Shown: positions 1 to 64,000 of the stretch, one piece after another
How positions within the stretch are numbered: the stretch's first letter is position 1
How the letters are laid out: every line of letters begins with the position of its first letter
Source: Patescibacteria group bacterium
Lineage (GTDB): Bacteria > Patescibacteriota > Patescibacteriia > UBA1558 > GWA2-36-10
Assembly: GCA_018819405.1 (NCBI GenBank)
Contig: JAHJQF010000001.1
Span: 290,097 to 354,096, forward strand
Length of the DNA stretch: 64,000 nucleotides
Direction of reading: 5' to 3'
The notes under the pieces: model-generated
The model's database searches: none
What the model was told of the DNA's origin: nothing
What the model saw: only the letters and a program-made list of their open reading frames with translations
Translations under genes and position numbers: made by a program

Positions 1-17
1 TTTGAAGGATTTTTAGA

Positions 18-46
18 TTGACAGGATAGAGTATTTATGCTATACT
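18..46 (+). promoter_or_regulatory. sigma70-like promoter (TTGACA-17nt-TATACT) for the high-GC membrane-protein gene
   Basis: TTGACA at 18-23, 17-nt spacer, TATACT at 41-46. RBS GGAAGGAG lies 8 nt before ATG 118. A near-identical copy sits at 15016-15044. Confidence 0.6.
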
Positions 47-117
47 ATATTATTCACCAAAAATAGGCCAATTTCAGGCTATTGGTTGTGTTCCTCAAAC
101 TTGGAAGGAGTAACTTT

Positions 118-531
118 ATGAGTACCGCCGTTGTTTCTCAGGCCAGATTGTTCTGGCGTAAGCTTGGTTGGTGGCAAGCGTTGACCATCGTCGTGGTGCT
201 GGCCGCCTTCTTCATCGCCTTGCACTTGACGGGTCAGAAGGAATTGGCCGGACTGATCGCCGCTCTTGTTGTGGCCTTCATCATGTTTGTCAGTGGAGCT
301 TATGCCGCCTTCACAAATTCTCCGGCTCCGCTCATTCCCACCGCTGTCCTCGCTATTGGTGTTTTTACTGTCATGATCACTCAAGTCGCCATCCTCTTAG
401 TTGGTGTTGTAGGATTAGTTTTTATCATGCTTAACCTTGAAGTGAGACAGTATGGTATCAAGAAGAGAGTTGTCTGGCTCTCATCTACAGTGGAGTTCGT
501 CGCCATTCTCCTTCCCATTTTACTGGCCTAG
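118..531 (+). CDS. small polytopic membrane protein, high-GC, paralog A
   Basis: ATG at 118 follows a strong RBS. Hydrophobic 137-aa product, GC much higher than surroundings. N- and C-termini are conserved with the 15114-15548 paralog. Intrinsic terminator downstream. Confidence 0.6.
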   Translation: MSTAVVSQARLFWRKLGWWQALTIVVVLAAFFIALHLTGQKELAGLIAALVVAFIMFVSGAYAAFTNSPAPLIPTAVLAIGVFTVMITQVAILLVGVVGLVFIMLNLEVRQYGIKKRVVWLSSTVEFVAILLPILLA

Positions 532-546
532 GCCAGCCCCTGCCAC

Positions 547-583
547 GAGACCCGGGTTAGAATAGGGTCTCTTCTTTTTTTCT
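547..583 (+). terminator. rho-independent terminator (GAGACCC-loop-GGGTCTC + T-run)
   Basis: Perfect 7-bp inverted repeat followed by T8. Duplicated at 15564-15597. Confidence 0.7.
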
Positions 584-650
584 CAAAAAATTCCCAAACA
601 AAAAACAATCTCTAAAAGATTGTTTTATAATATGAATAGAAAATTCGATT

Positions 651-746
651 TCATACAACAGACAAGCGTATGCGAAGTCGTGATTGAGCCTATGTGGTAA
701 AATTCGCGTAGCGACCACATAGGCGAAAGAACGATTTGGGTGAGCG
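651..746. repeat. Site-A copy 1 (~95 bp: 5' arm CAACAGACAAGCGTATGCGAAGTC, variable covarying stem-loop, 3' box GATTTGGGTGAGCGG)
   Basis: Stem 688-697 (CCTATGTGGT) pairs with 713-722 (ACCACATAGG). The 3' box abuts the stop of minus ORF 749-1102. Confidence 0.8.
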
Positions 747-748
747 GA

Positions 749-1102
749 CTAAATATCTTCCATAATCATTTCTTCTACCGCACGTTGTAATTTAAATAAA
801 TCTATATTGTTTGTTTTAAAAGCAGGTGCAGGTTGATATACGGGATTTTTGAAATTAATTTTTTCTATATTTCCTTGCTCATCAAATTTAATATACCCTT
901 CTGTTAATGTGCTATCGGGGTCAACTCCATAATTATCTGATAAACCTTTGTGAAACTTAGAGGTTATAAATATAGTAAAATTTTCAGTAACAGAAAATAC
1001 CCAAGTCCGCTGTTCTCTATCAATATCTACTTTACGTAATTTTAATAGAGCCTTATAGTCTATTTTTTCTGGTGATGATGGATTTTCAAAATGTTCATTC
1101 AT
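749..1102 (-). CDS. hypothetical protein (array cargo)
   Basis: 117-aa ORF flanked by Site-A (3') and Site-B (5'). Confidence 0.5.
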   Translation of the reverse strand: MNEHFENPSSPEKIDYKALLKLRKVDIDREQRTWVFSVTENFTIFITSKFHKGLSDNYGVDPDSTLTEGYIKFDEQGNIEKINFKNPVYQPAPAFKTNNIDLFKLQRAVEEMIMEDI

Positions 1103-1125
1103 AGTATTTTATTTAGTCCGCGAAC

Positions 1126-1154
1126 CGCATACGCGGTGTTGGGTGATGTACGAC
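1126..1154. repeat. Site-B copy 1 (CGCGAACCGCATACGCGGTGTTGGGTGATGT)
   Basis: Reverse-complement of the Site-A 5' arm. Internal CCGC-ATAC-GCGG hairpin. Confidence 0.8.
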
Positions 1155-1168
1155 GAATTCCCAGAATT

Positions 1169-1570
1169 TTATTTATTAAAAGTTTGTTTTATTCTTTTTG
1201 CTATTTCTTCAGGATATAATAGAATATTATCTAAATTATCTAATTTTATCCATTCCAAATTATATTGGTTATTTGGATTATTTCTTCCAGTTTCAGGCCA
1301 ACCTAATTTAATTTTTCCTTCAAATGTTTTAGCTAAGAAATAATATCCGTAATGGTGCTCATCTTTATATTCCCAAAGTAATTTATCCAAAACTATGTCT
1401 AAATTAGTTTCTTCTTTTATTTCTCTAATAGCGGTTTCTTCAGATTTTTCGTTTTTTTCTATTGTTCCTCCAGGAAATGCATAATACTCGTTATCATTTT
1501 TAATTCTATGTATTAAAAGAATTTTTTCATCTTTGATTATAATTACTGCTGATCTTTTATGATATTGCAT
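1169..1570 (-). CDS. Nudix hydrolase
   Basis: Nudix box GGTIEKNEKSEETAIREIKEETNL (GX5EX7REUXEEXGU). Confidence 0.75.
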   Translation of the reverse strand: MQYHKRSAVIIIKDEKILLIHRIKNDNEYYAFPGGTIEKNEKSEETAIREIKEETNLDIVLDKLLWEYKDEHHYGYYFLAKTFEGKIKLGWPETGRNNPNNQYNLEWIKLDNLDNILLYPEEIAKRIKQTFNK

Positions 1571-1602
1571 AGTTTTAAAAAATTCTGGGAATGAGGAGTA
1601 TT

Positions 1603-1700
1603 TCGCCTAACAGACAAGCGTATGAGAAGTCACGAGTGACTGGAGGTGATAGAATCGCACGGAGTGCTATCACCGAAAGGAACGAGTGATTTGCGCGAAG
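1603..1700. repeat. Site-A copy 2
   Basis: CCTAACAGACAAGCGTATGAGAAGTC arm. Stem GGTGATAG (1645-1652) pairs with CTATCACC (1667-1674), loop AATCGCACGGAGTG. Box GATTTGCGCGAAG. Confidence 0.8.
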
Positions 1701-1713
1701 AGAAATAAAGTTT

Positions 1714-1753
1714 TTGCTTAATTATTGACTAATTACTATATAAATGATAGGGT
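1714..1753 (+). promoter_or_regulatory. putative promoter for ORF 1820-2146, with CTGGCTAGGCCAG palindrome at 1767-1781
   Basis: TTGCTT/TTGACT -35 candidates and a TATATA -10. Palindrome lies between promoter and RBS AAAGGAGGTG. Confidence 0.4.
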
Positions 1754-1819
1754 ATTTTATTAGTTCTGGCTAGGCCAGAGTAGTTCATTACTCTAAACCT
1801 CTGAAAGGAGGTGAAAAAT

Positions 1820-2146
1820 ATGTCTTCCAATTTGGTTGGTTTGAAACTCGATGGCTACACTGTCCAGAAGGTGTTCGAAGTCTTCAGGGTCGACGAAGAC
1901 GGCATGAAGGTCAAGTCAGTCGACTTCTTCATGGACGGTGGTGTAGCCACAGCTTGGACTCAAGGTCTGGCTGACCGCCACTTCCACAAGACCGTCGAAG
2001 TGCTCGTCATCAGCAACGGTGAAAGCCATTTCCTTTTCGGAGGAGAGGAAGTCAACATCCACGATGACACGAGTGCCCTTCTTCAGGTTCGACAGAAGGC
2101 TCTGTCCAAGCTGACTTCGGAAGAACGGGCTGTACTCGGCCTGTGA
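1820..2146 (+). CDS. hypothetical protein, high-GC, opposite strand to array
   Basis: ATG 1820 is 8 nt after AAAGGAGG. ~58% GC in a ~30% GC context. Own terminator at 2153-2191. Confidence 0.55.
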   Translation: MSSNLVGLKLDGYTVQKVFEVFRVDEDGMKVKSVDFFMDGGVATAWTQGLADRHFHKTVEVLVISNGESHFLFGGEEVNIHDDTSALLQVRQKALSKLTSEERAVLGL

Positions 2147-2152
2147 TCATTT

Positions 2153-2191
2153 GCCGCCTGGCCTGAAAACTGGGCGGCTCTTTTATTTTTT
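2153..2191 (+). terminator. rho-independent terminator
   Basis: GCCGCC-TGGCCTGAAAACTG-GGCGGC followed by a T-run. Confidence 0.65.
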
Positions 2192-2207
2192 AAAAAACTT
2201 TATTTCT

Positions 2208-2239
2208 CTTCGCCTCATACGCGGTGATAGATGATGACC
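2208..2239. repeat. Site-B copy 2 (variant CTTCGCCTCATACGCGGTGATAGATGATGACC)
   Basis: Shares the CATACGCGGTG core and the GATGAT/GATGT tail. Confidence 0.65.
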
Positions 2240-2251
2240 AATTCCATGGCG

Positions 2252-3004
2252 TTATAAATTATTAATTTTTTTATAGGTAGCTATACCCGTACAATGAAGT
2301 TGTTGTCCATCTAAGACATGGTCATACTTTATATTATTATTAGATATATATTCTATTAGCCAATTTTTGATGTCAGTATTTATAAATTTTAATAAATATT
2401 TAGTTTGGTTGTTTATGAAATTTATTATCTGTAGTGTCTCAACTTTTTTGCGACCTCTTTCATCAATATATGTTTTTTCTGGTCCATTACTATTTATCAT
2501 AGCAAATGACAATGGTTTCGTTCCAAATATGACTATTTGAGATTTGTAATGAATTATTTTTTCTCTTTGTTCTTTTAATTTGAAAATCCATTTTTTATTT
2601 TTGTCTAATATTTTTTTTAATGCAATGTCTATAGTAGGTTTTTTTTCTAACGATTTATATAAATCATGTATACTCATTTCTTGGTCTTGCGGATGAGCAG
2701 GGCCTGTGGGGGTTTTTAGATTTCTGGTATTTTTTGGCAATGTCTGCCATATTATATAAGCTATATCGTTTAGTAATATTCTTTGTCTTATTATAAAACT
2801 TTCTAGATCAGCTGCTATATTATAGTGGTTTGGTTCGTTTTTGTTAGTTTCAGAAATTATTCGATCGTAGTATAAAAAAAGTCTAGATAGTGACCAAAAA
2901 ATAGCATTTGTATTGAAATAATAATGTTTTTTGAAGTGTTGAAAGCCAAAATTGGTAAGCACATCAAAAATTGGCAATTCTAAATATTCATTTTTTCTTA
3001 TCAT
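2252..3004 (-). CDS. hypothetical protein (array cargo)
   Basis: 250-aa ORF with no recognisable motif. Confidence 0.5.
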   Translation of the reverse strand: MIRKNEYLELPIFDVLTNFGFQHFKKHYYFNTNAIFWSLSRLFLYYDRIISETNKNEPNHYNIAADLESFIIRQRILLNDIAYIIWQTLPKNTRNLKTPTGPAHPQDQEMSIHDLYKSLEKKPTIDIALKKILDKNKKWIFKLKEQREKIIHYKSQIVIFGTKPLSFAMINSNGPEKTYIDERGRKKVETLQIINFINNQTKYLLKFINTDIKNWLIEYISNNNIKYDHVLDGQQLHCTGIATYKKINNL

Positions 3005-3024
3005 ATATAATGGAATTGGTTTTC

Positions 3025-3120
3025 ATCTATCAGGCTAGTGTATGCGAAGTTCTGCTTGAATTTTATGCTAAAATAGCACGGAGTGCAAGCATAAAATGAA
3101 AAGTAGAATTTGGGTGGAGC
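3025..3120. repeat. Site-A copy 3
   Basis: Stem ATTTTATGCT pairs with AGCATAAAAT, loop AAAATAGCACGGAGTGCA. Box GAATTTGGGTGGAGC. Forms a ~195-bp composite with Site-B copy 3 that is duplicated at 14767-14962. Confidence 0.8.
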
Positions 3121-3186
3121 AGTGTTAGTTTAGTTTAAACTATATAAAAACAGATAAATATTACTTTACCTGTTCTTTGATATTGC

Positions 3187-3220
3187 TTCGCGAAACCGCA
3201 TACGCGGTGTTGGCTGATGT
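3187..3220. repeat. Site-B copy 3
   Basis: CGCGAAACCGCATACGCGGTGTTGGCTGATGT. Ends 2 nt before the stop of ORF 3222-4025. Confidence 0.8.
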
Positions 3221-3221
3221 T

Positions 3222-4025
3222 TTAATTAAATTTTGTCTTTAATTCTTCCAAAGTTTTTCGCATTAATTCATCTGCTTTTTTGCTTTTTTCTTGTATTTCT
3301 TCAATGGAGTTTGTTTTGTATAAATCTTCGATTTCCTGAACAACTTCTGGTGGCAAATCAACTGACGCATGTTTAAGACCTATGTTTGGCCACTGCGGAG
3401 AATAAAGAAGCCTCAATGCTTCAATAAGTTTGTCTAAAATTAGATCGTGATATATTTTGAGCGCATCAAGATAGTTTTCTCGTTTTAATTCTCGTTCTAG
3501 ACACATGTTACGAAGAGAAACTCGGGCTTCAATATTTTCGATTTGAGCTATAATATTTTTGCGTTCATTTTCTTCGCTTCCTGATTCAGTTTCTAAAATA
3601 CCTTTTTTGTCGAACAATGTGGTTTTACCCTGTGCTTTTAATTTCGTAGAGTCAGAGTATGTTTGCAGAGTAATATCGATAATTAAAAATTTTGATGTGC
3701 CCTGCACATGATAAAGCATTTTGGGCCAATCATATCCAGGTCGTGTATGTTCAAGTTTAAAATCAATATTCGACAATGCGGCTTCTATCGTTTGAATAAC
3801 GCTTTCTATATTTTCGTCTTCTATGACAAGACGTACATCGATATCAGAATATTCGTCCACGGTACCATGTACATCTGCTCCTTCAAGAAAAAAAGCAAAA
3901 ACAGATGAATTGCCTTCAAGAGCGCTATGAAGCTGATCAATAATTTCTTTTCTCTTCTCTATTGTATTTTCTGGTTTTTGTTCGTTTTCTTGCCCTATGT
4001 TTATAGGTAACTCGTTCTTATTCAT
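3222..4025 (-). CDS. nucleotidyltransferase-domain protein
   Basis: G-x(n)-DID motif (LEGADVHGTVDEYSDIDVRLV) typical of the Pol-beta-like NTase fold. Substrate unknown. Confidence 0.5.
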   Translation of the reverse strand: MNKNELPINIGQENEQKPENTIEKRKEIIDQLHSALEGNSSVFAFFLEGADVHGTVDEYSDIDVRLVIEDENIESVIQTIEAALSNIDFKLEHTRPGYDWPKMLYHVQGTSKFLIIDITLQTYSDSTKLKAQGKTTLFDKKGILETESGSEENERKNIIAQIENIEARVSLRNMCLERELKRENYLDALKIYHDLILDKLIEALRLLYSPQWPNIGLKHASVDLPPEVVQEIEDLYKTNSIEEIQEKSKKADELMRKTLEELKTKFN

Positions 4026-4045
4026 ATTTAAAATTTAATTAATAT

Positions 4046-4142
4046 TTCAGCTAACAGACGTGCGTATGCGAAGTCGTGACTGAGCGAATATGATAAAATT
4101 ATTTGAAATCATATTTGCGAAAGAATGATTTGGGTGAGCGAG
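4046..4142. repeat. Site-A copy 4
   Basis: AGCTAACAGACGTGCGTATGCGAAGTC arm. Stem AATATGAT pairs with ATCATATT. Box GATTTGGGTGAGCGAGCCC. Confidence 0.8.
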
Positions 4143-4151
4143 CCCTTTTTA

Positions 4152-4334
4152 TTATTTGTCTTTTTCTTCAGTAGGTGGCACATAAATAACATCTTTTTTA
4201 TTATTAGGATTTATGCCTTCGCTAATTAGGTAATCCTCGTGCTCTTTGTTAAGTTCAGAAACCTCTCTTGTAAAAATACGAAATCCGATATATGCCAGAG
4301 CAGGTACTATAGGTATAAGTAATTTCCAATCCAT
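4152..4334 (-). CDS. small membrane protein (60 aa)
   Basis: N-terminal TM helix. Flanked by Site-A and Site-B. Confidence 0.4.
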   Translation of the reverse strand: MDWKLLIPIVPALAYIGFRIFTREVSELNKEHEDYLISEGINPNNKKDVIYVPPTEEKDK

Positions 4335-4354
4335 ATTTTTTTGTTAATTATTTA

Positions 4355-4391
4355 GCTCGCGAACCGCATACGCGGTGATAGGTGATGTGAT
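4355..4391. repeat. Site-B copy 4
   Basis: AGCTCGCGAACCGCATACGCGGTGATAGGTGATGTGAT. Confidence 0.8.
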
Positions 4392-4409
4392 AAAAATTTT
4401 AATATTTTA

Positions 4410-5219
4410 TTACCAATAACCGTTTTGATTATTTTGCCTAGCATTCCTTTTTTTGAATTCTCTTTCTTCAATAGAATTATACAGCGCAGTTTTTAGGATT
4501 TTAATATCATTATTGTCTAGATAATTTAGAAAATCATCAATGGTCTTTTTTGATACAACATCAATTAGAAAATATTCTGGCTTGTCTTTATATGTGTATT
4601 CAACTTCAATTTCAAAATTATTTTTAATATCTTCATATTTATTACCATCACTAGCCGCTCGTTTAAATTTAGTGAAGTCAGGGACTAATATTAGTGGATA
4701 ATTTACAGTGTTGTAGTTTCCACCTCTTTTATTGGAGTAAAAGAGACTTGCATGCATGACTTCGTTTTTTGCTTTATCCAAGATCTTGTTATCATTTTCT
4801 GTACTAAATTCCTTTACGGCTTCATTATCTTTTAAATAATGGTGCATCTTATTTTCGTAATTTAGGTAAAAATCTTCTTGATTTTGAAGGATGGGATTAT
4901 TTTTTGCTAATTGTTTAGACTTTATTGGATCTTTATCTAAAAACCAAAATACTATATGTGGTTTAATATACTTACACTCTATTATTAATCTTATCGTTAA
5001 TGTCTCTGTAGAATTACTGAACATACCACCGCCAACTTGAATATTTTTTTCAGCAATTATATCAATTTCTCTAGGTTTATTTTCAACAGGATCATTATAG
5101 TGTGGGCTATTTGTCACTGTCCATTCTTTTTCTTCTAATAATTTTGAAATTGTTAAGTGAAAGTCATGTCCACTGTCTCCCATTATTTTTTCTATGATTT
5201 TACCAGTATCTTTTTCCAT
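4410..5219 (-). CDS. hypothetical protein, possible PD-(D/E)xK nuclease fold
   Basis: REIDIIAEK ... IIECKY resembles a D...ExK nuclease motif. Weak. Confidence 0.4.
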   Translation of the reverse strand: MEKDTGKIIEKIMGDSGHDFHLTISKLLEEKEWTVTNSPHYNDPVENKPREIDIIAEKNIQVGGGMFSNSTETLTIRLIIECKYIKPHIVFWFLDKDPIKSKQLAKNNPILQNQEDFYLNYENKMHHYLKDNEAVKEFSTENDNKILDKAKNEVMHASLFYSNKRGGNYNTVNYPLILVPDFTKFKRAASDGNKYEDIKNNFEIEVEYTYKDKPEYFLIDVVSKKTIDDFLNYLDNNDIKILKTALYNSIEEREFKKRNARQNNQNGYW

Positions 5220-5234
5220 AAAATTTTTATTATT

Positions 5235-5333
5235 TCATCTATCAGGACAGGGTATCCGAAGTTCCGAAGCGAATAGCGTGCTAAACTTTCTGCGAAGCAG
5301 AGCACGCAAATGAGCGAGGAATTTGGATGAGCG
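5235..5333. repeat. Site-A copy 5
   Basis: CATCTATCAGGACAGGGTATCCGAAGTTCC arm. Stem GCGTGCT pairs with AGCACGC. Box GAATTTGGATGAGCGGG. Confidence 0.75.
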
Positions 5334-5353
5334 GGTAAGAAAAATTATCCTTA

Positions 5354-5641
5354 TTAATTCCTAACAAATGAGCCTATTAAAGTAAGGATAGCCGTTATTG
5401 CATATAGAATAGAAAAGATTGTTCCGTGGGCATTTTTGATTTTCTTTTTTAAAATCAAATAAGGTATTATTTCAAGTATGAGTGTCATAAAAAGTATGCC
5501 AATAATGCCACCAAGTAATTGGAAGATATCCGAACCATTTATTGCCAGCGAAGCAATAACGGATATAATTAAGCCACTATATGCAAGGATTTTTACATAC
5601 ATAGGTGACTCTTTGAGGTTTAAATTTAGTCCCACTTTCAT
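5354..5641 (-). CDS. small membrane protein (95 aa)
   Basis: Three predicted TM helices. Confidence 0.45.
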   Translation of the reverse strand: MKVGLNLNLKESPMYVKILAYSGLIISVIASLAINGSDIFQLLGGIIGILFMTLILEIIPYLILKKKIKNAHGTIFSILYAITAILTLIGSFVRN

Positions 5642-5680
5642 AATTTTATATTAATTATTTTATTTGTAAAATTTTTCTTA

Positions 5681-5716
5681 CCTGCGAATCGGATACCCGA
5701 TGTTGGGCGATGTACA
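5681..5716. repeat. Site-B copy 5 (covarying variant TCGG-ATAC-CCGA)
   Basis: CCTGCGAATCGGATACCCGATGTTGGGCGATGTACAG. The 4-bp hairpin stem has switched from CCGC/GCGG to TCGG/CCGA while staying complementary. Confidence 0.75.
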
Positions 5717-5725
5717 GATTTTCCT

Positions 5726-6076
5726 TTAAATACCCCATTCTGATATTAGTTTTAAAATGGATGGCCATTGAGAAGTGAAGACCATAGCAATGATCACAAT
5801 TATCACACCTATAATGATTAAGCCGACGGGTCGTTCAAACCACGTTTTCATAGCATTCAAGTCCGACATAACCTTAGATGTTTTTATGTAGAGCGCAGGA
5901 TTGCTTCCAGAATTATTGATATATCCATTTGCTTTTAGAAACTCGTAGTAGATTTTTTGCGCATCACTACTACTTACATTTAAGCCATTTTGAAGGTCTT
6001 GAAAATTAAATCCAGCATCAGGTGTTTTTGAAACCCATTTAAGAATCTTTTTTATTGGAATATTTGCTATTTTCAT
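5726..6076 (-). CDS. hypothetical protein with C-terminal TM helix
   Basis: 116-aa ORF. Confidence 0.45.
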   Translation of the reverse strand: MKIANIPIKKILKWVSKTPDAGFNFQDLQNGLNVSSSDAQKIYYEFLKANGYINNSGSNPALYIKTSKVMSDLNAMKTWFERPVGLIIIGVIIVIIAMVFTSQWPSILKLISEWGI

Positions 6077-6102
6077 AAATTACACAATAAGGAAAATCTG
6101 TA

Positions 6103-6203
6103 TTTCGCCTAACAGACGTGGATTGCCGAAGTTGTGAGAGAGTGAAGTGGCTAAACTTTCGGCGGAGCCGAGCCACGAAACGAACGAGCAATTTGGATGA
6201 GCA
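6103..6203. repeat. Site-A copy 6
   Basis: CGCCTAACAGACGTGGATTGCCGAAGTTG arm. Stem GTGGCT pairs with AGCCAC, loop AAACTTTCGGCGGAGCCG. Box CAATTTGGATGAGC. Confidence 0.75.
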
Positions 6204-6205
6204 AA

Positions 6206-6694
6206 TTAATAAAAATATTTATTTAATACAAATAAACATTCAGGATGAAATTTTCCACCGTTGCTAATCATTTTTTTTATTTCCTCTTTTGTGAAAAATT
6301 GTACTTTTGTAACTTCATTAGGGTCAATATTAAATTCCCCATTATATTTTCCTTTAAAGAAAGTGCTAAAATGTTTGCGCCCATCATCAAGTTCAATGTA
6401 ATGTTTGCCCAATAATTCTAATTCAGTTTTGACACCAATTTCTTCAAAAAGCTCTCTTTTAGCACATCCAAAATAGTCTTCCCCAGAATCTACATGACCA
6501 CCGCCACTACAGTCCCAATAGGAAGGGTAGTTATAACTATTTTCCGAACGTAATTGGAGAAGAATTTCATCTTCATCATTTATAATCATAATATTAGACA
6601 CTCTCAAAATATCTGATTTTTTAGCAGACTTTCTATCGATTATTTTTAGTACTTTATCATTTTTGTCTACTACTTCTACTAGTTCTAATTTCAT
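6206..6694 (-). CDS. Nudix hydrolase
   Basis: Nudix box GGGHVDSGEDYFGCAKRELFEEIGV. Confidence 0.7.
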   Translation of the reverse strand: MKLELVEVVDKNDKVLKIIDRKSAKKSDILRVSNIMIINDEDEILLQLRSENSYNYPSYWDCSGGGHVDSGEDYFGCAKRELFEEIGVKTELELLGKHYIELDDGRKHFSTFFKGKYNGEFNIDPNEVTKVQFFTKEEIKKMISNGGKFHPECLFVLNKYFY

Positions 6695-6735
6695 ATTAAA
6701 TAATTAAGAGTTTTTTAATAAATATTTTTATAAAT

Positions 6736-6795
6736 TTGCGAATCGGCAATCCTGTGTTGGGCGACCCGATAGGGCGGAGCGAAGCGGAGAGTAAG
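6736..6795. repeat. Site-B copy 6 with appended G-rich tail
   Basis: TTGCGAATCGGCAATCCTGTGTTGGGCGAC followed by CCGATAGGGCGGAGCGAAGCGGAGAG. Confidence 0.65.
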
Positions 6796-6802
6796 TATTA
6801 AT

Positions 6803-7333
6803 TTATAATTTTATATTTTCTTTTATATCGCCAAGCGCTTTTTTGTGTTCTTCATATTTATTCTCCCAAAAATCAATATTGCTTAAAGCAAGTTGTTTAA
6901 TTGGCTCTTGTTTTATCCCGTCTTTCATAATGTTTTCTTTATTCCATTTAACTTGATTATTAAGATAATTTTCTGCAGTTAGGGAAAAATCGGAAAAAAA
7001 GTTTTTGAGTTTTGTAATATTTTCATGTTTGAGGAATTTATATACACTTCCGTCTTGTAACATGGAGTCTATTGAATAATTAAGAATTTTAGATAATTGA
7101 TAATATCCAAAATATCTAAATAGTATATCACCATTGACATGATTTCTATATACTTTAAATTCCTCAAGTATTTTTTCGACGTGTGTAATATTGTAGTCTA
7201 TTTCAAACCGGAAATTTTTTTTTCGATTTTTTTCACTAACTTTGTTTTTTATTACATCCAATAAGATATTTATTATACTGCCTGCAATTACACCGGCTAA
7301 TACCCCAAGGAACATATTCCAAAAAGTTTCCAT
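6803..7333 (-). CDS. hypothetical protein with N-terminal TM helix
   Basis: 176-aa ORF. Confidence 0.45.
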   Translation of the reverse strand: METFWNMFLGVLAGVIAGSIINILLDVIKNKVSEKNRKKNFRFEIDYNITHVEKILEEFKVYRNHVNGDILFRYFGYYQLSKILNYSIDSMLQDGSVYKFLKHENITKLKNFFSDFSLTAENYLNNQVKWNKENIMKDGIKQEPIKQLALSNIDFWENKYEEHKKALGDIKENIKL

Positions 7334-7367
7334 ATTTTTTTATTAATAAAATTTAAATTAATACTTA

Positions 7368-7405
7368 TTTCGCCTAACAGACAAGCGTATCTGATGTTTG
7401 TCCGC
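7368..7405. repeat. Site-A copy 7 (truncated; 5' arm only)
   Basis: CGCCTAACAGACAAGCGTATCTGATG present. No stem-loop or 3' box before the stop of ORF 7414-8331. Confidence 0.6.
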
Positions 7406-7413
7406 CACTGAAT

Positions 7414-8331
7414 CTAAGCTGTGTGCTTTTTATATGATTGCTCTATAAGGGTCAATATATAAGAAGTTTCATCTTTAGGAGTTATTACAATTTCATAATC
7501 ACCATTTCCCCAATGGCCAATATTTGATACATCTTTAGCAATGCCCTTTGGATCATTTAGTTGTCCCTTTTTTAGATTTATCCAAATTTTAATCTTTGAT
7601 TTTTTTAGTTCAAAATCTACAAAATTTGTATCAGCAATAAATCCTATATAATATTTTCTTGGTCTTACAGTTATATTGTCAGATATGTTTAAAATTTTTT
7701 CCTTTATTTCTTCATATTTATTTTTTACCTCTTCCGGCAGACTTTCTAAATGTTTTTCTTCCGAGTAAATTTTTATTTCTCTGCTAACTTTTTCTACGAC
7801 ATCACTTTTAGAGCTTATTTTGTTTATTGATTCGCTAGATTCAGGGGATTGTAGTTGATTATATAATATTGTATTATTTTCAAATTTTGATATCTCCCAT
7901 AATTCAATTGGTAGATCCTTAAAATTTATTGCTTGTTTTTGGTATTTTGTAAATTCAGGGGAAATAAAAATTACACGAGATTGAGACCAGTCTACATCTT
8001 CTCGTTTTAAGCTCTGATTTTTACTTTCGTTATATTCAAGTATAAAATCAGCCTTGTTATTGAGTAATAAAGAAAGATAAGCATAACCTTGATCTATTAC
8101 GCTAAAATTTCTATCCTTTTTGTATTCTATTATAACAAAAGCCTTTAGTTCATTATCAAAGGCCAGCGAATCTATTCTCAATCCATTTAGAGCAACTTCT
8201 GACTTGATAAAATCTAAGGAAAAAATTTCATTAAGATTTTTTTCAGTTGTTGACTGTATTTCCCGCTCGTTTTTAAAAGCGGATTCTTTTATTTTTTTGA
8301 GATTTGTATGAGATGTATCAAATATTGGCAT
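7414..8331 (-). CDS. hypothetical protein, possible PD-(D/E)xK-like
   Basis: LRIDSLAFD...VIIEYKKD resembles a D...ExK core. Weak. Confidence 0.4.
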
Positions 8332-8366
8332 AGAAATATATTATTATATTATTAGCGGACAAATAT

Positions 8367-8408
8367 GGGCGAAGCGTAGCGTAGCCAGATACGCGGTGTT
8401 AGACGCTG
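8367..8408. repeat. Site-B copy 7 preceded by G-rich segment GGGCGAAGCGTAGCGTAGCC
   Basis: AGATACGCGGTGTTAGACGCTG. Overlaps the stop codon of ORF 8399-8824. Confidence 0.6.
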
Positions 8409-8824
8409 TTGTCCTCGTTTTCTTTATATGGTTTTTCCAACTTATTCATTTCGTCTATTAATTGTTCTTTACTAAAATTTGATACCTCTTTGTGTTTTCT
8501 TTGAATTAACAAACTAAATATTCCCATAATTAAGAACAACAAAAAAAGCCAATAACATAAAGTTTTATTTGGGTGGTCTTTTTCCAAAATTGTTAGCCCT
8601 CCTATTAGAGCGGATAAGGCTATACCAAAAAAAGCCGGCCCTAGAACTTGCCAAAGGCTTGTTGGTGATTTTATTTTATCTGCCATGTTTTTTAATCTAT
8701 TCCAATCAGGCCAAAACATAGGAAAGCCGCGCCTTGGTTCAGGTGATTTTATCTGACAAGATTCAGAAAATTCTAAATCGCTATCATTATTATTTTTTAT
8801 CTGGCTCTTCGGCATTCTTTTCAA
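8399..8824 (-). CDS. membrane protein
   Basis: 141 aa with two TM helices. Confidence 0.45.
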   Translation of the reverse strand: MKRMPKSQIKNNNDSDLEFSESCQIKSPEPRRGFPMFWPDWNRLKNMADKIKSPTSLWQVLGPAFFGIALSALIGGLTILEKDHPNKTLCYWLFLLFLIMGIFSLLIQRKHKEVSNFSKEQLIDEMNKLEKPYKENEDNSV

Positions 8825-9071
8825 TTAAATCAAGTTTTAAGGCATTAAAAAATAGGGTATTACCACAATTTCGGCACGTTGCATAGACTACAGGAGTTAT
8901 GTTTGATTTTCCTCCTATAACCATGTTGCCTCCATGGAATTCTCTTAACTCAAATATTATATCTGATATATCCCATTCATTGTGTTTGCAAACAGAACAG
9001 GCCTTTGGCGCTGGCCAAGATTCTTGCAGTTTTTCCAACAATTTTTTTTGTTGTTCTTTGTTTAATTTCAT
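8790..9071 (-). CDS. zinc-ribbon small protein
   Basis: CSVC...CRNC four-cysteine motif. Overlaps the downstream ORF by 35 nt (co-module). Confidence 0.45.
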   Translation of the reverse strand: MKLNKEQQKKLLEKLQESWPAPKACSVCKHNEWDISDIIFELREFHGGNMVIGGKSNITPVVYATCRNCGNTLFFNALKLDLIEKNAEEPDKK

Positions 9072-9100
9072 ATTTATATTTTATCATTAGAGGACAATTG

Positions 9101-9219
9101 CGTCTAACAGACAAGCGTATCTGAAGTTTTCTGCGAAACGAAGCTGTTATAATTATTGCGCGAAGTGGAGCGTAGCGCAAGAGCAGCGGAGTTGAGTAGA
9201 AAATTTGGGTGAAGTAGGA
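9101..9219. repeat. Site-A copy 8
   Basis: CGTCTAACAGACAAGCGTATCTGAAGTT arm. Stem TTGCGC pairs with GCGCAA. Box AAAATTTGGGTGAAGTAGG. Confidence 0.7.
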
Positions 9220-9243
9220 GAGAAAAAGCCTATTTTAAAGATA

Positions 9244-9272
9244 TTGACATATTATAGATATTCTGGTATTTT
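9244..9272 (+). promoter_or_regulatory. sigma70-like promoter (TTGACA-17-TATTTT) for ORF 9326-9517
   Basis: TTGACA at 9244-9249. RBS GAGGAGG lies before ATG 9326. Confidence 0.5.
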
Positions 9273-9325
9273 ATATTGTTCGTTCCCTGCATTATTCACC
9301 ACCAACCTAGTGAGGAGGACAGCTC

Positions 9326-9517
9326 ATGTCAGTATCAGAGGAGAGGAAATTGCTCGAGAAGATCATCCGAGCGAAGGTTCGCTTGGAAGACATGAAGGTC
9401 GAGCACAAGGAGGCTTGCCCTGCCGAAGATCCATTGATGGCAGGACAGTGCACCTGTGGTGCCGATACCCTGAACGGCCAGATCAACGCCGTTCTCCGCG
9501 AACTCTCTCTCGACTAG
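9326..9517 (+). CDS. small high-GC protein (63 aa), opposite strand
   Basis: Strong RBS, ~58% GC, CxC...C motif. Terminator at 9541-9571. Confidence 0.5.
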   Translation: MSVSEERKLLEKIIRAKVRLEDMKVEHKEACPAEDPLMAGQCTCGADTLNGQINAVLRELSLD

Positions 9518-9540
9518 TGGGACAGACTCAGTCCTGTCTC

Positions 9541-9571
9541 GGCGCTCTGCAACTGCGGGGCGCTTTTTTTT
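9541..9571 (+). terminator. rho-independent terminator
   Basis: GGCGCTCTGCAACTGCGGGGCGC followed by T9. Confidence 0.6.
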
Positions 9572-9585
9572 ATTTTTCTCTCCTA

Positions 9586-9616
9586 CTTCACCAGATACGC
9601 GGTGTTAGCTGATGTA
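9586..9616. repeat. Site-B copy 8
   Basis: CTTCACCAGATACGCGGTGTTAGCTGATGTA. Confidence 0.7.
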
Positions 9617-9663
9617 TTCCTTTTCTAGAATTTACTTTTTAAATATTTAAATTTCTTTTTTCA

Positions 9664-9710
9664 ATTTGGGCGAAGGGCAGAGGGGATTAAGGGGTGAATG
9701 CCCGAGCCCA
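9664..9710 (+). repeat. G-rich element copy 1 (GGGCGAAGGGCAGAGGGGATTAAGGGGTGAATGCCCGAGCCC)
   Basis: Four G-tracts with loops of 7 nt or fewer, a canonical G-quadruplex motif, on the plus strand. Starts with the AATTTGGGCGA box like the Site-A 3' end. Confidence 0.6.
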
Positions 9711-9716
9711 AAAAAG

Positions 9717-12290
9717 TTATCTATTTTCAGAAAAACGTATATCTCTTGCATGCAACATTGTTTTTAGGCTTTCAGTAAATTTTAAGGATTCTTTTAGTGC
9801 TTCCTTCTTTGTATCTCCTTTTGGAATTGGAATTAAGAAGTATTCATTCCAAGCGTCTGTTTTTAATTCAGGTTGACTGGCTGTCTGAGCTAAATAATAT
9901 CCTTGTTTTTTGCATAAATCGCTTCTTAACGAATACCATAACAGCATACTTTCTTCTAAATTTTTTGTTTTAAATACCCAAAAGCCAGATGTACAAATAA
10001 AATTTTCCATTTCTTTTGGTACCAGCATAACAGTTCCTCGTGAACTAATGTTTATCGCCATTAGAACATCATTTTCTTGAATTTTGTATTGTCCACGCGA
10101 TGGTAGGTTTTCAAAATTGTCAGTTAAGTAGTTTATTGGCAAGCCATAGTCAGTTACGTCACTAATTTCAATATAATGAAATTGTTTGTTTTTAAATTCA
10201 TTTTTTTGCAGGCCATTAATTTTAGCTCTTTTTTTTACGTCTATACCTTTTTTAATTTCAATTTTATCTTTGTCGGCGAGCTCTAAAATTTTATTCCAGG
10301 TATTTTTTAACTCAGGCGCATAGAAAAAAGCATCTAATCTATCAATTATTAATTCTTCTGGTGGAGTAATCCAAATTTGTTCCGGACATTCTAAGTTTTC
10401 ATTTTTGTTTTGATTTTCTTTAATTGTTGGTTTCAGTATCCCTGTTCGTTTCCATTCTAAATAAGATACTAAAATATCAGTTAAATTATTACGCTCTAAG
10501 GTGTCTCTGAGGGAGTTGTCGTGTCCAATATTATTACTTATAGACATAAAAATGTGACTTTGTCGTTCATCATCATTTTGTTTTTTCCGTAGATGTAAAA
10601 TTGACGTTTTTATATTTGCCTTTGCCTTGAAGAATGCGTTAAATGGTAAAGAATGAACTCCTAAAATTATAAATTTATCTACTATCCAGTTTCGAACATT
10701 TTGTTGATTTTTCCCGTTTAATACTGTGTCGTCAAGAACCAGTAATATTTCGCCACCTGATTTCAGTAATTTCCAATATCGATCCAAAAATAAAATATTT
10801 GATTTTGCACTTTTCATCCCGTCTGCAATATGGCGCTGGTCTAATATATCTGTTTCATCTTCATTATTTCTGTCATACACCATGCTAAACGGAGGGTTTG
10901 TTAGTACCAAGTCAAAGCTATTTTCCATGATTTTTGTTTGCATTGCTTCAATTTCAGATTTTCTTTCATCTTTCATGTCTTCTGCAATTTTTGGAAAATC
11001 GTCCAATCCATCGCCGTGAAATATGTGACTACCACCATCGCCGTGTAAATACATATTAATTCTAGCAATTCTTGCAACACGTTCATTTGCTTCAATGCCA
11101 AATAATTGTTCATTACAGATCTTGTTTTTAATTATTTCTTTTTCTGTATTACTAAAGCGTGTATCATCTCTCAATCCAGATAATAAATAAGCCATAACTT
11201 CAATGAGAAAACCAGCTGTTCCTGCACATGCATCCATAACTTTTGGCGGATTTTTAATATCCACATTACATAAGGCAATTCGGGTCATAAAGTCAACAAC
11301 TGGTCGGGGTGTAAAATATTGCCCCAATGCTCGTCCTCTTACGGCAGCGTTTAAGAACACTTCAAACATTCGTCCGTTAAGGTCTTCATCAATTGAGCTA
11401 AGATTAATTTTTTCAAATATTTTTATTAGATCTTGGCAGGTGGAGGCACTCAATTTAAAAGTTTCATTTTCTTCAAAAATTCTACGTTTTTTGTCTCTAT
11501 GTATTGCAGCTTCTAAATCGTCTCGTAATTTATTAAAAAGAATGTCTCGCACAGGATGTTTTGATGTTGATTTTTGAGCATCTAACCACTCGCTGGTAAG
11601 TGGAATTTTATATGTTGGGATGTCTTCATTATTTTGTCCTCTTTTTTTATCCTCATTAATCTTAATGAATATAAATTTACAAAATTCAAAAAAAGCATCA
11701 GTAGGGCTAAGTTTTTCCCTCTTCCAAATTAAATCATGCGTTTGCTGAAAGATTTTATTCAATTCGTCAGGCGAAACGATTTCAAATTTTAATCCATCAC
11801 CGTGCACTACTTCATCAGCAGTTTTATACTTGATATAACTTCTTAGATTGGTATAGGCTGGTGAACCACTGGCAAAATCTGATAACTGTAATGTTACGAT
11901 TGGTGTACTGCTGTCCCATTTGAATAACGAAGTTATAAAACCATTACTGATTAATAACCACTTGACCTTTTCTTTGTCTAATTTATCTCGGTTATAACTA
12001 AGAGCATAGCTTGCAGCTTGTCCCCATGCTTCGTTTATGGATTTATTTGGATCCTTAGCCTCTACTACTACTTTTGCATTTCCATTGCTACCAAGTAATA
12101 AAAAATCTATTTCAATTTTTATTTTTTTGGATCCATCATTAGCCATCAAATTAAGGAGTCTTTTTTTGGGGATAACAGATTGATCTGTATAGCCGAGATC
12201 ATTAAATAATTTTGCCAAGAGCCTAGTTTCTACCTCGGCTTCGGTTTTTAAGTCTTTTAAATTAAGTTGAAATAGAGTACTTTGGCTCAT
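9717..12290 (-). CDS. Type IIG-like restriction-modification enzyme / N6-adenine DNA methyltransferase with HsdR-N-type N-terminal domain
   Basis: Motif I DACAGTAGFL, motif IV LTNPPF, an HsdM-like helical domain, an N-terminal Type-I-R N-terminal-like domain and a long C-terminal extension. 857 aa. Confidence 0.7.
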   Translation of the reverse strand: MSQSTLFQLNLKDLKTEAEVETRLLAKLFNDLGYTDQSVIPKKRLLNLMANDGSKKIKIEIDFLLLGSNGNAKVVVEAKDPNKSINEAWGQAASYALSYNRDKLDKEKVKWLLISNGFITSLFKWDSSTPIVTLQLSDFASGSPAYTNLRSYIKYKTADEVVHGDGLKFEIVSPDELNKIFQQTHDLIWKREKLSPTDAFFEFCKFIFIKINEDKKRGQNNEDIPTYKIPLTSEWLDAQKSTSKHPVRDILFNKLRDDLEAAIHRDKKRRIFEENETFKLSASTCQDLIKIFEKINLSSIDEDLNGRMFEVFLNAAVRGRALGQYFTPRPVVDFMTRIALCNVDIKNPPKVMDACAGTAGFLIEVMAYLLSGLRDDTRFSNTEKEIIKNKICNEQLFGIEANERVARIARINMYLHGDGGSHIFHGDGLDDFPKIAEDMKDERKSEIEAMQTKIMENSFDLVLTNPPFSMVYDRNNEDETDILDQRHIADGMKSAKSNILFLDRYWKLLKSGGEILLVLDDTVLNGKNQQNVRNWIVDKFIILGVHSLPFNAFFKAKANIKTSILHLRKKQNDDERQSHIFMSISNNIGHDNSLRDTLERNNLTDILVSYLEWKRTGILKPTIKENQNKNENLECPEQIWITPPEELIIDRLDAFFYAPELKNTWNKILELADKDKIEIKKGIDVKKRAKINGLQKNEFKNKQFHYIEISDVTDYGLPINYLTDNFENLPSRGQYKIQENDVLMAINISSRGTVMLVPKEMENFICTSGFWVFKTKNLEESMLLWYSLRSDLCKKQGYYLAQTASQPELKTDAWNEYFLIPIPKGDTKKEALKESLKFTESLKTMLHARDIRFSENR

Positions 12291-12379
12291 ATTGGTTTAA
12301 TTTAGTTTTTATACTATTTATAATACAAGTATAATTCATTTAAAATAAAAACACAATTCTGAGATATAAATAAATCGTT

Positions 12380-12435
12380 TCCGAAGCGTAGCGGAGGAAA
12401 CATCTGCTCCTGCCGACAGGCAGGTTCCCCTCCTA
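12380..12435. repeat. GC-rich nested hairpin (GGAGG...CCTGCCGACAGGCAGG...CCTCC)
   Basis: Perfect inner hairpin CCTGCC-GACA-GGCAGG nested in a GGAGG/CCTCC outer stem. Begins with the CGAAGCGTAGCGG segment shared with 8367-8386. Confidence 0.5.
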
Positions 12436-12514
12436 AAAAAAGAAAAAGAAATTTGTAATTTTTAAAAATAATTGTTTGTTAAATGCCGAAAAAGAAAAGG
12501 AATATTTCAGCTAA

Positions 12515-12603
12515 CAGACGTGCGTATCTGAAGTTCCGAAGCGAGTGGCGTGGTAAAATTGCGCGGAGCGCACCACGCAAACGAGCGAGGAATTTGGGTG
12601 AGT
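12515..12603. repeat. Site-A copy 9
   Basis: AGCTAACAGACGTGCGTATCTGAAGTTCC arm. Stem GCGTGGT pairs with ACCACGC, loop AAAATTGCGCGGAGCGC. Box GAATTTGGGTGAGTAAG. Confidence 0.8.
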
Positions 12604-12606
12604 AAG

Positions 12607-13065
12607 TTAAATAAAATCTTTATACTGCTCTTCAATAGGAGGATTGGAAAAATAAGCCAATACACTATTACCAGATTCCATTAATTCTATCATTTCAAAA
12701 CCGTCTCTAGGTATTAATTTAAAATTATTTTTGCCCAAATTTTCTTTTTTAAAATTTTCGTAATTTTTCACTGTAAAATCTGCATCGCCCCTTTCTTTTT
12801 TATTAGGATCAAATTCTCTAATTTTTAATACTCTAATAGTTCTTCCTATAGGCTCATTTAATATGAATATAGGGCCACTGTATGTGTCTTTCAATTTTTC
12901 ACCAAATTTTTTTACTTCTTCAATCAATTCCTTATATTCTTCTTCAGTTTGGGCAAAAATACAAGCCCAAGTCGCTATAGCACCATGTTCTTTGGTATAT
13001 TTATCTTTAAGAGCAATAGCTCTCATTAGTATTTCTTGAACGATAATTTTTTTTAAATCTACCAT
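12607..13065 (-). CDS. hypothetical protein
   Basis: 152-aa ORF. Confidence 0.45.
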   Translation of the reverse strand: MVDLKKIIVQEILMRAIALKDKYTKEHGAIATWACIFAQTEEEYKELIEEVKKFGEKLKDTYSGPIFILNEPIGRTIRVLKIREFDPNKKERGDADFTVKNYENFKKENLGKNNFKLIPRDGFEMIELMESGNSVLAYFSNPPIEEQYKDFI

Positions 13066-13087
13066 AGTTTTATAAAGATTTTATTTA

Positions 13088-13124
13088 ACTTACGAACCAG
13101 ATACGCGGTGATAGGTGATGTACA
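13088..13124. repeat. Site-B copy 9
   Basis: ACTTACGAACCAGATACGCGGTGATAGGTGATGTAC. Confidence 0.75.
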
Positions 13125-13182
13125 TTTTTTCTTAAACTTTAAAGAGTTTTATTTCTTAAAAGTAGAATTTGATTTTTATCAA

Positions 13183-13240
13183 TTTTGGCGAGGGCGCAGA
13201 GGGGGTTAGGGGGTGAATGCGCCCGAGCCAAAGGCGCTTT
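13183..13240 (+). repeat. G-rich element copy 2 (GGCGAGGGCGCAGAGGGGGTTAGGGGGTGAATGCGCCCGAGCC)
   Basis: Homologous to 9664-9710. Preceded by an AAGTAGAATTTGA box remnant. Confidence 0.6.
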
Positions 13241-13255
13241 GTCTAATTTATAATT

Positions 13256-14077
13256 TTATTTTGCTTCTACACTTTTTATTATTTGTTTAGTTAACTCATT
13301 AAAGATTACAAAAAACATTTGAGAGTCCTGTGGTTCTAAAAAGATTTTTAATCTTAATTGTTTTTCGGGGTGTATTAGATTTCTATATTCCATTATAGTA
13401 GTGCCTATGTCTTTTGCTGGTTTTCTCACCCAGCCCATAGAGAATGATACATCAATAAAATTACTTAGTGTCCACTCCGATAAATTACGAGGTTTTTTAG
13501 TTTTTGGGTCTATTGGGGTTGTTTTTTGTTTAAAAATAGTACTTTTATCTGTTAATTTATTTATGCGCGCAAGAAAAAATGCTTCCAGTAATCCACCCAT
13601 CATTACTGTGGCAGCAAGAGGTGCTACATTGATGCAGTTTTGGATTTCATCGAAACGACTATATATGATTTGTTGCATGTAGTCATCTTGTACAAGATTT
13701 TCTAATGAAGTAATATTTTTATTTTCTACTTTTGGTTTTTGGTTTGTTATTGTTTCGGATTGCAATTTTATTAGTTTACCTCTTAATCCCTTAATAAGGG
13801 ATAGGTATTTATTTTTACTAGTAGCTGAATGCGACCATTCATTTATTAGTAGATAGTCATCATTAATTTTAGTATATAGTTCAGAATCTACGCATAAAGG
13901 AGAAAAAATATTTTTATATTTTTCGAACCACGCTAAAGAAATTGTTCTTATAAACTCACGTGTAGATTTTGAACGTATTTGATCTCCGCTTTCTTTTCGC
14001 AATATTTTTTTAAGACGTTCAGCTTCATCTAGTAAGGTAATTAAAATATTTGAAATATTGCTGTCGTTAATTGCCAT
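13256..14077 (-). CDS. hypothetical protein
   Basis: 273-aa ORF. Confidence 0.45.
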   Translation of the reverse strand: MAINDSNISNILITLLDEAERLKKILRKESGDQIRSKSTREFIRTISLAWFEKYKNIFSPLCVDSELYTKINDDYLLINEWSHSATSKNKYLSLIKGLRGKLIKLQSETITNQKPKVENKNITSLENLVQDDYMQQIIYSRFDEIQNCINVAPLAATVMMGGLLEAFFLARINKLTDKSTIFKQKTTPIDPKTKKPRNLSEWTLSNFIDVSFSMGWVRKPAKDIGTTIMEYRNLIHPEKQLRLKIFLEPQDSQMFFVIFNELTKQIIKSVEAK

Positions 14078-14088
14078 AGCTAGAGTGA

Positions 14089-14643
14089 TTATTTTTTCTT
14101 TTTAGTATTTCTTACAATTTTTTTTCTTTTCTTTGATGTAGTTGCAGTACTTTCTGTATTTGGAAGAACCATTGCAACAAGATTTTCTCCAACACTGTTT
14201 AATCTGTATGCACCTCTTGAAATATTGTCTAAATACCCAGCTTTAGTTGCATTTACTAAAGTTTGATCTGGACGTTTTATCCTAGTTCTCCCCACAAGTC
14301 TTGTGGCCTCTATTAAATCATTCATTGATATGGTGTCCTTTTTTTCACTTGCTTCAAATTGATAATAGTAGGCAACAGCGGCAGCAAAATGATTATCGGA
14401 AGATGGTTTTTTTCCATCAATAAAAGTTTTTATATCTCTAGATGTTGTATGTTGAGTCGATGCATTTTGAGTTATGTTATTAAGGATATCAGGCTTTATC
14501 TCTTGTGTAATTCCGGGTATATTAATATTTAATTTTTCGCATGCCCATCGCATGGTTTGTAGTTGTTCGTCTTCTGGAAGTGTTTGTATTAAGTTGACGA
14601 TTTCACGCAATACGTCATAGGAATCTTTTTTTTGATCACTCAT
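14089..14643 (-). CDS. hypothetical protein with lysine-rich C-terminal tail
   Basis: 184 aa ending KKRKKIVRNTKKKK. Co-modular with 13256-14077 (11-nt gap). Confidence 0.45.
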   Translation of the reverse strand: MSDQKKDSYDVLREIVNLIQTLPEDEQLQTMRWACEKLNINIPGITQEIKPDILNNITQNASTQHTTSRDIKTFIDGKKPSSDNHFAAAVAYYYQFEASEKKDTISMNDLIEATRLVGRTRIKRPDQTLVNATKAGYLDNISRGAYRLNSVGENLVAMVLPNTESTATTSKKRKKIVRNTKKKK

Positions 14644-14766
14644 ATTGTTTAGTTGTTAGTTAATATTATATTTATTTATTTCAACCCCCTAACTAAAATA
14701 GATAAAAATCAAATTTGTATAATTTAAATTTTAGCTTATCTTAGCCAAAAAGGAAAAATGTATGTC

Positions 14767-14868
14767 ATCTATCAGACGTGCGTATGCGAAGTTCTACTTG
14801 AATTTTATGCTAAAATAGCACGGAGTGCAAGCATAAAATGAAAAGTAGAATTTGGGTGGAGCTGTTTT
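14767..14868. repeat. Site-A copy 10 (duplicate of copy 3)
   Basis: Identical stem-loop ATTTTATGCT-AAAATAGCACGGAGTGCA-AGCATAAAAT. Confidence 0.8.
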
Positions 14869-14929
14869 AGTTTAGTCTAAACTATATAAAAACAGATAAA
14901 TTTTACTTTACCTGTTCTTAAATAATGCT

Positions 14930-14962
14930 TCGCGAAACCGTATACGTAGTGTTGTCTGATGT
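14930..14962. repeat. Site-B copy 10 (degenerate: CGCGAAACCGTATACGTAGTGTTGTCTGATGTCG)
   Basis: Position-equivalent to Site-B copy 3 inside the duplicated composite. Confidence 0.65.
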
Positions 14963-15015
14963 CGAATTTTCTTAGACATTTACTATTATTTAGGGGAATT
15001 TTTGGGTTTTTAAGG

Positions 15016-15044
15016 TTGACAAGATATAGTGTTTATGATATATT
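15016..15044 (+). promoter_or_regulatory. sigma70-like promoter (TTGACA-17-TATATT)
   Basis: Paralogous copy of the promoter at 18-46. Confidence 0.6.
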
Positions 15045-15113
15045 ATTTTGTTAACTAAAATCGGTCAATTCAGGCCATTGGTTGTGTTCCTCAAACTTGG
15101 AAGGAGTAATTTC

Positions 15114-15548
15114 ATGACTACCACCGTTGTTTCCCAGGGTAGCTTGTTCTGGAACAAGCTCGGCAAGTGGCAGATGCTGGCAGTTCTGTTAACTTTGGTG
15201 GTTTTCTTCGTTGCCCTAGGAATGGGTAATAAGGAGACTGCCGGCACCATCTCTGCTCTCACGCTTGCTGCCGTCACTCTGACTGTTCTCACTGTCGCCG
15301 CCCTCGTTCTCGCTGTCCCTTCCGCCGTTCCCTTCGTATTCCTTTTCGCTGCTGCTACTGCCAGCATCGCCTTCGCTTTCGTTAAAGGTGTTGCCATTAT
15401 TCCCGGCATCGCCTTCGCCGTCGCTGAAGGAATTGCTGTCACCCTTGCCGTCGCTGAGGTGAAGAAGTACGGCATCAGGAAGAGGATTGTTTGGTTTTCC
15501 TTCGCGGCGGAGTTTGCGTGTATCGTCCTTCCCATGTCACTGGCTTAG
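15114..15548 (+). CDS. small polytopic membrane protein, high-GC, paralog B
   Basis: N-terminus MTTTVVSQGSLFWNKLGKWQ matches paralog A's MSTAVVSQARLFWRKLGWWQ. C-terminus KKYGIRKRIVWFSFAAEF matches RQYGIKKRVVWLSSTVEF. Alanine- and valine-rich core. Confidence 0.6.
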   Translation: MTTTVVSQGSLFWNKLGKWQMLAVLLTLVVFFVALGMGNKETAGTISALTLAAVTLTVLTVAALVLAVPSAVPFVFLFAAATASIAFAFVKGVAIIPGIAFAVAEGIAVTLAVAEVKKYGIRKRIVWFSFAAEFACIVLPMSLA

Positions 15549-15563
15549 GCCAGCACCCTCCAC

Positions 15564-15597
15564 GAGACCCGGGTTAGAATAGGGTCTCTTTTTTTCC
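15564..15597 (+). terminator. rho-independent terminator
   Basis: GAGACCC-GGGTTAGAATAG-GGTCTC followed by T9. Confidence 0.7.
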
Positions 15598-15664
15598 AAA
15601 AAATTCCCAAACAAAAAACAATCTCTAAAAGATTGTTTTATTATATGAATAGAAAATTCGATTT

Positions 15665-15703
15665 CATACAACAGACCGCCATATGCGAAGTTGCGCAGGC
15701 CGC
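15665..15703. repeat. Site-A copy 11 (truncated variant CATACAACAGACCGCCATATGCGAAGTTGCGCAGGCCGCC)
   Basis: Arm present, no 3' box. Confidence 0.55.
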
Positions 15704-15722
15704 CTACCTTTAACTTAGGCAC

Positions 15723-15968
15723 TTAGTTAATTATAATAGCAATGAATTGTAAACAAAATCCTATACTATATAGAGTGAAGGCTAATAATCCAACCATTTT
15801 ATCTTTTAGATGTTTAATTTGTGTATAATTTCCTTTATCGTCCATTTTTATAATATAATCATCATTAACATTTCTAGTAATGTTAAGATAGGAAATTAAC
15901 AATATTAAAGAAGCTCCAGTATTTATTATTAAGCCAATTAGGTTTAGTATATTTGAAGAATTAGTCAT
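15723..15968 (-). CDS. small membrane protein (81 aa)
   Basis: Two TM helices. Confidence 0.45.
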   Translation of the reverse strand: MTNSSNILNLIGLIINTGASLILLISYLNITRNVNDDYIIKMDDKGNYTQIKHLKDKMVGLLAFTLYSIGFCLQFIAIIIN

Positions 15969-16026
15969 ATTTTATTAGTTAGTTAAAGAATTAGGCCAAG
16001 CAATTTTGGTGAAGCGCCTGACAAGG

Positions 16027-16063
16027 CGCTGAACCGCATATGGGGTGTTAGCTGATGTAAATA
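16027..16063. repeat. Site-B copy 11
   Basis: GCGCTGAACCGCATATGGGGTGTTAGCTGATGTAAAT. Confidence 0.7.
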
Positions 16064-16098
16064 AATTCAACGAGCATAGCGAGTTGTTTAAATGAATT

Positions 16099-16710
16099 TT
16101 ATTTTTTTGGTTTTATTGACCCTAAAACAATATAATAAAAAATTCTTTGTATAAATACGAATATTAGGATTATTATAATATTAGTCAGTAAAAAAGATTT
16201 TAAGAAATTTTCAGAAGAATATACTGGAGTTATATCGAATAGATGGTTGGTGTAACTTATTGGTGAGTTAATAGATTTTTCCTGGTCAATTCTATTTTGC
16301 CACTTTTGATCATCATTACTTGCATCAAATAATGGCTCATCATTTTTTATGTCAAAGTATCTTTGTAAATCGTAGATACTAATGTTTGCTGTAAATTTAG
16401 AATTACATTTTTTTAATATATTTTCTATGGCATATTCATTACTTGGTTCCGAATAAAAAGTTTTATAATTGTAGTTTTTTAAACTATTTTCTAGGCCATA
16501 ATATATTGACAGTTCATTTAATTTATAAGTTACTTTACCAGTGCTTCTATTGCATGTCAGAGTAGATTTTTCTAAGTCTAATTTATTATATTTATTCTGA
16601 AAGACTTCATAATTACCGATGCTAATTGTTATGACAAAAACAATAATAAATATTACTTTTATAAGTCTATACCAAGCCTTATTATTTAGGTTTAAAATGG
16701 TTTTTTCCAT
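16099..16710 (-). CDS. membrane protein (N- and C-terminal TM helices)
   Basis: 203-aa ORF. First module next to the recombinase. Confidence 0.5.
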   Translation of the reverse strand: MEKTILNLNNKAWYRLIKVIFIIVFVITISIGNYEVFQNKYNKLDLEKSTLTCNRSTGKVTYKLNELSIYYGLENSLKNYNYKTFYSEPSNEYAIENILKKCNSKFTANISIYDLQRYFDIKNDEPLFDASNDDQKWQNRIDQEKSINSPISYTNHLFDITPVYSSENFLKSFLLTNIIIILIFVFIQRIFYYIVLGSIKPKK

Positions 16711-16774
16711 ATTTATTAAGGTTAAAAAATAAAATTCATTTAAATATTCGGCGTTAGCCGAATAAAGTTATTTA

Positions 16775-16795
16775 TTTCAGCTAACAGTGTGTTTG
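16775..16795. repeat. Site-A half-site next to the recombinase gene (ATTTCAGCTAACAGTGTG)
   Basis: Only the conserved TTTCAGCTAACAG core is present. Lies 70 nt upstream of the recombinase ATG. IR ATTCGGC-GTTA-GCCGAAT at 16747-16764 and a TTGACA at 16831 are in the same intergenic region. Confidence 0.5.
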
Positions 16796-16862
16796 TGCAC
16801 CTATTGACATCGTAGCTCAAATTAGCCAATATGTAAATATTAAGCATTAATCACAAAGTATT

Positions 16863-17729
16863 ATGAAAAGCGATGAAAAGGGGCTACAAAAGTCCCAGTT
16901 TTTAGCCAATAGTCATCCTCTGGCTAGCCTGGCTCAGGAGCTCATTATCAGGGGGTTTTCTGGGCGCACCATCAAGAGCTATTTGTCTCACAACCAGCGA
17001 TTTTTGGACTGGACTGGCAAGTCGGCTAGAGATATTAGTAGTCAGGACGTCAAAGATTATCTCCTGTATCTCAAAAGCCAAAATTATTCCAATACCTCCT
17101 TAAATAGTGTTATCTCATCTCTCAAGTTTTATTATGGACAGATTCTGCATCGGAAGCTGTTTTTTAGTATTCGTCGGCCGAAAAAAGAAAAATTTTTGCC
17201 GATTGTTTTGACGCGTCAGGAAATCATCAAAATTATCAACTGCGCGCACAATCTAAAACACAAATTATTATTGTCACTTCTCTATGGTTCTGGTCTGAGA
17301 GTGTCAGAAGTAGTCAAAATAAAAATAAGTCATTTAGATTTGCAGAGCAGGAGTCTCTTGGTCAAAGATAGCAAAGGTGCCAAAGACAGATATACATTGC
17401 TAAGTGGCATAAGCATAAAATTTTTAAATATTTATTTACCAAAATTACCAGCCAACCAAAAATATCTATTTAGTGGACAGTCTGGTCAAAGTCATTTGAG
17501 TCAAAGAAGCGCTCAAAAAGTATTTGATCAGGCCCTTGAAAAATCAGGTCTAAAAAAAGACGCCAGTTGCCACAGCCTGCGTCATTCCTTTGCTACTCAT
17601 CTTTTGGAAGCGGGGACAGATATCAGGTATATCCAAAAATTACTTGGTCATCAAAATATCAAAACAACTGAAATCTATACTCAGGTGGCTCGTGATTTTT
17701 TTCGGGGCATCAAAAGTCCACTTGATTAA
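16863..17729 (+). CDS. tyrosine site-specific recombinase (XerC/XerD-like, phage-integrase family)
   Basis: Box I GLRVSE, HSLRHSFATHLL (HxxR), catalytic Tyr in TTEIYTQV. 288 aa. Transcribed divergently from the cassette-like array. Confidence 0.85.
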   Translation: MKSDEKGLQKSQFLANSHPLASLAQELIIRGFSGRTIKSYLSHNQRFLDWTGKSARDISSQDVKDYLLYLKSQNYSNTSLNSVISSLKFYYGQILHRKLFFSIRRPKKEKFLPIVLTRQEIIKIINCAHNLKHKLLLSLLYGSGLRVSEVVKIKISHLDLQSRSLLVKDSKGAKDRYTLLSGISIKFLNIYLPKLPANQKYLFSGQSGQSHLSQRSAQKVFDQALEKSGLKKDASCHSLRHSFATHLLEAGTDIRYIQKLLGHQNIKTTEIYTQVARDFFRGIKSPLD

Positions 17730-17785
17730 ACAAAAACCCGACAGCTATGTCGGGTTTTATTATTTACTTTAATACAGTCAAAAAC

Positions 17786-20740
17786 TTATTTCATATCACA
17801 GCTGCCTTTGAAGCCACATTGTTTGGAGCATTCAGTGCAGCCACCAAATTTGACCATCACCCCTTGGTGGCACTGCGGGCAAATCTTGCCTACTTCTGGA
17901 CCGTATTTACTTGGATCCAACTCGGCTTCACCTGGCTCTGGGATTTCCAAATCAGCGTGTTTGCGAGCATTTTGCATTTCTGGGATTTCCGCTTTGACGG
18001 CTTCTTTAAATGTTGGGATTTGTTCTTGGATTTTTGGTTTTCTTTCACCATTGTAGGCTAGATTTTTTTCTTCAGTATTAGCATCAGTAGTCAGTACTTG
18101 CTCATCACGACTAGAGTCACGATAAATAGTCACTCCTTTACAGCCTAGCTCATAGGCTTTTTCATAGAGCTGAGCAGTTTGCTCTACTGTGAAGTCAGCT
18201 GGAGCATTGGCCGTTTTACTGATAGAGGAGTCAGTCCATTTCTGTACTGCAGCTTGGACTTTGATATGCTCGAGTGGTGTCAGCTCCATAGCCGAGGTAA
18301 AAAATTCCGGCAAAGAGCCATTGTGGCGGTATTCTTCAGCTATTGGAATATATACTTCATGAAAGCCTAATCTAGATTGGCGATAAAATTTGAAGGCATA
18401 GTATGGCTCTATTCCAGTTGAAGTTGAGAGCATTGAGCCGACAGTGCCAGTTGGAGCTTGGGTAGTCAAAGTGACATTTCGGATGCCATTTTCTCTTATC
18501 ATCTGGCGGACATCTTCAGGCATTGTTTTCATAAAGCCTGAGTCTAGGAATTTGTCAGCGTCAAATTTTGGAAAAGCACCTTTTTCTTTGGCAATGCGCG
18601 ATGATTCTTTATACATTTCTACGGCGATGGTCTTGTAGAGCTGCTCAATAAAGTCCAGCGACTGGTCAGAGCCGTAGCGCATACGCAATTTGATAAGCAG
18701 TTCGCCTAGTCCTAGAGTACCACCACCGACTCGGCGTTCATTTTTTTGATTATCTTCATTTTCTTGAAAGTGATATGGAGTCAAATCTATGACATTGTCC
18801 AAAAATCTGGTCAGAGTACGGGCCGCTTTTTTCAGTTCGTCCCAATTGACTTCATACAAAGGTCCCAAGTCATCTTGGCCAATCTGACTGGTAAAGCTGG
18901 CTAGATAAAGATGGCCTAGATTGCAGACTCCCCAGCCTGGTAGGCCCTGTTCACCGCAAGGATTGGTACAGATTACTTGGTTGAAATAATATGAATTGGA
19001 TAGTTTATTGTATCTTTCCATAAAGACCACGCCCGGCTCAGCACTACTATGGGCGCTAGCTACTAGCTTGTTCCACAAATCACGAGCCTTGAGTGTTTTG
19101 TAGACTTTGGTTGGGTAGCCAGCGGCTTTCCAAGCATGGAGATCGCCTTTCCAAGTCTTGTCGTAGATATCGGCATAGGCTGGATTTTCATAATCAGGGA
19201 ATTCTAGATTCCAGTTTTCGTCATTTTTGACGGCTTTCATAAAAGAGTCAGAGACCATGACCGAGATATTAGCATTTTCTATTTGGCCGGCTACTGTTTT
19301 GGAAGATATAAATTCTATCACATCTGGATGCCAGTCCCATTGCATTAGCATTAGAGCACCGCGGCGGCTGCCACCTTGCTCAATCAGTCCAGTGGCATAG
19401 CTAAACAATCCAGCCCAAGATACAGAGCCTGAGGATTTGCCATGTACACCTTTGACATAAGCATAGCGGGGTCGTAGAGCCGAGAGGCTCATACCTACTC
19501 CGCCGCCACGACTCATTACTTCTACCATTTGATGCAAGCTGTCTTTGACTATGGCTTTACGGCTGTCCAAGGGGCTTGGTAGGACATAGCAGTTAAACAA
19601 AGTCAAGTTGGAAGTATAGTTGCCGTGTTGGTCTACATTGGCACCAGTCATGATACGACCGCCTGGCTGAATATATTTATTTTGTAGAGCTTCAAAAAAT
19701 TCTTCAAAGTATTTTGTCCTATTTTCTTCTTCAGTTTCTACTGAGGCTACTGCCTTGGCAATTCTTCTATGAGCATCGTTGATTGATTCGCGTGGTTTGT
19801 CACATTTGAAAATATCTTGGACAAATTCAAAATTATTTTCGCGGTCAGCGTATACTCCAGTTAGCATATAGAGTCTGGCTTTTTCATCAGCTAGCATTTC
19901 TTGGATAATACCCAAATCTTTTTTTGGATATTTGCGATCCTCTTTGGTAATGACAATGACCAAATCGCCGGTGGTAATATCGGCTCTTTTATCTTTGATA
20001 GAATAGCGATCCAAAAAAATAATTCTGCCTAATTCATCAAAGTTGGTAGAATTATTCAAAATATGTTTGGCTTGCTTGCTCAGTAGTATGCCTTTTTCCT
20101 GAAGAGATTTTACTTCTTTACTGGTAATGTCTTTGCCTTGTTCTAGACGGATTTTTTTTCTTTGTTCGCGGTAGAGGATAAAGTGCTTGGCAGTTTTGGC
20201 CCAGTTGGATTGGATAAGGATGATTTCAATGATATCCTGAATCTGCTCTACAGTTGGTATTAAGCGTTGGTTGAATTTGTGTTCCAAAATAGCGGTCACT
20301 ACATCAGCTAGACGGCGGGCTTCTTCACGACCAAATTCATTACTGGCTTCACCAGCTTTAAAAACGGCGTTGAGGACTTTATTTTTATCAAAATCTACAA
20401 TGGAGCCGTCTCTTTTTTTGATTTGTTTGAGTCCGGGACTGATATTGGTCTGGGTATTTAGCTTTTTGCCCCTCATTTTAAAGTAAACCTTGGCCACTTC
20501 CGGATAGTCGTTTTCCAAAAGCACTATATTGACTGCACTTCTGATATCGTCAGTCGTAATCTGATCAAAATTATGATAAGTTTCTTCCAAATAATCAGTA
20601 ACTTGCTTGGTAATTTTGTTGGAAATAGGATTGTCTTTCAATCCAACAGAGATAATGGATTGAGAAACGGATTTTCTTATTTTATCTTGGTCAAATTTTT
20701 CTAGGCGACCATCTCTTTTTTTGATTTTGTTGGCTGGCAT
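17786..20740 (-). CDS. nrdJ: class II (adenosylcobalamin-dependent) ribonucleotide reductase with two N-terminal ATP-cone domains and C-terminal zinc ribbon
   Basis: Tandem ATP-cone motifs (KRDGRLEKFDQDKI and KRDGSIVDFDKNKV). Single-chain class II core, not class I or III. C-terminal CPQC...CTEC...C. Confidence 0.8.
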   Translation of the reverse strand: MPANKIKKRDGRLEKFDQDKIRKSVSQSIISVGLKDNPISNKITKQVTDYLEETYHNFDQITTDDIRSAVNIVLLENDYPEVAKVYFKMRGKKLNTQTNISPGLKQIKKRDGSIVDFDKNKVLNAVFKAGEASNEFGREEARRLADVVTAILEHKFNQRLIPTVEQIQDIIEIILIQSNWAKTAKHFILYREQRKKIRLEQGKDITSKEVKSLQEKGILLSKQAKHILNNSTNFDELGRIIFLDRYSIKDKRADITTGDLVIVITKEDRKYPKKDLGIIQEMLADEKARLYMLTGVYADRENNFEFVQDIFKCDKPRESINDAHRRIAKAVASVETEEENRTKYFEEFFEALQNKYIQPGGRIMTGANVDQHGNYTSNLTLFNCYVLPSPLDSRKAIVKDSLHQMVEVMSRGGGVGMSLSALRPRYAYVKGVHGKSSGSVSWAGLFSYATGLIEQGGSRRGALMLMQWDWHPDVIEFISSKTVAGQIENANISVMVSDSFMKAVKNDENWNLEFPDYENPAYADIYDKTWKGDLHAWKAAGYPTKVYKTLKARDLWNKLVASAHSSAEPGVVFMERYNKLSNSYYFNQVICTNPCGEQGLPGWGVCNLGHLYLASFTSQIGQDDLGPLYEVNWDELKKAARTLTRFLDNVIDLTPYHFQENEDNQKNERRVGGGTLGLGELLIKLRMRYGSDQSLDFIEQLYKTIAVEMYKESSRIAKEKGAFPKFDADKFLDSGFMKTMPEDVRQMIRENGIRNVTLTTQAPTGTVGSMLSTSTGIEPYYAFKFYRQSRLGFHEVYIPIAEEYRHNGSLPEFFTSAMELTPLEHIKVQAAVQKWTDSSISKTANAPADFTVEQTAQLYEKAYELGCKGVTIYRDSSRDEQVLTTDANTEEKNLAYNGERKPKIQEQIPTFKEAVKAEIPEMQNARKHADLEIPEPGEAELDPSKYGPEVGKICPQCHQGVMVKFGGCTECSKQCGFKGSCDMK

Positions 20741-20851
20741 GGGGTTTTATATTAACTAAAATTTTGTTAGTTAGATAAAAAAAGGACAAAAATTGTATGT
20801 TTTGGCACAACATCTTGTGTCCCAAATCATTATAGCACACAAGATTGCGCT

Positions 20852-21196
20852 TTGCCAAATTTTTGTCTTTTTATGTTTGTTTTAAGCTTATCTATTATAA
20901 GACCTATTCAAAAAATTGTCCAATTTATGTATTTTATCCAAAAATATTGGCCTATTGTCAGCCAAAAAACTATCTGCTATGATACTTTCATGGGAAAATT
21001 CTTCAAAAGAAACAAAAAATCAGCTCTACGTAGCGACAAAGTGCATCCGCCCAAGCCACGCAAAGTGGATGAGCGTGATTTGGTAGACCCGATTTATTAT
21101 ATTGGTGATTTGGACGGTCAAAAATATCCGTCTTTGCCTTTGGAAAATGAAAAAAAGCCCGAAGAGGATGTAGAAAATCCATTGAACAAAAGATAG
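20852..21196 (+). CDS. hypothetical protein (start uncertain)
   Basis: ORF only. N-terminus may start at MGKFFKRNKK. Confidence 0.3.
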   Translation: MPNFCLFMFVLSLSIIRPIQKIVQFMYFIQKYWPIVSQKTICYDTFMGKFFKRNKKSALRSDKVHPPKPRKVDERDLVDPIYYIGDLDGQKYPSLPLENEKKPEEDVENPLNKR

Positions 21197-21231
21197 AATT
21201 AAAAAATCAACCCCTAGGGTTGATTTTTGTT

Positions 21232-22608
21232 TTAGAGCAGTTCTATAGGGCTGTTATTTTTTATTATTTCAGTTTTTAGCTGGAGTTTGTCTTGTATTTC
21301 TTTGGCAAAATGCTCCATCACTGTTTTGTCACCATGACTGAGGATAATTTTTTTTGTTTTTCCTGCCTTGCCGGTAGGCAGGTTGAAATTACTTAGCCAT
21401 TTGATCAGGGATTTTTGGTCAGCATGAGCAGAAAAGCCGTCTATTTGATCAGTCTGGCATTTGATGGGTATTTTTTGGCCGTAGTAGTCAAAGTCAAAAG
21501 TGCCCTGGAGTATTTTGTGCCCTAGCGTACCAGGCACCTGAAAGCCCATAAAGAGCATGGTGTTTTTTGTTTCCGGTGCGTAGCGAGCCAGGTGGTGAAT
21601 CATACGGCCGCCTTCCATCATACCCGAGCCGGCTAGAATTATTTTGGGCGGACTGGCTAGATTGATTTGTTTGGACTGGCGGATATTGTTGGTTATTTTT
21701 AGATGGGGAAAGTTAAAAATATTATTATCATGACTAAGATCATCTTGAGCAGCTTTGTTGAGATACTCTAGATGCTTTTGGTATATCTGGGTAGCTTGAG
21801 CGGCCATGGGGCTGTCCAGATAAACCGGTACGGTAAAGTCCAGATGCTTTTCATAGTAGTCATTGAGGACCTTCAAGATGTCCTGAGTACGCTCTAGGGC
21901 AAAGATAGCTATCAAGAGGGTAGAATGATTGATGGTGACTCTTTTGACTGCCTCTAGTAGTTTTTTGTCGCGGGTTTTGGTGTCTTCGTGTACGCGATCA
22001 CCATAAGTACTTTCACAAATTACATAATCTGCCCCTTGGATTGTATCTATATCTTTGACCAAAGGCATGTTTTGCCCGCCGATATCACCGGAAAAGACAA
22101 TAGTCTGGTGGCCAGCTTGTATTTCTACAAAAGCCGAGCCCAATATATGAGCGGCATTGTGTAGTTTGAAAGATATATTTTCGCTGAGTTTGGTTTTTTG
22201 GTCGTATTTTATAGGGACAAAGTTTTTGTAAGTTTTGTTGAGATCTTCCAGGCTATTGAGTTTGGGTAGTTTTTTCTTAAAGGCTTTTTCATTCATGATA
22301 TAGAAACTGTCGTCCAAGACAATTTTGGTCAAATCAATAGTGGCGTCAGTGGCATATATTTTGCCTTTGTAGCCGGCTTTGACGAGCTTGGGTAGGCGTC
22401 CGCAGTGATCAAGGTGAGCGTGAGTGAGAATCACCGCATCAAGGTCTTTGGCGTCAAACAAAAAATCATCCCAATTTTTGAGATAATTTTCCCAACTACC
22501 CTGAAACATACCGCAGTCAATCAAAATACGATAGCCATTAATATTGAGAAGATGACAGGAGCCGGTCACTTGTTCGGCCGCTCCATAGGATGTAAGTTTG
22601 ATATTCAC
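21232..22608 (-). CDS. MBL-fold beta-CASP ribonuclease (RNase J / CPSF-like)
   Basis: HAHLDHCG motif and beta-CASP-like C-terminal region. 458 aa. Confidence 0.7.
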   Translation of the reverse strand: MNIKLTSYGAAEQVTGSCHLLNINGYRILIDCGMFQGSWENYLKNWDDFLFDAKDLDAVILTHAHLDHCGRLPKLVKAGYKGKIYATDATIDLTKIVLDDSFYIMNEKAFKKKLPKLNSLEDLNKTYKNFVPIKYDQKTKLSENISFKLHNAAHILGSAFVEIQAGHQTIVFSGDIGGQNMPLVKDIDTIQGADYVICESTYGDRVHEDTKTRDKKLLEAVKRVTINHSTLLIAIFALERTQDILKVLNDYYEKHLDFTVPVYLDSPMAAQATQIYQKHLEYLNKAAQDDLSHDNNIFNFPHLKITNNIRQSKQINLASPPKIILAGSGMMEGGRMIHHLARYAPETKNTMLFMGFQVPGTLGHKILQGTFDFDYYGQKIPIKCQTDQIDGFSAHADQKSLIKWLSNFNLPTGKAGKTKKIILSHGDKTVMEHFAKEIQDKLQLKTEIIKNNSPIELL

Positions 22609-22884
22609 CCAGTTAGAAATTAATTATTAAATAATTTCTCCAATTAGAAAAATCATATAATGATTCATTATGCTTTATTACTTTAGTTTTGTTGAGGGAA
22701 TTTCTAATTGGGCACATTTTTGTTTTACTATTTTTGTTTGATATAAAAAGTATAACATTTTTTTGCCAATAAAAAAACCGCTATTATTTTTAAGTCATTG
22801 CGAGGAGCCGAAGGCAACGAAGCAATCCACAAGCTAGGAGATTGCTAGGCAATGACAATGACCTGCGAGGTTGGTTTAAGCAAA

Positions 22885-22908
22885 AACCGCTGATTTCAGC
22901 GGTTTTTT
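22885..22908. terminator. bidirectional intrinsic terminator (AAAAACCGCTGATTTCAGCGGTTTTTT)
   Basis: Hairpin with an A-run on one side and a T-run on the other. Flanked by an 18-bp direct repeat. Confidence 0.6.
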
Positions 22909-22930
22909 GACTTTAACCTGCGAGGTTGGT

Positions 22931-23587
22931 TTATATTTTCCCGACCAAATCCATACCAGGTTTTAGAGTATCTTTACCAGGTTCCCAGTTGGCTGGGCAG
23001 ACCTGATCACCATATTTGGCGACAAATTGAGCGGCTTGCAATTTGCGAAGTAGCTCATTACCACTTCGTCCTACACCGTCGCCGTGGATTTCAATGGTCT
23101 TTATTTCACCGTCTGGTGAGATGATATAAGTGCCTCGCAAAGCTATGCCCTCTTCTTCTATCAAGACGCCATACTTGCGGCAAATCTCATGAGTAGGATC
23201 AGCTACCATGGGAAATTTTATTTTTTGGATAGTTTCTGAAGCATCAAACCAAGCTTTGTGTACGGGGATAGTATCGGTTGAGACAGAAAGTACTTCGGTA
23301 TTTAGTTTTTTTAGCTCTTCGTATCTATCAGCCAAATCTCCCAATTCAGTTGGGCAAACAAAGGTAAAATCTTTGGGATAGAAAAATAAGATTAGCCACT
23401 TACCTTTATAGTCTGATAAGCTAATTTTTTTTTCTTCATTTTGATAGTAGGCTTGAGCTGTAAACTCGGGGGCTTTATGATCTATTTTTGGGGCACAGTT
23501 GCCGCAACAGCAAGACTCTTCTTGACAACAGCCGTCACCGTCGCCACAACATTCATTAACGGGGTTAGAAATATTTGATTTTGGCAT
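22931..23587 (-). CDS. 2-Cys peroxiredoxin (AhpC/TSA family) with cysteine-rich N-terminal extension
   Basis: FTFVCPTE peroxidatic Cys motif. N-terminal CCGDGDGCCQEESCCCGNC segment. Confidence 0.8.
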   Translation of the reverse strand: MPKSNISNPVNECCGDGDGCCQEESCCCGNCAPKIDHKAPEFTAQAYYQNEEKKISLSDYKGKWLILFFYPKDFTFVCPTELGDLADRYEELKKLNTEVLSVSTDTIPVHKAWFDASETIQKIKFPMVADPTHEICRKYGVLIEEEGIALRGTYIISPDGEIKTIEIHGDGVGRSGNELLRKLQAAQFVAKYGDQVCPANWEPGKDTLKPGMDLVGKI

Positions 23588-23605
23588 GTTCGTAAAATTT
23601 AATTA

Positions 23606-24496
23606 TTAATATTTGATATGGTTTAATTTTTTCAAAACATTTTCACCTTGTCGGATGCCGTGTTCATATGATTTGATAATTCTTTCTCGGCTTCTTTCAC
23701 GCTTACTGGTATTGACTGTGTCATAGAGTACATGGACGTGTTTGTATTTTTTCAAAGTTACTACATAAGGGTAGTTGAAGATACTAAATAAGTGTTTGAT
23801 GCCATATCTAATGCCCAAATACCTAGTCTTAAATAAAACATCCAAAAGATCCCAAGGTAGATACTGCAAAACTCTTTTGACAGTTTTTTTGTCGTTGAAA
23901 ATATAGATGATTGTCTTGTCTGGAAATTTTTTGACGACATTTTTGATAAAATCTCTGGTCGGCATTATGCCACCATCAAGATATTTGTCATTTTTTATTT
24001 TGGTAAAGGCATAAGGGGGGACTTTGGCCGATTGTATCAATCGGCTGATAGTGTCCACTTTGCCGTCCAGATATTCCAGTTTTAGTGTTTTAGGATTAAA
24101 GACCCGGACATAAAAATTAATAGGGGAATTTTTTATTTTTTCAACATCTAAGGGGATTTCTTTACGTTCTATATTTTCTACATAATCTAGATCAACGATA
24201 TCAAAGCTTTTATTATGGATAAAAAGATCCCAAAATTTTCTACAGATTATTTTAAAAGATAAGTCTTTTAAAAAACTGTGTTTTTTGTAGAGTCGATCAT
24301 AATAGACACTGGCAGCCTCATGTGATTTTTTACTTAGAAAATAGGCGGCATTATGAGCGCCGGAAGACACAGCATAGATAGAGTGGATGCGCGGATAGAG
24401 ATTGTGTCTTTGAAAAGCGACCATAACTCCGGAGCCAAAAACTCCTTGTATAGTCCCACCTTTTATTATTAATACTATGTCTCTATCTGGTTGCAT
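23606..24496 (-). CDS. patatin-like phospholipase
   Basis: Gly-rich oxyanion loop IKGGTIQGVFGSGV. Nucleophile pentapeptide VSSGA. Confidence 0.6.
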   Translation of the reverse strand: MQPDRDIVLIIKGGTIQGVFGSGVMVAFQRHNLYPRIHSIYAVSSGAHNAAYFLSKKSHEAASVYYDRLYKKHSFLKDLSFKIICRKFWDLFIHNKSFDIVDLDYVENIERKEIPLDVEKIKNSPINFYVRVFNPKTLKLEYLDGKVDTISRLIQSAKVPPYAFTKIKNDKYLDGGIMPTRDFIKNVVKKFPDKTIIYIFNDKKTVKRVLQYLPWDLLDVLFKTRYLGIRYGIKHLFSIFNYPYVVTLKKYKHVHVLYDTVNTSKRERSRERIIKSYEHGIRQGENVLKKLNHIKY

Positions 24497-24502
24497 CTGT
24501 AT

Positions 24503-25147
24503 TTATTTATTTTCGCTGTATTTTTTTGAAACTGCCTTCCAGTTTATGACTTGCCAAAAGTTTTGGACAAATTCTAGACGTCTGTTTTGATATTTTAGAT
24601 AATATGAATGTTCCCAGACATCAATACCCATGATAGGTGTGTGTCCCAGAGAAAGAGGACTATCTTGGTTGGATGTTTTTTCAATAATTAGTTTTTTGTT
24701 TTCATCAAGGGACAACCAGGCCCAGCCGGCTCCAAACACAGTCATAGCGGCCTGTTCAAATTGGGTTTTGAATTCATCAAAAGAACCAAAGGTTTCATCT
24801 ATTATTTCCAAGAGTTCGCCTTCTAGCTGGCCATTTTGTTCAACTGGTCCCATTATTTCCCAAAATAGACTGTGGTGGACATGTCCGCCACCGTGGTTTT
24901 TGACTGCCATCTTAATATCATCTGGTACTGAGGCTAAGTCTCTGAGTATTTCTTCGGCTGATTTGGCAAAAAGCTCAGGATGAGATTCTAGGGCTTTGTT
25001 AAAATTGGTAGTATAAGCAACTTGGTGCTTATCATGATGAATTTTCATTGTTTCCTCGTCAATGTATGGTTCAAGTGCATTGTAAGGATATTGTAAGTCG
25101 GGGGTTTTAAATTCGGTCACCCCGTTAGAAATATTTGGATTTTGCAT
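24503..25147 (-). CDS. sodA: Fe/Mn superoxide dismutase
   Basis: HHDKHH...DVWEHSYY metal-ligand motifs. Confidence 0.85.
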   Translation of the reverse strand: MQNPNISNGVTEFKTPDLQYPYNALEPYIDEETMKIHHDKHQVAYTTNFNKALESHPELFAKSAEEILRDLASVPDDIKMAVKNHGGGHVHHSLFWEIMGPVEQNGQLEGELLEIIDETFGSFDEFKTQFEQAAMTVFGAGWAWLSLDENKKLIIEKTSNQDSPLSLGHTPIMGIDVWEHSYYLKYQNRRLEFVQNFWQVINWKAVSKKYSENK

Positions 25148-25256
25148 ATAGTGTAAATTTAATGTTTAAATAGTATATATTTTACCTCGTTAGATTATTG
25201 TAATATTTCTAACGGGGTGAATATAATTAATATATTAATTGTTAGCGTATGTTAGG

Positions 25257-25964
25257 CTACCCAAAATATTTTTCGGTGTAAAATCTAATCAGTTGTTCTA
25301 CTTCGGGAATGACAGCTGGATTGCCGACGCCGACTTTGGTTTTTTTCTGGACATCTTCCAAAGTATGGGCGCCTTCAAGCACTGCTTCTTCTATATCATG
25401 GTCAGTTACCTTGGCAATTTTATCTATGATACGGATCTGCTCTTTGATAATCCTATCTTTTTGATTTGATTTTATAAAGTAATTGTTGACAGCACTCAAC
25501 AAGGCCTTGTCACCTAGGACTGAGCAGTGAATTTTTCTAGTTGGTAGGTCACCTAATCTTTGGGTAATATGTTGAGGTTTTATTTCCAAGGCGTCGTCTA
25601 TTTTCATACCACCATTTTCGGTGACCATGACCGAAAGCATAGAGGTAGCAGCAATTGCTGATCCGCAACCAAAGGTCTGCCATTTCATTTTTTTTATTTT
25701 ATCATTTTTTTTGTCGACCCAAATCCATATTTTCATCATGTCGCCGCAGGCTGGACTTCCGACCATGCCCAGACCATCATAATCTTTTACTTTGGAAGCA
25801 TCCATTATTAGGTTTTTGGGATGGAAGAAGTGCTCTTTGACAATATCTGTATATACCCAGACGTCATTGGTGCCTTTGGGTACGACATCTACGCCAGCTG
25901 CGGCGCTGGGCTTGCTATGGGTTTTTGCTTCTCTCGACTTCGCTCGAGATCTTTGATTTGGCAT
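25257..25964 (-). CDS. NifU/IscU-like Fe-S cluster scaffold with extra C-terminal domain
   Basis: GSPACGDMMKIWI motif. Confidence 0.7.
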   Translation of the reverse strand: MPNQRSRAKSREAKTHSKPSAAAGVDVVPKGTNDVWVYTDIVKEHFFHPKNLIMDASKVKDYDGLGMVGSPACGDMMKIWIWVDKKNDKIKKMKWQTFGCGSAIAATSMLSVMVTENGGMKIDDALEIKPQHITQRLGDLPTRKIHCSVLGDKALLSAVNNYFIKSNQKDRIIKEQIRIIDKIAKVTDHDIEEAVLEGAHTLEDVQKKTKVGVGNPAVIPEVEQLIRFYTEKYFG

Positions 25965-26013
25965 ATATATAATTTAGTTAAATTTATTATTTTTTCTCCC
26001 AATGACGGGCTTT

Positions 26014-27258
26014 TTATAATTCCTTGATTTCTCGGACAGCATTTTTTACAGAGTTGGCTACTTCTTTCATATCAATTATTACCGGAGAGGCGTGGCGTAA
26101 ATGGTCTACTATTTTTGGCAACTGACTCATCAAATATTTGAGGTCTTCTAGCTTGGTATATTTACCTAGAGTAAAACGCATAGAACCGTGGGCGGCTTCA
26201 TAGGGACAGCCTAGCGCGGTAATGACATGGCTGGGATCCAAGGTAGTAGAAGTACAAGCTGAGCCAGTTGAAGCTTGTATACCGACTTCATCAAGATAGA
26301 GGAGCATAGCTTCGCCTTCTATATCCATAATAGAAATATTGATGTTGTTTGGCAGTCTTTTGCTGGGATGTCCATTCAATCTAGTTTTTGGTATTTTGGT
26401 CAGTATTTCTTTGATCAACCAATCTCGTAGTTTTGTCAGACGGGCATTTTCTTTTTTCTTTTCCTGATGAGCTAGCACGACGGCTTTAGCAAAACCAACA
26501 ATACCGGGGACATTTTCAGTGCCACTTCTTAGGTTTTTTTCTTGTCCACCACCATCAACCAGGGCTTTTAGTTTGGTACCATTTCTGATATACAATGCCC
26601 CGACTCCTTTGGGACCGTATATTTTGCTGGCGTTTATAGTCAGAAGATCCAAATGCATTTTTTGGACATCGATATCTATTGCTCCTGTTGCCTGACAGGC
26701 ATCAGAGTGAAAATATATTTGCGGTAGGTCTTTAGCTACTCTTTCTTTGTTAATTTTGCTAATTAACGCCCCGATTTCTTGAATGGGCTCAATAGTGCCG
26801 ACTTCGTTGTTGGCCATCATGATAGATATTATGACTGTATTGTCTTTGATGGCTTTTTTGACGTCGTCTAGTCTGACTAGACCAAATTCATCAACTGGCA
26901 AAATAGACACTTCATGCCCAAATGAGCGATTGAGCTTTTCAGCAGAGTGGAGTACGGCGTGGTGCTCAATAGCGGAAGTGATAATATGACCTTTTTCAAT
27001 ATTGGTCAGCACACCTTTGAGTGCCAAATTGATACTTTCTGTACCGCCGCCAGTAAAAATTATTTCATCAGCCTGACAATTTATGATTTTGCTGATATTG
27101 TAGCGGGCTTCATTGATGGCCAATTTATTTTTGAGGCCCAATTTGTAGAGACTAGAGGGGTTACCAAAATTTTTGGTAAAATACGGTTCCATAGCCGAAA
27201 AAACTCGCGGGTCAACCGGAGTGGTTGAGGCGTAGTCTAAATATACATTTCTTTTCAT
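26014..27258 (-). CDS. cysteine desulfurase (NifS/IscS family)
   Basis: PLP lysine region SASKIYGPKG. Active-site loop SGSACTS. Confidence 0.85.
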   Translation of the reverse strand: MKRNVYLDYASTTPVDPRVFSAMEPYFTKNFGNPSSLYKLGLKNKLAINEARYNISKIINCQADEIIFTGGGTESINLALKGVLTNIEKGHIITSAIEHHAVLHSAEKLNRSFGHEVSILPVDEFGLVRLDDVKKAIKDNTVIISIMMANNEVGTIEPIQEIGALISKINKERVAKDLPQIYFHSDACQATGAIDIDVQKMHLDLLTINASKIYGPKGVGALYIRNGTKLKALVDGGGQEKNLRSGTENVPGIVGFAKAVVLAHQEKKKENARLTKLRDWLIKEILTKIPKTRLNGHPSKRLPNNINISIMDIEGEAMLLYLDEVGIQASTGSACTSTTLDPSHVITALGCPYEAAHGSMRFTLGKYTKLEDLKYLMSQLPKIVDHLRHASPVIIDMKEVANSVKNAVREIKEL

Positions 27259-27261
27259 AGA

Positions 27262-27480
27262 CTATTTCTTAGGAGGATAAAGCTGATTACCATCATCATC
27301 ATAGATAATAATGGCATTTACCGGGCAGCTTTGGGCAGCCTGCATAATAGTCTTTTCGTCATCTCCTTTTGGGTTTTTGACAATGGCAATGCCCTCGTCA
27401 TCAAGCTCAAAGGTACCAGGAGCCACATCAATGCAAGTGGCCACGCTAGTACAAGCTTCTCTGTCTACTTCTATTTTCAT
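27262..27480 (-). CDS. ferredoxin, single [4Fe-4S] cluster
   Basis: CTSVATCIDVAP...CPVNAI motifs. 72 aa. Stop is adjacent to the NifS start. Confidence 0.6.
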   Translation of the reverse strand: MKIEVDREACTSVATCIDVAPGTFELDDEGIAIVKNPKGDDEKTIMQAAQSCPVNAIIIYDDDGNQLYPPKK

Positions 27481-27770
27481 ATATATAAGTGATTAATTTA
27501 TTATATTTTAGATACTTATTATAACATACAAGATATAGATAAAAAAGTAAATAAATTGGTATTGAAAGTTGACAAAAGCGTTTTTTTGTGCTATCCTTAA
27601 GACATGTAAGTTGAAATTGGCGTTGATCCGCAAAGGCGGTCAGCCAATTTTTTTGTTTTATAGCTAAAGATAAAGGTTATAAAGCTCCAATAAGTCCCCA
27701 AACTTACATTTTTAAAAAAGCTTCCACAAAATTTAATTTTTAATTAGTAAAGTGGTGGGAAAGGATGGTT

Positions 27771-27914
27771 ATGCTTAACAATAATGTCGAATCATTCAAA
27801 CTGGTTATAAAACCAGGCGACAAAGAATTGCGTTCAAGTGACTATTGGGCAGTATTTGTTCTTTGCGCAGTAGGCGCATTTGTTCTACTTGTGGTCGTAG
27901 GCAAAGCTGTTTAA
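27771..27914 (+). CDS. small membrane protein (47 aa), not in ORF track
   Basis: RBS GGGAAAGGATGG before the ATG. C-terminal TM helix. Structured leader upstream. Confidence 0.3.
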   Translation: MLNNNVESFKLVIKPGDKELRSSDYWAVFVLCAVGAFVLLVVVGKAV

Positions 27915-28290
27915 TTATTAATAATCATTTTTATGAAAAAGATAAAATCTTTTAGGCTCTCGCCGTGGCGATGCAATCCTACAGTCGAGAGTCATGAGAA
28001 CTGGGCAACTCTTTGTCTATTTCTCTTAGGGCTTGTCTATTTGACCTATTCATTTAGTGTTTGATCTCTATCAAACAAAAGTTAGCTCAAAAAATATCTC
28101 TCGACTCTTGGAGTTTACTCAGGGCTCGAGATAAAACAAAAATAAAAACAAAAAAATGCATCAAACCTATTATGTATTGCTCGTGTTTTCATGGGCACCG
28201 CTTACCTTGTACTGCTAGCCAAGTAGTATAAGAATCTCTGGCTTTTGTTCAGAGATAGAAAAACAAAAATAAAAAGTAAAAATTGAGTTA

Positions 28291-28467
28291 TGTCATTTTG
28301 GAAAAACTTATTTGGTTCTTCGGGCAATAATAAGAATTTGCCAATGCAAGAACCTGAGCATGAGATAATGCAGGCGCCACCTGATGATCTAATGGTGACT
28401 GATGATAAACAATCAGATCAAAATATAACAAAAGAAGACTCATTAAATAATAAAGATTCTCCCTGAG
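28291..28467 (+). CDS. small acidic protein (58 aa), not in ORF track
   Basis: ORF followed by an intrinsic terminator at 28509-28537. Confidence 0.3.
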
Positions 28468-28636
28468 AGAAATAAAAAATATACTTTTTTGTAGTGAGTG
28501 TATTTTACCCAGCCGGACTCTTTCGGCTGGTTTTTTATTTTAAGCTAAAAAATGTTATAATAAAAGTAAAGTTTTTTAATACTAAAAAATGGGGTGTATC
28601 AAAATAAAAAGTAAAATTATTCTATAAGGTTATATT

Positions 28637-30409
28637 ATGTTAAAAAAACAAAAGAAAATTATTACTAGGGTGAAAACAAAAAATAAGCTTAGTTGGAAAA
28701 TTTGTGGTGAGGCTGGATTTGGCATCAAGTCAGCCGGTATGATGCTGGGCAAAGTTATGATGAGGGCAGGTTATGAATTATTTGATTATACAGAGTATCC
28801 TTCACTTATTCGTGGTGGACACAATGTTTTTCAGTTAATGGCTGATACTAGACCAGTCAACAGTGTGACCAAACAGGCAGATATTTTGGTAGCCCTAAAC
28901 CAAAATACAATCAGCAAGAATTTTGCTGATTTATATCACGGCGGGATTTTGATATATGATCAGGAAAAAGTAAAAATATCTCCTGCTAAGTTGCAAAAAA
29001 ATAATATTCACGGCTTGCCCATGCCACTGACCAGTATGGCCAAGTCAGCGGGCAGTGATTTGATGAGGAATGTGGTTTCTATCGGAGCAAGTCTTTATTT
29101 GATAGGACAAAATCTTACTATTGCCAATGCTGTAGTCAGACAAAATTTTGCCAACAAGGGCAAAAAAATAATTGATGGTAATCTCAAGGCTTTAAAAGAC
29201 GGCTATGATTTTGCGGCCAAAAATTTTAAAGGAGATTTGATCTGTCATTTACCAAAACTGGAAAGTAAAAACAATATTTTAATCTCAGCCAATGAGTCTT
29301 TAGCTTTGGGAGCACTAGCTGGGGGGCTCAATTTTTATGTGGCCTATCCTATGACTCCGTCTTCTTCAATTCTTCATTATCTAGCCGAAGTAGCGGAAAA
29401 AACTGGTATTGTAGTCAAGCACGCTGAAGATGAAATAGCCGTAGCCAATATGGCACTGGGAGCATCACATGTCGGAGCTAGAGCAATGGTCGGCACTTCA
29501 GGCGGGGGATTTTCTTTAATGACCGAGACACTGGGCTTGGTTTCTTTGACCGAAACGCCGCTAGTGATGATAGATGTCCAGAGATCAGGGCCAGCTACTG
29601 GGCTGCCTACTTGGACAGAGCAAGGTGATTTGCAATTTATGCTCCACGCTGCTCAAGGGGATTTTCCTAGGATTATTTTGGCACCAGGTGATGCTCAGGA
29701 GGCTTATGATTTGGCTCATCAGGCTCTCAATCTAGCTGATATTTATCAGTTGCCAGTAATTATTTTGTCAGACAAATTTATTGCCGAAGGAAATACCACT
29801 GTGCCTGCCTTTGATACAAAAAATGTCAAAGTAGACAGAGGAAAATTGTTGACTCAAGCTCAACTAAATAAAATAAAAAAATATTTGCGCTATATGGTGA
29901 CCAAAGACGGTATTTCGCCACGTGCTTTGCCGGGTATGAAAGGTGGTCTTTATATTGCCAACAGCGATGAGCACAATCCGTATGGTTTTTCTTGGGAAGA
30001 GGCTGATAATCGTATTGAGCAAGTCAATAAGCGCCAGAGAAAACTAGATACCTTTCAAAGTATTATGCCACAGCCTTTGGTCTACGGCAATCCTAAGGCC
30101 AAAAAGACAGTGGTTATTTGGGGTTCTACCAAGGGTGTGGTGCTTGATTCTTATGTATCATTGCCGGACAAGATAAAATCCAAAATAAAAATAATGCAGT
30201 ATCAATATCTATGGCCTTTGGCTGATAAATTCAGCAAGCATATTTTGGGCAGGTCAAAAGATATTTTACTTATTGAAAATAATAGTAATGGTCAATTAGG
30301 AAATTTGATTGCTCAAGAGACTGGTATAAAAATAAAAAATAGACTACTCAAATATGACGGCCGACCTTTTTTCAGAGAGGAAATAATTAGTGCTTTAAAG
30401 AAATTTTAA
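28637..30409 (+). CDS. 2-oxoacid:ferredoxin oxidoreductase, fused gamma/alpha subunit
   Basis: N-terminal gamma-like domain and alpha core domains. Followed by the TPP-binding beta subunit. Confidence 0.75.
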   Translation: MLKKQKKIITRVKTKNKLSWKICGEAGFGIKSAGMMLGKVMMRAGYELFDYTEYPSLIRGGHNVFQLMADTRPVNSVTKQADILVALNQNTISKNFADLYHGGILIYDQEKVKISPAKLQKNNIHGLPMPLTSMAKSAGSDLMRNVVSIGASLYLIGQNLTIANAVVRQNFANKGKKIIDGNLKALKDGYDFAAKNFKGDLICHLPKLESKNNILISANESLALGALAGGLNFYVAYPMTPSSSILHYLAEVAEKTGIVVKHAEDEIAVANMALGASHVGARAMVGTSGGGFSLMTETLGLVSLTETPLVMIDVQRSGPATGLPTWTEQGDLQFMLHAAQGDFPRIILAPGDAQEAYDLAHQALNLADIYQLPVIILSDKFIAEGNTTVPAFDTKNVKVDRGKLLTQAQLNKIKKYLRYMVTKDGISPRALPGMKGGLYIANSDEHNPYGFSWEEADNRIEQVNKRQRKLDTFQSIMPQPLVYGNPKAKKTVVIWGSTKGVVLDSYVSLPDKIKSKIKIMQYQYLWPLADKFSKHILGRSKDILLIENNSNGQLGNLIAQETGIKIKNRLLKYDGRPFFREEIISALKKF

Positions 30410-30505
30410 TATTTTTATTTACCATTTTTGCGTACGCGGTAATTATATAGTTTAATTTGAAAAAGTAATTTAGATTCCGGATCGAGTCCGGAATGACAAA
30501 AACAT

Positions 30506-31363
30506 ATGAAACAAAAAGATTGGGATACAAGCTACAAAAATACTTGGTGCCCTGGTTGTGGAAATTTTGGCATTATTATTGCTCTTAAAAATGCTTTAAT
30601 AGAATTGGGTCTAAAGCCGGAAAATGTGCTTTTGGTGGCTGGTATAGGCTGTAGTGGTAATGGGGTAAATTTTTTGAAAGCTTATGGCTGGCATTCTTTA
30701 CACGGCCGGGCGCTGCCTACGGCAGTTGGTGCTAAATTGGCCAACAAAGATTTGACAGTAATTGTCATGGCCGGAGACGGTGATGGTTATGGCGAGGGTA
30801 TGGGTCATTTTATTCATGCTGTCAGGGGTAATGCCAATATTACTTATATTACTCATGACAACAAGCTCTATAGTCTGACAACAGGCCAAGCTGCTCCAAC
30901 AACTGACAAAGGCACTAAGACAAAATCCACTCCGGAAGGATTGATAGAGGTCTCAGCCAATCCAATAAGCTTGGCTTTGTCAGCTGGCGGTACATTTGTG
31001 TCTCGTGGTTTTGCCGGCAATGCTGATCATCTTAAAGAACTTTTGAAGCAAGCTATCAATCATCCAGGATTTTCTTTGGTGGATGTTTATCAGCCTTGTG
31101 TGACTTTCAATAAAATCAACACATTTAAATTTTATTTTGATAGGCTTTACAATCTGGATGAAAACAAAGAATATAATCCAGCTAATATTGAAATGGCTTT
31201 CAAAGAATCATTGATCTGGGGAGACAAAATTCCTTATGGTTTGTTTTACAAATCAAGTCGTCCCAGCTATGACAATTTTTTGCCTCAGTTAAATGGCAAA
31301 GCTTTGGTCAAGCGCCCAATGGGAGTTAGAAATATTAGTAGTTTGGTAAAATCTTTTGCTTAG
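30506..31363 (+). CDS. 2-oxoacid:ferredoxin oxidoreductase beta subunit (TPP-binding)
   Basis: TPP-binding motif AGDGDGYGEG and conserved N-terminal CxxC. Confidence 0.8.
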   Translation: MKQKDWDTSYKNTWCPGCGNFGIIIALKNALIELGLKPENVLLVAGIGCSGNGVNFLKAYGWHSLHGRALPTAVGAKLANKDLTVIVMAGDGDGYGEGMGHFIHAVRGNANITYITHDNKLYSLTTGQAAPTTDKGTKTKSTPEGLIEVSANPISLALSAGGTFVSRGFAGNADHLKELLKQAINHPGFSLVDVYQPCVTFNKINTFKFYFDRLYNLDENKEYNPANIEMAFKESLIWGDKIPYGLFYKSSRPSYDNFLPQLNGKALVKRPMGVRNISSLVKSFA

Positions 31364-31368
31364 TTGTA

Positions 31369-32168
31369 TGAAAAAAATCTCTTCCCAAGGAATTAGTATG
31401 ATACAACTGATAATTACAGTAGCAGTTATTTTGATAATAGGTGCATCAGTTTTTGTCTGGATTGATCCAACTGCTAGGATAAATGTCGCCAAAGATAAAA
31501 AAAGGCAAGAGGCGGTTATGGTTTTGTCAGCCGCTATATCAGACTACACAAAAAATAATGGCGGGGCTTTGCCAGTTTTGGGGGTAATCACTACCGGCAA
31601 AAAAGTATTGTGTACTGTCCAAGGCGGGGGCAATTTGAGCTGTGACGGCAGCAGCTTACCGTGTTTGCGTATTGCGGATCAGGATTTTTATAATGATTAT
31701 TTGCCACAGTTACCAATAGATCCTGACAAGACCGCAAATACCGATACTGGCTATTATGTAAAAAAAACCAGTGATAATAAATTGGTAGTGGGAGCTTGCA
31801 CCAATGGTGGCTCAACCGCTATTGCCAATACTTCCACTATTGATATAAATTGTAGCGCCTATGCCGGCGGACACTGTTGGATCTTGGACGATGCCTTAAA
31901 TCAAAATTGTAATACAGCTTGTGCTGATGTGGGCCTAAGGTGTGTGTCAGGCGTAAGTTATGGACCAGATGTTGACTCGGGAGGTAGCGCTTATTGTGCT
32001 TTGGCCAAGAATTTGTCAAGTGGTTGTAGTTCTAGTTGCTCCGAGGCAACTAGCGGCTATCCACCTTATACTAGTGACGACTGGGCTGATTGTTGGACTC
32101 AAGACACAGTAGTTTTGTGTAATCAAGCGCCCGGAGCCAGTCGTTTTGCAATTTGCCCTTGTCAGTAA
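31369..32168 (+). CDS. pilin-like protein (class III signal-peptide-like N-terminus, Cys-rich C-terminal domain)
   Basis: SQG|ISMIQLIITVAVILII hydrophobic N-terminus with AISDYTKNNGG pilin-like region. Gln rather than Glu at +5. Confidence 0.4.
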
Positions 32169-32254
32169 TAGATGTTTTTTAACCCGCCGCGGCCTTTGGC
32201 CGCGGCGGGTTATTTATGTTATAATAATAAAAGTTAAATTACTTATAAAAACAA

Positions 32255-35200
32255 ATGACACTTGAGAAAATACAAAATCATTTAGCTCTACTTTTTTTTA
32301 GTATTTTGGTAGTTTTGCAAGCTTTGGTTTTTGTGGCCGTCAGAGCCAATGATAACAGTCAAGATTTGCAGGCAGTATTTGTCAATCCATCTATTGGTCA
32401 GTCTCTGGAAGCTGGCGAGGCTTTTTATATCCAAGCTCAATTGAGTTCTGATAAATACCAGGACTTGGTTGGCGCTTATTTTGTTTGGTACGACTTAGCT
32501 ACTAATCAGAGATTAAATTTTGAAGCAGACAAACAAAGCGACGGCACCTGGAAAGCTCAGGCTATACTTGATGTCAGTCAGTTTGTACCGGGCACTTATT
32601 ATCTGCAAGCTGTAGTGCCTATTTTTGACAAGGGAATTTTTGTAGAAAACGAAGTATCAATACCACAGGTAGTAAATATTGTTGGTGAGCTTGCGGCTTC
32701 GCTTGAGGGTGTAAATTCAACAGATATTTTTCAGGTTGCTTTTATCTCTCCAATGGAGGGTAAATATTATCCAAATAATATCAATCTAGATATAGATGTT
32801 CAGTTGACGGGTAATGAGATGGTTTATGAAGATTTTGATATGGATGTTGCCAGGTTTACAGTTAGAAGCTTTGAGGAAGCTAATAAGGTCATTGCTACAG
32901 CCAGTGCCAATTATACGGCGGCTTCCTATACAGGTACAGGTGTATTGGATTTGTCTCCTTTGCTTGCTGGCACTTATTATTTAGCGTTGGAAGTCCAAGC
33001 AATTAGTACTAGGCAATATATAACTGTAGCCAGTATAATTTTTAATATAATTGAACCATCATTGGTAGATCAAGAAGATATATTAAATTTGCAAATTAAT
33101 GTTTTGTCTCCTCGAAATAATTCCACTGTGTCAGGCGACTTACAAATTGATGTAGTGCCAAGCTATCAACTCCAGCTACCATCGGAGCGTGTGGCTGTGA
33201 TTATAAACAACAATGCTAGAATACTATTAGAATTGGCTGCAGATGGGCACTTGAAAAAAACAATAGATACTACAGCCCAGCTTAATGGTGAGCCGGTTTA
33301 TCCAAATGGTGATTATACCCTGAGCTTTATGTATTATTTAGAAGATCAAACTGTGATTGATCCTATTGAATTGGCTACTACAACAATAATCATAAACAAT
33401 ATTAATGAGCCTGAGGAAAAAGATCCAGTATTTTTGTTTAATGCACCTCAAGACGGGCAGGTCATTAGCCAAAATTCTTTTACATTAAATGTTCAGACAA
33501 ATTTTGAGACAGAAGCGGTAAAATATGAAATCTATGATAGCCAAAATCCTTCCATTACTATCGGAGAAACAACTGTACCAAAAACAGATGGTCTTAATTG
33601 GGTAAGAGAAGTTATTTTGGATGATTATTTACCAGACGGAGAAAATTATGTTTTACATGTGGAAGCTCTTTATCAAGGCGAGACAATCGCTAGTGATCTT
33701 TCTATTGTTTTAGATAGGATAGAAGAACAGGCACCAATCCCAGCGGAAACAAATTTATATTTACACGGCATATCTACCAATTTGGAACCACAGAGTGTAT
33801 TGATAGGTAGTGGTAATATTTTAGGAGACTTATCATTTGTTTTTCATAATACAGCTACCGAAGAAGAAATCATTTCTCCGGCTCAGCTAATTAACTGTGA
33901 TCAAAGTGTAATAAATAATACTATTAGGCAGGAAATTCAAAATTTGGGTAGTACATACTGTTTTTACAAAGTTGTAGCCGGTGATTTGCAGGATGATTTG
34001 GAAAATGGCAATTATGAAATAAGTCTTAGTTATAATGGTGATACTATTATAAATAGTCAGACCAAACTAATTTCATATTTTAATTCGGAAAATCAATCGA
34101 CAGAAGAAGTAGAAGAAGAGGAAGTAATAGTAAAAATTTTTGGACCCATACCTATAGTTGAAGCTCAAAATCAACGTCTATTATTTTATGTGGCTACTAG
34201 TATTAATCCTATTGATTATGATCAAATTTTAAGTTTTTGGATAAAAGATAGTCAGGATAGAGAAGTACTTAGTGGGGCACTATCCAGATCAAACTGGGAT
34301 AATGCCGCTGTCAGGGGAATATTTTTGGGAGACAATCCAGAGACACCTTATCTTTTTGATACTTTCAGAGATACATCTGGCAATTCAATTTTGTCTCAAG
34401 ATGGTACTTATAAAGCTTATGTAGAGTTGGCTTTAAATGATAGTACTATTATCAAGAGTAATGAGCTTACTTTTGAAATAATAAATAGTTATTTAGCTGG
34501 TTATGCTCCAACAGATCAAGAAGAATTAGAAGATCAAGTAGAAGAAAATAAACAACCACAACAGATTAGATCCGGTGGTGGATCAGATGTGGCCATTGGT
34601 CTGTATACTAGTTGTTTAGAAGCGGGTATTATTGATGAAAATACTTGTCTGCGCTTTAGAGCAGTGATGGATTCTTTGGATAACAGATGTATTAATCAGG
34701 ATATTTATGAAGAAGTGGCTTGTGAGGATTATCTAAATAGGATAGAAGTGGACAAGGAATGTCAGGATCAAAGTATAATAGACAAAGAACAATGCAAAGA
34801 TTATCTTTTGGAAAAATACGGCAGTCAGGTTGATTGTCAGTTGGTAGATACTGGCCTTTGTACTGATATTTTGAGAAATAGCTATCTCAATCGTTTGGTA
34901 GTAGCTCAAAAAAGAAGTATTATGATAAATGAAGCTATTGCACCTTTGATTGGTAAAAATTTAGAAATTTTGGAAGTCAGTAATGAGCTAGAAAATAAAG
35001 GAATTAGCTTGGAAGATTTGTTGCCAATTAAAAAAGAAGATAGTTATAAAGTTTTGGTTGCACCATCAACTAAGGAAACCGTGCTAGAAGACACCAATAA
35101 ACTGACCGTTATCAATCAAGCAGTTATGATAGCAGATAGTGATGGAGATGGGTTGGTTGATGATTTAGAAGGATATTATGGAACTGATCCAAACAATAGT

Positions 35201-35788
35201 GATAGTGATGGTGACGGCTATTCGGATGGTATGGAGATAAATAATGGTTACGATCCTTTGGGTCCGGGAGCTTTAGTCAGAGAAAGGACTAATTTGGACA
35301 AGATTATTTTGTCAAAAATCAATCTGGAACAACCCAAAGAAAAATCAAAAAAGATAGACAAAAGTTTCAAAGTAGCTTCTGTTAATTCTCAAGAGAAAGA
35401 AGTGGAATTAAATGGTCAGGCTGACCCCAATACTTGGGTAAACATTTATTTGTATAGTTCTTTGCCACTAGTTATGACTACCAAAACAGACGCCAGTGGT
35501 AACTGGTCATATGATATAAAACATTCATTGGCTGAAGGACACCATAGGGTATATGTGACAGTCAATGATGACACTGGTAAAATAGTCAAACAATCTCAGC
35601 CTATTTCCTTTTTAATCAAAGAAGCTCAGGCTGTGACAGCAGATAGCTATTTTGATGAAAGTGAAGTGCCTGATAGTGTCAACAATTTACTCGTTTATTA
35701 TATTTTGGGAGCAGCATTCTTAATATTTTTTGCGCTGGGTATTATACTATTTCTTCATAGAGGCAAGAGGCCTGATCTAGAGGCATAA
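32255..35788 (+). CDS. large surface-anchored extracellular protein (1177 aa) with thrombospondin-type-3 Ca-binding repeats and C-terminal TM anchor
   Basis: Signal peptide. DSDGDGLVDD / DSDGDGYSDG repeats. C-terminal hydrophobic anchor followed by HRGKRPD. Confidence 0.6.
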   Translation: MTLEKIQNHLALLFFSILVVLQALVFVAVRANDNSQDLQAVFVNPSIGQSLEAGEAFYIQAQLSSDKYQDLVGAYFVWYDLATNQRLNFEADKQSDGTWKAQAILDVSQFVPGTYYLQAVVPIFDKGIFVENEVSIPQVVNIVGELAASLEGVNSTDIFQVAFISPMEGKYYPNNINLDIDVQLTGNEMVYEDFDMDVARFTVRSFEEANKVIATASANYTAASYTGTGVLDLSPLLAGTYYLALEVQAISTRQYITVASIIFNIIEPSLVDQEDILNLQINVLSPRNNSTVSGDLQIDVVPSYQLQLPSERVAVIINNNARILLELAADGHLKKTIDTTAQLNGEPVYPNGDYTLSFMYYLEDQTVIDPIELATTTIIINNINEPEEKDPVFLFNAPQDGQVISQNSFTLNVQTNFETEAVKYEIYDSQNPSITIGETTVPKTDGLNWVREVILDDYLPDGENYVLHVEALYQGETIASDLSIVLDRIEEQAPIPAETNLYLHGISTNLEPQSVLIGSGNILGDLSFVFHNTATEEEIISPAQLINCDQSVINNTIRQEIQNLGSTYCFYKVVAGDLQDDLENGNYEISLSYNGDTIINSQTKLISYFNSENQSTEEVEEEEVIVKIFGPIPIVEAQNQRLLFYVATSINPIDYDQILSFWIKDSQDREVLSGALSRSNWDNAAVRGIFLGDNPETPYLFDTFRDTSGNSILSQDGTYKAYVELALNDSTIIKSNELTFEIINSYLAGYAPTDQEELEDQVEENKQPQQIRSGGGSDVAIGLYTSCLEAGIIDENTCLRFRAVMDSLDNRCINQDIYEEVACEDYLNRIEVDKECQDQSIIDKEQCKDYLLEKYGSQVDCQLVDTGLCTDILRNSYLNRLVVAQKRSIMINEAIAPLIGKNLEILEVSNELENKGISLEDLLPIKKEDSYKVLVAPSTKETVLEDTNKLTVINQAVMIADSDGDGLVDDLEGYYGTDPNNSDSDGDGYSDGMEINNGYDPLGPGALVRERTNLDKIILSKINLEQPKEKSKKIDKSFKVASVNSQEKEVELNGQADPNTWVNIYLYSSLPLVMTTKTDASGNWSYDIKHSLAEGHHRVYVTVNDDTGKIVKQSQPISFLIKEAQAVTADSYFDESEVPDSVNNLLVYYILGAAFLIFFALGIILFLHRGKRPDLEA

Positions 35789-35790
35789 AA

Positions 35791-37173
35791 ATGGCAAAAA
35801 TAAAAACCACTTTTTTTCTAAAACAATATCAGCAGGTGATATATGCTATTATCCTGATTATTTTAATTCCTTTGGCTATTATTTTAAATACAATTTGGTC
35901 GGTCAAATCTTTTCAGAGAAATATTGATATTAGTTTGCAGAGACAGGCGCTGCTTATTGGACAGGTGTTTGATGCTACTGTATATCAAGACATAGCTGAT
36001 ACCAATGAATTGCAAGCCAAAGTAGAATCACTAGCTCAATCCAATATAGGGCTGACTACTTTTGATGTGTTGGCCAAAGAGGGAGAAAATTTTAAGACAA
36101 TAGCCAGTTTGCAAGCGGAAAAAGTCGGGAATTCAGCTAATGATCTAAATTATATAATAGCTTGGCATCAGGATGAGGCAATTGCTACATTAGTATCTGG
36201 TTTGGCTGAGACCGGTAGAGCTGACGAACGTTTTTGGGAATTGGCTATGCCTCTTCATTCCAAAACAGGTGATAAGGAAGCGATACTCAGCTTACGTCTG
36301 TCGCTCAAATTGATTGATGACTTGGTCAAAGGAACGCTGACCAATTCTTATATTATCCTAGCTATTACCATAATGATTGTAATTTTGCTCTTGGCTTTGA
36401 ATACTCGTCTGTTTGAGCACGCGATACTTTTTAAAAAACTCAAAGAGGTAGATCAGATGAAAGATGAATTTATTTCTATTGCTTCTCATGAGCTTAGAAC
36501 TCCTATCACAACACTCAAAGGTTTTGTGTCTATGGCTTTGGAAGGTGACTATGGCAATTTGAATGAACAGGGTACCAAAGGTTTTAAAATCATGGAAGCG
36601 TCTATCAATCGTCTAGGTAGCCTGGTGGAGGATCTTTTAAATGTCAGTCGGATTGAACAAAACAGGTTGATTATCAAAAGGCTACCATTAGACACTAAAG
36701 CAATCCTAAATAGCTTGGCTGATGAATTTGAATTTAGAATAAAAGAAAAAGGACTGATTTTTAAAAAAGATCTAGCTGATGATTTGCCTCGTATTTGGGC
36801 TGATGAAGACAGGTTTAGGCAGGTGGTCATAAACTTAATGGGTAATGCGGTCAAATATACCAAGCAGGGTGAGATAGAGCTTACTGCTAAGGCCAGTGAT
36901 AAAAAATTTGTCACTATTACTGTCAAAGATAGCGGTATTGGTATGACAGCTCAAGAAAGACAAAGTCTTTTTGAAAAATTTTATAGAATACAAAGTGATG
37001 ATACCAAAGGTATTGTGGGCACTGGTCTGGGTTTATGGATTACCAAGCAAATTGTAGAAATACTAGGTGGTCAGATATTTGTAGATAGTATCAAACATGT
37101 GGGCAGTCAATTTTATTTTACAATACCAATATATAATCCATTGACTCATAAACAAGAGGAAAATAAAAAATAA
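35791..37173 (+). CDS. sensor histidine kinase
   Basis: H-box SHELRTPIT, N-box, G-boxes GIGM / GTGLGLWI and two TM segments. Confidence 0.8.
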   Translation: MAKIKTTFFLKQYQQVIYAIILIILIPLAIILNTIWSVKSFQRNIDISLQRQALLIGQVFDATVYQDIADTNELQAKVESLAQSNIGLTTFDVLAKEGENFKTIASLQAEKVGNSANDLNYIIAWHQDEAIATLVSGLAETGRADERFWELAMPLHSKTGDKEAILSLRLSLKLIDDLVKGTLTNSYIILAITIMIVILLLALNTRLFEHAILFKKLKEVDQMKDEFISIASHELRTPITTLKGFVSMALEGDYGNLNEQGTKGFKIMEASINRLGSLVEDLLNVSRIEQNRLIIKRLPLDTKAILNSLADEFEFRIKEKGLIFKKDLADDLPRIWADEDRFRQVVINLMGNAVKYTKQGEIELTAKASDKKFVTITVKDSGIGMTAQERQSLFEKFYRIQSDDTKGIVGTGLGLWITKQIVEILGGQIFVDSIKHVGSQFYFTIPIYNPLTHKQEENKK

Positions 37174-37178
37174 ATTTT

Positions 37179-37793
37179 ATGTATTTTAGAAGTATAGTCA
37201 GATCAATTGGTCATTACAAAATAAATATTATAATCAAAATACTTATAGCTTCTGATTTTATATTTTGGTCTTCTTATCAACTTTTTGCTCCTTTTTTTGC
37301 TATTTTTGTGACTGATAAAATTGCCGGTGGTGGTATAGAAACAATCGGTATTGCCGCCGCCCTTTATTTGATTTGTAAATCTTTATTTGAGATACCAGTC
37401 GGCATGTATATTGATCGGTCAAAATCTGAGAAGGATGATTTATTTAGTGCTTTTTTGGGCACTTTTTTAATAGGAATTTTATATTTAGGCTATTTGTTTA
37501 TTACTAGTGTTTGGGAGCTTTATTTACTTCAGGTGTTGATGGGAATAGCGGCGGCCATTTCTTATCCGGGCTGGTGTGCTATTTTTACTCGTCATATAGA
37601 CAAGGGTAAAGAAGGTTTTGAGTGGAGTTTATACGACATCTTGTCAGGGATTGGTATGGCTGGAGCGGCGGCTTTGGGCGGGTTTATTATAGAAAGTTTT
37701 GGTTTTAATTCGTTGTTTGTTTTGATTTCTATTATTTCTATTTTCAGTAGCTTTTTGTTGTTACTTATCAAAAATCAGTTATATAAAAAATAG
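37179..37793 (+). CDS. membrane protein (MFS-like half-transporter or fragment)
   Basis: Six predicted TM helices, 204 aa. Confidence 0.35.
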   Translation: MYFRSIVRSIGHYKINIIIKILIASDFIFWSSYQLFAPFFAIFVTDKIAGGGIETIGIAAALYLICKSLFEIPVGMYIDRSKSEKDDLFSAFLGTFLIGILYLGYLFITSVWELYLLQVLMGIAAAISYPGWCAIFTRHIDKGKEGFEWSLYDILSGIGMAGAAALGGFIIESFGFNSLFVLISIISIFSSFLLLLIKNQLYKK

Positions 37794-37796
37794 CCT

Positions 37797-38441
37797 TTAG
37801 GCTATTTTTTTGAGGGATTCTTTTATATTTTTAGACTTTTGAAAGTATGATCCGGGGCAAACTATATTGGCACCGGCATATTTAATTGCCGGGAAAGTTT
37901 GCTCATTTACGGCGCCATCTACTTCTATATTTAATTTGGGATATTTACTGCGCAGGGCTTTGATTTTTTTTAATGATTTGGGCTGGAATCTTTGACCTTG
38001 CTTGCCAGGGGTGACACCCATGACTTGGATAGTATCAAAATATTTTATTAGGTCTTTTATTTTATAGAGCGGTGTATTGGGGTTGATAGCTAGCCCTGTT
38101 TTTATTTTTTTTGCCTTTAGGAATTTATTGATAGCCAGGATTCGGTCATGGTCAGTATTGGCCTCATAGTGCCAAATTATTTTTTTGACATTTTTGAGTT
38201 TGACCCAACGAGTGACATATTTACTAACGCCATCTACCATTAGATGAATTTCTAAATTATGTTTTTTAGTTAGATATTGGACTACATCAGGAGTGATAGA
38301 GTTTTTTTCTTTTACAAATTGACCATCCATAATATCAATTTGAACATAGTTAAAATAGGGGCTGATTTTTTTGAAGTGTTTGGTGAATTCAGCTTTATTT
38401 TTTGATAATATAGAGGGGATTATTTTGATTTTTTTAGACAT
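37797..38441 (-). CDS. rpe: ribulose-phosphate 3-epimerase
   Basis: N-terminal IIPSILS...QIDIMDG and C-terminal VDGA motifs. Confidence 0.75.
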   Translation of the reverse strand: MSKKIKIIPSILSKNKAEFTKHFKKISPYFNYVQIDIMDGQFVKEKNSITPDVVQYLTKKHNLEIHLMVDGVSKYVTRWVKLKNVKKIIWHYEANTDHDRILAINKFLKAKKIKTGLAINPNTPLYKIKDLIKYFDTIQVMGVTPGKQGQRFQPKSLKKIKALRSKYPKLNIEVDGAVNEQTFPAIKYAGANIVCPGSYFQKSKNIKESLKKIA

Positions 38442-38874
38442 TTATTTTTTTAATTCGTCTTTTGTAGCGCGTTAAATTACCAAAGTCTGTAGCGAGCCAG
38501 GCTCTGACTACTTGTAGAGATTTTTCATTGTTTAGTCTCCAAGCGGGCAGACAAATAATGTTGGCATCATCATCGTGGCGAGCTCGACGAGCCGCAGCAG
38601 ATGACCAGCCTAGAGCGGCTCGGATGTTTTTGAATTTGTTGGCAGTCATACACATGCCTTGTCCAGAGCCACAGAGCAAAATGCCAGTAGCATTTTTATC
38701 TTTTTGGATTTTTTTGGCCACAGCTTTGGCAAAGCCTGGATAATCATCGGAGGCTTGAAATTTTTTGTTTCCCAGATCGGTATAGGTAATATTTTTTTTA
38801 TCAAAATATTCTTTTAAATATTCTTTACTTTTAAAGCCATTGTGGTCGGCCGCGATGTAGATGATTTTAGTCAT
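38434..38874 (-). CDS. rpiB: ribose-5-phosphate isomerase B
   Basis: LCGSGQGMCMTANK motif. Translationally coupled to rpe. Confidence 0.8.
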   Translation of the reverse strand: MTKIIYIAADHNGFKSKEYLKEYFDKKNITYTDLGNKKFQASDDYPGFAKAVAKKIQKDKNATGILLCGSGQGMCMTANKFKNIRAALGWSSAAARRARHDDDANIICLPAWRLNNEKSLQVVRAWLATDFGNLTRYKRRIKKINV

Positions 38875-38893
38875 AATTTTGTAACCCTAGGGG

Positions 38894-39286
38894 TTATTTA
38901 TTTTTTAAACTTTTTGACTTAAGTGATATAGCAAATACGCCTAGGATAGAAAGATAAGTAGCGGTAAATTGGGAGTATAGCTGATATCTTTTATCAATAG
39001 CACTAATGACAATAAATATAAGCATCAGTATTGTCCAGGTCACTATAAATATCTCACCGTTGTAGCGGGAAAAGAAATCTTTGTTTTTCCAACGGCTGTA
39101 TTCTTTGACGCCGGTAAAAATAGAGAGGATAGATAGGTAGATGATAGTGATGTCAGTCAGCAGATAGCTCATATCCCAAATTTTGAAAAAAGTGAGCAAA
39201 AAGATAAGGGAAGTAATAATACCCCAAAAGTTGGTTAGTCCCTTCCAGAACACTAGTTCGGCTTTTGTTTTTTTATGGTTTTTCAC
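38894..39286 (-). CDS. membrane protein
   Basis: Four TM helices, 130 aa. Confidence 0.4.
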   Translation of the reverse strand: MKNHKKTKAELVFWKGLTNFWGIITSLIFLLTFFKIWDMSYLLTDITIIYLSILSIFTGVKEYSRWKNKDFFSRYNGEIFIVTWTILMLIFIVISAIDKRYQLYSQFTATYLSILGVFAISLKSKSLKNK

Positions 39287-39450
39287 TTAGTTAGAAGTTA
39301 ATATTATAATATTTTGCTCAGTTAGACCCGTTAAAAACTCACTATTAATTTTTAATGGGCTTAGCTGGACTGGTAGCTTTATTTTACCATATTTTGTAAT
39401 TGATATAAAATTATATTGATGTTAAGATTAGTTTCTAAAATATATTTTAT

Positions 39451-41199
39451 ATGAAATTATTATTTAGATATATAAAAGATTACAAAAAAATGCTCACCGG
39501 AGTCTTGATTTTGGCCGCTATAAATCAGATTTTTTCTCTGTTGGATCCGCAGATTTTTCGACTATTGATAGATAATTATGCCTCCAAGGTAGACCAGCTG
39601 ACCAAGCAGGAATTTTTTCGTGGCTCTGGTCTTTTACTTTTGGCCTTTGTCGGCGTGGCTTTGGTGTCTAGGATAGCCAAAAATTTTCAGGACTATTATG
39701 TCAATGTGATTACCCATCGTCTGGGCACCAAGCTTTATGCTAGGAGCGTGGAACATTCTTTTTATTTGCCTTATTCTGTCTTTGCCGATCAAAGTTCGGG
39801 TGAGATACTACAAAAAATGCAAAAAGCCAGAGATGATTTACAAAGATTGATTACGGGCTTGGTCAATTTACTCTTTGTTTATTTACTAGGTATTATTTTT
39901 GTACTTATTTATGCTTTTTTTGTTCATTGGATAATAGGAGCTAGCATTGCTCTTATTGTACCGACATTGGCTATTACTATATTTTTTATATCTCGCCGTA
40001 TCAAGCTGGTCCAAAATCAAGTAGTCAAAGAGCAGTCTGCTTTGGCCGGAGCTACTACCGAGACTTTGAGAAATGTAGAGCTGGTCAAAAGCTTGGGTCT
40101 AGAAGACCAAGAGATAAAAAGACTCAATGATGTCAATGAACATATTCTTTCTTTGGAACTAAAAAGAGTCAAACTAGTCAGGACGCTGAGTTTTATCCAA
40201 GGTACTTTGCTCAATGGTCTACGAGCCTTGATCATGTTTATTATGTTATATTTGATGTTTGATCACCTTATCAGTTTGGGACAATTTTTTACATTGTTGT
40301 TTTATTCATTCTTTTTATTTAGTCCTTTGGCTGAGCTGGGCAACTTGGCTGAGCAATATCAGCAAGCCAAAAGCAGCAGCGAGGCTTTAGAAAAAGTCTT
40401 GGCTATGGAACCGGAAAAGCAGATAGACAATCCCATAGTAGTAGACAATGTGGAGTCTATCTCTTTTGAGGATGTGGTCTTTACCTATCAGGGTAGTCCC
40501 AAACACGCTCTCAATAGCATCAGTTTGGACATCAAGGCTGGGCAAAGCGTAGCTTTGGTCGGACCGTCTGGAAGCGGCAAAAGTACAATCGTCAAGCTGC
40601 TACTCAAATTGTATCAGCCACAATTTGGTAAAATAAAAATAAATAAAAAAATAGATATAGCGGATACAGAAAATAAAAGTTTTAGACAAAAAATTGGTCT
40701 GGTTTCTCAGGATACTCAGCTTTTTTCTGGTACCATTCGTGAAAACCTTTTATTTGTCAGTCCTGGTGCCACAGAAGATGATTGCTATAGGGTGATGCAG
40801 ATGGCCGCAGCCAGCAGTGTTTTGCAAAGAGCAGAGAGCGGATTGGACACCAAGATAGGCGAGGGAGGTATCAAGCTTTCGGGTGGAGAAAAACAAAGGC
40901 TAGCTATTGCCAGAGCACTATTACGTAATCCAAGTATTTTGATATTTGACGAGGCGACCTCCAGTCTTGATTCATTGACAGAGTTGGAAATTACTAAGAC
41001 TATAAAAAATATTGCCAAAGAGCGTCCTAGTCTTATCACAGTTTTAGTCGCTCATAGGTTGTCTACTATATCGCACGTCAAAAATATTTATGTTTTGGAA
41101 AAAGGCAAAGTAGTAGAAGAGGGTAGTCATGAAGAGCTAGTCAAACAAGGTGGACTTTATAGTGCTTTATGGAAACAGCAGTCAGCTAGCATAGATTAG
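39451..41199 (+). CDS. ABC transporter, fused permease/ATP-binding (MsbA-like exporter)
   Basis: Six-TM domain plus Walker A GPSGSGKST, signature LSGGEKQRLAIARAL and Walker B ILIFDEATS. Confidence 0.85.
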   Translation: MKLLFRYIKDYKKMLTGVLILAAINQIFSLLDPQIFRLLIDNYASKVDQLTKQEFFRGSGLLLLAFVGVALVSRIAKNFQDYYVNVITHRLGTKLYARSVEHSFYLPYSVFADQSSGEILQKMQKARDDLQRLITGLVNLLFVYLLGIIFVLIYAFFVHWIIGASIALIVPTLAITIFFISRRIKLVQNQVVKEQSALAGATTETLRNVELVKSLGLEDQEIKRLNDVNEHILSLELKRVKLVRTLSFIQGTLLNGLRALIMFIMLYLMFDHLISLGQFFTLLFYSFFLFSPLAELGNLAEQYQQAKSSSEALEKVLAMEPEKQIDNPIVVDNVESISFEDVVFTYQGSPKHALNSISLDIKAGQSVALVGPSGSGKSTIVKLLLKLYQPQFGKIKINKKIDIADTENKSFRQKIGLVSQDTQLFSGTIRENLLFVSPGATEDDCYRVMQMAAASSVLQRAESGLDTKIGEGGIKLSGGEKQRLAIARALLRNPSILIFDEATSSLDSLTELEITKTIKNIAKERPSLITVLVAHRLSTISHVKNIYVLEKGKVVEEGSHEELVKQGGLYSALWKQQSASID

Positions 41200-41312
41200 T
41201 GTTGACTAATTGAGTAATTATTGTTATACTTTGGCGTGCCTAATTAATCGTATAATAGTTTAATTGCATATTAGATTAATAGGGTAAATTATTTGAAGAA
41301 GAAGAGCGATTT

Positions 41313-41594
41313 ATGAAGTATAGCGAACATCAAAGTTACAAAATTGGCTTTGAATTATCCAATATTGTTTGGAAAATAGTAAAAGGTTGGTATAGGTATT
41401 ATAAGAAAGATAAAATAGTATTTTTCAATTATGCCAAAGCTTCTTTTTATGAATCAGTTGATTGGATAAATAAAGCCATACAAAGGGGTCTTATAAAAAA
41501 GACAGAGGCGGATAGATTAAGGACTTTGATAATAAAATTTCCTAAAGAGATAAACGGCTTAATAAAAGGCACAAGGATAAATTTGAAAAAATAA
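41313..41594 (+). CDS. hypothetical protein
   Basis: 93-aa basic protein. Confidence 0.35.
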   Translation: MKYSEHQSYKIGFELSNIVWKIVKGWYRYYKKDKIVFFNYAKASFYESVDWINKAIQRGLIKKTEADRLRTLIIKFPKEINGLIKGTRINLKK

Positions 41595-41639
41595 TCAATT
41601 AACCTATTGACCAATTAGTCTATTAAGCTATTATTTTAT

Positions 41640-41714
41640 GCCCCGGTAGTTCAACGGATAGAATAGAAGCCTTCTAAGCTTTAGATTCAGGTTCGATTCC
41701 TGGCCGGGGTACCA
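41640..41714 (+). tRNA. tRNA-Arg (anticodon TCT)
   Basis: Acceptor GCCCCGG pairs with CCGGGGT. Anticodon loop CTTCTAA. T-loop TTCGATT. CCA encoded. Confidence 0.75.
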
Positions 41715-41807
41715 GATTAATTGTATAATTGTTCAATTGAATAATAGTTTAATTGAATCAAACAATTAGACAAATAGGCAATTAGTCTATTAAGCAATTA
41801 TTTCCGT

Positions 41808-41883
41808 GGTGCCCATAGTGTAATGGTTAACACAGAAGCTTGTGGAGCTTTTAATGAGGGTTCAATTCCCTCTGGGCACCCCA
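41808..41883 (+). tRNA. tRNA-His (anticodon GTG) with encoded G-1 and CCA
   Basis: G-1 pairs with C73. Acceptor GTGCCCA pairs with TGGGCAC. Anticodon loop TTGTGGA. T-loop TTCAATT. Confidence 0.75.
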
Positions 41884-41983
41884 TGAAAATATCGCTAATT
41901 TTAGCGGTGTTTTTGTTTAACCAAAGAAGGGAATAGAACTAAAATGAAAGAGCCTCCAAGTCCGTAGACTTGAAGGCTCACTT

Positions 41984-43492
41984 TTACAACCCCCAGTTTT
42001 TGGTTTCTTTGGCGACCATCATACAGTCGCCGTTGACTTCTTGCATCCATTGGAATCGAAGCTTGGTTAGCTCCTCAGGAGTCAAACCACCTACAGGGAA
42101 TGCCGCTCGTTCGTGGCTCGTTCGGAGATCAAGATCAGGGAACAAAGACTGAAATTTGTTGTAGGCCATGGTACCAGGAATGGCTGTAACGATGAAAATC
42201 ATCGCATAAGCCAACCCAACTTGCTTCAATTTTATGGCGTATTCTACCGTCCTTTCCATGTCTTGCAGAGACTCGTTTTGAAAGCCAACCATGAAGCCAC
42301 CGACTACTTCAATACCAGAATTGGTAGCGTAGCGGACAATTTCTTCAGCTGGTTCTACTCTGGTGTTGATGTGGGGCTTATGACTTTCTATCAAGGATTG
42401 AGGATTTGCCGACTCAATAGCTAAGTAGAAGCGGTAGCAACCAGACTCGGCAAGCTTGTTTAAGACTTGCTTATAAGTCAGGTTATGTCCCGGCTTCATA
42501 AACTTGAACATTGAGAGGCCACCCTCTTCAAACCAGCTCATGCTGTGTTTTTTCAGGATGTCACAGATAGCCATTGCTCTCTGCATGTCAGCAAAGAACA
42601 TGTCGTCTTCGACAACTAGCTCAGTGACACCAGCTGCTTTTAGAAGCACGACTTCTTGTTCAAATCTAGCTAGGCTGTAGTAGCGAATGTTTCCCGCCAT
42701 AATATGAATATGGCAGAAGTCACATTTCAGCGGACAACCTTGGCTAGACATGATGTAAGCAAGTCTTCCTTCTTTCTGGTGGCGACTCCCACCTGTATGC
42801 TCGGGCGTGTCATACATTGGGTGAAGTGGGATTTCCAAACGGCGCGGTGCCAGAAGGTCCAGATCGGGTAGTAATCCACGACCAGGATTGTCTACTGGCT
42901 TACCAATCGAATCTTTATAACTTACTCCGAGAACGGGAGTGAAGTTACGTGATGATTGGTTGGATTCCAGGGAGTAGCAGAGCTCAGGAAAGCTCACAAC
43001 TCCTTCTTTTCGAATTACCATGTCAACGTTTGGATCCTCTAATACCCTTTCTATATCACCAGTGGCATTGGAGCCACCTTCGGTGATAATTGCTTTGGGG
43101 TAGGCCTCTTTGGTTAGGGCAGCGACTCGGGCGACATTGTTTGCTTGGTTGCTAAACAAGCTAGTAATGCCGACAATGTCAGGATTGAATTGACTTAGCA
43201 GTTTTCTTAGCTGCTGGTCAGTTAATCCATAGCGGATACTGCCGTCATCTTGTGGGGTGAATTGGTTATAGGCAGCCATGCAGGCATCAATGAAAATTAC
43301 ATTGAAACCTTTGGCAACCAATTCAACAGCAATGAGCTCTAATCCTAGGGGGCAACCAGCTCTACGAGTTTCATATTTTTCAAAGAAACTATAGAATGGC
43401 ACTAGAAGAAGTACAGTCAAACGACTTTCTTCTTCGTTGTTGTAAATAACACCCTCGGGGATTATTTTTACCGACATTTTCGGATTCATCAT
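41984..43492 (-). CDS. B12-binding radical SAM enzyme
   Basis: N-terminal cobalamin-binding Rossmann segment. CPLKCDFCHIH (CxxxCxxC). GC ~50%, above genome background. Confidence 0.7.
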   Translation of the reverse strand: MMNPKMSVKIIPEGVIYNNEEESRLTVLLLVPFYSFFEKYETRRAGCPLGLELIAVELVAKGFNVIFIDACMAAYNQFTPQDDGSIRYGLTDQQLRKLLSQFNPDIVGITSLFSNQANNVARVAALTKEAYPKAIITEGGSNATGDIERVLEDPNVDMVIRKEGVVSFPELCYSLESNQSSRNFTPVLGVSYKDSIGKPVDNPGRGLLPDLDLLAPRRLEIPLHPMYDTPEHTGGSRHQKEGRLAYIMSSQGCPLKCDFCHIHIMAGNIRYYSLARFEQEVVLLKAAGVTELVVEDDMFFADMQRAMAICDILKKHSMSWFEEGGLSMFKFMKPGHNLTYKQVLNKLAESGCYRFYLAIESANPQSLIESHKPHINTRVEPAEEIVRYATNSGIEVVGGFMVGFQNESLQDMERTVEYAIKLKQVGLAYAMIFIVTAIPGTMAYNKFQSLFPDLDLRTSHERAAFPVGGLTPEELTKLRFQWMQEVNGDCMMVAKETKNWGL

Positions 43493-43689
43493 GGGCTCCC
43501 TTCGGGGGGGATTGTTGATTGTTAAAGGACTGGTGATCTAAAACATAAAATTATAACAATTTTTGCCTATTATGTCAACGATACTCGACAGTTTTGTCGA
43601 GTAAATTCAGCCTATTATTAAAAGGGCTATTGACTAAAGGGGAATTATGTATTATAATGATGACGAAAGATTCGACATAATTTAAAAAT

Positions 43690-44424
43690 ATGGAAAGTAT
43701 ATTAAAACAACTAGGTTTTTCTGATAATGAAGCTAAGGTCTATTTAGCTGCTTTAGGCTTAGGAAAAGCTTCAGCACAGGACATTGCTAAACAAGCTAGT
43801 CTAAAGAGAACTACAGTTTATTCAGTTTTAGACTATTTAATAGAGCGAGGTGTGATTGGTAAAAGCACTGAACGTGGTAAAACTCGTTTTGTAGCTGAGG
43901 CACCAGACAAACTATTAGCAATGACTGATCAATTACGGGAAAAAATAAAAAAAGCCCTACCAGAATTGGAGGCTGTATATAATAAAAGCGAGTCAAAACC
44001 AAAAATTGTGTTTTATGAAGGCAAAGAGGCTATTCAAAACATTTATGATGACACTTTGCGAGAAAAACCAGATGCTATTTTAGAATGGAATACCAATGCT
44101 TACTTTGAACGTTTTCCTAAAGACCACGCTTATATTGATAAAAGAGTAAAACTCAACATTCAAGCAAGGCGTATTGCTGGTGAAGGATCAGTTTGGCACA
44201 CTAAACATAAAGGATATGATAAATCAGAGCTCTCTGAGACTATTGTTGTACCAAAAGATAAGTTTTGGCCAATGATTGAAGTTAATATTTATAATAATAA
44301 AGTTGCTTTTATGAATTACGCCGATGAGATGTCAGTTGTTATTGAAAACAAGGCTATTGCCGAAGCAATGAAACAGATTTATGAACTTTCTTGGCAAGGT
44401 GCTAAGAAGATTGAAGTAAATTAG
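43690..44424 (+). CDS. TrmB-family transcriptional regulator
   Basis: N-terminal wHTH ILKQLGFSDNEAKVYLAALGLGKASAQDIAKQASLKRTTVYSVLDYL. Confidence 0.65.
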   Translation: MESILKQLGFSDNEAKVYLAALGLGKASAQDIAKQASLKRTTVYSVLDYLIERGVIGKSTERGKTRFVAEAPDKLLAMTDQLREKIKKALPELEAVYNKSESKPKIVFYEGKEAIQNIYDDTLREKPDAILEWNTNAYFERFPKDHAYIDKRVKLNIQARRIAGEGSVWHTKHKGYDKSELSETIVVPKDKFWPMIEVNIYNNKVAFMNYADEMSVVIENKAIAEAMKQIYELSWQGAKKIEVN

Positions 44425-44530
44425 GAATATAAACATCATTTTTTGCAATTATTTATAGCTAGTATATTCTCTCTAACATTAGCCATGTATTCTTTATCTG
44501 AGAGAATAGTTATAATATCGTTCTGAGACT

Positions 44531-44598
44531 GACCCCATAGAAGAAATCGCTCTAAAAGCGGTTTTTTGATATAATGATAATGTTATTAAAATAAAAAT
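44531..44598 (+). promoter_or_regulatory. conserved promoter/leader module (GACCCCATAG...hairpin...TTTTTTGATATAATG...GTTATTAAAATAAAAAT-ATG)
   Basis: Near-identical to 54047-54100. Extended -10 TGATATAAT. AT-rich conserved leader with no SD. Confidence 0.6.
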
Positions 44599-44787
44599 AT
44601 GGAAGAGAAAAAAATAAAACAAGAAAATATAACTATTCCTAAAAAGGCAATGTACGGTATTGCGCCAGTTATTGCTATATCTGCAGTATTAATTTCTAAA
44701 GATCAACCTGGGCCATTGCTTTTATTTTTTATTGGCATTAGCGCAGGAGTATTTATTGGTAAAGGATTTTTTGAAAATAAGAAATAA
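44599..44787 (+). CDS. small membrane protein (62 aa)
   Basis: Sits immediately behind the conserved leader. Confidence 0.4.
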   Translation: MEEKKIKQENITIPKKAMYGIAPVIAISAVLISKDQPGPLLLFFIGISAGVFIGKGFFENKK

Positions 44788-45116
44788 ATAATATGAAAAT
44801 ACAAGACACATTAGGAGCTGGCTTGGTTGTAGTAGGGATTATCTTTTTAAATAGTAATCCAACCATTGGAATGCTGTTTGTTGGATTTGGGTTAGGTTAT
44901 AATGTGCGTCCTCATCTACAAAAAATGTTTAAAAAGAAATAATTAGAATACAGGAATGTAAATATTTTCTTTTTGTTGTTGTATTTGAGTTCTAACTTTC
45001 TGTATTGTGCCACAATCATTTTTAGGGGTAGTAGCGAGAAGATATTAGAAATAAAATAATAAAAAAAGCAGGCCCAGATCACTGAATGTGATCTGGGCCT
45101 TTTCCGTCTATGCAGA

Positions 45117-46031
45117 TTATCTTGCCTGGTAGTTGGGGAGACCAACTACGCAAGGCAAAGCGGTGTCTGCGACGTGAAGCATTTCCGAAGTGATGTCTTG
45201 ACCTCCGCCGATGGTGGCATTGAACACCTTCACTTCCTGCTGGACGTCTACCTGGAGTGTCAGTCGTTGGTAGTGTTCAGCAAGGTGAAGAAGCGTGTGC
45301 AATATGTTGCCTGCCATCTTGCCGAGTGAAGGGACATCCTGCAGTGGATGAACTCGCTCGTCGAGAAATACTTGGGTGATTCGCTCTGATCCATATTCGA
45401 GTACTGCTTGGAGCAGTATAGCGACCTCTACGCTGTAACCAGAATAGAAGGTTGCTTTCTCGAGGAACTTGCGAGTCCCAGCATATTCTCCAGCCAGGGG
45501 CTGTATGAAATCGGCGGTTTCGGGAAATAGCATATTGAGGAAAGGTCGAGCTAGAAGCTCGGTTACCCTAGCGTCACCTTTGGGTCGCTTGTAGTATCCC
45601 TTGGTAAAGACTACCTCAGGATCCATCAGGAAGGGAGCGATAATTCCCAAGATGAAACGGGGGTGGATGTTCTCTATGTCGGTGTCAATCCAGGCGACGA
45701 CATCGCCAGTGGTATAGTACACACTACTCCATAGATTCCAGCCTTTTCCTCTTGCTAAGGGGATAGATATGGCCTTGGCAGTATGCTCATCTTGAATTGC
45801 TTTGAAGCCAAGCTGAGAACACATATCCAAGGTGTTGTCGGTTGATCCGCTGTCGAGCACGATGATCTCATCGACCAATGGCTGACATGACATAGCACAC
45901 TCGATGACACGAACAACTGTTGTCTCCTCATTTTTGACGGGGAGAGCCAAGCTGATCGTTATTTGGCGCTCTTGTTTGAGAGCCAAGAGGTGCGCCATGT
46001 CAGCGGCGTCTAAGTACGACATATATTTCAT
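45117..46031 (-). CDS. family-2 glycosyltransferase
   Basis: GT-A fold motifs VKNEE...LDSGSTD. GC-rich. Confidence 0.65.
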   Translation of the reverse strand: MKYMSYLDAADMAHLLALKQERQITISLALPVKNEETTVVRVIECAMSCQPLVDEIIVLDSGSTDNTLDMCSQLGFKAIQDEHTAKAISIPLARGKGWNLWSSVYYTTGDVVAWIDTDIENIHPRFILGIIAPFLMDPEVVFTKGYYKRPKGDARVTELLARPFLNMLFPETADFIQPLAGEYAGTRKFLEKATFYSGYSVEVAILLQAVLEYGSERITQVFLDERVHPLQDVPSLGKMAGNILHTLLHLAEHYQRLTLQVDVQQEVKVFNATIGGGQDITSEMLHVADTALPCVVGLPNYQAR

Positions 46032-47203
46032 GATTCACCTCCTATCATAGCACTACAGACCTTGCGGACAGCAGTGCAGCAGACGTCAACGAAATGACTG
46101 GTCACGTCGGGGTTGGTGTATAGGTTAAACAGCGATGTTGTCACCCGGTGTGAAACTACAGGCTGGTTGGAACCAGCAAATACCGCAGTTCTAGAAAGTG
46201 CTACTGGGTAAAGACAATTGACCATGGCTCCTTCAGCCCTTACAGCCTTAAGAAACCATTCTCGATGTGCTGATAGTTTGGTCATAAGGACTGCAGTCAG
46301 GCAGTGATTGACGTGACCATCTGCATCATCTTGGAACTGTAGGTGAAGTTCGTTCAGACCGTCACGATAGAGCGCAGCGTTATAACAGCGCGAGCGATTG
46401 AGGTCCGGCAGCTTACGCAGTTGGACAAGCCCAATAGCCGCCTGTAACTCTGTCATTGCGTAGTTGTAGCCGAGTTTATCGTAGTCGTATACGGCCAGGT
46501 TATCACTGGTCAATCCGTGTCGGGTCAGCGATCTACACCGCCGAGCCAACTCTTCATTTCTAGTGACAACCATTCCACCCTCTCCGCAGCTCATGTTCTT
46601 CGTTTGGTAGAAACTATAGCAGGCAATGTCTCCGAAGGTACCTACTATTTGCCCACTAATAGTAGCTCCATGAGCTTGGGCGCAGTCTTCTATCAGACGG
46701 ATTCCACGTTCTTTCACCAGGGACACGATTTGATCCATATCGGCAGGCATGCCGTATAGATGGACCACGATCACCGCCTTGGTGCGATTGGTTATTTTGG
46801 AACGCAGATCACGGACTGACAGGTTGAAGGTGTGGGGGTCAATGTCGCAAAACACGACTTTCGCCCCGGTTTGTAGAACTACCGAAGCGGTGGAAACGAA
46901 GGTCAAGTCAGGGACAATTACTTCGTCTCCATGGCCTATCTGCAAAGCATCGACAGCCGTATGAAGGGCAGTGGTGCCAGACGTAGTTGCAATCGCATAG
47001 GGCAAGTCGTGGTACGCAGCGAACGCTTGTTCAAACTGTTGTACCATTTCGCCCATGCCTGCTCTTGAAACTACACCTCTTCCCATTACCTCCCAGACAG
47101 CTTGCCGCTCTTCTTCGCCGAAGACCCGACCTCGTTTGAGACCTGCTGGATAAACGGCTTGACCACCGTTTATTGCCAGTGAAGGTTCTTCGAACATAAT
47201 CAC
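46028..47203 (-). CDS. DegT/DnrJ/EryC1/StrS-family PLP-dependent sugar aminotransferase
   Basis: Family-typical fold and conserved active-site Lys region. 4-nt overlaps with both neighbours. Confidence 0.8.
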   Translation of the reverse strand: MIMFEEPSLAINGGQAVYPAGLKRGRVFGEEERQAVWEVMGRGVVSRAGMGEMVQQFEQAFAAYHDLPYAIATTSGTTALHTAVDALQIGHGDEVIVPDLTFVSTASVVLQTGAKVVFCDIDPHTFNLSVRDLRSKITNRTKAVIVVHLYGMPADMDQIVSLVKERGIRLIEDCAQAHGATISGQIVGTFGDIACYSFYQTKNMSCGEGGMVVTRNEELARRCRSLTRHGLTSDNLAVYDYDKLGYNYAMTELQAAIGLVQLRKLPDLNRSRCYNAALYRDGLNELHLQFQDDADGHVNHCLTAVLMTKLSAHREWFLKAVRAEGAMVNCLYPVALSRTAVFAGSNQPVVSHRVTTSLFNLYTNPDVTSHFVDVCCTAVRKVCSAMIGGES

Positions 47204-48375
47204 TCCTTGATGTTGTCGGCGAAACTTTCGCCAAGAGGAATAGGATTGGCTCCTATTAGGTGACAGACGGTCTGTCCTAGATCGGCGAAGCTCGCTCGGG
47301 TTCCCAAGTTTGAGCCTGGTCGATCGCCACCGTTCAGTGCCAGAAGAGGTACGTACTCTCGCGTATGTCCCCGGATCGCTATGACTGGATCGCAGCCATG
47401 GTCGGCTACAATCAGCAGAAGATCGTCACGACCGATCATCGGCAGAACTTCGCCAAGTCTTTGGTCGAAGTACATAAGATCACGGGCATATTGACGTGGC
47501 TTACGCGCGTGGCCGGACATATCGAAGTCCGGCACAACGAACATGGCCGCGCCATCACCACCGGTTCCTAAGTGTCTAAGGACAGCGTCCATGACACCAG
47601 CCGAGTCCATGACACCGGGAATTGTCTCGGTGACGAACTCATCGCCTATCACTGAAGCGAGGTGTTCGGTAACCGTGAAAGGCATTCCGACTTCTCGTAT
47701 TCGGCGGAAGAGGTGTTCACGGTTCTTATCAAGTGGCACGACAATATCAGCTCGGTTCTCGGTGCGGACAAAGTCGCCTTTTTCACCGATGAAGGCTCGA
47801 GCGATGATTCTCGTGACATTTTTCCCGATGAAGAAACGAGACATCTTCCAGGCAACGTCATGTAGCCTGGCGGGCGGAACAACACTTTCGTGAGCCGCCA
47901 CCAAGACTACACCGTCATCGCAGGTGTAGACGATTGGCTGGCCTGTTGCGAAATGTTGGTCAGCGCATTCGTCAAACACCTTGAAACCGGAAACGTAGGC
48001 ATTACACAGTGTTAGGGTGCCTATGGCCTGTTGCATTTGCCGCACCAGGTCAGCTGACATCCTAGGGTAGAACGACGCGAATCGTTCTGCGAAGGTAACG
48101 CCTGCCATTTCCCAGACACCAGCAAAGGTGTCGTTTCCTGAGGTTATCTCGGTCATGCGTCCGTAGTGAGCCAGGGGATAATCAACCGTCGGTACATTAT
48201 TGACGCCGACGATATTACCAAAGCCTAGCCTCTCCAAGTTGGGAACTCGGAAGTCCGGGAGCGATTCAGCTGCGTGATGGAATGTGTTAGCGCCAACGCT
48301 CTTGTAGTCTGCTGCGTCAGGCTGAGCGCCGATGCCGACGCTATCCATCACTAGGATAATTATGCGTCGAAACAT
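47200..48375 (-). CDS. deoB: phosphopentomutase (DeoB family, alkaline-phosphatase superfamily)
   Basis: LVMDSVGIGA, SGNDTFAGVWEMAGV, RIIARAFIGEKGDFVRTENR and VADHGCDP blocks match E. coli DeoB. Confidence 0.75.
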   Translation of the reverse strand: MFRRIIILVMDSVGIGAQPDAADYKSVGANTFHHAAESLPDFRVPNLERLGFGNIVGVNNVPTVDYPLAHYGRMTEITSGNDTFAGVWEMAGVTFAERFASFYPRMSADLVRQMQQAIGTLTLCNAYVSGFKVFDECADQHFATGQPIVYTCDDGVVLVAAHESVVPPARLHDVAWKMSRFFIGKNVTRIIARAFIGEKGDFVRTENRADIVVPLDKNREHLFRRIREVGMPFTVTEHLASVIGDEFVTETIPGVMDSAGVMDAVLRHLGTGGDGAAMFVVPDFDMSGHARKPRQYARDLMYFDQRLGEVLPMIGRDDLLLIVADHGCDPVIAIRGHTREYVPLLALNGGDRPGSNLGTRASFADLGQTVCHLIGANPIPLGESFADNIKE

Positions 48376-48396
48376 CGTTCTTTCCTTTCCGACTTT

Positions 48397-49479
48397 TCAG
48401 TCGAGCGCCACTGGTTGCCCAGTTTTCGCCGAAAGATAGATGGCATCAACGATGCTCATCAGTCTGCAGGCCTCCAGAGGGCTAGTCAGTGGTTCATCCT
48501 CTCCTTGTAGTGATCTAACGAAGTTGATTGCAGCAGCTACGCGTCCCATCGTATTATCGAAGGGGACAGAGATGTTCTGGTTATTCGGCTGACCATCTTC
48601 CTGTGAGTATACCTCACAGGTGCCGGTAATTGTATCACCGGCGTTATCTTGGAACAGTCTAGAAACCATAGCCCCAGCTTTCTGCCCTTGCAGGGTCACA
48701 AAGCATTTTTCTTCTCGAACCATTTCGGCCCAAGAAATGTGGAGCGTGAGCACTTGCCCAGTTTCGAAGGTGATGGTGGCGTGAGCACTTGATTCAACAT
48801 CCGTGACACCGTCTCCGTTTGGTACTCCGTAGGGACCTCTGCGCGAGGGGTCATCCATGAAGTCGTTGAAGGTTTGACCCAGCACATGTTTCGGTTTGGG
48901 GTAGCCCATAAAGTATAGGGCTAAGTCTAGCATGTGCATCAGATCCATTAGCGCTCCGCCACCGGCTATTTTCTGGTTGGTGAACCAGTTTCCGTATCCC
49001 GGAATACCTGATCTACGAACCCAAACAGCTTGGGCAGAATTGATCCGGCCAAAGAATCCACTGTTGATACGTTGGATGATCTCCAGTGATTCTGGCCGTG
49101 CTCGATTGTTGAAGTCAAACAGGAGTTGCCTGCCGGATGCGCGAGAAGCCGAGAACATCTCTTGAGCTTCATACGCGTTCATTGCCGGGGGCTTTTCACA
49201 GAACACGTGCTTCCCAGCTCTCAGAGCCTGAATAGTAAGTGTTTTGTGGTGTGCTGGAGGTGTGAGAATGCTGACAGCGTCAACATCCGAAGATGCTAGA
49301 GTCAGCATTTCCTCAAGTGAAGTGAAAACTCGTGGTATCTTCCACTCAGTTGCGGCTTTTTGGGCCGCGACTGGATTCGTGTCGGCAACGCAGGTTATCT
49401 CAGCACCAGCTGAACGGAATCCGTTAGCTTGGTACTTGAGCATTACGCCTGCACCGACGATGCCGATTTTTAGAGACAT
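48397..49479 (-). CDS. Gfo/Idh/MocA-family NAD(P)-dependent oxidoreductase
   Basis: N-terminal Rossmann motif IGIVGAGVM. EKP motif. Confidence 0.75.
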   Translation of the reverse strand: MSLKIGIVGAGVMLKYQANGFRSAGAEITCVADTNPVAAQKAATEWKIPRVFTSLEEMLTLASSDVDAVSILTPPAHHKTLTIQALRAGKHVFCEKPPAMNAYEAQEMFSASRASGRQLLFDFNNRARPESLEIIQRINSGFFGRINSAQAVWVRRSGIPGYGNWFTNQKIAGGGALMDLMHMLDLALYFMGYPKPKHVLGQTFNDFMDDPSRRGPYGVPNGDGVTDVESSAHATITFETGQVLTLHISWAEMVREEKCFVTLQGQKAGAMVSRLFQDNAGDTITGTCEVYSQEDGQPNNQNISVPFDNTMGRVAAAINFVRSLQGEDEPLTSPLEACRLMSIVDAIYLSAKTGQPVALD

Positions 49480-49491
49480 CGTTTTCTCCTT

Positions 49492-50298
49492 CTAGGTTTT
49501 GGTGCAGACGAAAGTTCCGCGTGATCTGTCCAATACGATTGGCAGCTCCCTGCTGGACAACAGATTTCTCATTTCTGCTGCCAGGGCAGATTTTGTAGCT
49601 GCATCGCTGGTCGCTTCTTGGAAACTTGGCAGGGTAGTGTAGTACAGCATGAAGCTGTCTACGTCAGGAAACACCATTTGGAAACCATAGAAGTGGTACC
49701 TTACATCTCCGAAGAGATTATCGAGGTACTCTCTGGCATTTCCGCAGTGGAAAGGTGAACGAGAAAGGCGTACGTTGGTTTCGATGCCAACGCGAGATAT
49801 TGCTTCTTGATGGCATACTCTCAGTAGGTCATCGTCAGGAGTTTTTACTCCAGTTGTAATAATCACCTTTCCCTTTTTTCTGACTACTCGTAGTGATTCT
49901 CTTAACCCATGTTCAAGATCATCCACGTGATTCAGAACGTGTTTGGCAACTACCACATCAAATTGATCATCGCCGAAAGGCAGATTTTCAATTGACGCAA
50001 TAGCGCACAGGGGTGTGCTGATCGTGTTACAAGCTCTCTGGCAAGTGATACTCAACAGTGCTTGTGAAATATCTACGGCAAAGACTTTCCCGCCTTTGTT
50101 CAGTCGTTGGGTGATTATGGCAACATCTCTTCCGGTTCCCGAGCCAGCATCTAATACCAGCTCATCGCCCTCGAAGTGGATGAAGTCTATGCCATATTTA
50201 CCAGCGCCGACGCCGTATCTATCCCAAGCAAGCTCTCTGTTGAGTAGATTGCGCGCAGTCCCGTACTGGGCCTGCGGATCACTGTATTTGATCCTCAT
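49492..50298 (-). CDS. class I SAM-dependent methyltransferase
   Basis: Motif I VLDAGSGTGRD. Acidic-loop motifs. Confidence 0.7.
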   Translation of the reverse strand: MRIKYSDPQAQYGTARNLLNRELAWDRYGVGAGKYGIDFIHFEGDELVLDAGSGTGRDVAIITQRLNKGGKVFAVDISQALLSITCQRACNTISTPLCAIASIENLPFGDDQFDVVVAKHVLNHVDDLEHGLRESLRVVRKKGKVIITTGVKTPDDDLLRVCHQEAISRVGIETNVRLSRSPFHCGNAREYLDNLFGDVRYHFYGFQMVFPDVDSFMLYYTTLPSFQEATSDAATKSALAAEMRNLLSSRELPIVLDRSRGTFVCTKT

Positions 50299-50385
50299 GT
50301 CTATCTACTCCTTGTCAAGGTACAGCGTCAAACAATTTTGACTTTACAAAGTACCAGAAAACGGTTATTATGTCAACATAAGAAT

Positions 50386-50781
50386 ATGACTAAAAAGACG
50401 CAAAAAACAACTGTAAAAGCACTATTTGAGAAGGATAAAAGAATCCTTCTTGTTAAAGACCCTAAAGGTGTTTGGGAGATGCCCGGTGGTCGTATAGAGC
50501 ATGGTGAAACTCCAGAAAAAGCCCTAAAAAGAGAACTTAAAGAAGAGCTTGGCTGGAATAATGTAGATATTAAAAATATAGTTGACTCATGGACATTTTC
50601 TTCAGAAGTTGATGATACTAATTACCATTTTATTATTTTGACTTATGTTTGTGATTTTGGTGAAGAAGAAATAAAAGAAAATGACGAATATACAGAGTAT
50701 AGATGGGTGCCAGTTGATGAGATTGATGGGCTGAATATGAGGGATGGTTATAAGAAAACAATTAAGAAATTTATAGGTTAG
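50386..50781 (+). CDS. Nudix hydrolase
   Basis: GGRIEHGETPEKALKRELKEELG Nudix box. Low-GC. Start set at MTKKTQ. Confidence 0.7.
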   Translation: MTKKTQKTTVKALFEKDKRILLVKDPKGVWEMPGGRIEHGETPEKALKRELKEELGWNNVDIKNIVDSWTFSSEVDDTNYHFIILTYVCDFGEEEIKENDEYTEYRWVPVDEIDGLNMRDGYKKTIKKFIG

Positions 50782-51039
50782 TTCTAACCTAAAATAATCA
50801 AATACTACTCAGTGGCATTTCCATAGCAGGGGATGTCATTTTTGGTATGTCACCCAGCCCCTCGCGAGGAGCTGGGTCAAAATCGTTTAAATTAGAATAT
50901 AAAAAACCGAGAGATTATTAGGTATAATAAATCATTTTTATGGTATTTTTGCTATTTGACAAATATATATATAGTTTATAGTCTTAAGATGATCATCGTT
51001 ATTTCCGTGGGTTGCTAAAGCAAAGGAAGGAAGCGGATT

Positions 51040-51435
51040 ATGACACTCCAAAAGTTTAGCGAGTTGGTGCTCAAGGTTTTTGGTCACGCAACAGACTTTG
51101 AAGATGTTACCGACAGAAGTCCCGTGTATTATCCTGACGATTTTACCTGTTGGGAGACACATCTGAGGGCAAGCGTTGAGGTGGCTGGTGGGCCCGTTGA
51201 AGTGCACGCCTACTATCTTGGCGGATGTATCACTTGGACTGGGAAGGATGACTGGTATGGATTTAGAAAACATAATGCCATCCAGCGTGATGATACTGAA
51301 ACTGCCTTACGTACTTTGCATTGTATGTTGCATTTTGGTTATAGCCAGTCAAAAATTCTCCATTTACCAGATGGAAGCACCTTGGGACCCATTTGGGGGA
51401 CCAGCCATGAAGATTTGCGAGCTGAGATTACATAG
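51040..51435 (+). CDS. hypothetical protein
   Basis: RBS GGAAGGAAG. 131 aa. Terminator-like hairpin follows. The opposite-strand ORF 50938-51273 is judged spurious. Confidence 0.45.
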   Translation: MTLQKFSELVLKVFGHATDFEDVTDRSPVYYPDDFTCWETHLRASVEVAGGPVEVHAYYLGGCITWTGKDDWYGFRKHNAIQRDDTETALRTLHCMLHFGYSQSKILHLPDGSTLGPIWGTSHEDLRAEIT

Positions 51436-51689
51436 CCAGCTGGCAACTCAGACCGTGGTGGCCTCGTCAATTCGGACGGGGCCTTTCATTTTATAAAGCT
51501 ATGTTTAATTCTAACGCTCCAAAAATAAAAAATAATTTAAAATATCTTTGCATTACAAAATTGTCAGTTCAGCTATATAAACATCAGTTCAGTTCCGATA
51601 CGCTCCCTGCCCGCCATCGCTACGCCCAGGCGTAGCAGGCGGGTACTGTGGCACCCCAGTCAAAAGCTCCCAATTTCATTGGGGATTTT

Positions 51690-51754
51690 TGATACCCAGA
51701 AATAGAGTTAGAATTGGCAATGTGGTATAATGAATGTGTTATTAAAATAAAAAT
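51690..51754 (+). promoter_or_regulatory. conserved promoter/leader module (AAATAGAGTTAGAA...TGGTATAATGAATGTGTTATTAAAATAAAAAT-ATG)
   Basis: Same leader as at 44.5 kb, 57.0 kb and 59.0 kb. Preceded by the GC-rich nested hairpin at 51607-51648 and the CACCCCA box at 51647-51662. Confidence 0.6.
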
Positions 51755-52813
51755 ATGAAACTAAATCAAAAAGGATTCAATGATGTTATAATGGTAACTA
51801 TCATTGGAGGAATAATAGGGTCTTTGTTTATCACAGGAGTTTTTGTCTGGAAAGAGATAGATAAACAAAATACTTTAAATAATTTGTATAATCAATTATC
51901 TAGAGTTGTTAAGGTTAATAATGAGAAAGACAAGGAGGTTGCTACAAAAGATAAACAAGAGATAAATATAGATGATTGGATAAAATATAATGATTCTATA
52001 AATAAAATAAGTTTTGAGTATCCCCCAACTTATGAGATTCGCAATAAAGAAGAATCAGGAATTATTATGGTGGGCTTAATTGGTAGTTTTGACAGAGAAA
52101 CAGAGATTTTTCCATTAGCTAGTATATACACAGTTGAAGAATACAATCCAGAAATAAAAGGAGAAAAGTTTAATTCTTTAGAGGGCATTAAAAAGGCATT
52201 TAATTCTTTAAAAGAAAGGTGTAATAGTCCCGAGATATGTGATGTTACATATATTGAAGATATACAAGTAGATAATAGGCCTGGCTTAAAAGTTGGTCGT
52301 GAAGGAGTTATGGAAGATATAATTATAATTATTTCAACTCCAAGTGATAATTTTATAGTGATATATAGTTATTCAGATTTACCTGATATTTTTAACTCTT
52401 TTATTAAAACTTTCAAATTTTTAGATGGAGAGGAGCGGCCAGTTTATAATTTAAAAAATTTTAATATCAGTTTATCTGTGCCTAGAGATTATGTATCATC
52501 AGATGATTTTAATAAAACAGACATAAAGTTTTACGGCTTTTGTAAACAGGGGTGCATTACAATTAAACAAATAGATGAAAATTTAGAGGATTATATTAGT
52601 AATGTGACAGAAGGTCCATTTTCAGAGCTAATAAGTAGAGAAGTCGTAACGGTTGATGGAATTGAGGCAACAAAATTTGTTGCTAGCTCTGATATAGGTA
52701 TTGATTATAATTACGTTTATTTTATAAAGGGCGATAACAAATATGTAATATCAAGTCAGGATTTTATAAATGAATTTGACGACGTTATTGATTCAGTTAA
52801 ATTTTTAAAATAA
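51755..52813 (+). CDS. secreted/anchored protein, N-terminal paralog of 59072-59989
   Basis: MKLNQKGFNDVIMVTIIGGIIGSLFITGVFVWKEIDKQNTLNNLYNQLS is nearly identical to the N-terminus of ORF 59072. Confidence 0.55.
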   Translation: MKLNQKGFNDVIMVTIIGGIIGSLFITGVFVWKEIDKQNTLNNLYNQLSRVVKVNNEKDKEVATKDKQEINIDDWIKYNDSINKISFEYPPTYEIRNKEESGIIMVGLIGSFDRETEIFPLASIYTVEEYNPEIKGEKFNSLEGIKKAFNSLKERCNSPEICDVTYIEDIQVDNRPGLKVGREGVMEDIIIIISTPSDNFIVIYSYSDLPDIFNSFIKTFKFLDGEERPVYNLKNFNISLSVPRDYVSSDDFNKTDIKFYGFCKQGCITIKQIDENLEDYISNVTEGPFSELISREVVTVDGIEATKFVASSDIGIDYNYVYFIKGDNKYVISSQDFINEFDDVIDSVKFLK

Positions 52814-52994
52814 ATTATTTAAATCTCCAACAAATAATCTAATCTTCGCAAATCATCATCGTCATACTTATCATAAAAAGTTCTGAAAGTGTCCCATATG
52901 CGATCCTATCAAAGAATCATTCCAAAATGAATGGTTTTTTGATATCCCTAAAATAGAGTTAGAACTAAAAGTATAAATTTGTTATAATTATGTT

Positions 52995-53987
52995 ATGAAA
53001 ATAATTTTTCCAAAAAAACTTAGCCAAGGCGATGAAGTAAGGGTCATAGCCCCTTCACGTTCTATGGCTATTATATCCGATCAATTAAAAAGTATAGCCA
53101 ATAAACGTTTTGCTGGTCTTGGTTTAAAATTAAGTTTTGGAAGAAACATAAATAAAAAAGACACATTCCTCTCATCTAATATAAAAGATAGAGTCAGTGA
53201 CTTGCACCAGGCATTTTCTGACAAAAATGTTAAAGCTATTATTACAGTAATAGGGGGATTTAGTAGTAATCAGTTATTGGATTATATAGACTGGCAATTG
53301 ATAAAAAGTAACCCTAAAATTTTATGTGGTTATTCTGATATTACTATTTTGAACAATGCTATTTTTCAAAAGGCAGGGTTAGTAAGTTATTATGGGCCAC
53401 ATTATTCTACATTTGGTCAAGAGTTATATTTTGATTATACATTAGATTATTTCAAGAAATGTTTGATGCAAAAAGACACTTTTAAAATTATACCCAGCAA
53501 AAACTGGAGTGATGATGAATGGTATAAAAATCAAAAAGGGAGAAAGCTAGTAAAAAACACTGGTTGGAAGATAATAAACAGTGGTAAGGCGAAGGGCACT
53601 TCTTTAGGTGGTAATTTATGCACCTTTAATCTACTACAGGGCACATCTTATTTTCCCAACATTAAAAATAGCATTTTATTTTTTGAAGATGATGAATTCG
53701 GTGGAAGTTATTCGGCTGTAGAGTTTGATCGAAATTTACAATCAGTAATTCAGCAACCAGGATTTAGCGGAGTAAAAGGAATCATTATTGGTAGGTTTCA
53801 AAAAGCCAGCGAAATGGATTTGATAAAAATTAGGCATATAATAAAATCAAAAAAAGAATTATCAAAGATACCAGTTATTTGTAATGTAGATTTTGGGCAC
53901 ACTGATCCCAAGATAACCTTTCCTATAGGTGGTACAGTAGAAATTGTTGCTAGTAAAGCACCAAGAATTGAATTTATAAAACATTAA
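52995..53987 (+). CDS. LD-carboxypeptidase (peptidase S66; LdcA/MccF-like)
   Basis: GDEVRVIAPS and GYSDIT serine-nucleophile motifs. Confidence 0.7.
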   Translation: MKIIFPKKLSQGDEVRVIAPSRSMAIISDQLKSIANKRFAGLGLKLSFGRNINKKDTFLSSNIKDRVSDLHQAFSDKNVKAIITVIGGFSSNQLLDYIDWQLIKSNPKILCGYSDITILNNAIFQKAGLVSYYGPHYSTFGQELYFDYTLDYFKKCLMQKDTFKIIPSKNWSDDEWYKNQKGRKLVKNTGWKIINSGKAKGTSLGGNLCTFNLLQGTSYFPNIKNSILFFEDDEFGGSYSAVEFDRNLQSVIQQPGFSGVKGIIIGRFQKASEMDLIKIRHIIKSKKELSKIPVICNVDFGHTDPKITFPIGGTVEIVASKAPRIEFIKH

Positions 53988-54046
53988 GCATAGGGATTTT
54001 TATATTATCCATTACAAAGAACGAAGTCCTAATACGCTCCACAGTG

Positions 54047-54121
54047 CGACCCCATAGAAGAAATCGCTCTAAAAGCGGTTTTTTGATATAATGAAAATAT
54101 TAATTTATTTAAAATATAATT
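54047..54121 (+). promoter_or_regulatory. conserved promoter/leader module (copy of 44531-44598)
   Basis: GCGACCCCATAGAAGAAATCGCTCTAAAAGCGGTTTTTTGATATAATGA is ~95% identical to 44528-44584. Confidence 0.6.
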
Positions 54122-54454
54122 ATGAATATTTTAATAACAGGGGCAGCTACAGGAATAGGGAAATCTTTGGCAGATAAATTTTCTAAAGAAGGGTATACAG
54201 TTATAAGCACTTATCATACCACCAAAGGACCTGGCTATCATTTGGATTTATCAAATGAGTCAGATATTAAAACATTGGTCAATAATATAGGTGTGTCTAC
54301 TGATAAGGTGGTCGAGGTAGTGTATAACACGGCGATGAATAAATATAAGTTAAAAAATGGAGCAGATATCAAAGTAAGAGATTATAGATTTGGTACATAC
54401 TTACGTATTCCTTTTATTGTAGCTAGAAAAGTTAAAAAATTAGCATTTAGTTAA
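54122..54454 (+). pseudogene. short-chain dehydrogenase/reductase N-terminal fragment
   Basis: TGAATGIGKS Rossmann motif. Only 110 aa, lacks the catalytic YxxxK region. Confidence 0.5.
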
Positions 54455-54588
54455 GAAAAAAGTTCTAATATCCCTGACTATGTCAACCCATCAAATAATT
54501 ATTCCATCAGTCAGTGGGTAGAGGAATGGTTTTTTGATTGTAAAATAAAAATTATGAGCGCGAGACATAACATCTCGCGCTCGTTTTT

Positions 54589-54969
54589 TCAGTTTATGCT
54601 CAGAGCCCATCGCACAAAGGGGTGAGTTTCTTCTTCGATAAGGTGTCGGATTTCGGGAATTTGGAGAAAATTGGGATCAATTTTCTCCAGCGAAAGCACA
54701 GCGTGACCGCGAGCCAGGTAGTGGTTGTCAGACAGTGCCTTGATGAGGCATTCCTTGGATCGGACCAGACCCAGATCACCTAGGCAGCGTATAGCATCGC
54801 AGCGGATGTAGTCGGTGTCGTCGGTGAGCACCAGATGTTCAACCAACACCACCACCCCCGGATCAGCGATTTTATCGTGCCAGACAATGTTGACAGCCGT
54901 ACCTTTCTGGTAAGGATCTGGGCAAACTAGCCAAGCTTTGAGTTTCACGGGGTCAAAATTCCTCTTCAT
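54589..54969 (-). CDS. HEAT/PBS-lyase-like repeat protein
   Basis: DxxxxIRxxAxxxLGxLG repeat pattern. Confidence 0.45.
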   Translation of the reverse strand: MKRNFDPVKLKAWLVCPDPYQKGTAVNIVWHDKIADPGVVVLVEHLVLTDDTDYIRCDAIRCLGDLGLVRSKECLIKALSDNHYLARGHAVLSLEKIDPNFLQIPEIRHLIEEETHPFVRWALSIN

Positions 54970-54973
54970 GGCT

Positions 54974-55480
54974 TTACCTTTCTAGCAGCTCTCTTAACTG
55001 CTTTAGCGTGTCTTCCATTTGGTAGAGTCGGATGCCAATCATAGGCACCCTTAGGCTTTGTTTATGCATCAAAGACTGCAATTCCTCAACGAAAATACCA
55101 CTACCTCTTAGGTGTTGTCTTTTTTCTCCGTAAATCAGATCTACGGCACAGGAAGGAGAAAAATCGATGCCTAAGACAGCCATCAGCTCGTTGCCGTTGT
55201 CTTTAAACAAGATCATCTGGCCTACTACTGTCTGAGCTAGTTGGCGACATACTGCCCGGTTACTTACCTTGTCATAGTGGGTCTTATGACAAGGCCTACG
55301 ACAAAAGCCGTCAAATATCAGCTCCGGACAGGGCATTTGTACCATGTTTATTTTATGCCTCGTAAGCATTTCTGTGACAGGGGTTATTATAGCCGGGTAT
55401 TTTCGGACAATACCTTGAGCCCTTACCCCTTGAGCTGTAGCACAAAAGGACAAAAAGACAAACCTTTTGCTTCTGTTCAT
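54974..55480 (-). CDS. DUF523-family protein (TudS-like [4Fe-4S] desulfurase family)
   Basis: Conserved Cys ligands including an MPCPE motif. Confidence 0.5.
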   Translation of the reverse strand: MNRSKRFVFLSFCATAQGVRAQGIVRKYPAIITPVTEMLTRHKINMVQMPCPELIFDGFCRRPCHKTHYDKVSNRAVCRQLAQTVVGQMILFKDNGNELMAVLGIDFSPSCAVDLIYGEKRQHLRGSGIFVEELQSLMHKQSLRVPMIGIRLYQMEDTLKQLRELLER

Positions 55481-55500
55481 AGCCGGCCTCCTGTTAAGGT

Positions 55501-55968
55501 TTAGTCCAATTCCTCTATTTCAATTCCATGGGCTTGTAAAAGAGCCGCGAAGACTCCTAGACCTTTCTTTTTTTGTCCTGAGAAGTCCCCGGTATATATG
55601 TGAAGTGCCCCACAAGTGGGGCTACCGGATTTAAGTAACACTTTTTTTATTTCGTTTTTTTGAATAATATCCAAAGCAAGTTTTGCTCCCTTGATAAATA
55701 CTTCAGTGTAATCAATACCATATTTATCTACTATTTTGGCTTTACCAGCCAATACATCTTTGCCATCGCCGCTTGATATTTCGCAAGCAGGCCTGGGAGT
55801 TGGCAATCCAGCTAGCACTTCCGGGCATATTATCAGAGATTTGCCTTTTAAAAATTCTTTTATAGCTTTAGGATTATTTTTACCTTTTTCATTCCAGCGG
55901 CAGGGTATACCTAAGAGGCAAGCGCTTATTGCTTGATTTAAATTATCTTTGTTTTTATTGTCCTCCAT
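55501..55968 (-). CDS. DUF523-family protein (TudS-like), second paralog
   Basis: SACLLGIPCRWNEKG and ICPEVLAGLPTPRP motifs typical of DUF523. Start placed at MEDNKNK. Confidence 0.55.
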   Translation of the reverse strand: MEDNKNKDNLNQAISACLLGIPCRWNEKGKNNPKAIKEFLKGKSLIICPEVLAGLPTPRPACEISSGDGKDVLAGKAKIVDKYGIDYTEVFIKGAKLALDIIQKNEIKKVLLKSGSPTCGALHIYTGDFSGQKKKGLGVFAALLQAHGIEIEELD

Positions 55969-56036
55969 ATATTTTAGCAAACTATTATTTTTGCTGGAGA
56001 GGGGAGATTTTTCATCACCCCTCTCTGGGGGATTGA

Positions 56037-56804
56037 CTAAGGCTGCAGAGTGCTCTCGCAGGCCATGATGCGTTTCAGGACTTCGGCCGTATAGCGGGTG
56101 ATCTCCTCGGGTTTGGCCGTGGAAAATGAGTCGGACCACATGCAGACCGGTTCCTGCTTGGGAATGTAGACACCAAGTTCGGCGAGCATTTGGTTGACCA
56201 CCGGCTTGTCGGCCAGGATATCATAGAGAGGCGAGAGGTAGGTCAAGCCGAAGTCGGCATAAATTTTCTTGAGGGGGACCATAAATTCATCGGTCTGTTC
56301 GGGGTAGTCCTTCTGGCGTTCGGCATAGCCGTCGAGGATCAGATGGATGCCGAGCTCCTGGGCGTATCGGGCGGCGGAGTAGTTCATGATCAGCTTGCAG
56401 GCCAGGCAGATCAGCAGTGTGCTGAAGCTGCGTTCTCTGAAATCGGCTTCAATTTGCTGCATACCGACTTGGCGCATCATCATGCTAACGCGTTTCATCT
56501 CGAAGATGATGTCGTTTCCAGGGTTGAGGTCTTGGATTATGCGCAGCTGCCGCTTGGTGGAATCCAGTCGACTGAGCAGGCCGTTGTCGATCAGGAGAAG
56601 ATGGAGTTGGCTGGCCGGAAAGGCCTTACAGAAAGCAGCGGCCACAGCACTGCTGTCACGTCCGCCGGAAAAAAGCAGGACAGCGCGTCCGTCAAAGTCG
56701 GGGACAGAGTTTATGATCCTTTCATGCACCAGCTGGATAGCTTGAGTCGCTAGTTCCTTCATTTCGTGCTCCAATCGTTGGTGTTGTTGATTGTGGGTGA
56801 ACAA
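56037..56804 (-). CDS. PP-loop superfamily ATPase (adenine nucleotide alpha-hydrolase)
   Basis: SGGRDS PP-motif. 255 aa. GC-rich. Confidence 0.6.
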   Translation of the reverse strand: MFTHNQQHQRLEHEMKELATQAIQLVHERIINSVPDFDGRAVLLFSGGRDSSAVAAAFCKAFPASQLHLLLIDNGLLSRLDSTKRQLRIIQDLNPGNDIIFEMKRVSMMMRQVGMQQIEADFRERSFSTLLICLACKLIMNYSAARYAQELGIHLILDGYAERQKDYPEQTDEFMVPLKKIYADFGLTYLSPLYDILADKPVVNQMLAELGVYIPKQEPVCMWSDSFSTAKPEEITRYTAEVLKRIMACESTLQP

Positions 56805-56999
56805 AGTGCTGTTGTCTGAACTTTACTTGAAATTAGCAAAAAAATCAAGTTAAATTTTTGGTAAAAAAATATCGTTCAAAACAAACTACAACGCATTTAC
56901 TATTTGTTCTACTGTGCCACCCCATCCCGTATAGCTACTTCGTAGCCACGGGACGCGGTCAAAAAGTGAGCTTCCGCCAGCTGGCGGATAGCTCGTTTT

Positions 57000-57040
57000 T
57001 TGATTTTTTGATATAATGAATTTGTTATTAAAATAAAAAC
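57000..57040 (+). promoter_or_regulatory. conserved promoter/leader module in front of a degraded gene
   Basis: TTTTTTGATATAATGAATTTGTTATTAAAATAAAAAC-ATG. Confidence 0.55.
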
Positions 57041-57420
57041 ATGAAGCTAGATAAAAAAACTTATTTATTGTGTTAGTATCTTTTCTTGCATTTCTTATAG
57101 TTAGGAATACTTATGACCCTAGTGTTAAATTACAAGTTATAAAAGTCGCATTACTTTTAACAACTTTAACATTTATTATAAAAGAAGCCTTTTTTAATCT
57201 AAAAGAATTAAAAAATCCTTTCAATACCCCTACTCTATATTTTTAATTATATTAGGATCTTTAGGATTCTTTTTATTTGTGTTTAATAAATCTAAAAAAT
57301 TTCAGAAGTTTATTATTAAAAGGTATCAGTCTTTTTCAAAAATTATTTTTTATACTTTTATGCTGGCTTTTATTTTTTTAATTACATCTATGATTACTCC
57401 ATTTATTTGGGGCTAGGATA
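57041..57420 (+). pseudogene. degraded membrane-protein gene (multiple stops and frameshifts)
   Basis: Conserved leader and ATG followed by a stop after 11 codons. Hydrophobic coding potential scattered across frames. No ORF of 60 aa or more. Confidence 0.4.
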
Positions 57421-57651
57421 TTTTTTTTCTTTATTAAAAATGTTAAAAATTAAGAATACTATATTGTAATTTTCCCCAATCCATGGTTCCCGCCTACGCT
57501 TTCGGGAGGCGTTTTTATTTAGCTTAAAATAGAGCTAGGTTTGAAAATACGATATAATTACAGCTAGTATAAAACCATTTAAATAGCCATAATAGTAGCT
57601 TTGTGGTATATTATGTCTATAGACATAGCATAACTATTAAATAAAAATATT

Positions 57652-57987
57652 ATGAAACTTTTAATAAATTGGTTAATTTTGACCTTAGCGGTGTTAGGGA
57701 CTTCGTATATTTTACCAGGCGTTTCTATTGGTGGTTTTTGGGCGGCTTTGATAACAGCTTTGGTGTTGGGTGTTGTAAATGCATTTATCAAGCCGATATT
57801 ATTGTTTTTGACTCTACCGATAAATATTTTGACACTAGGGCTTTTCACTTTTGTTATAAATGCATTATTAATACTTTTGGTATCAGCCATTGTTTCTGGT
57901 TTTAGTGTAGCAAATTTTTGGTGGGCACTTCTATTTAGTATAGTGATAACAGTTTTAGTTTATATTTTGAACAAAATAGTTAAATAA
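57652..57987 (+). CDS. phage-holin-4_2-family (YvlD-like) small membrane protein
   Basis: Three or four TM helices, 111 aa. Characteristic GGFWAALITALVLGVVNAFIKP segment. Confidence 0.55.
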   Translation: MKLLINWLILTLAVLGTSYILPGVSIGGFWAALITALVLGVVNAFIKPILLFLTLPINILTLGLFTFVINALLILLVSAIVSGFSVANFWWALLFSIVITVLVYILNKIVK

Positions 57988-58296
57988 TCTTTTAGCTTAT
58001 AATCAAGATCCGTAATGGACACCAATCAAAGATTCCCAGTTTTATTGGGGATTTTTGTTTGATTAAAATATGGTATAATCCAGAGTGTTATTAAAATAAA
58101 ATTATAAAATTATTAATTGTAATATTTGTTTTGATTGTAATATTTTTATTGTTGCTATCAATGGGTTTGCTTTCTAGGTATGATCTTGGTCCAGAAGAAA
58201 TACTTTTAAAATTATTTGGCAATTAAATTTATATAAACCTATTTTTGTTTTGAGTTTTTTGATATAATAAGCTTAATATTATTTAAACTAAAAAAC

Positions 58297-58920
58297 ATGG
58301 ATGTAAAAAATAGTCCGGCGAAACATTTTATTGTTAGTTTTTTTTCACTGTGCTTTGTTCTTATTATGCATTTTTTGTTTAATATAGAATGGACAACATC
58401 TTTTGCTCGTACGGCCTTTATTCTCTTATTTATTATTCTCATTATTGGACCTTTATTTAGAATAAAAGTTCCCAGCAAAAAAATGTCCCCGATGATGAAT
58501 CCATGGAGCTGGCGTGGTGAATTAGGTATTTGGTTTACTATTATGGCCTTAGCTCATTTTATATTACTACTTATTGAGCAACCACTTACCCAACTAATAA
58601 AAATAGGTGGATCTGGATATAGCCTGACAAATTTTATTGGCTTAATTGCTTTGATTATATCAATAATATTATCCTTTGCTTCTTTGGGAAAAGTAATTAA
58701 ATTTTTGGGTGTTATATCATGGAAAGTATTGCATAGTCTGACTTATGTAGTTTTTTATCTAGTTGCTTCTCATTTGATTTATTTTCAATTTTTCTCAAGC
58801 TATGGAAAAGTAGGTCCTGATTGGTTTGGGTGGATATCGGTGGTTGCTATGACTTTAGTCGTTATATTACAAATAATAGCTTTTGTTAAAATAGTTACTA
58901 AACAAAACAAAATTCGATGA
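58297..58920 (+). CDS. polytopic membrane protein
   Basis: Six TM helices. Conserved promoter at 58250-58296. Confidence 0.45.
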   Translation: MDVKNSPAKHFIVSFFSLCFVLIMHFLFNIEWTTSFARTAFILLFIILIIGPLFRIKVPSKKMSPMMNPWSWRGELGIWFTIMALAHFILLLIEQPLTQLIKIGGSGYSLTNFIGLIALIISIILSFASLGKVIKFLGVISWKVLHSLTYVVFYLVASHLIYFQFFSSYGKVGPDWFGWISVVAMTLVVILQIIAFVKIVTKQNKIR

Positions 58921-59024
58921 TATAATTTAATCCTAAGGTTTTAAACTTATTCCACCTCCTCATTTCACTGCTACGTTGGGAGGTGGGTTGCGGTAATATT
59001 ATTTTAATCAAAGCATTCCTTTTC

Positions 59025-59071
59025 TAGGGGATGGTTTTTTGATATACTGAATATGTTATTAAAATAAAAAT
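59025..59071 (+). promoter_or_regulatory. conserved promoter/leader module
   Basis: GGTTTTTTGATATACTGAATATGTTATTAAAATAAAAAT-ATG. Confidence 0.6.
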
Positions 59072-59989
59072 ATGAAACTATTTAAAAATCAAAAAGGATT
59101 CAATGATGTAGTTACTATCACTATATTAGGAGGAATAATAGGAGCTTTATTCATTCTAGGAGTATTTGTCTGGAAAGAGATAGATAAACAAAATACTCTC
59201 AATGATTTGTATAATAAGTTGTCTGGCGTTGTTAAGGTTGAGGAAGAAAAAGTTGAAGTAGAGGAAGAATGGTTAACTTATACTAGTGAAGAATTGGGTT
59301 TTAGTTTTGATTATCCAAGTAAACTCGGTGTATTTAATTTAAACATTTATAAAGATTTAGAATTAAATGAAGGGTCTGGTGCTACGGGTAGCTCTTTTAT
59401 TGCTTTTGATGAAAATAAAAATATTTACTTTGGAGGTGCTAGCGATAATTTTTCTGCGGGTAGAGGGGCATCTTTATTAGACTCCAGAGGTTATATATTA
59501 AAAGACGATAATTATTTTTTAAAATTATATACATTAGATAGAGACCCAATTTCTATAGAGCCAGTGAAAATTATAAATACAAACGATGGCACAGAAATAT
59601 TATTGTTAAAAAAAGATTCATTTGATTCTCCACAACTTTTAATAGATGATAACGAAGTGGTAGCTGTTATTAACCTTAATAATAATACATTTAAGGGCAT
59701 AATTTTCAGAGATTCAGATTGGGGTTTATTTTCACAAGAAGAATTTGAAGAAATGTTAATTAGTTTTAAATTTTTAGATAATAATATGGCTATTGATTAC
59801 TGTGAGTCAGACGACGATTGTGTGCCGGCCACATGTTGCCACCCTACAAGGGTCGTAAATAAAAATTATGCACCTGACTGTGCAGCTGTAGCTTGTACAT
59901 TCTCTTGTGAGGGACCGTTAGATTGTGGTGCTGGGCATCCTGCATGTGAAAATAATAAATGTGTAATTGCTGAAGGTCGCTTAGAATAG
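59072..59989 (+). CDS. secreted protein with Cys-rich C-terminal domain, N-terminal paralog of 51755
   Basis: N-terminal 50 aa nearly identical to ORF 51755. Eight-Cys C-terminal module. Confidence 0.55.
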   Translation: MKLFKNQKGFNDVVTITILGGIIGALFILGVFVWKEIDKQNTLNDLYNKLSGVVKVEEEKVEVEEEWLTYTSEELGFSFDYPSKLGVFNLNIYKDLELNEGSGATGSSFIAFDENKNIYFGGASDNFSAGRGASLLDSRGYILKDDNYFLKLYTLDRDPISIEPVKIINTNDGTEILLLKKDSFDSPQLLIDDNEVVAVINLNNNTFKGIIFRDSDWGLFSQEEFEEMLISFKFLDNNMAIDYCESDDDCVPATCCHPTRVVNKNYAPDCAAVACTFSCEGPLDCGAGHPACENNKCVIAEGRLE

Positions 59990-60017
59990 AGGTTTATATA
60001 TTATTGTAAATAAAGTT

Positions 60018-60764
60018 ATGAAAGCAGAAGAAATAAAAAAAGTAGTTCAAGATAATTACGGCCAATTAGCCAAACAATCTACCGGTTGTGGTTGCAAATG
60101 TAGTTGCAGTTCAGATACTAGTCAAACAATTTCCAAAAGCATTGGTTATTCGGATGAAGATATAGAGTCTGTGCCCGAGGCTAATATGGGTTTGGGTTGT
60201 GGCAATCCAATTGCTATTGGCAACATCAAAGAAGGAGATGTTGTTTTGGATCTTGGCTCGGGAGCAGGTTTTGATGCTTTTTTGGCCGCCAAAAAAGTTG
60301 GCAAAACTGGCAAGGTTATTGGCGTGGATATGACCCAAGAAATGATTGCCAAAGCTACTATATTGGCCAACAAGTATAAATATCAGAATGTAGAATTCAA
60401 ATTGGGGGAAATTGAAAACCTACCAATAGAGGACAATTCTATTGATATTATCATTAGTAATTGTGTGATAAATTTGGCGCCAGATAAATTAAAAGTATTT
60501 CAGGAAGCTTATCGAGTTTTAAAGCTAGGTGGAAAAATGTATATTTCCGATATTGTTTTACTTGAAGAACTATCAGAAGAGCAAAAAAACAATAAAGACT
60601 TGATAGCCGGCTGTGTGGGGGGCGCTCTTTTAAAAGATATTTATATTGCCAAAGTAAAACAAGCTGGTTTGCAGGTAAAAATTTTAGGAGAAAACAAAGA
60701 AATTAGTAAAGAGCAATATCATGGCATTCCACTGGAAAGTCTATCTTTAGAGATTAGTAAATAG
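60018..60764 (+). CDS. ArsM-like SAM-dependent methyltransferase
   Basis: Motif I VLDLGSGAGFD. N-terminal Cys cluster GCGCKCSC. Confidence 0.55.
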   Translation: MKAEEIKKVVQDNYGQLAKQSTGCGCKCSCSSDTSQTISKSIGYSDEDIESVPEANMGLGCGNPIAIGNIKEGDVVLDLGSGAGFDAFLAAKKVGKTGKVIGVDMTQEMIAKATILANKYKYQNVEFKLGEIENLPIEDNSIDIIISNCVINLAPDKLKVFQEAYRVLKLGGKMYISDIVLLEELSEEQKNNKDLIAGCVGGALLKDIYIAKVKQAGLQVKILGENKEISKEQYHGIPLESLSLEISK

Positions 60765-60816
60765 CTTAAATTAAAAAACTATTCTAAACAGAATGGTTTT
60801 TTGATATACTTAATTT

Positions 60817-61905
60817 ATGAAAAAATTATTTTTGTTATTATTACTAATTTTACCAATTTTTTCCTTTGCTCAGGAACAAGTAAGAGAAGAAATGTTTAAG
60901 GCTCGTGTTATTGAGGTTGTTGATCAAAAAGAAATCACTGATGAAGCCGGTAGTATTATACAGCAAAATTTAAAATTAAAAGGTTTGGATGGCAGCTTTG
61001 AAGGCAAAGAAATATTTTTTGAGGGAATTAGTGAATTTCAAATTCTATCATCTCATACTTATAAATTAGGCGACAAGGTTATAGTTAGTTATAGTCAAGA
61101 TGTTGGAGGAAATGACGTATTTTTTATTTTGGATTATGATAGAAGTGGTCCTATTATATGGTTGGCTATAATTTTTATTTTTAGTGTTTTAGCTATTGGT
61201 AGATGGAAAGGGTTCCGTTCGTTGATTGCTTTGGCACTTAGTTTTTTGGTGATTTTAAAATTTATAATTCCCCAGATACTCAATGGAGCCAATCCAGTCA
61301 TGATTAGTGTCGTAGGGGCAATCATGATTTTGATTTTTGCTATTTATTTTACCCAAGGTATAAATAAAAAAGCTCATATAGCCAACTTATCACTGGTTAT
61401 TTCTTTGCTTTTTATAGCCTTACTGTCATTCTGGTTTACAAAGTTGGCTCAATTGACTGGCTATTCAGAGGAAGCTTCTTATTTGGTAGGTATAAATCAA
61501 GGTAGTTTAAACTTACAGGGTTTATTGTTGGCGGGCATACTAATTGGTACTTTGGGAGTTTTGGATGATGTAATAATAAGTCAAGTATCTACCGTAGAGC
61601 AACTGAAGCAGGCTAATCCTCAGTTGACTAATAAGCAGATATATACCAGAAGTTTGAAAGTGGGCATTGATCATATTAGCTCTATGATAAATACTTTATT
61701 TTTTGCTTACGCTGGGGCTTCTTTACCTTTGCTTATGTTGTTTACCCAAAGTGATATTAGTGGTCTTAGTTTTTCTCAAATAGTGAATAATGAGTTTATT
61801 GCTACCGAGATAATTAGAACATTATTGGGTAGTATAGGTATTATATTATCTGTTCCTATTGCCAATTATTTGGCCAGTTATTTTTTGAAATCAGAAAAAC
61901 TTTAG
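60817..61905 (+). CDS. YibE/F-family membrane protein
   Basis: Signal peptide plus periplasmic domain, then 7-8 TM helices. Confidence 0.6.
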   Translation: MKKLFLLLLLILPIFSFAQEQVREEMFKARVIEVVDQKEITDEAGSIIQQNLKLKGLDGSFEGKEIFFEGISEFQILSSHTYKLGDKVIVSYSQDVGGNDVFFILDYDRSGPIIWLAIIFIFSVLAIGRWKGFRSLIALALSFLVILKFIIPQILNGANPVMISVVGAIMILIFAIYFTQGINKKAHIANLSLVISLLFIALLSFWFTKLAQLTGYSEEASYLVGINQGSLNLQGLLLAGILIGTLGVLDDVIISQVSTVEQLKQANPQLTNKQIYTRSLKVGIDHISSMINTLFFAYAGASLPLLMLFTQSDISGLSFSQIVNNEFIATEIIRTLLGSIGIILSVPIANYLASYFLKSEKL

Positions 61906-62002
61906 GTATATAAAATATAGATGATTGATATTTTAGATTGGTGGTTTATAGCTATAGACTATTTATGAAGTGTGATATACTATATATATTAATAAAAATA
62001 TT

Positions 62003-62545
62003 ATGGTAATGAAAAAAAATCAGGCGTCCCAGGACATATTTACTGAGACAGGTAGACATATTATAAATCAATCTGTAGCCATACTCTGTGATGGAAATAA
62101 TATTGAAAGAAGTATTCATGATATTTCCAAAAATCAAAATGCCATGATTGATTTTGATAAGGTCATACCCAAACTATTAAATGGTAGGGGTCTAAATAGG
62201 TTGTTATATTTTCGTGAGGGCAAATCTATCTCTTCCAAATTTGCCGAAAGACTGCACGAAAATTATTATGGCTCAGTTATACCATGTCATAAATCAGCTG
62301 ATATTCCTCTGACAATCAAAGCTACTCAGCTATCCTCAAAGGTGGATACTATCATCATAATGTCAGGTGATTCTGATTATGTAGATTTGGTGGATCACCT
62401 AAAGGGCGAAGGTGTAAGAGTAGAGATAGCAGCTGTCAAAAAAACCGCTGCAAAGATACTTATTGATGAAGCAGATTATTTTTATGAGATTACCAAGGAA
62501 GACTGGTTTGTTTATAAGGCTCCAAACAAATATAGCAATAGGTGA
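62003..62545 (+). CDS. NYN-domain (LabA-like) protein
   Basis: ILCDGNNIER and IIMSGDSDYVDLV motifs. Confidence 0.6.
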   Translation: MVMKKNQASQDIFTETGRHIINQSVAILCDGNNIERSIHDISKNQNAMIDFDKVIPKLLNGRGLNRLLYFREGKSISSKFAERLHENYYGSVIPCHKSADIPLTIKATQLSSKVDTIIIMSGDSDYVDLVDHLKGEGVRVEIAAVKKTAAKILIDEADYFYEITKEDWFVYKAPNKYSNR

Positions 62546-62619
62546 TAGTATAAATGAGATATTATAGAGAGTATATAAAAATCATTCCAAAGTGGATGAT
62601 TTCTTGGTATAATATATTT

Positions 62620-63999
62620 ATGATAATGAGAAAAATTTTTCTTATCTTAGGATTATTAATATCAACTTATCTTTTTACTGCATCTGTCATCGGCTATGCA
62701 GCTGATGACAATTTGAGTAATAGACTCAAAGGCTATGTTCTTCTTCAAGTAGAAGAACATGGCGAAGCTTGGTATGTAGAGCCTAATGATGCCAAAAGAA
62801 TATACATGAAAAATGGAAACGTTGCCTATGATGTTATGGGTGATTTTGGTCTAGGAATTACTAATGCTGACTTAGCTAAAATACCAGTAGGCTTTGAAGA
62901 TAGATTTTTTTGTATTGATAATGACAACGATGGATTATGCAATAAATTAGAAGAAGGTTTAGAAACAGATATTAATAATCCAGATTCTGACGGCGATGGG
63001 TATACTGACAGGATAGAAATAGAAAGCTTATATAATCCTTTGGGAGAAAGTAAGATAAAATATGATTATCAACTGGCTAACAGACTAAGAGGTTATATAG
63101 TTTTGCAGGTAGAAAAAAATGGTCAAGCTTGGTATATCAATCCCCAAGATGCCAAAAGATATTATATGACGGATGGCGAAGCCGCTTATCAAATTATGCG
63201 CTATTTATCATTGGGAATCACTAATGCAGATTTGGCTAAAATAGATATATCAGACTACAAAATAGTAGAAGATATTCCGGCTCCAACTCAATATTGTGGA
63301 GATAATATTTGCAACAACAACGAAACATGTAATACCTGCGCGCCTGATTGTGGAGTGTGTCAAGCTGCAGTTTGTGGTAACAACAAAAAAGAAGCAGGTG
63401 AAGAGTGTGATGGCAGTCAAGGTGTAGCAGAAGGTTATATTTGTAATAGTAGTTGCCAACTTGAACAGATAACAGATACTCCTGAATGTGGCAACAATAT
63501 ATTAGAAACTGGAGAAGAGTGCGATGGTACAGCAGGCATAAGTCAGGGCTATGTTTGTAATAATTTTTGTAATTTGGAAGCCGTCTCATATTGCGGTGAT
63601 GGAGCTTGTGATTTTCCTAGTGAAGACCAAAGTAGTTGCTCGGCTGATTGCAGTTTGGAGGGGCCAGAGGATCTTTTTAATATGGATGACATGCTAGATG
63701 TTTCAACATTAAATACTCAGATAAAAGATGTTTATACTGTGTTTACTGATTTAGGAGAATTGAGAGCAGCAGATGTACAATATTATGTAGGTAATTGGTA
63801 CGGAGTTGATATATATAATACTGGCACAGTTTATTTTCCGAGAAACATCCCAACTCAAAATCTTGGCAAAGCAGCTATAATGCAAGGTTATTCTAAAGAT
63901 GTCCAGACCGGCCCCAATTTTCTAGAAGATTTTGCTCAAAATACTGCTTTGATTTTTGGAATTCCTGTTTATTCATGTTCTTGTGGTTATCCGGCCGAA
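62620..63999 (+). CDS. secreted repeat protein, partial (runs off window end), with internal ~58-aa duplication, thrombospondin-type-3 motif and Myxococcus-type Cys-rich repeats
   Basis: Open frame from ATG 62620 to the window end; not in the ORF track because no stop is present. LANRLxGYxxLQVE...GITNADLAKI repeated twice. NPDSDGDGYTD. CGNNxxExGEECDG repeated three times. Confidence 0.55.
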   Translation, partial: MIMRKIFLILGLLISTYLFTASVIGYAADDNLSNRLKGYVLLQVEEHGEAWYVEPNDAKRIYMKNGNVAYDVMGDFGLGITNADLAKIPVGFEDRFFCIDNDNDGLCNKLEEGLETDINNPDSDGDGYTDRIEIESLYNPLGESKIKYDYQLANRLRGYIVLQVEKNGQAWYINPQDAKRYYMTDGEAAYQIMRYLSLGITNADLAKIDISDYKIVEDIPAPTQYCGDNICNNNETCNTCAPDCGVCQAAVCGNNKKEAGEECDGSQGVAEGYICNSSCQLEQITDTPECGNNILETGEECDGTAGISQGYVCNNFCNLEAVSYCGDGACDFPSEDQSSCSADCSLEGPEDLFNMDDMLDVSTLNTQIKDVYTVFTDLGELRAADVQYYVGNWYGVDIYNTGTVYFPRNIPTQNLGKAAIMQGYSKDVQTGPNFLEDFAQNTALIFGIPVYSCSCGYPAE

Positions 64000-64000
64000 A

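Follow-up and report, generated by a model that had tools for sequence, protein, structure and literature searches.

The DNA analysed here (the window, a stretch of 64 000 nucleotides from a contig of the ultra-small Patescibacteria, or CPR bacteria) carries a compact block of sugar-modification genes whose composition departs abruptly from that of its surroundings, which raises the questions of where the block came from and what it makes. Across the five minus-strand genes at 45117–50298 the GC content is 0.508, compared with 0.355 for the window outside 41984–50298. The GC-rich block reported in the earlier note is therefore real, but the figures given there (~55% against ~32%) were overstated. 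Calculated in 1 kb windows, the mean GC content of the island is 0.511 (minimum 0.479) against a background mean of 0.353 (s.d. 0.042, maximum 0.451), placing the island ~3.8 s.d. above background. Its edges are sharp and fall at the stop codon of the last gene (~45100) and the start codon of the first (~50300). The GC3 values of the five genes are 0.48–0.56 and those of most adjacent low-GC genes are 0.18–0.31 (the exception, at 38894–39286, has a GC3 of 0.41); the shift is thus not a matter of amino-acid composition alone.

Domain assignments were checked by profile matches, and all of those made previously (GT2, DegT, phosphopentomutase, Gfo/Idh/MocA, SAM methyltransferase, B12-radical SAM and TrmB) were confirmed. 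The first gene encodes a class I SAM-dependent methyltransferase (MT; 49492–50298; PF08241, PF13847; GC 0.477), an accessory member of the group. It is followed on the minus strand by a DgpA-like Gfo/Idh/MocA NAD(P) oxidoreductase of the sugar C3-dehydrogenase type (Gfo; 48397–49479; PF01408, PF02894, PF22725; GC 0.512), a phosphopentomutase-type phosphomutase of a CPR-specific subfamily (PPM; 47200–48375; NF003766; GC 0.537), a DegT/DnrJ/EryC1-family PLP aminotransferase (DegT; 46028–47203; PF01041, 352 bits; GC 0.507) and, as the last gene, a GT-A glycosyltransferase of the GpgS/MGS type (GT, GT81-like; 45117–46031; PF00535; GC 0.499). A strong intrinsic terminator (45100–45070, minus strand) lies directly 3′ of the GT stop codon; 8 of the 13 pairs in its stem are GC, and a T-run comes after the stem. 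Overlaps of 4 nt, previously taken to indicate one operon, occur at only two of the four junctions (GT/DegT and DegT/PPM), the remaining two being gaps of 21 and 12 nt, but with the terminator after GT a single operon of five genes is plausible.

The conserved unit extends beyond the GC-rich block. It spans 45091–50781 (5.7 kb) and includes a divergent low-GC gene for a MutT/NudI-type NUDIX hydrolase (50386–50781, plus strand; PF00293; GC 0.33), a core member that had been overlooked. The core of NUDIX, PPM, DegT and GpgS-like GT was also found in 13 other loci (numbered with the prefix L), which fall into two gene orders and have unrelated surroundings; no flanking gene is common to cassette loci from different contigs. 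GT is universal across the 14 loci (at L005 it is replaced, the substitute again being MGS-like), NUDIX adjoins the cassette in 13 of them and the DegT orthologues share 62–81% identity (63–82% by tblastn). A Gfo gene of either subfamily is present in nine loci and absent from L005, L007 and L014 as well as from L009 and L016, which are truncated contigs; the second gene order uses a different Gfo subfamily that is just 20–24% identical to the first. MT is limited to the three closest cassettes, namely those of the window, L002 (89%) and L004 (78%). The individual genes have mosaic identities: the GT of L006 shares 82–84% identity with the window group, whereas the PPM of the same locus is closer to that of L008 (72%) than to the window group (62–63%). 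The cassette gene trees disagree among themselves.

The B12-binding radical SAM gene (class B; 41984–43492, minus strand; PF02310, PF04055), which the earlier note had linked functionally to the cluster and given as ~50% GC, has a measured GC content of 0.455 and is absent from all 13 related cassette loci. It forms an independent conserved pair with the divergent TrmB-family regulator gene (43690–44424, plus strand; PF01978) and is not part of the cassette. Both L010 and L173 have the same pairing and lack a cassette in the vicinity; in L173, a complete genome, the pair stands alone among housekeeping genes, and its TrmB is 64% identical to that of the window. Near-consensus promoters diverge between the two genes (43578–43550 on the minus strand, 12/12 matches; 43630–43658 on the plus strand, 11/12). 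The radical SAM protein reaches no NCBIfam family cutoff (the best match, Sden_1168, scores 115 bits against a cutoff of 575). Its named homologues at 52–71% identity all belong to Patescibacteria/Parcubacteria, and the next match drops to 26%.

Signs of mobility were found at the closest copy of the cassette, L002, which shares 79% DNA identity with the window over 5665 nt. The homology covers window positions 45091–50753, NUDIX included, and the L002 backbone (GC 0.32) is unrelated to the window flanks. Here the cassette lies between two integrase genes within a 14.3 kb element bracketed by tRNA-Thr and a 47 nt perfect repeat of the 3′ end of this tRNA (an att repeat). tRNA genes also lie within 0.5 kb of the cassettes of L004, L006 and L008, and two tRNA-Ser genes and a serine recombinase adjoin that of L005. 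In the window, tRNA-Arg(TCT) and tRNA-His(GTG) genes were identified by ARAGORN and Rfam at 41640–41883 (plus strand). In both L111 and L093, tRNA-Arg and tRNA-His come after the same ABC transporter as in the window, and the gene order shared with L111, a syntenic relative at ~70% amino-acid identity, continues up to these tRNA genes and gives way to unrelated genes after them, which makes them a candidate insertion site of the island. The earlier note had proposed checking whether relatives lack the island. L111 does have other genes at this site, but it is the sole syntenic relative available and only ~70% identical at the protein level, so that the absence of the cassette there speaks only weakly for a recent gain. 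The window copy thus resembles tRNA-targeted integrative islands in its deviant composition, its position beside tRNA genes and its absence from the site in a syntenic relative, and L002 has a full integrase and the 47 nt att repeat. The window copy differs from such islands in that the conserved unit is only 5.7 kb and that neither an integrase nor an att repeat nor any further mobility gene was found next to it, so that transfer into this particular genome is only inferred.

We consider that these observations are best explained by a Patescibacteria-restricted 5.7 kb cassette that has spread horizontally within the CPR gene pool and that likely directs synthesis of a soluble 3-amino-hexosyl product (probability of ~0.6). 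The spread would likely have relied on integrative elements that target tRNA genes and on recombination among the copies of the cassette, and the window copy would now occupy a variable region downstream of tRNA-Arg/tRNA-His. The cassette passes from one CPR bacterium to another and does not come from outside the group. In the window its composition (~51% GC except for NUDIX, which is low in GC) matches the cassette lineage and not the 35% GC host. Of the earlier proposal of a GC-rich, horizontally acquired cluster, the foreign composition and the mobility of the unit stand and the source outside CPR does not. Two features of composition also count against our explanation. The NUDIX gene is consistently low in GC inside a unit that moves together, being poorer in GC than the sugar genes at each first-order locus that has it, and high GC3 is kept in two low-GC hosts although the copies differ by 10–23% at the protein level, which implies either that the two were acquired separately and recently or that composition adjusts slowly to the host.

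The earlier note proposed transfer from a donor of higher GC, with the nearest homologues expected outside CPR. A recent acquisition of this kind, for example from Actinobacteria, Chloroflexota or Firmicutes, would account for the large and sharp-edged contrast in GC and GC3; genuine GpgS genes occur frequently in Chloroflexota and Actinomycetota, and horizontal transfer into Patescibacteria from other phyla is documented (PMC12455944). We nevertheless regard such a donor as very unlikely. Within the limits of the databases searched no donor outside CPR is visible, the nearest relatives of GT, PPM and Gfo all being Patescibacteria wherever they are named, and the expectation that the closest homologues would lie outside CPR failed for PPM, GT, Gfo and the radical SAM protein alike. 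All named PPM homologues at 54–85% identity are Patescibacteria and the next match drops to 41%; GT homologues in the 44–85% tiers carry only Patescibacteria names or are located in cassette loci; and the next tier of Gfo (44–50%) has Buchananbacteria and Patescibacteria as its named members. The best non-CPR matches are thus at most 45% identical for GT (the true GpgS proteins of Chloroflexota and others) and at most 41% for PPM, against 84–85% for CPR copies. The cassette core was found beside none of 74 true GpgS genes in non-CPR loci: PPM, DegT and NUDIX were adjacent in 0/74, 73 loci had no cassette gene at all and one had only a 28%-identical Gfo-like gene. In a published survey, 83% of horizontal transfer events into Patescibacteria came from other Patescibacteria (PMC12455944). 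That the closest homologues are all from CPR, and that the closest copies (L002 and L014) have the same ~0.5 GC as the window cassette, could instead speak for an old, vertically inherited CPR trait in which codon or amino-acid selection maintains a high GC content; the earlier note had named this pair of findings as meaning vertical inheritance. Gene-specific offsets do exist in these genomes, as the radical SAM gene lies ~9–10 GC points above its surroundings in two unlike genomes (0.455 compared with 0.355 for the window, 0.568 compared with 0.48 for L173). Vertical inheritance does not follow, however, given the varying context, with no flanking gene shared by any two cassette loci from different contigs, the att-flanked L002 element with its integrases, the mosaic identities and mutually discordant gene trees, and the AT-rich second form. 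Sugar genes in the first gene order (0.41–0.54 GC, flanking genes ~0.31 to 0.60) are richer in GC than low-GC hosts but poorer than the highest-GC ones, lying below the host in L005 and L008 (the two highest-GC first-order hosts) and for most genes of L006. In three loci of the second gene order (L011, L012 and L017) the orthologous cassettes have 0.27–0.36 GC in hosts of 0.48–0.53, so that high GC is not intrinsic to these proteins. We therefore hold vertical descent with gene-specific bias to be improbable. The abrupt change of composition exactly where genes begin and end would also be expected if a higher-GC fragment of another organism had been misjoined into a low-GC contig, but the probability of such an assembly or binning artefact is negligible: the whole region lies within a single 1.036 Mb contig, both junctions recur in L001, which was assembled separately (Logan, SRR6514730), the same juxtaposition of high and low GC is seen in L002 and L003 from two other samples, and the NUDIX gene is host-like in GC, yet homologous across all cassette copies.

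The function of the horizontally spread cassette is inferred only, from sequence and structural relatives. The best solved relatives of GT are Mycobacterium tuberculosis GpgS (MtGpgS; 1e-41) and MpgS (4e-35). Relative to MtGpgS (PMC2581804), the DXD motif, Lys114, the acceptor-carboxylate motif Arg185-Val186-Thr187, the PLSGE-type loop, Tyr229/Glu232, His258 and Met269 are conserved in GT as D116/D118, K96, RVTE (155–158), PLAGE, Y199/E202, H228 and M239. DegT is closest to a Gln:scyllo-inosose transaminase (7b0d, 5.5e-60), perosamine synthetases and QdtB, and the best solved relative of Gfo, by a wide margin, is DgpA/DgpA1 (9m3d, 6e-50, full length). PPM exceeds the NF003766 cutoff (301 against 256 bits) but not that of TIGR01696 (284 against 341 bits), aligns over its full length to Bacillus cereus PPM (E = 6e-69) and retains the motifs DSVGIG, GxDT, DFDxxGH, ADHGxDP and HTREYVPL. 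Among solved structures, NUDIX is closest to MutT and NudI. The most likely product would be a soluble compound of the 3-amino-hexosyl-(phospho)glycerate type, methylated in the window variant. The conserved GpgS donor and acceptor motifs suggest that GT, a soluble GT-A enzyme, would take a gluco-hexose from an NDP-sugar and attach it to 3-phosphoglycerate or a comparable acid. The DgpA-like dehydrogenase would then oxidize the sugar at C3 and DegT would transaminate the keto group to give the 3-amino-3-deoxy-hexosyl compound, with MT tailoring the product; oxidation and transamination of the NDP-sugar before transfer is equally possible. PPM and NUDIX probably deal with phosphates and nucleotides in the pathway, and might supply sugar phosphates from scavenged nucleotides, remove NDP or NTP, or process the phosphate of the phosphoglycerate. 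The second Gfo subfamily is UDP-GlcNAc-3-dehydrogenase/IolG-like; the named relatives of both subfamilies oxidize ring hydroxyls of sugars or cyclitols, which we ourselves read as a common C3 specificity. Counting against this model are the lack of clear roles for PPM and NUDIX (two of the four core genes), the loci without Gfo listed above, and the GT score of 250.6 bits, just under the GpgS cutoff of 262 (NF010496), together with a 12-residue deletion relative to MtGpgS in the β6–α6 loop, the presumed binding site of the 3-PGA phosphate. The proposed glycan for a surface protein or pili is unlikely, as none of the six cassette proteins has a transmembrane-like segment, the cassette lacks flippase, polymerase and polyprenyl-phosphate transferase genes, and GT is of the soluble GpgS/MGS type.

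A different reading of the same enzymes is a pathway of the puromycin or 3′-amino-3′-deoxyguanosine (ADG) type, in which the ribose of an NTP would be oxidized at the 3′ position by Gfo and aminated there by DegT. NUDIX would then turn this amino-NTP, which is toxic, into the NMP, and the phosphopentomutase would handle the resulting aminoribose phosphate; the product would be an antimetabolite or a pentose-derived building block. Pur3 belongs to the inositol-monophosphatase family, and a gene of this family lies near the L008 cassette. At the level of enzyme class, the NAD-dependent Gfo-like dehydrogenase, DegT-type aminotransferase and MutT-type NUDIX match Pur10/Pur4/Pur7 and AdgB–D (PMC11641026, PMC9239236); NUDIX here is of the MutT/NudI NTP-pyrophosphohydrolase type and a pentose-specific mutase is a core member. 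The puromycin, A201A, cystocin and ADG core sets (Pur10/Pur4/Pur7/Pur3; AdgB–E) are likewise small and compositionally distinct, the ADG cluster also being delimited by deviant GC (PMC9239236, PMC11641026). In the present cassette, however, GT and the phosphopentomutase are core and the dehydrogenase is dispensable (two of the five loci without it being truncated contigs), there is no Pur3-type phosphatase, peptidyl synthetase or exporter, GT retains its hexose- and glycerate-binding motifs, and the first-order Gfo is closest to the glucoside 3-oxidoreductase DgpA. We regard an aminonucleoside product as doubtful.

Among known systems, GpgS and mannosylglycerate synthase (GT81/GT78 GT-A enzymes), which catalyse the first step of glucosylglycerate and MGLP synthesis, provide the best family and structure match for the soluble cassette GT. 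Apart from the subthreshold score and the loop deletion, the cassette differs from them in having no GpgP-type phosphatase and in always linking GT to DegT, PPM and NUDIX. The pairing of Gfo/Idh/MocA with DegT holds as amino-sugar logic and recalls WbpB/WbpE, GnnA/GnnB, NtdC/NtdA (kanosamine) and RifL/RifK, in which such a dehydrogenase adjoins a DegT-family aminotransferase. It differs in that DgpA, the closest solved relative of Gfo, acts on glycosides and not on NDP-sugars, that DegT is nearest to an inosose transaminase and that a GpgS-like GT, a pentose phosphomutase and NUDIX accompany the pair. WbpE, NtdA and AHBA synthase (RifK-type) are clear homologues of the cassette DegT.

The GC-rich block is a real feature of the genome and its annotation is right. 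The source genome is one 1.036-Mb contig, and the encoded proteins correspond to NCBI entries MBU1202739-753. The five genes on the minus strand at 45117-50298, which encode a methyltransferase (MT), a Gfo/Idh/MocA oxidoreductase (Gfo), a phosphopentomutase (PPM), a DegT aminotransferase and a GpgS-like GT2 glycosyltransferase (GT), have a GC content of 0.508, compared with 0.355 in the window outside 41984-50298; the contrast that the earlier note had put at 55% against 32% is therefore genuine but was overstated. In 1-kb windows the island has a mean GC of 0.511, ∼3.8 standard deviations over the background (mean 0.353, s.d. 0.042, maximum 0.451), and GC3 of the five genes is 0.48-0.56 versus 0.18-0.31 in most low-GC neighbours. 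The GC step coincides exactly with the stop of GT2 and the start of MT, and a strong terminator lies 3' of GT2. Because both junctions are seen again in the Logan assembly SRR6514730 (L001), and two further samples show the same side-by-side arrangement of high- and low-GC genes, the block is not an assembly artefact. Every domain call made from the sequence was confirmed by profile matches. The 4-nt overlaps described between the operon genes are present at two junctions, but at the other two the genes are 21 and 12 nt apart. An ORF at 44912-45145 (77 amino acids) was considered and rejected as a gene, because it runs across the operon terminator and matches no family.

The conserved unit is the NUDIX gene together with the five operon genes, without the B12-radical SAM gene. 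At the DNA level the window is homologous to the closest copy (L002) over 45091-50753, with 79.3% identity over 5665 nt; this span takes in the NUDIX gene (50386-50781, plus strand), which is transcribed divergently from the operon, and nothing past it. Each PPM relative that was looked up sits in the same cassette. Core and accessory genes were counted from the clustered ORFs of 14 loci. GT and PPM are present in 14/14 loci and DegT and NUDIX in 13/14 each, with both absences on truncated contigs; Gfo is found in nine of the 14, and MT is confined to the three closest copies. A 131-residue ORF at 51040-51435 (0.46 GC) separates the NUDIX gene from the low-GC gene that comes next, and a strong terminator lies after this ORF at 51460-51483; the ORF has no family match, and is present in L001 and in no other cassette locus.

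The related loci fall into two gene orders, the first being that of the window. The second runs DegT-Gfo-PPM-GT-NUDIX-hyp250 on a single strand, and some loci add an MT or DUF3419 gene. Its Gfo belongs to a different subfamily, 20-24% identical to the first-order Gfo. The last gene, hyp250, encodes an orphan protein of ∼250 amino acids that always follows NUDIX in this order (L011 8035-8790, L012 9371-10138, L016 2709-3488, L017 6048-6824 and L018 9480-10241) and carries the family motifs RFACxPDKxSMPFFYIE, YKGARSTGVLNNVD and EFSYRxGxxIFSDIDF. Pfam gave only single-member matches far under the cut-offs for this protein, NCBIfam gave none and a PDB profile search gave one (E = 0.43); a homologue was found neither in the window nor in the first-order loci. 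The two orders are not split by NUDIX, which is as similar to the second-order NUDIX (58%) as to that of the first, but they are split by PPM (37-39%). In all first-order loci that have it (window, L002-L008 and L014), NUDIX lies 10-19 GC points under the adjoining sugar genes, whatever the GC of the host. The 4146-nt contig L016 (JAYEMU010000031.1; PPM-GT-DUF3419-NUDIX-hyp250, GC 0.27) is binned as Nanoarchaeota, a label that reflects either a binning error or exchange between Patescibacteria (CPR) and DPANN archaea.

The TrmB and B12-radical SAM genes are paired and transcribed divergently, from promoters close to consensus. The pair is conserved in another complete genome (L173; 64 and 67% identity), where housekeeping genes surround it and no cassette is near. 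The functional link between the cassette and the B12-radical SAM gene proposed in the earlier note was rejected, as the two were not found together in other loci. The radical SAM protein has the class B architecture of an N-terminal B12-binding domain and a radical SAM domain (PF02310, 56 bits; PF04055, 57 bits) and reached no curated subfamily cut-off (best 115 versus 575 bits). Its gene had been described as ∼0.50 GC and measures 0.455. The L173 copy is likewise ∼9 GC points over background, so the offset may be intrinsic to the gene.

Every cassette protein has a clear solved homologue by sequence. Against the NCBIfam model for GpgS (NF010496) the window GT scored 250.6 bits and its L012 orthologue 242.3 bits, both narrowly missing the cut-off of 262. 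Residues Asp116/Asp118, Lys96, Arg155-Val156-Thr157-Glu158, Leu179/Glu182, Tyr199/Glu202 and His228 are fully or almost fully conserved across 19 cassette GTs. In an alignment with Mycobacterium tuberculosis GpgS the window GT keeps the DXD motif, Lys114, Arg185-Val186-Thr187, the PLSGE-type loop, Tyr229/Glu232, His258 and Met269; in the mycobacterial enzyme Val186 and Thr187 bind the acceptor carboxylate and Leu209 lies in the PLSGE loop (PMC2581804). The β6-α6 loop, which is thought to hold the phosphate of 3-phosphoglycerate, is 12 residues shorter than in the mycobacterial enzyme. The GT of L005 is a non-orthologous replacement and is again MGS-like. PPM scored 301.3 bits against NF003766 (cut-off 256) and 284.3 bits against TIGR01696 (cut-off 341.2). 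Its DSVGIG, GNDT, DFDMSGH, ADHGCDP and HTREYVPL motifs align in a full-length match with PDB entries 4lr7 and 3m8w; in the Bacillus cereus enzyme these motifs carry the metal ligands and the phosphothreonine nucleophile. DegT matches PF01041 with 352.5 bits (cut-off 19.8), has its PLP lysine within SFYQTKNMSCGEGG, and is nearest among solved structures to inosose transaminase and sugar aminotransferases. The first-order Gfo is nearest, by a wide margin, to the glucoside 3-oxidoreductase DgpA, and the second-order Gfo to UDP-GlcNAc 3-dehydrogenase and IolG. NUDIX is of the MutT/NudI type. Its best library match, full length at 73 bits, is the PADLOC candidate single-gene model PDC-S07; the best NCBIfam NUDIX model gave 55 bits. 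In the same PADLOC search for anti-phage defence the sugar genes had no match, and MT, TrmB and the radical SAM protein had weak generic matches only.

Judged from these family assignments, the best-supported product would be a small 3-amino-hexosyl-(phospho)glycerate-type compound made in the cytoplasm, with SAM-dependent tailoring possibly added in some cassette variants. The surface glycan suggested in the earlier note is not supported by the gene content: no membrane step is encoded, the six cassette proteins lack transmembrane-like segments (maximum Kyte-Doolittle value ≤1.39 over 19 residues), and no polyprenyl-phosphate GT, flippase, polymerase or oligosaccharyltransferase is among the families conserved over the cassette loci. 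PPM lies beside deoA, deoC or deoD nucleoside-catabolism genes in 0/14 loci; its partners are DegT, GT and NUDIX. A link to peptidoglycan was also considered and rejected; the L012 module is flanked by genes for a Mur ligase and MurB, an arrangement not seen in L011, L017 and L018. A serious rival is an aminonucleotide route of the puromycin/ADG type, using Pur10, Pur4 and Pur7 (PMC11641026, PMC9239236). The dehydrogenase, aminotransferase and Nudix classes of that pathway (PMC11641026) are also present in the window cassette, and such a route would explain NUDIX and PPM better than a glycerate-linked amino sugar does; it explains the GT worse, and it includes a Pur3-type monophosphatase, whereas the window cassette has no phosphatase.

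We give only a small chance to a broader reading, in which the cassette makes a yet-undescribed CPR-specific metabolite that is exchanged among episymbionts as a mobile unit of 'accessory chemistry'. Such a metabolite may be an amino-sugar acid on a glucosylglycerate scaffold, or it may be a 3'-amino-nucleotide-type antimetabolite with NUDIX as the self-protection enzyme. This reading fits the variable-region neighbours, the PADLOC match of NUDIX and the orphan 250-residue partner protein; several cassette loci adjoin toxin-antitoxin, AIPR (abortive-infection-type) or recombinase genes (L005 and L009) in variable regions. If it were true, the cassette would serve stress protection or interaction with hosts or phages in ultra-small episymbionts. 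For the 3-amino-hexosyl-(phospho)glycerate-type product as for the others, heterologous expression could identify the compound, since the cassette is small and encodes predicted soluble proteins only. The combination of a GpgS-like GT, DegT, PPM and NUDIX, with a C3-dehydrogenase and a SAM-dependent enzyme as options, was not found in the literature searched and appears to be undescribed there. CPR bacteria have tiny genomes and scant biosynthetic capacity, which makes a conserved, mobile and CPR-restricted biosynthetic cassette a notable accessory trait.

Statements on origin rest on matches that carry a source name. The nearest named relatives of PPM, GT, Gfo and the radical SAM protein are all from Patescibacteria. 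For PPM the CPR tier lies at 54-85% identity and the next tier, canonical DeoB, at 41%; for GT the CPR tiers lie at 63-85 and 44-54%, followed by true GpgS of Chloroflexota and others at ≤45%. The CPR tier of Gfo is at 64% and the next at 44-50%, in which the named members are Buchananbacteria and Patescibacteria; that of the radical SAM protein is at 52-71% and the next at 26%. Of 74 non-CPR GpgS loci, not one has a neighbouring PPM, DegT or NUDIX gene. On these two grounds the expectation of a donor outside CPR fails; horizontal acquisition itself is supported, but with CPR as the donor pool.

Vertical inheritance does not fit several features of the loci. No flanking genes are common to cassette loci of different contigs. 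The sugar genes of the first gene order have 0.41-0.54 GC in any host, which is above the hosts of the window, L002 and L007 copies and below those of L005 and L008, and the second order has 0.27-0.36 GC in hosts of 0.48-0.53 (L011, L012 and L017). L002 carries a textbook integrative element of ∼14.3 kb (2132-16490), with the order tRNA-Thr, integrase, cassette, second integrase and a 47-nt att repeat that copies the 3' end of tRNA-Thr perfectly; two tyrosine recombinases are encoded in it, and it has a backbone of 0.32 GC with unknown genes, including one for a 993-residue protein, in a chromosome of ∼0.40 GC. In L004, L006 and L008 tRNA genes lie ≤0.5 kb from the cassette, and the L005 cassette adjoins a serine recombinase gene and a pair of tRNA-Ser genes. 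Identities also form a mosaic: L006 shares 82-84% identity with the window group in GT but 62-63% in PPM, and its PPM is closer to that of L008 (72%). Being GC-rich where host GC is low and AT-rich where it is higher, the cassette marks gene flow within CPR, in agreement with a survey in which 83% of the detected transfers into Patescibacteria come from other Patescibacteria (PMC12455944). A CPR genome with a sharply bounded GC island thus need not have had a donor outside the phylum. A scan of IMG/VR for phage carriage gave one match only, to a giant virus at 35% identity.

In the window, the gene order is shared with a syntenic relative (L111; ∼70% protein identity) from 28.6 kb through an ABC transporter, tRNA-Arg and tRNA-His; synteny stops at the end of tRNA-His (41883), after which the genes differ. 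Because L111 carries unrelated genes there, the region after the tRNA pair appears to be a variable site. The L111 segment at 16019-20662, after the same pair, holds a GC-rich amidohydrolase gene and two adjacent genes for class II aminoacyl-tRNA synthetases (Asp/Asn/Lys type; 0.51-0.53 GC versus 0.30 in the background). The window region has some marks of a tRNA-associated genomic island, namely deviant composition, an adjoining tRNA gene and absence from L111, a relative at only ∼70% protein identity. No integrase or recombinase gene and no flanking att repeats were found at 41.2-57.5 kb, both of which are present in L002, so the insertion of the window copy is one that we infer. The sole tyrosine-recombinase-like gene of the window is at 16863-17729, and a search of the window for att copies of the tRNA-Arg or tRNA-His 3' ends found none. 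Direct repeats of 63-93 nt that bracket the GC-rich patches were not taken as att sites, since their core, GGTTTTTTGATATAATGA, combines a generic terminator tail with an extended -10 promoter and is seen again before several genes on the plus strand.

At 54589-56804 lies a further GC-rich patch, made up of genes on the minus strand (0.42-0.51 GC by gene; up to 0.61 in 100-nt windows); it may be a second block of foreign DNA in the variable region that holds the cassette. The patch encodes a HEAT-repeat protein, two DUF523/2-thiouracil-desulfurase-like proteins and a weakly QueC-like PP-loop protein. The bordering ORF at 54122-54454 (110 amino acids) resembles short-chain dehydrogenases in their N-terminal ∼75 residues alone and is probably what is left of a truncated gene. 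Two identical copies of a 47-nt direct repeat, GACCCCATAGAAGAAATCGCTCTAAAAGCGGTTTTTTGATATAATGA, lie 9.5 kb apart at 44531-44577 and 54048-54094, each on the low-GC side, shortly upstream of one of the two GC-rich blocks on the minus strand; the 3' half of the repeat is a generic terminator-plus-promoter motif, and the exact 31-nt 5' part is found only twice in the window. A motif of ∼44 nt (…AATTAGTCTATTAAGC[A/T]ATTATTT), with copies within 41585-41636 and 41752-41803, precedes both tRNA-Arg and tRNA-His and is probably a common tRNA promoter. A gene for a 23S-rRNA intervening-sequence protein (41313-41594) is found just upstream.

Follow-up and report, generated by a model that had tools for sequence, protein, structure and literature searches.

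The classic signature of an integrase is a set of strictly co-oriented repeats with a tRNA 3′ end as their anchor. Short intergenic repeats that give promoter and terminator activity to their neighbours are known from Neisseria as Correia repeat-enclosed elements, which are dispersed genome-wide in both orientations and with target duplications; the consensus boxes of integrons are RYYYAAC and GTTRRRY. In Prochlorococcus, genomic islands contain partial tRNA copies that stem from successive integration, newcomers pushing older elements deeper (10.1101/2020.12.28.424599). The CIMEs of Streptococcus, which are decayed ICEs or IMEs found one or few per site, have no integrase, are bounded by att-type direct repeats and are presumed to be mobilised in trans by the integrase of a related element (PMC5704250).

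The locus considered here lies in a 64,000-nt stretch of DNA (the window) from a member of the Patescibacteria (CPR) with a tiny genome of ~1.04 Mb, of which 72.5 kb (the window and an 8.5-kb extension) were readable for unit scans. From an intact tRNA-His gene onwards, a unit of ~50–165 nt recurs at distances of 0.4–5.8 kb. With a probability of about 0.72, the region at 41.8–62.6 kb is a hypervariable array of gene cassettes that has the tRNA-His 3′ end as its anchor and is divided by att-like terminator–promoter units. What the first-pass annotation had described as a ‘promoter-leader cassette’ and as ‘CACCCCA-box hairpins’ are the two halves of a single repeated unit, present at every cassette boundary; the promoter-leader blocks repeat the final bases of tRNA-His together with the terminator and promoter downstream of it. 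The features are listed below, with E values from a profile built from the units of two relatives (L077 and L078) alone, ‘relatives only’, or from a second profile of all units.

41809–41883, plus strand: intact tRNA-His(GTG), the array anchor, ending in CTCTGGGCACCCCA (ARAGORN and Rfam).
41884–41950, plus: tRNA-adjacent unit; putative terminator hairpin ATATCGCTAATTTTAGCGGTGTTTTTG (−13.7 kcal/mol), then GGGAATAGAACTAAAATG, resembling the C module; no promoter or leader; relatives-only match at 41857–41943 (E 8e-8); a GC-rich minus-strand radical-SAM gene follows.
44508–44598, plus: unit a; 5′ arm, GACCCCAT, hairpin with T-run, TGATATAAT, leader; E 4e-3 (relatives only), 1.7e-15 (all units); upstream of genes for 62-aa and 48-aa membrane proteins.
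44985–45062, plus: unit n, probably degenerate, seen by eye only and below profile threshold; GAGTTCTAAC..CTGTATTGTGCCAC..AATCA..GATATTAGAAATAAAATAATAAAAAAAG, with TGTGCCAC in common with unit f; adjoins the terminator of the GC-rich block.
45091–50753, minus: GC-rich (about 50%), SD-bearing sugar-modification block with a divergent NUDIX gene (Pfam).
50781–50935, plus: unit m, probably degenerate, by eye, below profile threshold; GTTCTAACC.., CAGTGGCATTTCCATAG, hairpin with TTTTTGGTAT (terminator-like, 50811–50840), TAGGTATAAT; upstream of an SD-bearing 131-aa ORF.
51591–51754, plus: unit b, long form; 5′ arm with inserted GC hairpin, ACTGTGGCACCCCAG, hairpin CCCAATTTCATTGGGG, then TTTTTGATACCCAGAAATAGAGTTAGAA, TGGTATAAT and leader; relatives-only E 2e-17; upstream of the gene for a 352-aa membrane-anchored protein.
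52876–52994, plus: unit c, long form; 5′ arm, 16-bp hairpin TATCAAAGAATCATTC/GAATGGTTTTTTGATA (−16.6 kcal/mol), CCCTAAAATAGAGTTAGAAC, and TGTTATAAT just 6 nt upstream of the ATG; relatives-only E 5.5e-20; an LD-carboxypeptidase gene follows.
54022–54121, plus: unit d, short form; 47 nt identical to unit a, with profile matches; upstream of a truncated short-chain dehydrogenase ORF (110 aa).
54458–54556, plus: unit e; 5′ arm, CAACCCAT, hairpin, GGTTTTTTGAT, leader remnant TGTAAAATAAAAATTATG; E 2e-3 (relatives only), 6e-10 (all units); the terminator of a GC-rich minus-strand block lies directly 3′.
56895–57040, plus: unit f; 5′ arm, CTGTGCCACCCCAT, two GC hairpins (−42.8 kcal/mol), duplicated TTTTTTGAT, TGATATAAT, leader; E 0.024 (relatives only), 6e-12 (all units); upstream of a decayed membrane ORF.
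57488–57651, plus: unit g, partial, by eye, matched by neither profile; terminator-like hairpin at 57496–57512 with T-run, TTAAAATAGAGCTAGG resembling the C module, −10 boxes, leader ACTATTAAATAAAAATATTATG; a PF04020 membrane-protein gene follows.
57994–58106, plus: unit h; GGACACCAATCAAAG, hairpin CCCAGTTTTATTGGGG, TGGTATAAT, leader with its ATG mutated to ATA; relatives-only E 3.7e-5; a decayed small ORF follows.
58248–58296, plus: unit i, partial, matched by neither profile; GAGTTTTTTGATATAAT with a divergent leader (repeat family D13; local block match 32/37); upstream of a ferric-reductase-like membrane-protein gene.
59003–59071, plus: unit j, short form; ATCAAAGCATTCC..GGGGATGGTTTTTTGATATACT, leader; profile E 1e-4; upstream of a 305-aa paralogue of the 51755 gene (repeat family D6) and a methyltransferase gene.
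60771–60816, plus: unit k; hairpin, GGTTTTTTGATATACT, ATG 6 nt past the −10 box; profile E 0.01; YibE/F and NYN genes follow.
62574–62619, plus: unit l, the weakest; hairpin ATCATTCC..GGATGAT, TTCTTGGTATAAT, ATG 6 nt past the −10 box; E 0.11 (relatives only), 0.02 (all units); the gene for a 765-aa PhoPQ-related protein follows.

The unit is modular. Its 5′ arm (AAGTYCTAATACGCTCC, in some units a GC hairpin, then ACTGTG) is not tRNA-derived and is followed by GGCACCCCA(T), the very bases with which tRNA-His ends. Next come a stable hairpin with the base ATCAAAG...TTTTTGAT and a T-run, together resembling an intrinsic terminator, an optional AAATAGAGTTAGAAC or CCNWRAAATAGAGTTAGAAC, the extended −10 box TGnTATAAT, and then either an A/T-rich leader of ~20 nt, GTTATTAAAATAAAAAT, with no SD motif, or an ATG just 6 nt past the −10 box. 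At about +1 to +20 the leader contains the inverted repeat TTATT-AA-AATAA, and a further inverted repeat, of 8 nt (AGTTCTAA...TTAGAACT), encloses the long units. A hairpin of −7 to −18 kcal/mol occurs in every unit with at least six different stem sequences; in other words, the hairpin is kept while its sequence varies, a sign of selection on structure. The 5′ arm, common to the pseudo-units of three genomes, is found in every pseudo-unit and is missing beside the intact tRNA-His. It has no significant likeness to the tRNA T-arm (shuffle test p = 0.37), and a profile from the 5′ parts of pseudo-units does not recover true tRNA-His genes; the stretch identical to tRNA-His is short, about 9–13 nt. 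These points weigh against the main reading. The spacing from TTTTTG to TAGAACTAAAA is 18 nt both in the tRNA-adjacent unit and in unit c, but the tRNA-His flank in the window otherwise resembles the units weakly, which counts against that reading as well. The first-pass annotation had overlooked that the CACCCCA box is the 3′ end of the adjacent tRNA-His, and that the whole unit is the 3′ flank of that gene repeated at cassette boundaries.

At least ten gene starts had been thought to carry an almost invariant block. When its consensus, GGTTTTTTGATATAATGAATGTGTTATTAAAATAAAAATATG, is compared in register with the sequence ending at the ten start codons, four sites are near-identical (39/42 at 44599, 37/42 at 51755, 39/42 at 57041 and 40/42 at 59072), whereas the other six match at 16–23/42, no better than the 11–26/42 spanned by 38 AT-rich gene starts of the window that served as controls. 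With indels, 54122 matches at 33/41 positions and 58297 at 32/37; sub-blocks of 17–19 nt are kept at 52995, 60817 and 62620, as is a 16-nt leader piece at 57652, and 58065–58106 holds a fifth full copy that has no ATG. Since six of the ten starts share sub-blocks only, the number was overstated: four to five copies are nearly invariant, the remainder being partial members of the same modular repeat family. The −35-like motif AAAATAGAGTTAGAA occurs twice (51702 and 52953) and, in degenerate form, at 57525, all four CACCCCA boxes exist (44527, 51647, 54043 and 56903), and the extended −10 is canonical and stands directly after the terminator-like hairpin. The identity between 44528–44584 and 54044–54100, given as ~95%, is roughly 90% over those 57 nt and includes 47 consecutive identical nucleotides (44531–44577 and 54048–54094, in units a and d). 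Neither the strict block nor the whole unit precedes most genes; both are confined to one 21-kb locus. The sub-motifs greatly exceed chance: GGTTTTTTGAT (n = 6) and TTTTTTGATAT (n = 7) lie on the plus strand at 44.5–60.8 kb and nowhere else in the window, and the 20-nt leader, at up to three mismatches, has six matches against 0.09 expected.

The relatives-only profile matches the tRNA and ten further sites at 44.5–62.6 kb (E 5.5e-20 to 0.1), on the plus strand only, that is, in the orientation of the tRNA, and it has no match in 1–41 kb or 64–72.5 kb; unit l is the last, with none in the following 8.5 kb (extension locus L074). In both L077 and L078 the hairpin-to-leader modules stand directly 3′ of an intact tRNA-His, as CACCCCA-TCAAAGACCCCCAATTTCATTGGGGATTTTTGATACCTTAAAATAGAGTTAGAAC...TGGTATAAT in the former and, in the latter, as ...GGAATGGTTTTTTGATATACTAAATATGTTATTAAAATACAATTATG, which is the first-pass block itself; L078 has five more units downstream, ahead of unrelated genes. 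Across six relatives the gene order upstream of tRNA-His is kept and the downstream content differs; related genomes have different cassettes, or the same ones re-ordered, between the same units. In L206, for example, an LdcA cassette (84% nt identity to 52978–54040) and a NUDIX cassette (80% to 50407–50775) are neighbours bounded by units, whereas in the window two other cassettes lie between them. The units are conserved better than genes: unit b and a unit of L078 (L078_20092) are identical at 94 of 106 nt (89%), with both flanking genes unrelated, as against 74.7% nucleotide identity for an ABC transporter gene. In three relatives, elements with a large serine recombinase are present at this same tRNA-His. 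Neither an excised circle nor an empty site nor any polymorphism came to light, the duplicate assemblies being identical.

The genes behind the units are of mixed functions, cytoplasmic enzymes and pseudogenes included, and many of the products are membrane or secreted proteins. The sugar-modification block (GT2, DegT aminotransferase, metalloenzyme, GFO/IDH/MocA oxidoreductase and methyltransferase genes) matches L200/L201 at 79% of nucleotides over 5.66 kb and L202 at 75%; these are other Patescibacteria, in which it stands in a different gene context. A second GC-rich minus-strand block, at 54557–56800, encodes a HEAT-repeat protein, two DUF523-type proteins and a QueC-like protein (Pfam). 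Such foreign blocks, with SD motifs of their own, appear to have landed, antisense, directly behind three units.

Set beside the tycheposon islands of Prochlorococcus, the locus likewise begins at an intact tRNA gene in a streamlined genome, has direct repeats of the tRNA 3′ end scattered in one orientation, and varies in content among relatives between syntenic flanks, and a model of newcomers displacing older elements distally fits both. Here, however, the repeat lies mainly in the 3′ flank (terminator, promoter and leader), reaching ~9–13 nt into the tRNA, segments are one to few genes long between units 0.4–5.8 kb apart, no integrase or remnant lies in about 30 kb, and conservation is higher in the units than in core genes. 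The sedentary chromosomal integrons (Vibrio VCRs) offer a similar picture: many unrelated cassettes, mostly of a single gene, follow one another in one orientation, separated by homogeneous ~100-nt repeats with imperfect palindromes and varying in content and order among relatives. The present array, however, has neither intI nor attI nor a Pc promoter next to it, every cassette comes with a promoter of its own, a tRNA 3′ end is part of the repeat and an attC-type fold is unsupported. As in the Streptococcus CIMEs, segments without an integrase lie between att-type direct repeats at a gene 3′ end, except that the present locus has ten or more small cassettes, with an expression module that is conserved; no helper element for mobilisation in trans was identified for the tRNA-His array. 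With the Correia elements the units share the supply of promoter or terminator to neighbours from a short intergenic repeat, and differ in being confined to one tRNA-anchored locus.

How such an array was assembled admits several readings. No recombinase, integrase or integrase remnant is encoded at 41.9–72.5 kb (the array and 8.5 kb beyond). A single unit type can have unrelated genes to either side, a pattern that homologous recombination or gene conversion among units would fit too. The same architecture might need no site-specific recombinase, the units being portable homology arms of ~100 bp for RecA, through unequal crossing-over within the genome or double crossover after uptake of DNA from relatives, with cassettes exchanged, duplicated or deleted. 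The absence of a recombinase gene in or beside the array, the 80–100% identity of units over 47–106 nt within and between genomes, the occurrence of the same unit type upstream of unrelated genes, and the LdcA-cassette homology between the window and L206, which begins and ends inside units, all agree with this account. We nevertheless consider it rather unlikely, as the 5′ arm of the pseudo-units, absent at the intact tRNA, fits an attP-like circle and not a duplicated flank, and strict co-orientation with anchoring at a tRNA 3′ end also tells against it. An integron-like platform, in which a cluster of attC-type sites without an adjacent integrase is recombined in trans, is improbable. Its candidate enzyme would be the sole recombinase in the window, an XerA/IntI-like tyrosine recombinase (16863–17729) that adjoins, and in this account also serves, a second, different repeat array (1–16.7 kb). 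That enzyme passes NF040815 (‘tyrosine recombinase/integron integrase’, 228.6 bits, cut-off 220) but falls short of TIGR02249 (integron integrase, 203.8 bits in two pieces, cut-off 265); the array beside it has sites with GCCTAAC and GTTGGGT and a large-attC-like fold, and these have no significant similarity to the tRNA-His units. The right-hand array does consist of co-oriented unrelated ORFs with homogeneous repeats and imperfect palindromes, and its long units would fold attC-like with outer boxes AGTTCTAA and TTAGAACT near the integron consensus, carrying GTTAGAA(C) and the complementary AGTTCTAA ~90 nt upstream. Yet the outer boxes pair in the centroid structure of one unit only, the internal loops are far bigger than in attC, short units are entirely without the GTTAGAA box, and the cassettes have their own promoters.

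That the units are Correia-type MITEs, transposed into intergenic sites with a terminator and an outward-facing promoter, would account for the 8-nt inverted repeat at the ends of long units and for sharp borders with unrelated genes downstream. It is very improbable given that all detected units lie in one locus and one orientation from tRNA-His on, with none in 41 kb of core genome or the 8.5-kb extension, that the left inverted repeat is missing from intact-tRNA copies, that the array has no transposase gene and that no target-site duplications were noticed (no systematic search). The dedicated regulon offered as one of two readings in the first-pass annotation, with a shared operator, alternative-sigma promoter or translation leader coordinating envelope and secreted-protein genes, scarcely seems tenable. 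The inverted repeat in the leader, the TrmB-family regulator gene at the array edge (43690–44424) and the many membrane or secreted products would suit it. The −10 box, however, is of the housekeeping type TGnTATAAT and stands equally at core operons (27262, 28637, 32255 and 41984), an SD-like motif precedes only 2 of 50 AT-rich genes as against 9 of 11 GC-rich foreign genes, and the leader is in four to five units only. Absence of an SD and the TGnTATAAT box are in fact genome-wide traits and no regulon signature. The cargo includes cytoplasmic enzymes and pseudogenes, and the regulon is already largely refuted. Moreover, the same units stand before unrelated genes in relatives; what is conserved is therefore the unit, not a regulated gene set. 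The annotation's other suggestion, a small promoter–terminator unit that has spread, came close to the evidence.

The best reading remains an array without an integrase of its own, built by recombination at att-like units; that this recombination is site-specific is, taken by itself, an even bet. The non-tRNA 5′ arm, in all pseudo-copies and missing at the intact tRNA, is as expected from a Campbell-type integration, in which the units would act like the attP/attR sites of small circular elements integrating at the tRNA-His 3′ end, each new integration pushing older cassettes distally. Cassettes would thus enter, leave and be shuffled through recombination at the units. The blocks mark the borders of swappable cassettes, and hence no special regulon; at each border the unit may serve as an insulator, its hairpin and T-run terminating the transcript of the tRNA or of the cassette upstream, and its housekeeping-type extended −10 box restarting transcription for the next cassette.

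The array of accessory genes at 41.8-62.6 kb begins with an intact tRNA-His(GTG) gene at 41809-41883, the 3' end of which reads ...CTCTGGGCACCCCA, with a hairpin and then a T-run behind it, and the same anchor is present in two contigs of relatives, L077 and L078. In L077 the CACCCCA of the intact tRNA-His continues directly as TCAAAGACCCCCAATTTCATTGGGGATTTTTGATACCTTAAAATAGAGTTAGAACTAATTATATAAATTTGGTATAAT, a flank which includes the hairpin of window units b (51591) and h (57994), the ‘-35-like’ AAAATAGAGTTAGAA of the first-pass annotation and the -10 box. In L078 it continues as TCAGAGAATCATTCCAAAAGGAATGGTTTTTTGATATACTAAATATGTTATTAAAATACAATTATG, which is the promoter-leader block of that annotation, and five more copies of the block lie downstream of this one, four of them ending no more than 3 nt from a called gene start. 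Because intact tRNA-His genes run straight into these modules in both relatives, the ‘promoter-leader cassette’ and the ‘CACCCCA hairpins’ that had been described in the window are one unit, namely the 3' end of tRNA-His together with its native downstream flank, reiterated. CACCCCA itself is how a tRNA-His gene with an encoded CCA is expected to end, being made up of the 3' strand of the acceptor stem, the discriminator C73 and CCA.

Within the window, direct repeats of this tRNA 3' end, as (G)GCACCCCA or ACCCCAT, stand on the + strand at segment boundaries, four of them at 44531, 51650, 54048 and 56916 and two more, which are degenerate, at 54484 and 58016. The identity of the units to tRNA-His is limited to ~9-13 nt, and the T-arm lies outside it. 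Indeed, when the 3' flank of the window's own tRNA-His was compared with the window by direct BLAST, nhmmer and Smith-Waterman, nothing significant was found; given this weak likeness the relatives were examined, and it is only through them that the link to the tRNA becomes clear. Rfam searches, run over the whole window at gathering thresholds and over 41.5-64 kb with E as high as 10, returned the two tRNAs only, with no match to a riboswitch, sRNA or partial tRNA. Our first idea, that the 5' arm of the unit (GTTCTAA...) represents a tRNA T-loop, was rejected, the shuffle test giving p = 0.37 and a profile of pseudo-units only missing the true tRNA-His genes.

The unit has six parts.

Parts of the repeated unit, in order
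5' arm: AAGTYCTAATACGCTCC, an optional GC hairpin, then ACTGTG
tRNA-derived bases: GGCACCCCA(T)
Hairpin: conserved base ATCAAAG...TTTTTGAT, upper stem variable
Optional module: CCNWRAAATAGAGTTAGAAC
-10 box: TGnTATAAT
Leader

The upper stems of the hairpins take at least six different compensating sequences, with energies of -7 to -18 kcal/mol, and runs of T5-7 follow the hairpins in all units, several of which were flagged by a consensus terminator scan. With a stable, GC-containing stem-loop and a U-run where a transcription unit ends, the hairpin module is predicted to be an intrinsic terminator. Each form of the unit, long and short, is represented several times in no fewer than two genomes, and the short one (TTTTTTGATATAAT) seems to have arisen by loss of the optional module.

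For the inventory, a profile HMM was built from the L077 and L078 units only. It matched the window at the tRNA (E 8e-8) and at ten further places (52877, 51628, 57994, 59014, 54023, 54459, 44510, 60772, 56906 and 62577; E 5.5e-20 to 0.1), every match being on the + strand. The minus strand was free of matches, as were 1-41 kb and the 8.5 kb that follow the window. Addition of the window units to the profile raised the significance and gave no new loci. Four more candidates were seen by eye below the profile threshold.

Candidate units below the profile threshold
44985, + strand, candidate unit n
50781, + strand, candidate unit m
57488, + strand, candidate unit g
58248, + strand, candidate unit i

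At least ten almost invariant copies of the promoter-leader block had originally been counted in the window, which is AT-rich at ~33% GC. Alignment of the 42-nt consensus in register with the bases leading up to the ten start codons that had been named finds four that are near-identical (44599, 39/42; 51755, 37/42; 57041, 39/42; 59072, 40/42), with the other six at 16-23/42, inside the range of 11-26/42 at 38 control AT-rich gene starts. In other words, the repeats are real and their number was overstated. When indels are allowed, 54122 aligns at 33/41 and 58297 at 32/37; sub-blocks of 17-19 nt are kept at 52995, 60817 and 62620, a 16-nt piece of the leader at 57652, and 58065-58106 is a fifth full copy, without an ATG. 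The occurrence of the sub-motifs is far from chance: in the whole window GGTTTTTTGAT and TTTTTTGATAT are found six and seven times, respectively, each time on the + strand and within 44.5-60.8 kb, the 20-nt leader has six matches at up to three mismatches against 0.09 expected, and units a (44508) and d (54022) are identical over 47 consecutive bases. Searches of genome and metagenome contig collections with the exact pattern TATAMT-N6-TGTTATTAAAATAAAA gave single, unrelated chance matches only, and BLAST of the window against those loci was empty.

With regard to expression, the extended TGnTATAAT of the units is the same box that heads the core operons at 27262, 28637, 32255 and 41984. Each unit has its own copy 6-29 nt ahead of an ATG, which differs from promoterless cassettes served by a common Pc. 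The spacing from -10 to ATG is 23 nt in units a, b, f and j, 28-29 nt in d and i, and 6 nt in c, k and l, the last of which implies leaderless or nearly leaderless mRNAs. Across 61 gene starts in the window, SD-like motifs precede 9 of 11 GC-rich genes and 2 of 50 AT-rich genes, and native gene starts sit after A/T-rich stretches such as AAAATAAAAATATG, all of which points to SD-independent initiation as the probable default of the organism. Since the -10 is of housekeeping type and SD-less leaders are a genome-wide habit, a dedicated sigma factor or translation regulon is ruled out, and the regulon that had been proposed is not supported; neither was a non-housekeeping motif found together with a coherent gene set conserved in relatives. 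The alternative offered with it, a mobile promoter-terminator unit, is right in part, and as an expression element we infer the unit to be a plain terminator and promoter insulator.

The surroundings of the array are shared by six related contigs, which have the same upstream order of POR, Big_13, HisKA, MFS, Rpe and RpiB, and, in all except L206, the ABC transporter gene (window 39451-41199) ahead of tRNA-Arg and tRNA-His. Between these syntenic flanks the content of the array varies, as is expected of an island: no close homologues of the L078 array genes are present in the window array, the best reaching 33% (NUDIX) and 25% (methyltransferase) amino-acid identity. The units themselves are well conserved, unit b and one L078 unit (L078_20092) being identical at 94 of 106 positions, with the ABC transporter gene at 74.7% nucleotide identity and tRNA-His at 85%. 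In L206 an LdcA cassette (84% nucleotide identity to 52978-54040) adjoins a NUDIX cassette (80% to 50407-50775), with units at the limits of each; the window has two other cassettes between the pair. The LdcA homology starts ~17 nt ahead of the ATG and ends at the 5' arm of the next unit. Duplicate assemblies of relatives were identical, and no variants were found between them. Four related contigs (L075, L077, L079 and L204) stop 2.6-4.7 kb past tRNA-His, which fits a region where repeats or heterogeneity interrupt the assembly of metagenomes.

In L075, L079 and the Komeilibacteria contig L203 the 3' end of tRNA-His is overlapped by the 3' end of a gene for a large serine recombinase.

Serine recombinases (Resolvase, Recombinase and Zn_ribbon_recom domains, 499-566 aa) at tRNA-His in relatives
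L075, 11,923-13,536
L079, 12,126-13,625
L203, 11,930-13,630

Because three relatives carry such an element instead, the tRNA-His site is a general integration hot spot. Behind the recombinases lie small phage-like or defence genes, including AbiEii and a type I restriction-modification system in L203. Other rearrangements are also seen at the locus. At 2,100-11,700 of L206 the tRNA-Arg/tRNA-His pair is inverted relative to Rpe/RpiB, and units flank the pair on the minus strand (2104-3338) and the + strand (9957-11662); since units of opposite strand lie to either side, an inversion between oppositely oriented units is suggested. The tRNA-His acceptor stem of L206 differs as well (CACTCACCCCA). 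In L078 a 91-aa GIY-YIG ORF (12,071-12,346) lies between tRNA-Arg and tRNA-His, where the gene gap is 2 nt in L075 and 9 nt in L203.

The cargo of the window array is of two kinds. Native cassette genes are AT-rich and on the + strand, and encode small membrane proteins, two paralogous anchored proteins, an LD-carboxypeptidase, a truncated SDR, a PF04020 protein, a ferric-reductase-like protein, a methyltransferase, YibE/F, an NYN-domain protein and a PhoPQ-related protein. The second kind comprises three blocks, the terminator end of each of which abuts the 3' end of a unit.

GC-rich (45-55%), SD-bearing blocks directly behind units
41984-43492, minus strand
45091-50753, minus strand
54557-56800, minus strand

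The block at 45091-50753, a sugar-modification block, recurs together with its divergent NUDIX gene over 5.66 kb in other Patescibacteria in unrelated contexts (79% nucleotide identity in L200/L201, 75% in L202), where it is likewise a GC-rich island amid an AT-rich background; in L200 it lies between two tyrosine-recombinase genes. A donor outside the CPR for the GC-rich DegT block was considered and rejected, its closest homologues (77-82%) all being from Patescibacteria. Some cargo is decayed: a short-chain dehydrogenase (54,122-54,454) is cut at ~110 aa exactly at the start of unit e, a membrane ORF behind unit f (57,041-57,420) is frameshifted, and a small ORF behind unit h (58,107-58,226) has ATA in place of ATG.

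The 5' arm is conserved among pseudo-units of three genomes and absent beside intact tRNAs, a pattern to be expected from integration at the tRNA-His end by circles with an attP-like site composed of 5' arm, core and 3' arm. This pattern, together with the anchoring at the tRNA 3' end and the strict co-orientation of the units, leads us to favour Campbell-type site-specific integration at the units. Homologous recombination between units is a serious rival. No recombinase domain was detected in any ORF at 41.9-64 kb or among called genes to 72.5 kb, and tblastn with the serine recombinases of the relatives likewise gave no integrase within the island. In viral contigs a loose pattern gave ~120 chance matches, none fitting the unit profile, and a specific pattern gave zero; the viral contigs searched thus contained no attP-bearing phage or plasmid that we could find. 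A dispersed repeat of MITE or Correia-like type does not match what is seen, since the units are all on one strand at one locus within the 72.5 kb examined, their 8-nt inverted repeat is confined to long units, and casual inspection showed no target duplications.

The one recombinase in the window, an XerA/IntI-like tyrosine recombinase at 16863-17729, lies 25 kb from this array, at the end of a second and different array that occupies 1-16,760. There, D1 sites (ATTTCGCCTAACAGACAAGCGTATGCGAAGT, at least ten copies) alternate with D2 sites (CCGCATACGCGGTGTTGGGTGATGT, at least nine), the two being imperfect inverted repeats of each other that contain integron-like GCCTAAC / GTTGGGT, and ORFs on the minus strand occupy either kind of interval. 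Where one D2-D1 pair encloses no ORF (14750-14970), the fold resembles that of a large attC (z = -4.55). This left-hand array may be an integron whose attC sites are giant, or else a pdif-module type of array. The divergent recombinase passes the cut-off of NF040815 (228.6 bits against 220) and falls below that of TIGR02249 with a split match (203.8 against 265). Some ~600 nt at 73-678 are duplicated 15 kb away at 15,069-15,691 with 77-93% identity (repeat families D8, D10 and D11), and the Logan contig L001 stops inside this duplicate. D1 sites finish at their 3' ends in boxes that resemble an extended -10 (TGTGGTAAAAT, TATGATAAAAT and the like). These face the + strand, opposite to the cassette ORFs, and are followed in three copies by a conserved GC-rich segment of 69 nt (5,280-5,348; 6,150-6,218; 12,551-12,619); box and segment together may form an antisense or small-RNA transcription unit.

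An integron-like reading of the right-hand array is also conceivable, in which the tRNA-His 3' end would be the attI equivalent, the ~100-nt composite unit the cassette site, and a recombinase, possibly that at 16863-17729, would act in trans. The long units carry TTCTAAC / GTTAGAA, each one base off RYYYAAC / GTTRRRY. Their outer pairing appears in one centroid structure only, with internal loops of ~14-20 nt, and short units have no R'-like box, such that an attC-type fold is weakly and inconsistently supported. Moreover, no IntI with the integron-specific insertion lies beside the array together with an attI and a Pc, the only recombinase being so distant, and the sites of the two arrays are not significantly similar. 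We consider this reading unlikely. The motif ATACGC-N4-CTGT is common to the D1 reverse complement and the 5' arm of unit d (54,032-54,045), and recurs, interrupted by a hairpin, in one L206 unit and in unit b. Nothing else hints that one recombinase might read both arrays, and as a link this motif is not significant (one match in the right-hand array against 1.6 chance matches expected window-wide).

Among known systems, the closest to the array behind tRNA-His are the tRNA-anchored flexible islands of Prochlorococcus, where partial tRNAs are scattered by successive integrations (10.1101/2020.12.28.424599), chromosomal integron arrays, and att-flanked cis-mobilizable elements (PMC5704250). 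It differs from these in its dense, small cassettes, the absence of an integrase and the shortness of the tRNA identity, and further in that its repeat is a conserved composite module of terminator, promoter and leader shared across genomes.

The genomes of CPR/Patescibacteria are tiny and generally regarded as poor in recognisable mobile elements, and the gain and shuffling of accessory genes in them is poorly understood. The array represents a compact and conserved solution, where a single short repeat stands at the recombination junctions and would also terminate the upstream transcript and drive the next cassette through host signals, without an SD. It is also a visible entry point for horizontal transfer, because foreign, GC-rich, SD-bearing blocks lie inside it, one of them shared at 75-79% nucleotide identity with other Patescibacteria. 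Were the integron-like reading true, the array would be a previously undescribed gene-capture platform of Patescibacteria, in which each captured cassette is insulated and self-expressed. Were the recombination mechanism identified, gene flow in this uncultivated radiation would become easier to approach, and engineering of these organisms would have a natural landing pad that brings its own expression signals.

Follow-up and report, generated by a model that had tools for sequence, protein, structure and literature searches.

A patescibacterial operon encodes a YcfA-like PP-loop protein, predicted to be an iron-sulfur-dependent nucleotide thiolase, beside two TudS-related proteins

Introduction

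YcfA and YcfC of Erwinia amylovora synthesize 6-thioguanine nucleotide (PDB 9kq6, 9kq7, 9kq9, and 9kqd; PMC12494993). In this system, free L-cysteine is attached by YcfA, and the resulting adduct is the substrate of YcfC, a PLP lyase that cleaves it (PMC12494993). The YcfA type is defined by production of 6-thio-GTP, -GDP, or -GMP and by tetradecameric assembly. YcfA was characterized structurally only in 2025, when it was presented as the cysteine-adduct/PLP-lyase exception among thiolases (PMC12494993). TgsB and TgsA of Staphylococcus form a related 6-TG system (PMC7994395). The [4Fe-4S] PP-loop sulfur insertases make up another group, which contains TtuA (PDB 5mkp), NcsA (6scy), the Fe-S form of LarE (8cnz), and archaeal TtuI/ThiI (PMC9825150).

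TudS (DUF523) is a thiouracil/4-thio-UMP desulfidase (PDB 6z92-6z96; PMC10611767). Its reference residues are Cys10/Cys43/Cys104, Glu45, Ser101, Ser103, Arg17, Tyr18, Pro102, and Tyr110 (PMC10611767). ThiI and RudS (TudS-DUF1722) are a writer-eraser pair for s4U in tRNA (PMC11417400).

Here we describe an operon that brings these two kinds of protein together. It probably puts sulfur on a purine nucleotide, and takes it off, by an uncharacterized PLP-independent route. We found no description of such a module in the literature on CD3072 and on PP-loop/desulfidase partnerships.

Results and Discussion

Four genes in a GC-rich islet

The window is the whole stretch of DNA analyzed, 64,000 nucleotides from a Patescibacteria group bacterium. 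Four genes, all on the minus strand, fill positions 54589 to 56804:

54589-56804, minus strand: four-gene operon (PP-loop ATPase, TudS/DUF523 protein, CD3072-like TudS-related protein, HEAT_2 protein)
56037-56762, minus strand: YcfA-like PP-loop ATP pyrophosphatase, 241 aa, with SGGRDS, C119-x2-C122-K123, RQxYPEQ, and E204-x2-C207
55501-55968, minus strand: TudS1, a canonical stand-alone TudS (DUF523; PF04463) and predicted [4Fe-4S] thionucleotide desulfidase, 155 aa
54974-55480, minus strand: divergent TudS-related protein near the CD3072 family (NF045597) and related to PF27735, 168 aa
54589-54969, minus strand: small HEAT_2 repeat protein (Pfam HEAT_2), 126 aa

This anatomy had been given in the initial annotation, and it was reproduced by gene calls and by Pfam/NCBIfam searches. 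The PP-loop gene has an ATG start at 56762, and 56804 marks an upstream TTG of the same ORF. SGGRDS (residues 32 to 37) is encoded at 56652-56669. The raised GC content that had been noted was also found: it is 0.55 in the PP-loop gene, 0.38 in the TudS gene, 0.44 in the CD3072-like gene, and 0.51 in the HEAT gene, compared with 0.29 to 0.30 in the flanks (0.37 over the whole window). Therefore, the GC-rich islet is real, but it is mosaic.

The PP-loop protein is closest to YcfA

The PP-loop protein is 100% identical to P0001, which NCBI names 7-cyano-7-deazaguanine synthase (QueC). It would then be a housekeeping enzyme with coincidental neighbors. That name and a marginal match to Pfam QueC (23.4 bits; cutoff, 22) favor this assignment. 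However, the NCBIfam equivalog for QueC (TIGR00364) scored 19 bits (cutoff, 150.3). In profile comparisons the QueC structure 2pg3 reached only an E value of 0.042, whereas YcfA matched over 208 residues (29 to 236) with an E value of 1.1e-37. No queD, queE, folE, or tgt gene was found among the neighbors in the window's clade, and the linkage to TudS-like genes described below is conserved, sometimes as a fusion. QueC is effectively refuted, and the misannotation of these PP-loop proteins, which is now propagating, can be corrected.

We also compared an AF2 model of the protein (pLDDT 93.8) with known structures by Foldseek. YcfA was the best match (TM 0.79 to 0.88; rmsd about 2.1 Å), and the next-best folds were [4Fe-4S] LarE, TtuA, and NcsA, which are more distant (TM about 0.5; 13 to 19% identity). 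Matches to QueC, ThiI, TilS, NAD synthase, and GMP synthase were subthreshold or confined to the PP-loop region. Amidotransferases matched just the first ~60 residues, whereas the similarity to YcfA is full length. The closest characterized relative is YcfA, the Erwinia 6-thioguanine-nucleotide synthase, with the same PP-loop fold, a length of 234 aa against 241 aa, and 28% identity. The clades first proposed for this protein (QueC, LarE, TtcA, ThiI, and TilS) had missed YcfA, and profile classification placed it with neither QueC nor any other housekeeping enzyme.

Using the residue roles reported for YcfA (PMC12494993), we mapped its active site onto the window protein. The ATP/Mg-binding R, D, Q, and E and the guanine-stacking/deprotonating aromatic, E, and Q are shared. 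YcfA R18/D19, Q129, E134, Q135, and E183 correspond to R35/D36, Q150, E155, Q156, and E204, and F132 corresponds to Y153. All of these ATP- and guanine-binding positions are invariant in our alignment (A1), save the aromatic one, where either Y or F is found. However, YcfA Tyr128, which positions L-Cys, is replaced by Arg149 in every one of the 28 non-redundant sequences from the window's clade, and three cysteines are added, probably at the active site. These are C119, C122, and C207, which occupy conserved columns in place of YcfA L98, E101, and S186; S186 sits three residues past an Mg-ATP ligand.

The cysteine triad is close to all or none: across the superfamily, 54 sequences have all three, 26 have none, and 1 is mixed. 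In this, the clade appears to resemble the [4Fe-4S] thiolases TtuA, NcsA, and LarE, and the PP-loop and CxxC...C triad are likewise shared with archaeal TtuI/ThiI. The spacing presumably resembles that of TtuA, with cysteines at about C128, C131, and C220. C119, C122, and C207 are predicted to hold a [4Fe-4S] cluster, although they could bind Zn instead. Judged from these residues, the protein is a predicted [4Fe-4S]-dependent nucleotide thiolase, and the locus appears to reveal a sister clade of YcfA with the classical Fe-S solution instead of a cysteine adduct. Unlike the TtuA/NcsA group, the window protein lacks tRNA-binding and zinc-finger domains, and it probably acts on free purine nucleotides. 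Pfam/NCBIfam searches of the operon proteins for THUMP, PUA, zinc-ribbon, and DUF1722 domains found none. Salvage or detoxification of thionucleobases or modified nucleosides and modification of nucleic acids had both been proposed; we favor free nucleotides over nucleic acids, since the proteins have neither an RNA- nor a DNA-binding domain.

Two distinct TudS-related subfamilies

TudS1 is a bona fide TudS family member. It scored 128.2 bits against PF04463 (cutoff, 34.7), and its profile matched the solved TudS 6z92 with an E value of 1.7e-29. The cluster, catalytic, and substrate residues are kept (C17, R24, W25, C48, E50, S116, P117, C119, and Y125), with T or S at position 118 and W or Y at position 25 of the alignment. 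TudS1 also has two additional cysteines, of which C23 is invariant and C62 is conserved in at least 90%, and an insert of roughly 10 aa, none of which is in the crystallized TudS.

The CD3072-like protein scored under threshold with PF04463 (23.7 bits). With NF045597, "CD3072 family TudS-related putative desulfidase," it scored 105.9 bits and did not reach the cutoff of 130, and precomputed PF27735 matches are recorded for several of its homologues. By sequence, it had no detectable match to the TudS structure. Its AF2 model (pLDDT 91) had TudS as the best PDB fold (E = 1e-4; TM 0.52 to 0.58). C13, C51, E53, S108, P109, and C111 are invariant, and R20 is present in at least 90%. It therefore shares with TudS the fold, the Cys triad, the Glu, the Ser-Pro-Ser, and the phosphate-binding Arg, but it lacks the base-stacking aromatic (Tyr18 is Ala, and Tyr110 is not conserved), and it is wired to an ATP-using partner.

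The two adjacent genes had been called tandem DUF523 paralogs. Both do belong to the TudS superfamily, and both proteins retain the three cluster cysteines, the Glu, and the Ser-Pro-Ser. However, hhalign related their profiles with a probability of 79%; they are distinct subfamilies related only at the profile level, and not recent tandem paralogs.

Linkage, fusions, and neighbors

A TudS-like gene adjoins the PP-loop gene in 10 of 11 relatives with the three cysteines but in 0 of 7 cysteine-less relatives (Fisher p = 2.5e-4). This comparison used non-redundant relatives flanked by 1.5 kb or more on each side and counted TudS-like genes of matching strand up to 2.5 kb away. When every locus was included, the numbers became 24/31 and 0/19 (non-redundant cysteine-less relatives; p = 2e-8). 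This juxtaposition is far beyond chance, and the tight linkage of DUF523 genes, on which the initial annotation had left a neighborhood survey to be done, extends in some relatives to fusion.

Of the two TudS-like proteins, the CD3072-like one alone partners with the PP-loop enzyme by fusion or by translational coupling. Natural fusions of the two occur at loci L013 and L058 and in proteins P0216 and P0324, and elsewhere the gap between the genes is 2 to 26 nt, or they overlap. The pair is also found in Clostridia. There are exceptions: L001-type loci have TudS and HEAT genes only, with no CD3072-like gene, and at locus L113 a CD3072-family gene stands alone, lacking a partner. Therefore, the partnership is flexible. 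One CD3072-family gene adjoins that of the Fe-S carrier IscA/HesB (L110), and one family member is fused to the RNA 2'-phosphotransferase Tpt1/KptA.

The HEAT protein matched Pfam HEAT_2 in two stretches (60.6 bits; cutoff, 27.7). Invariant residues in its alignment are A25, H31, R56, L79, D81, and G88, and there is no conserved Cys. Its gene is present at 7 of 11 fully flanked relatives, and one protein fuses CD3072-like and HEAT parts (P0079/L111). This suggests an accessory or scaffold component.

No Aminotran_5/PLP enzyme was seen among the annotated neighbors of the three-cysteine clade. The cysteine-less relative at L016 adjoins a class-V PLP enzyme (Aminotran_5), as do cysteine-less relatives in the Erwinia and Staphylococcus clusters (PMC12494993, PMC7994395). 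Nucleotide-related genes occur near several family members. A guanylate kinase gene lies 3 bp downstream at L045, which also has a NUDIX gene; a Ham1/ITPase-like gene is near the member at L108; and thymidylate-, cytidylate-, and uridine-kinase-like genes are found as well. A TGT-domain protein is encoded near the member at L013, and a weak dGTPase-like HD protein is encoded near a distant relative, beside a DNA methyltransferase. In the window's module, no NUDIX, phosphatase, or efflux gene was found. The module thus differs from the YcfA and TgsB systems in lacking a PLP C-S lyase (YcfC/TgsA), NUDIX, and efflux genes and in having a TudS-type Fe-S partner, sometimes fused.

A proposed mechanism and its alternatives

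In the reading that we favor (probability, about 40%), the PP-loop protein thiolates purine nucleotides by means of an Fe-S cluster, and a TudS-type partner takes over from the PLP lyase YcfC. The operon would then amount to a horizontally mobile thionucleotide module that is self-contained and built on iron-sulfur proteins. Like YcfA, the enzyme would bind ATP and a guanine-type (6-oxopurine) nucleotide and adenylate the ring carbonyl; we infer this step because the homology is strong and the catalytic residues are conserved. The base itself is inferred solely from residues in common with YcfA; the guanylate kinase, Ham1/ITPase-like, dGTPase-like, and TGT-domain neighbors of relatives fit a purine or nucleotide theme, whereas the thymidylate-, cytidylate-, and uridine-kinase-like neighbors speak against a purine. 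A free iron of the cluster on C119/C122/C207 would then present a hydrosulfide that attacks the adenylated carbonyl and displaces AMP, yielding a thio-nucleotide, as in TtuA, NcsA, and Fe-S LarE. This step is predicted because the cysteine triad is present, Tyr128 has become Arg, and no PLP partner was seen.

The obligate partner would be a TudS-superfamily [4Fe-4S] protein, mainly the CD3072-like one. It may stand in the place of YcfC as a sulfur-handling partner that loads [4Fe-5S] and passes the sulfur to the thiolase, and that sulfur might be stripped from salvaged thionucleotides. This donor role is a conjecture. The canonical TudS1, a secondary recruit of lower GC content, would hydrolyze thio-NMPs and so feed or reset the sulfur and nucleotide pool. 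The HEAT protein may be a scaffold bound to the CD3072-like protein because the fusion of the two suggests so. Given the module's lack of NUDIX, phosphatase, and efflux genes, the product is most likely retained inside the cell. Two points count against this reading: joining a thiolase to a protein with full hydrolytic desulfidase residues looks like a futile cycle, and the partnership is flexible, as L001-type loci and L113 show.

The operon could instead pair a toxin maker with its antidote. The PP-loop enzyme would make a toxic 6-thioguanine-type nucleotide, an antimetabolite aimed at hosts, competitors, or phage, and the TudS-like pair would protect or reset the producer's own pool. The YcfA and TgsB homologues do make the antimetabolite 6-TG (PMC12494993, PMC7994395), and both TudS-like proteins retain the full hydrolytic desulfidase active site. 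Some distant members lie near defense-type genes (a DNA methyltransferase with the weak dGTPase-like HD protein, TIR-TGT with SLATT, and an anti-phage dCTP deaminase), and a restriction-modification system adjoins the module in L003. However, the NUDIX, phosphatase, and efflux genes missing here are part of ycfABCD and tgsA-F (PMC7994395), and a covalent fusion of toxin maker and antidote would short-circuit production. None of the four proteins matched a PADLOC v2 model at E values up to 0.01, and the module is nearly missing from viral contigs. We regard this pairing as unlikely. Somewhat less likely again is salvage or detoxification, in which the TudS-like enzymes desulfurate scavenged thionucleotides (s4U- or s2U-derived, or thiopurines) and the PP-loop protein catalyzes a sulfur-independent, ATP-dependent amidation or amination like that of GMP synthase or QueC. 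Patescibacteria rely on nucleotide salvage. Stand-alone TudS recycles 4-thio-UMP (PMC10611767), TudS1 retains all substrate residues, and the PP-loop region has weak matches to GMP synthase and NAD synthase. Against this stand the full-length similarity to the thiolase YcfA rather than to amidotransferases, the all-or-none cysteine triad, a hallmark of sulfur-inserting PP-loop enzymes, and the TudS-like fusion, which an unrelated amidation would not readily account for. The thionucleobase or thionucleotide theme of the initial annotation is supported, but the nearness of YcfA shifts the emphasis away from salvage and detoxification and toward making a thiopurine nucleotide with ATP.

A still less probable alternative is that the PP-loop protein thiolates a base in tRNA, rRNA, or DNA, with the HEAT protein binding the nucleic acid and the TudS-like proteins acting as erasers. 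AlkD and the QueG C terminus are examples of HEAT-like repeats that bind nucleic acids. The fusion to Tpt1/KptA and the distant relatives beside DNA methylases and a TGT-domain protein also favor it, as does the writer-eraser logic of ThiI and RudS, where one thiocarbonyl is the target of both the PP-loop thiolase and the TudS-type desulfidase (PMC11417400). However, ThiI and RudS are neither fused nor in one operon, and they act on tRNA via THUMP and DUF1722, which are absent here together with PUA and zinc-ribbon domains. Like YcfA, which uses free GTP, GDP, and GMP (PMC12494993), the PP-loop protein consists of one minimal domain; stand-alone TudS is inactive on tRNA (PMC10611767, PMC11417400), and the HEAT gene is dispensable at 4 of 11 loci.

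Returning to the Fe-S thiolase reading, its boldest form would be a thiopurine-nucleotide route independent of both PLP and cysteine. A TudS-type donor would form [4Fe-5S] from scavenged thionucleotides or by sulfide binding and hand the sulfur to the Fe-S YcfA-like adenylating enzyme. We consider this route speculative and rather improbable. If true, it would be the first cluster-to-cluster "trans-thiolation" relay, and ultrasmall Patescibacteria would gain an intracellular or weaponized 6-thioguanine-type nucleotide. To our knowledge, the only known role of the TudS desulfidase superfamily is sulfur removal. The favored reading, if true, would define a function for the uncharacterized CD3072/PF27735 family (about 950 clusters at 50% identity) and a new sulfur-trafficking logic between Fe-S enzymes, and genome-reduced Patescibacteria would make or cycle thiopurine nucleotides.

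Surroundings and putative expression signals

Several possible connections of the islet were considered and rejected. A truncated SDR gene lies at 54122-54454, but the SDR remainder that insertion into that gene would predict was not found among the ORFs and scanned genes beyond the islet (from 57000). The GC-rich islet at 45.1 to 50.3 kb holds sugar-modification genes and is unrelated. The SAM methyltransferases at 49492-50298 and 60018-60764, and the one beside L003, resembled the methyltransferases found alongside CD3072-family genes at other loci only in generic class-I features. A phage origin was rejected because each of the two families has one match in 2.9 million viral contigs.

We also looked for expression signals around the genes:

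56820-56848, minus strand: putative sigma-70-type promoter, low confidence (-35 TTGATT at 56848-56843, 17-nt spacer, -10 TAAAGT at 56825-56820)
55976-56025, minus strand: stem-loops between the PP-loop and TudS genes (main hairpin at 55997-56025, GAGAGGGG...CCCCUCUC)
54556-54582, minus strand: intrinsic-terminator-like hairpin at the operon end (12-bp stem with 7 GC pairs, then a T-rich tail)

The promoter was read by eye and scores under the promoter-scan threshold. The closest relative (L025) has a comparable TTGATT...TAATAT upstream of its PP-loop gene, and most relatives have their own TTGACA/TATAAT-like promoter 40 to 80 nt upstream. A riboswitch or leader RNA was rejected: the upstream regions of 15 relatives have only promoter-like boxes in common, and Rfam gave no match to the operon's upstream region at gathering thresholds or at E values up to 1.

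The intergenic stem-loops have an MFE of -23.8 kcal/mol (z = -5.6). A G/C-rich hairpin, often followed by a U-run, is at the equivalent position in all 13 relatives examined with TudS after the PP-loop gene. It may be a partial terminator or mRNA stabilizer. Often terminator-like, it may also uncouple expression of the two genes, which counts against the favored reading. The hairpin at the operon end lies 7 nt past the HEAT stop codon.

Gene content and boundaries of the operon

The initial annotation placed a PP-loop ATPase gene, two DUF523 genes, and a HEAT-repeat gene in a GC-rich islet. Four consecutive minus-strand genes do fill positions 54589 to 56804, and their order (PP-loop, TudS/DUF523, TudS-related, HEAT_2) stands. 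The upper boundary moves, as 56804 is an in-frame upstream TTG of the PP-loop open reading frame. One DUF523 assignment was upheld and the other was not, being only sub-threshold for PF04463.

Features of the operon (window coordinates)
56037-56762, minus strand: PP-loop protein, 241 amino acids (ATG at 56762; SGGRDS encoded by 56652-56669)
55976-56025, minus strand: G/C-rich hairpin between the PP-loop and TudS genes (hairpin proper, 55997-56025; -23.8 kcal/mol, z = -5.6)
55501-55968, minus strand: TudS/DUF523 protein, TudS1 (PF04463, 128 bits)
54974-55480, minus strand: CD3072-like protein (NCBIfam "CD3072 family TudS-related putative desulfidase," 105.9 bits, cutoff 130; PF04463 sub-threshold)
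54589-54969, minus strand: HEAT_2 protein (60.6 bits)
54556-54582, minus strand: terminator-like hairpin 3' of the HEAT gene

The raised GC content was also borne out (PP-loop, 0.55; TudS, 0.38; CD3072-like, 0.44; HEAT, 0.51; flanks, 0.29 to 0.30). A gene scan of the window found unrelated adjoining genes, encoding an LD-carboxypeptidase, a truncated short-chain dehydrogenase (SDR), a holin-like membrane protein, and methyltransferases. The SDR open reading frame (110 amino acids, 54122-54454, plus strand) has similarity limited to the N-terminal 75 residues of SDRs and stops about 100 nt short of the operon terminator. It could be the remains of a gene at the edge of the islet; the C-terminal part was not found on the islet's far side. 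Upstream of the putative operon promoter, a GC-rich stretch contains a perfect palindrome, CCGCCAGCTGGCGG (56974-56987), between A- and T-runs. The palindrome is not conserved in relatives and might serve as an insulator that resembles a bidirectional terminator.

The window has a second, larger GC-rich islet (0.48 to 0.54; 45117-50298, minus strand) of five genes, encoding a GT2 glycosyltransferase, a DegT-type aminotransferase, a metalloenzyme-superfamily protein, a GFO/IDH/MocA oxidoreductase, and a SAM methyltransferase. It appears to be an acquired cluster for sugar modification, with no relation to the PP-loop operon. A B12-binding radical-SAM gene (41984-43492) is likewise GC-rich (0.47).

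Identity of the PP-loop protein

In NCBI, a "Patescibacteria group bacterium" protein encoded on a 1.04-Mb contig matches the PP-loop protein at 100% identity and is named 7-cyano-7-deazaguanine synthase (QueC). A housekeeping QueC was the outcome that the initial annotation had set against its own proposal, and we rejected it as highly improbable. The NCBIfam equivalog scored 19 bits (cutoff, 150), and a profile built from 25 homologues matched a QueC structure at an E value of 0.042. The same profile matched Erwinia amylovora YcfA over nearly its full length (E = 1.1e-37). The AlphaFold model (pLDDT 93.8) superposed on YcfA with a TM score of 0.79 to 0.88, with the [4Fe-4S] enzymes LarE, TtuA, and NcsA as runners-up (about 0.5). 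The QueC name on this clade (P0001, P0005, and P0045 in the databases) appears to be a misannotation propagating from a marginal Pfam QueC match.

YcfA adenylates guanine nucleotides and attaches L-cysteine, after which the PLP lyase YcfC splits the adduct to give 6-thio-GTP, -GDP, and -GMP (PMC12494993). The ATP/Mg residues of YcfA are shared by the window protein (R18/D19 = R35/D36, Q129 = Q150, and E183 = E204), and its guanine residues are kept (F132 = Y153, E134 = E155, and Q135 = Q156). YcfA Tyr128, which is needed to position L-cysteine, is Arg149 in the window protein, and C119, C122, and C207 stand where YcfA has L98, E101, and S186.

A cysteine triad that goes with TudS-type partners

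Fe-S-dependent PP-loop thiolases have as their signature a CxxC...C triad next to the ATP site. We surveyed the triad in 84 non-redundant superfamily members from genomes and metagenomes, 81 of which could be scored at the three sites (the other 3 end at a contig edge ahead of the third). It was all or none: 54 had three cysteines, 26 had none, and 1 was mixed. From these residues, the window protein is predicted to bind an Fe-S cluster.

Gene linkage was examined at 104 loci, counting a TudS-superfamily gene as linked if it was on the same strand and no more than 2.5 kb away, and a locus as fully flanked if each side extended for 1.5 kb or more. The window's clade, mostly Patescibacteria, has the signature CCK-RQ-[Y/F]PEQ-K-E-C. 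Such a gene was linked in 10 of the 11 non-redundant, fully flanked loci of this clade, so the juxtaposition noted in the initial annotation extends to relatives. Cysteine-less relatives had no such neighbor at 7 fully flanked loci or at 19 overall (Fisher's test, p = 2.5e-4 with full flanks and 2e-8 over all loci).

Some relatives carry PP-loop and CD3072-like domains in a single polypeptide (L013, from a KSB1 bacterium; L058; P0216; and P0324). P0079 fuses a CD3072-like domain to a HEAT domain, and the 241-amino-acid gene directly before it is taken to be P0037, a PP-loop gene of matching length on a matching contig. In a Clostridia genome, three-cysteine PP-loop and CD3072-family genes overlap by one base, beside a Ham1/ITPase-like gene. 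A cysteine-less relative in Amycolatopsis is accompanied by a class-V PLP enzyme, as expected from the YcfA/YcfC paradigm. The pattern that emerges pairs cysteine-less proteins with a PLP partner and three-cysteine proteins with a TudS-type one.

The two TudS-like proteins

TudS1 matches crystallized TudS with an E value of 1.7e-29. Its cluster ligands and catalytic Glu and Ser residues are retained, as are those reported for 4-thio-UMP binding (Arg17, Tyr18, Pro102, and Tyr110). It also has a 10-amino-acid insert and two further cysteines, Cys23 (invariant) and Cys62 (nearly so). The CD3072-like protein retains three cysteines, the Glu, a Ser-Pro-Ser motif, and an Arg, but lacks the stacking aromatic residue of TudS. 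TudS was the sole PDB match to its model (pLDDT 91).

The CD3072 family is small, comprising about 950 clusters at 50% identity. One member is beside an IscA-type Fe-S carrier gene and another is solitary. Elsewhere, mobile islands carry family members together with genes for an AAA ATPase, a thymidylate-kinase-like protein, and a SAM methyltransferase. This set recurs outside Patescibacteria (L105, 5966-8357; L106, 1416-6333; L107, 5001-9454; L115, 562-4531; and L114, 4001-5235). The ATPase has 700 to 816 amino acids and is weakly IetA-like, the methyltransferase gene overlaps the CD3072-family gene, and several ATPase/thymidylate-kinase-like/CD3072 sets sit amid integrases and transposases. 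P0285 (365 amino acids) fuses an RNA 2'-phosphotransferase (Tpt1/KptA, 126 bits) to a CD3072-like domain, the only indication that RNA is a target of some members of the family.

Gene order and mobility

Besides the window's order, PP-TudS-CD3072-HEAT, we found PP-CD3072-HEAT, PP-CD3072-HEAT-TudS, PP-HEAT-TudS, and TudS-CD3072-PP. The constant is a PP-loop gene with at least one TudS-like gene. A CD3072-like gene placed immediately after the PP-loop gene is separated from it by only 2 to 26 nt. Flanking genes differ in each genome, every locus has its own promoter-like boxes, and module GC content exceeds that of the surroundings in several genomes. Therefore, the module behaves as a mobile, autonomous unit.

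The PP-loop/TudS hairpin has the same position at L003, L005, L007, L008, L010, L027, L030, L031, L034, L036, L038, and L048. Its position is kept but its sequence is not, and in several relatives it has a U-tract and looks like an intrinsic terminator. It precedes the canonical TudS gene where that gene separates the PP-loop and CD3072-like genes, often with the U-tract. Also, the canonical TudS gene is usually GC-poorer than the other three (0.38 versus 0.44 to 0.55 in the window; 0.37 versus 0.52 to 0.54 at L009). Both the hairpin and the lower GC content suggest that it was a secondary recruit, and the GC difference would also fit a separate origin.

Proposed mechanism and alternatives

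All parts of the module belong to known superfamilies, and literature searches found no paper describing a PP-loop/TudS-type partnership or the CD3072 family. The best-supported reading, to which we assign a probability of about 40%, is a three-step scheme. Given its strong homology to YcfA, the PP-loop enzyme would adenylate a guanine-type nucleotide. A cluster-bound hydrosulfide could then substitute the carbonyl, and a TudS-type partner might, as the fusions and partner swap hint, handle sulfur in YcfC's place. Canonical TudS would act as a thio-NMP desulfidase and the HEAT protein as a scaffold. A guanine/purine theme recurs near relatives: guanylate kinase and NUDIX genes (L045), an ITPase-like gene, a weakly dGTPase-like HD protein, and a TGT-domain protein.

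The module might instead combine a maker with its antidote, which we consider unlikely. Pure salvage has somewhat poorer odds, and a nucleic-acid writer/eraser slightly poorer odds again. Secretion of 6-thioguanine base as the product is also unlikely, because ycfABCD and its Staphylococcus counterpart tgsA-F carry a NUDIX, phosphatase, or efflux gene, whereas the module has none of these (PMC7994395).

Neighborhoods of distant relatives

A four-gene cluster recurs at L058 (610-5676), L061 (5008-9434), L075 (3051-7716), and L103 (5944-10249). It encodes a YcfA-like PP-loop protein, with or without the triad and fused to a CD3072-like domain at L058; a protein of about 395 amino acids, KaiC/RecA-like at L058 only, at the Pfam threshold; the weakly dGTPase-like HD protein; and an N6/N4 DNA methyltransferase. 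At L092, L096, L097, and L102, the gene sizes follow the same series. The PP-loop, 395-amino-acid, and HD components had no PADLOC defense-system match save the weak dGTPase. The cluster may be an undescribed DNA-modification or defense system.

At L013 (209-5125), the PP-loop/CD3072-like fusion is followed by a 359-amino-acid protein without assignment, a SLATT-domain protein, and a TIR-TGT fusion (PADLOC TGT, 81.6 bits), a defense- or signaling-like neighborhood. L045 (5998-9600), in a 25%-GC genome, has a three-cysteine PP-loop gene of the window's clade without a TudS-like neighbor. Downstream are genes for guanylate kinase (3-bp gap), a radical-SAM enzyme, a NUDIX hydrolase, and a sulfotransferase, which looks like a small-molecule pathway derived from a guanine nucleotide. 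On an IMG/VR contig (L109, 3229-9479), a cysteine-less YcfA-like gene is found next to genes for an anti-phage dCTP deaminase (PADLOC, 413 bits), a phosphoribosyltransferase-domain protein, and a uridine kinase.
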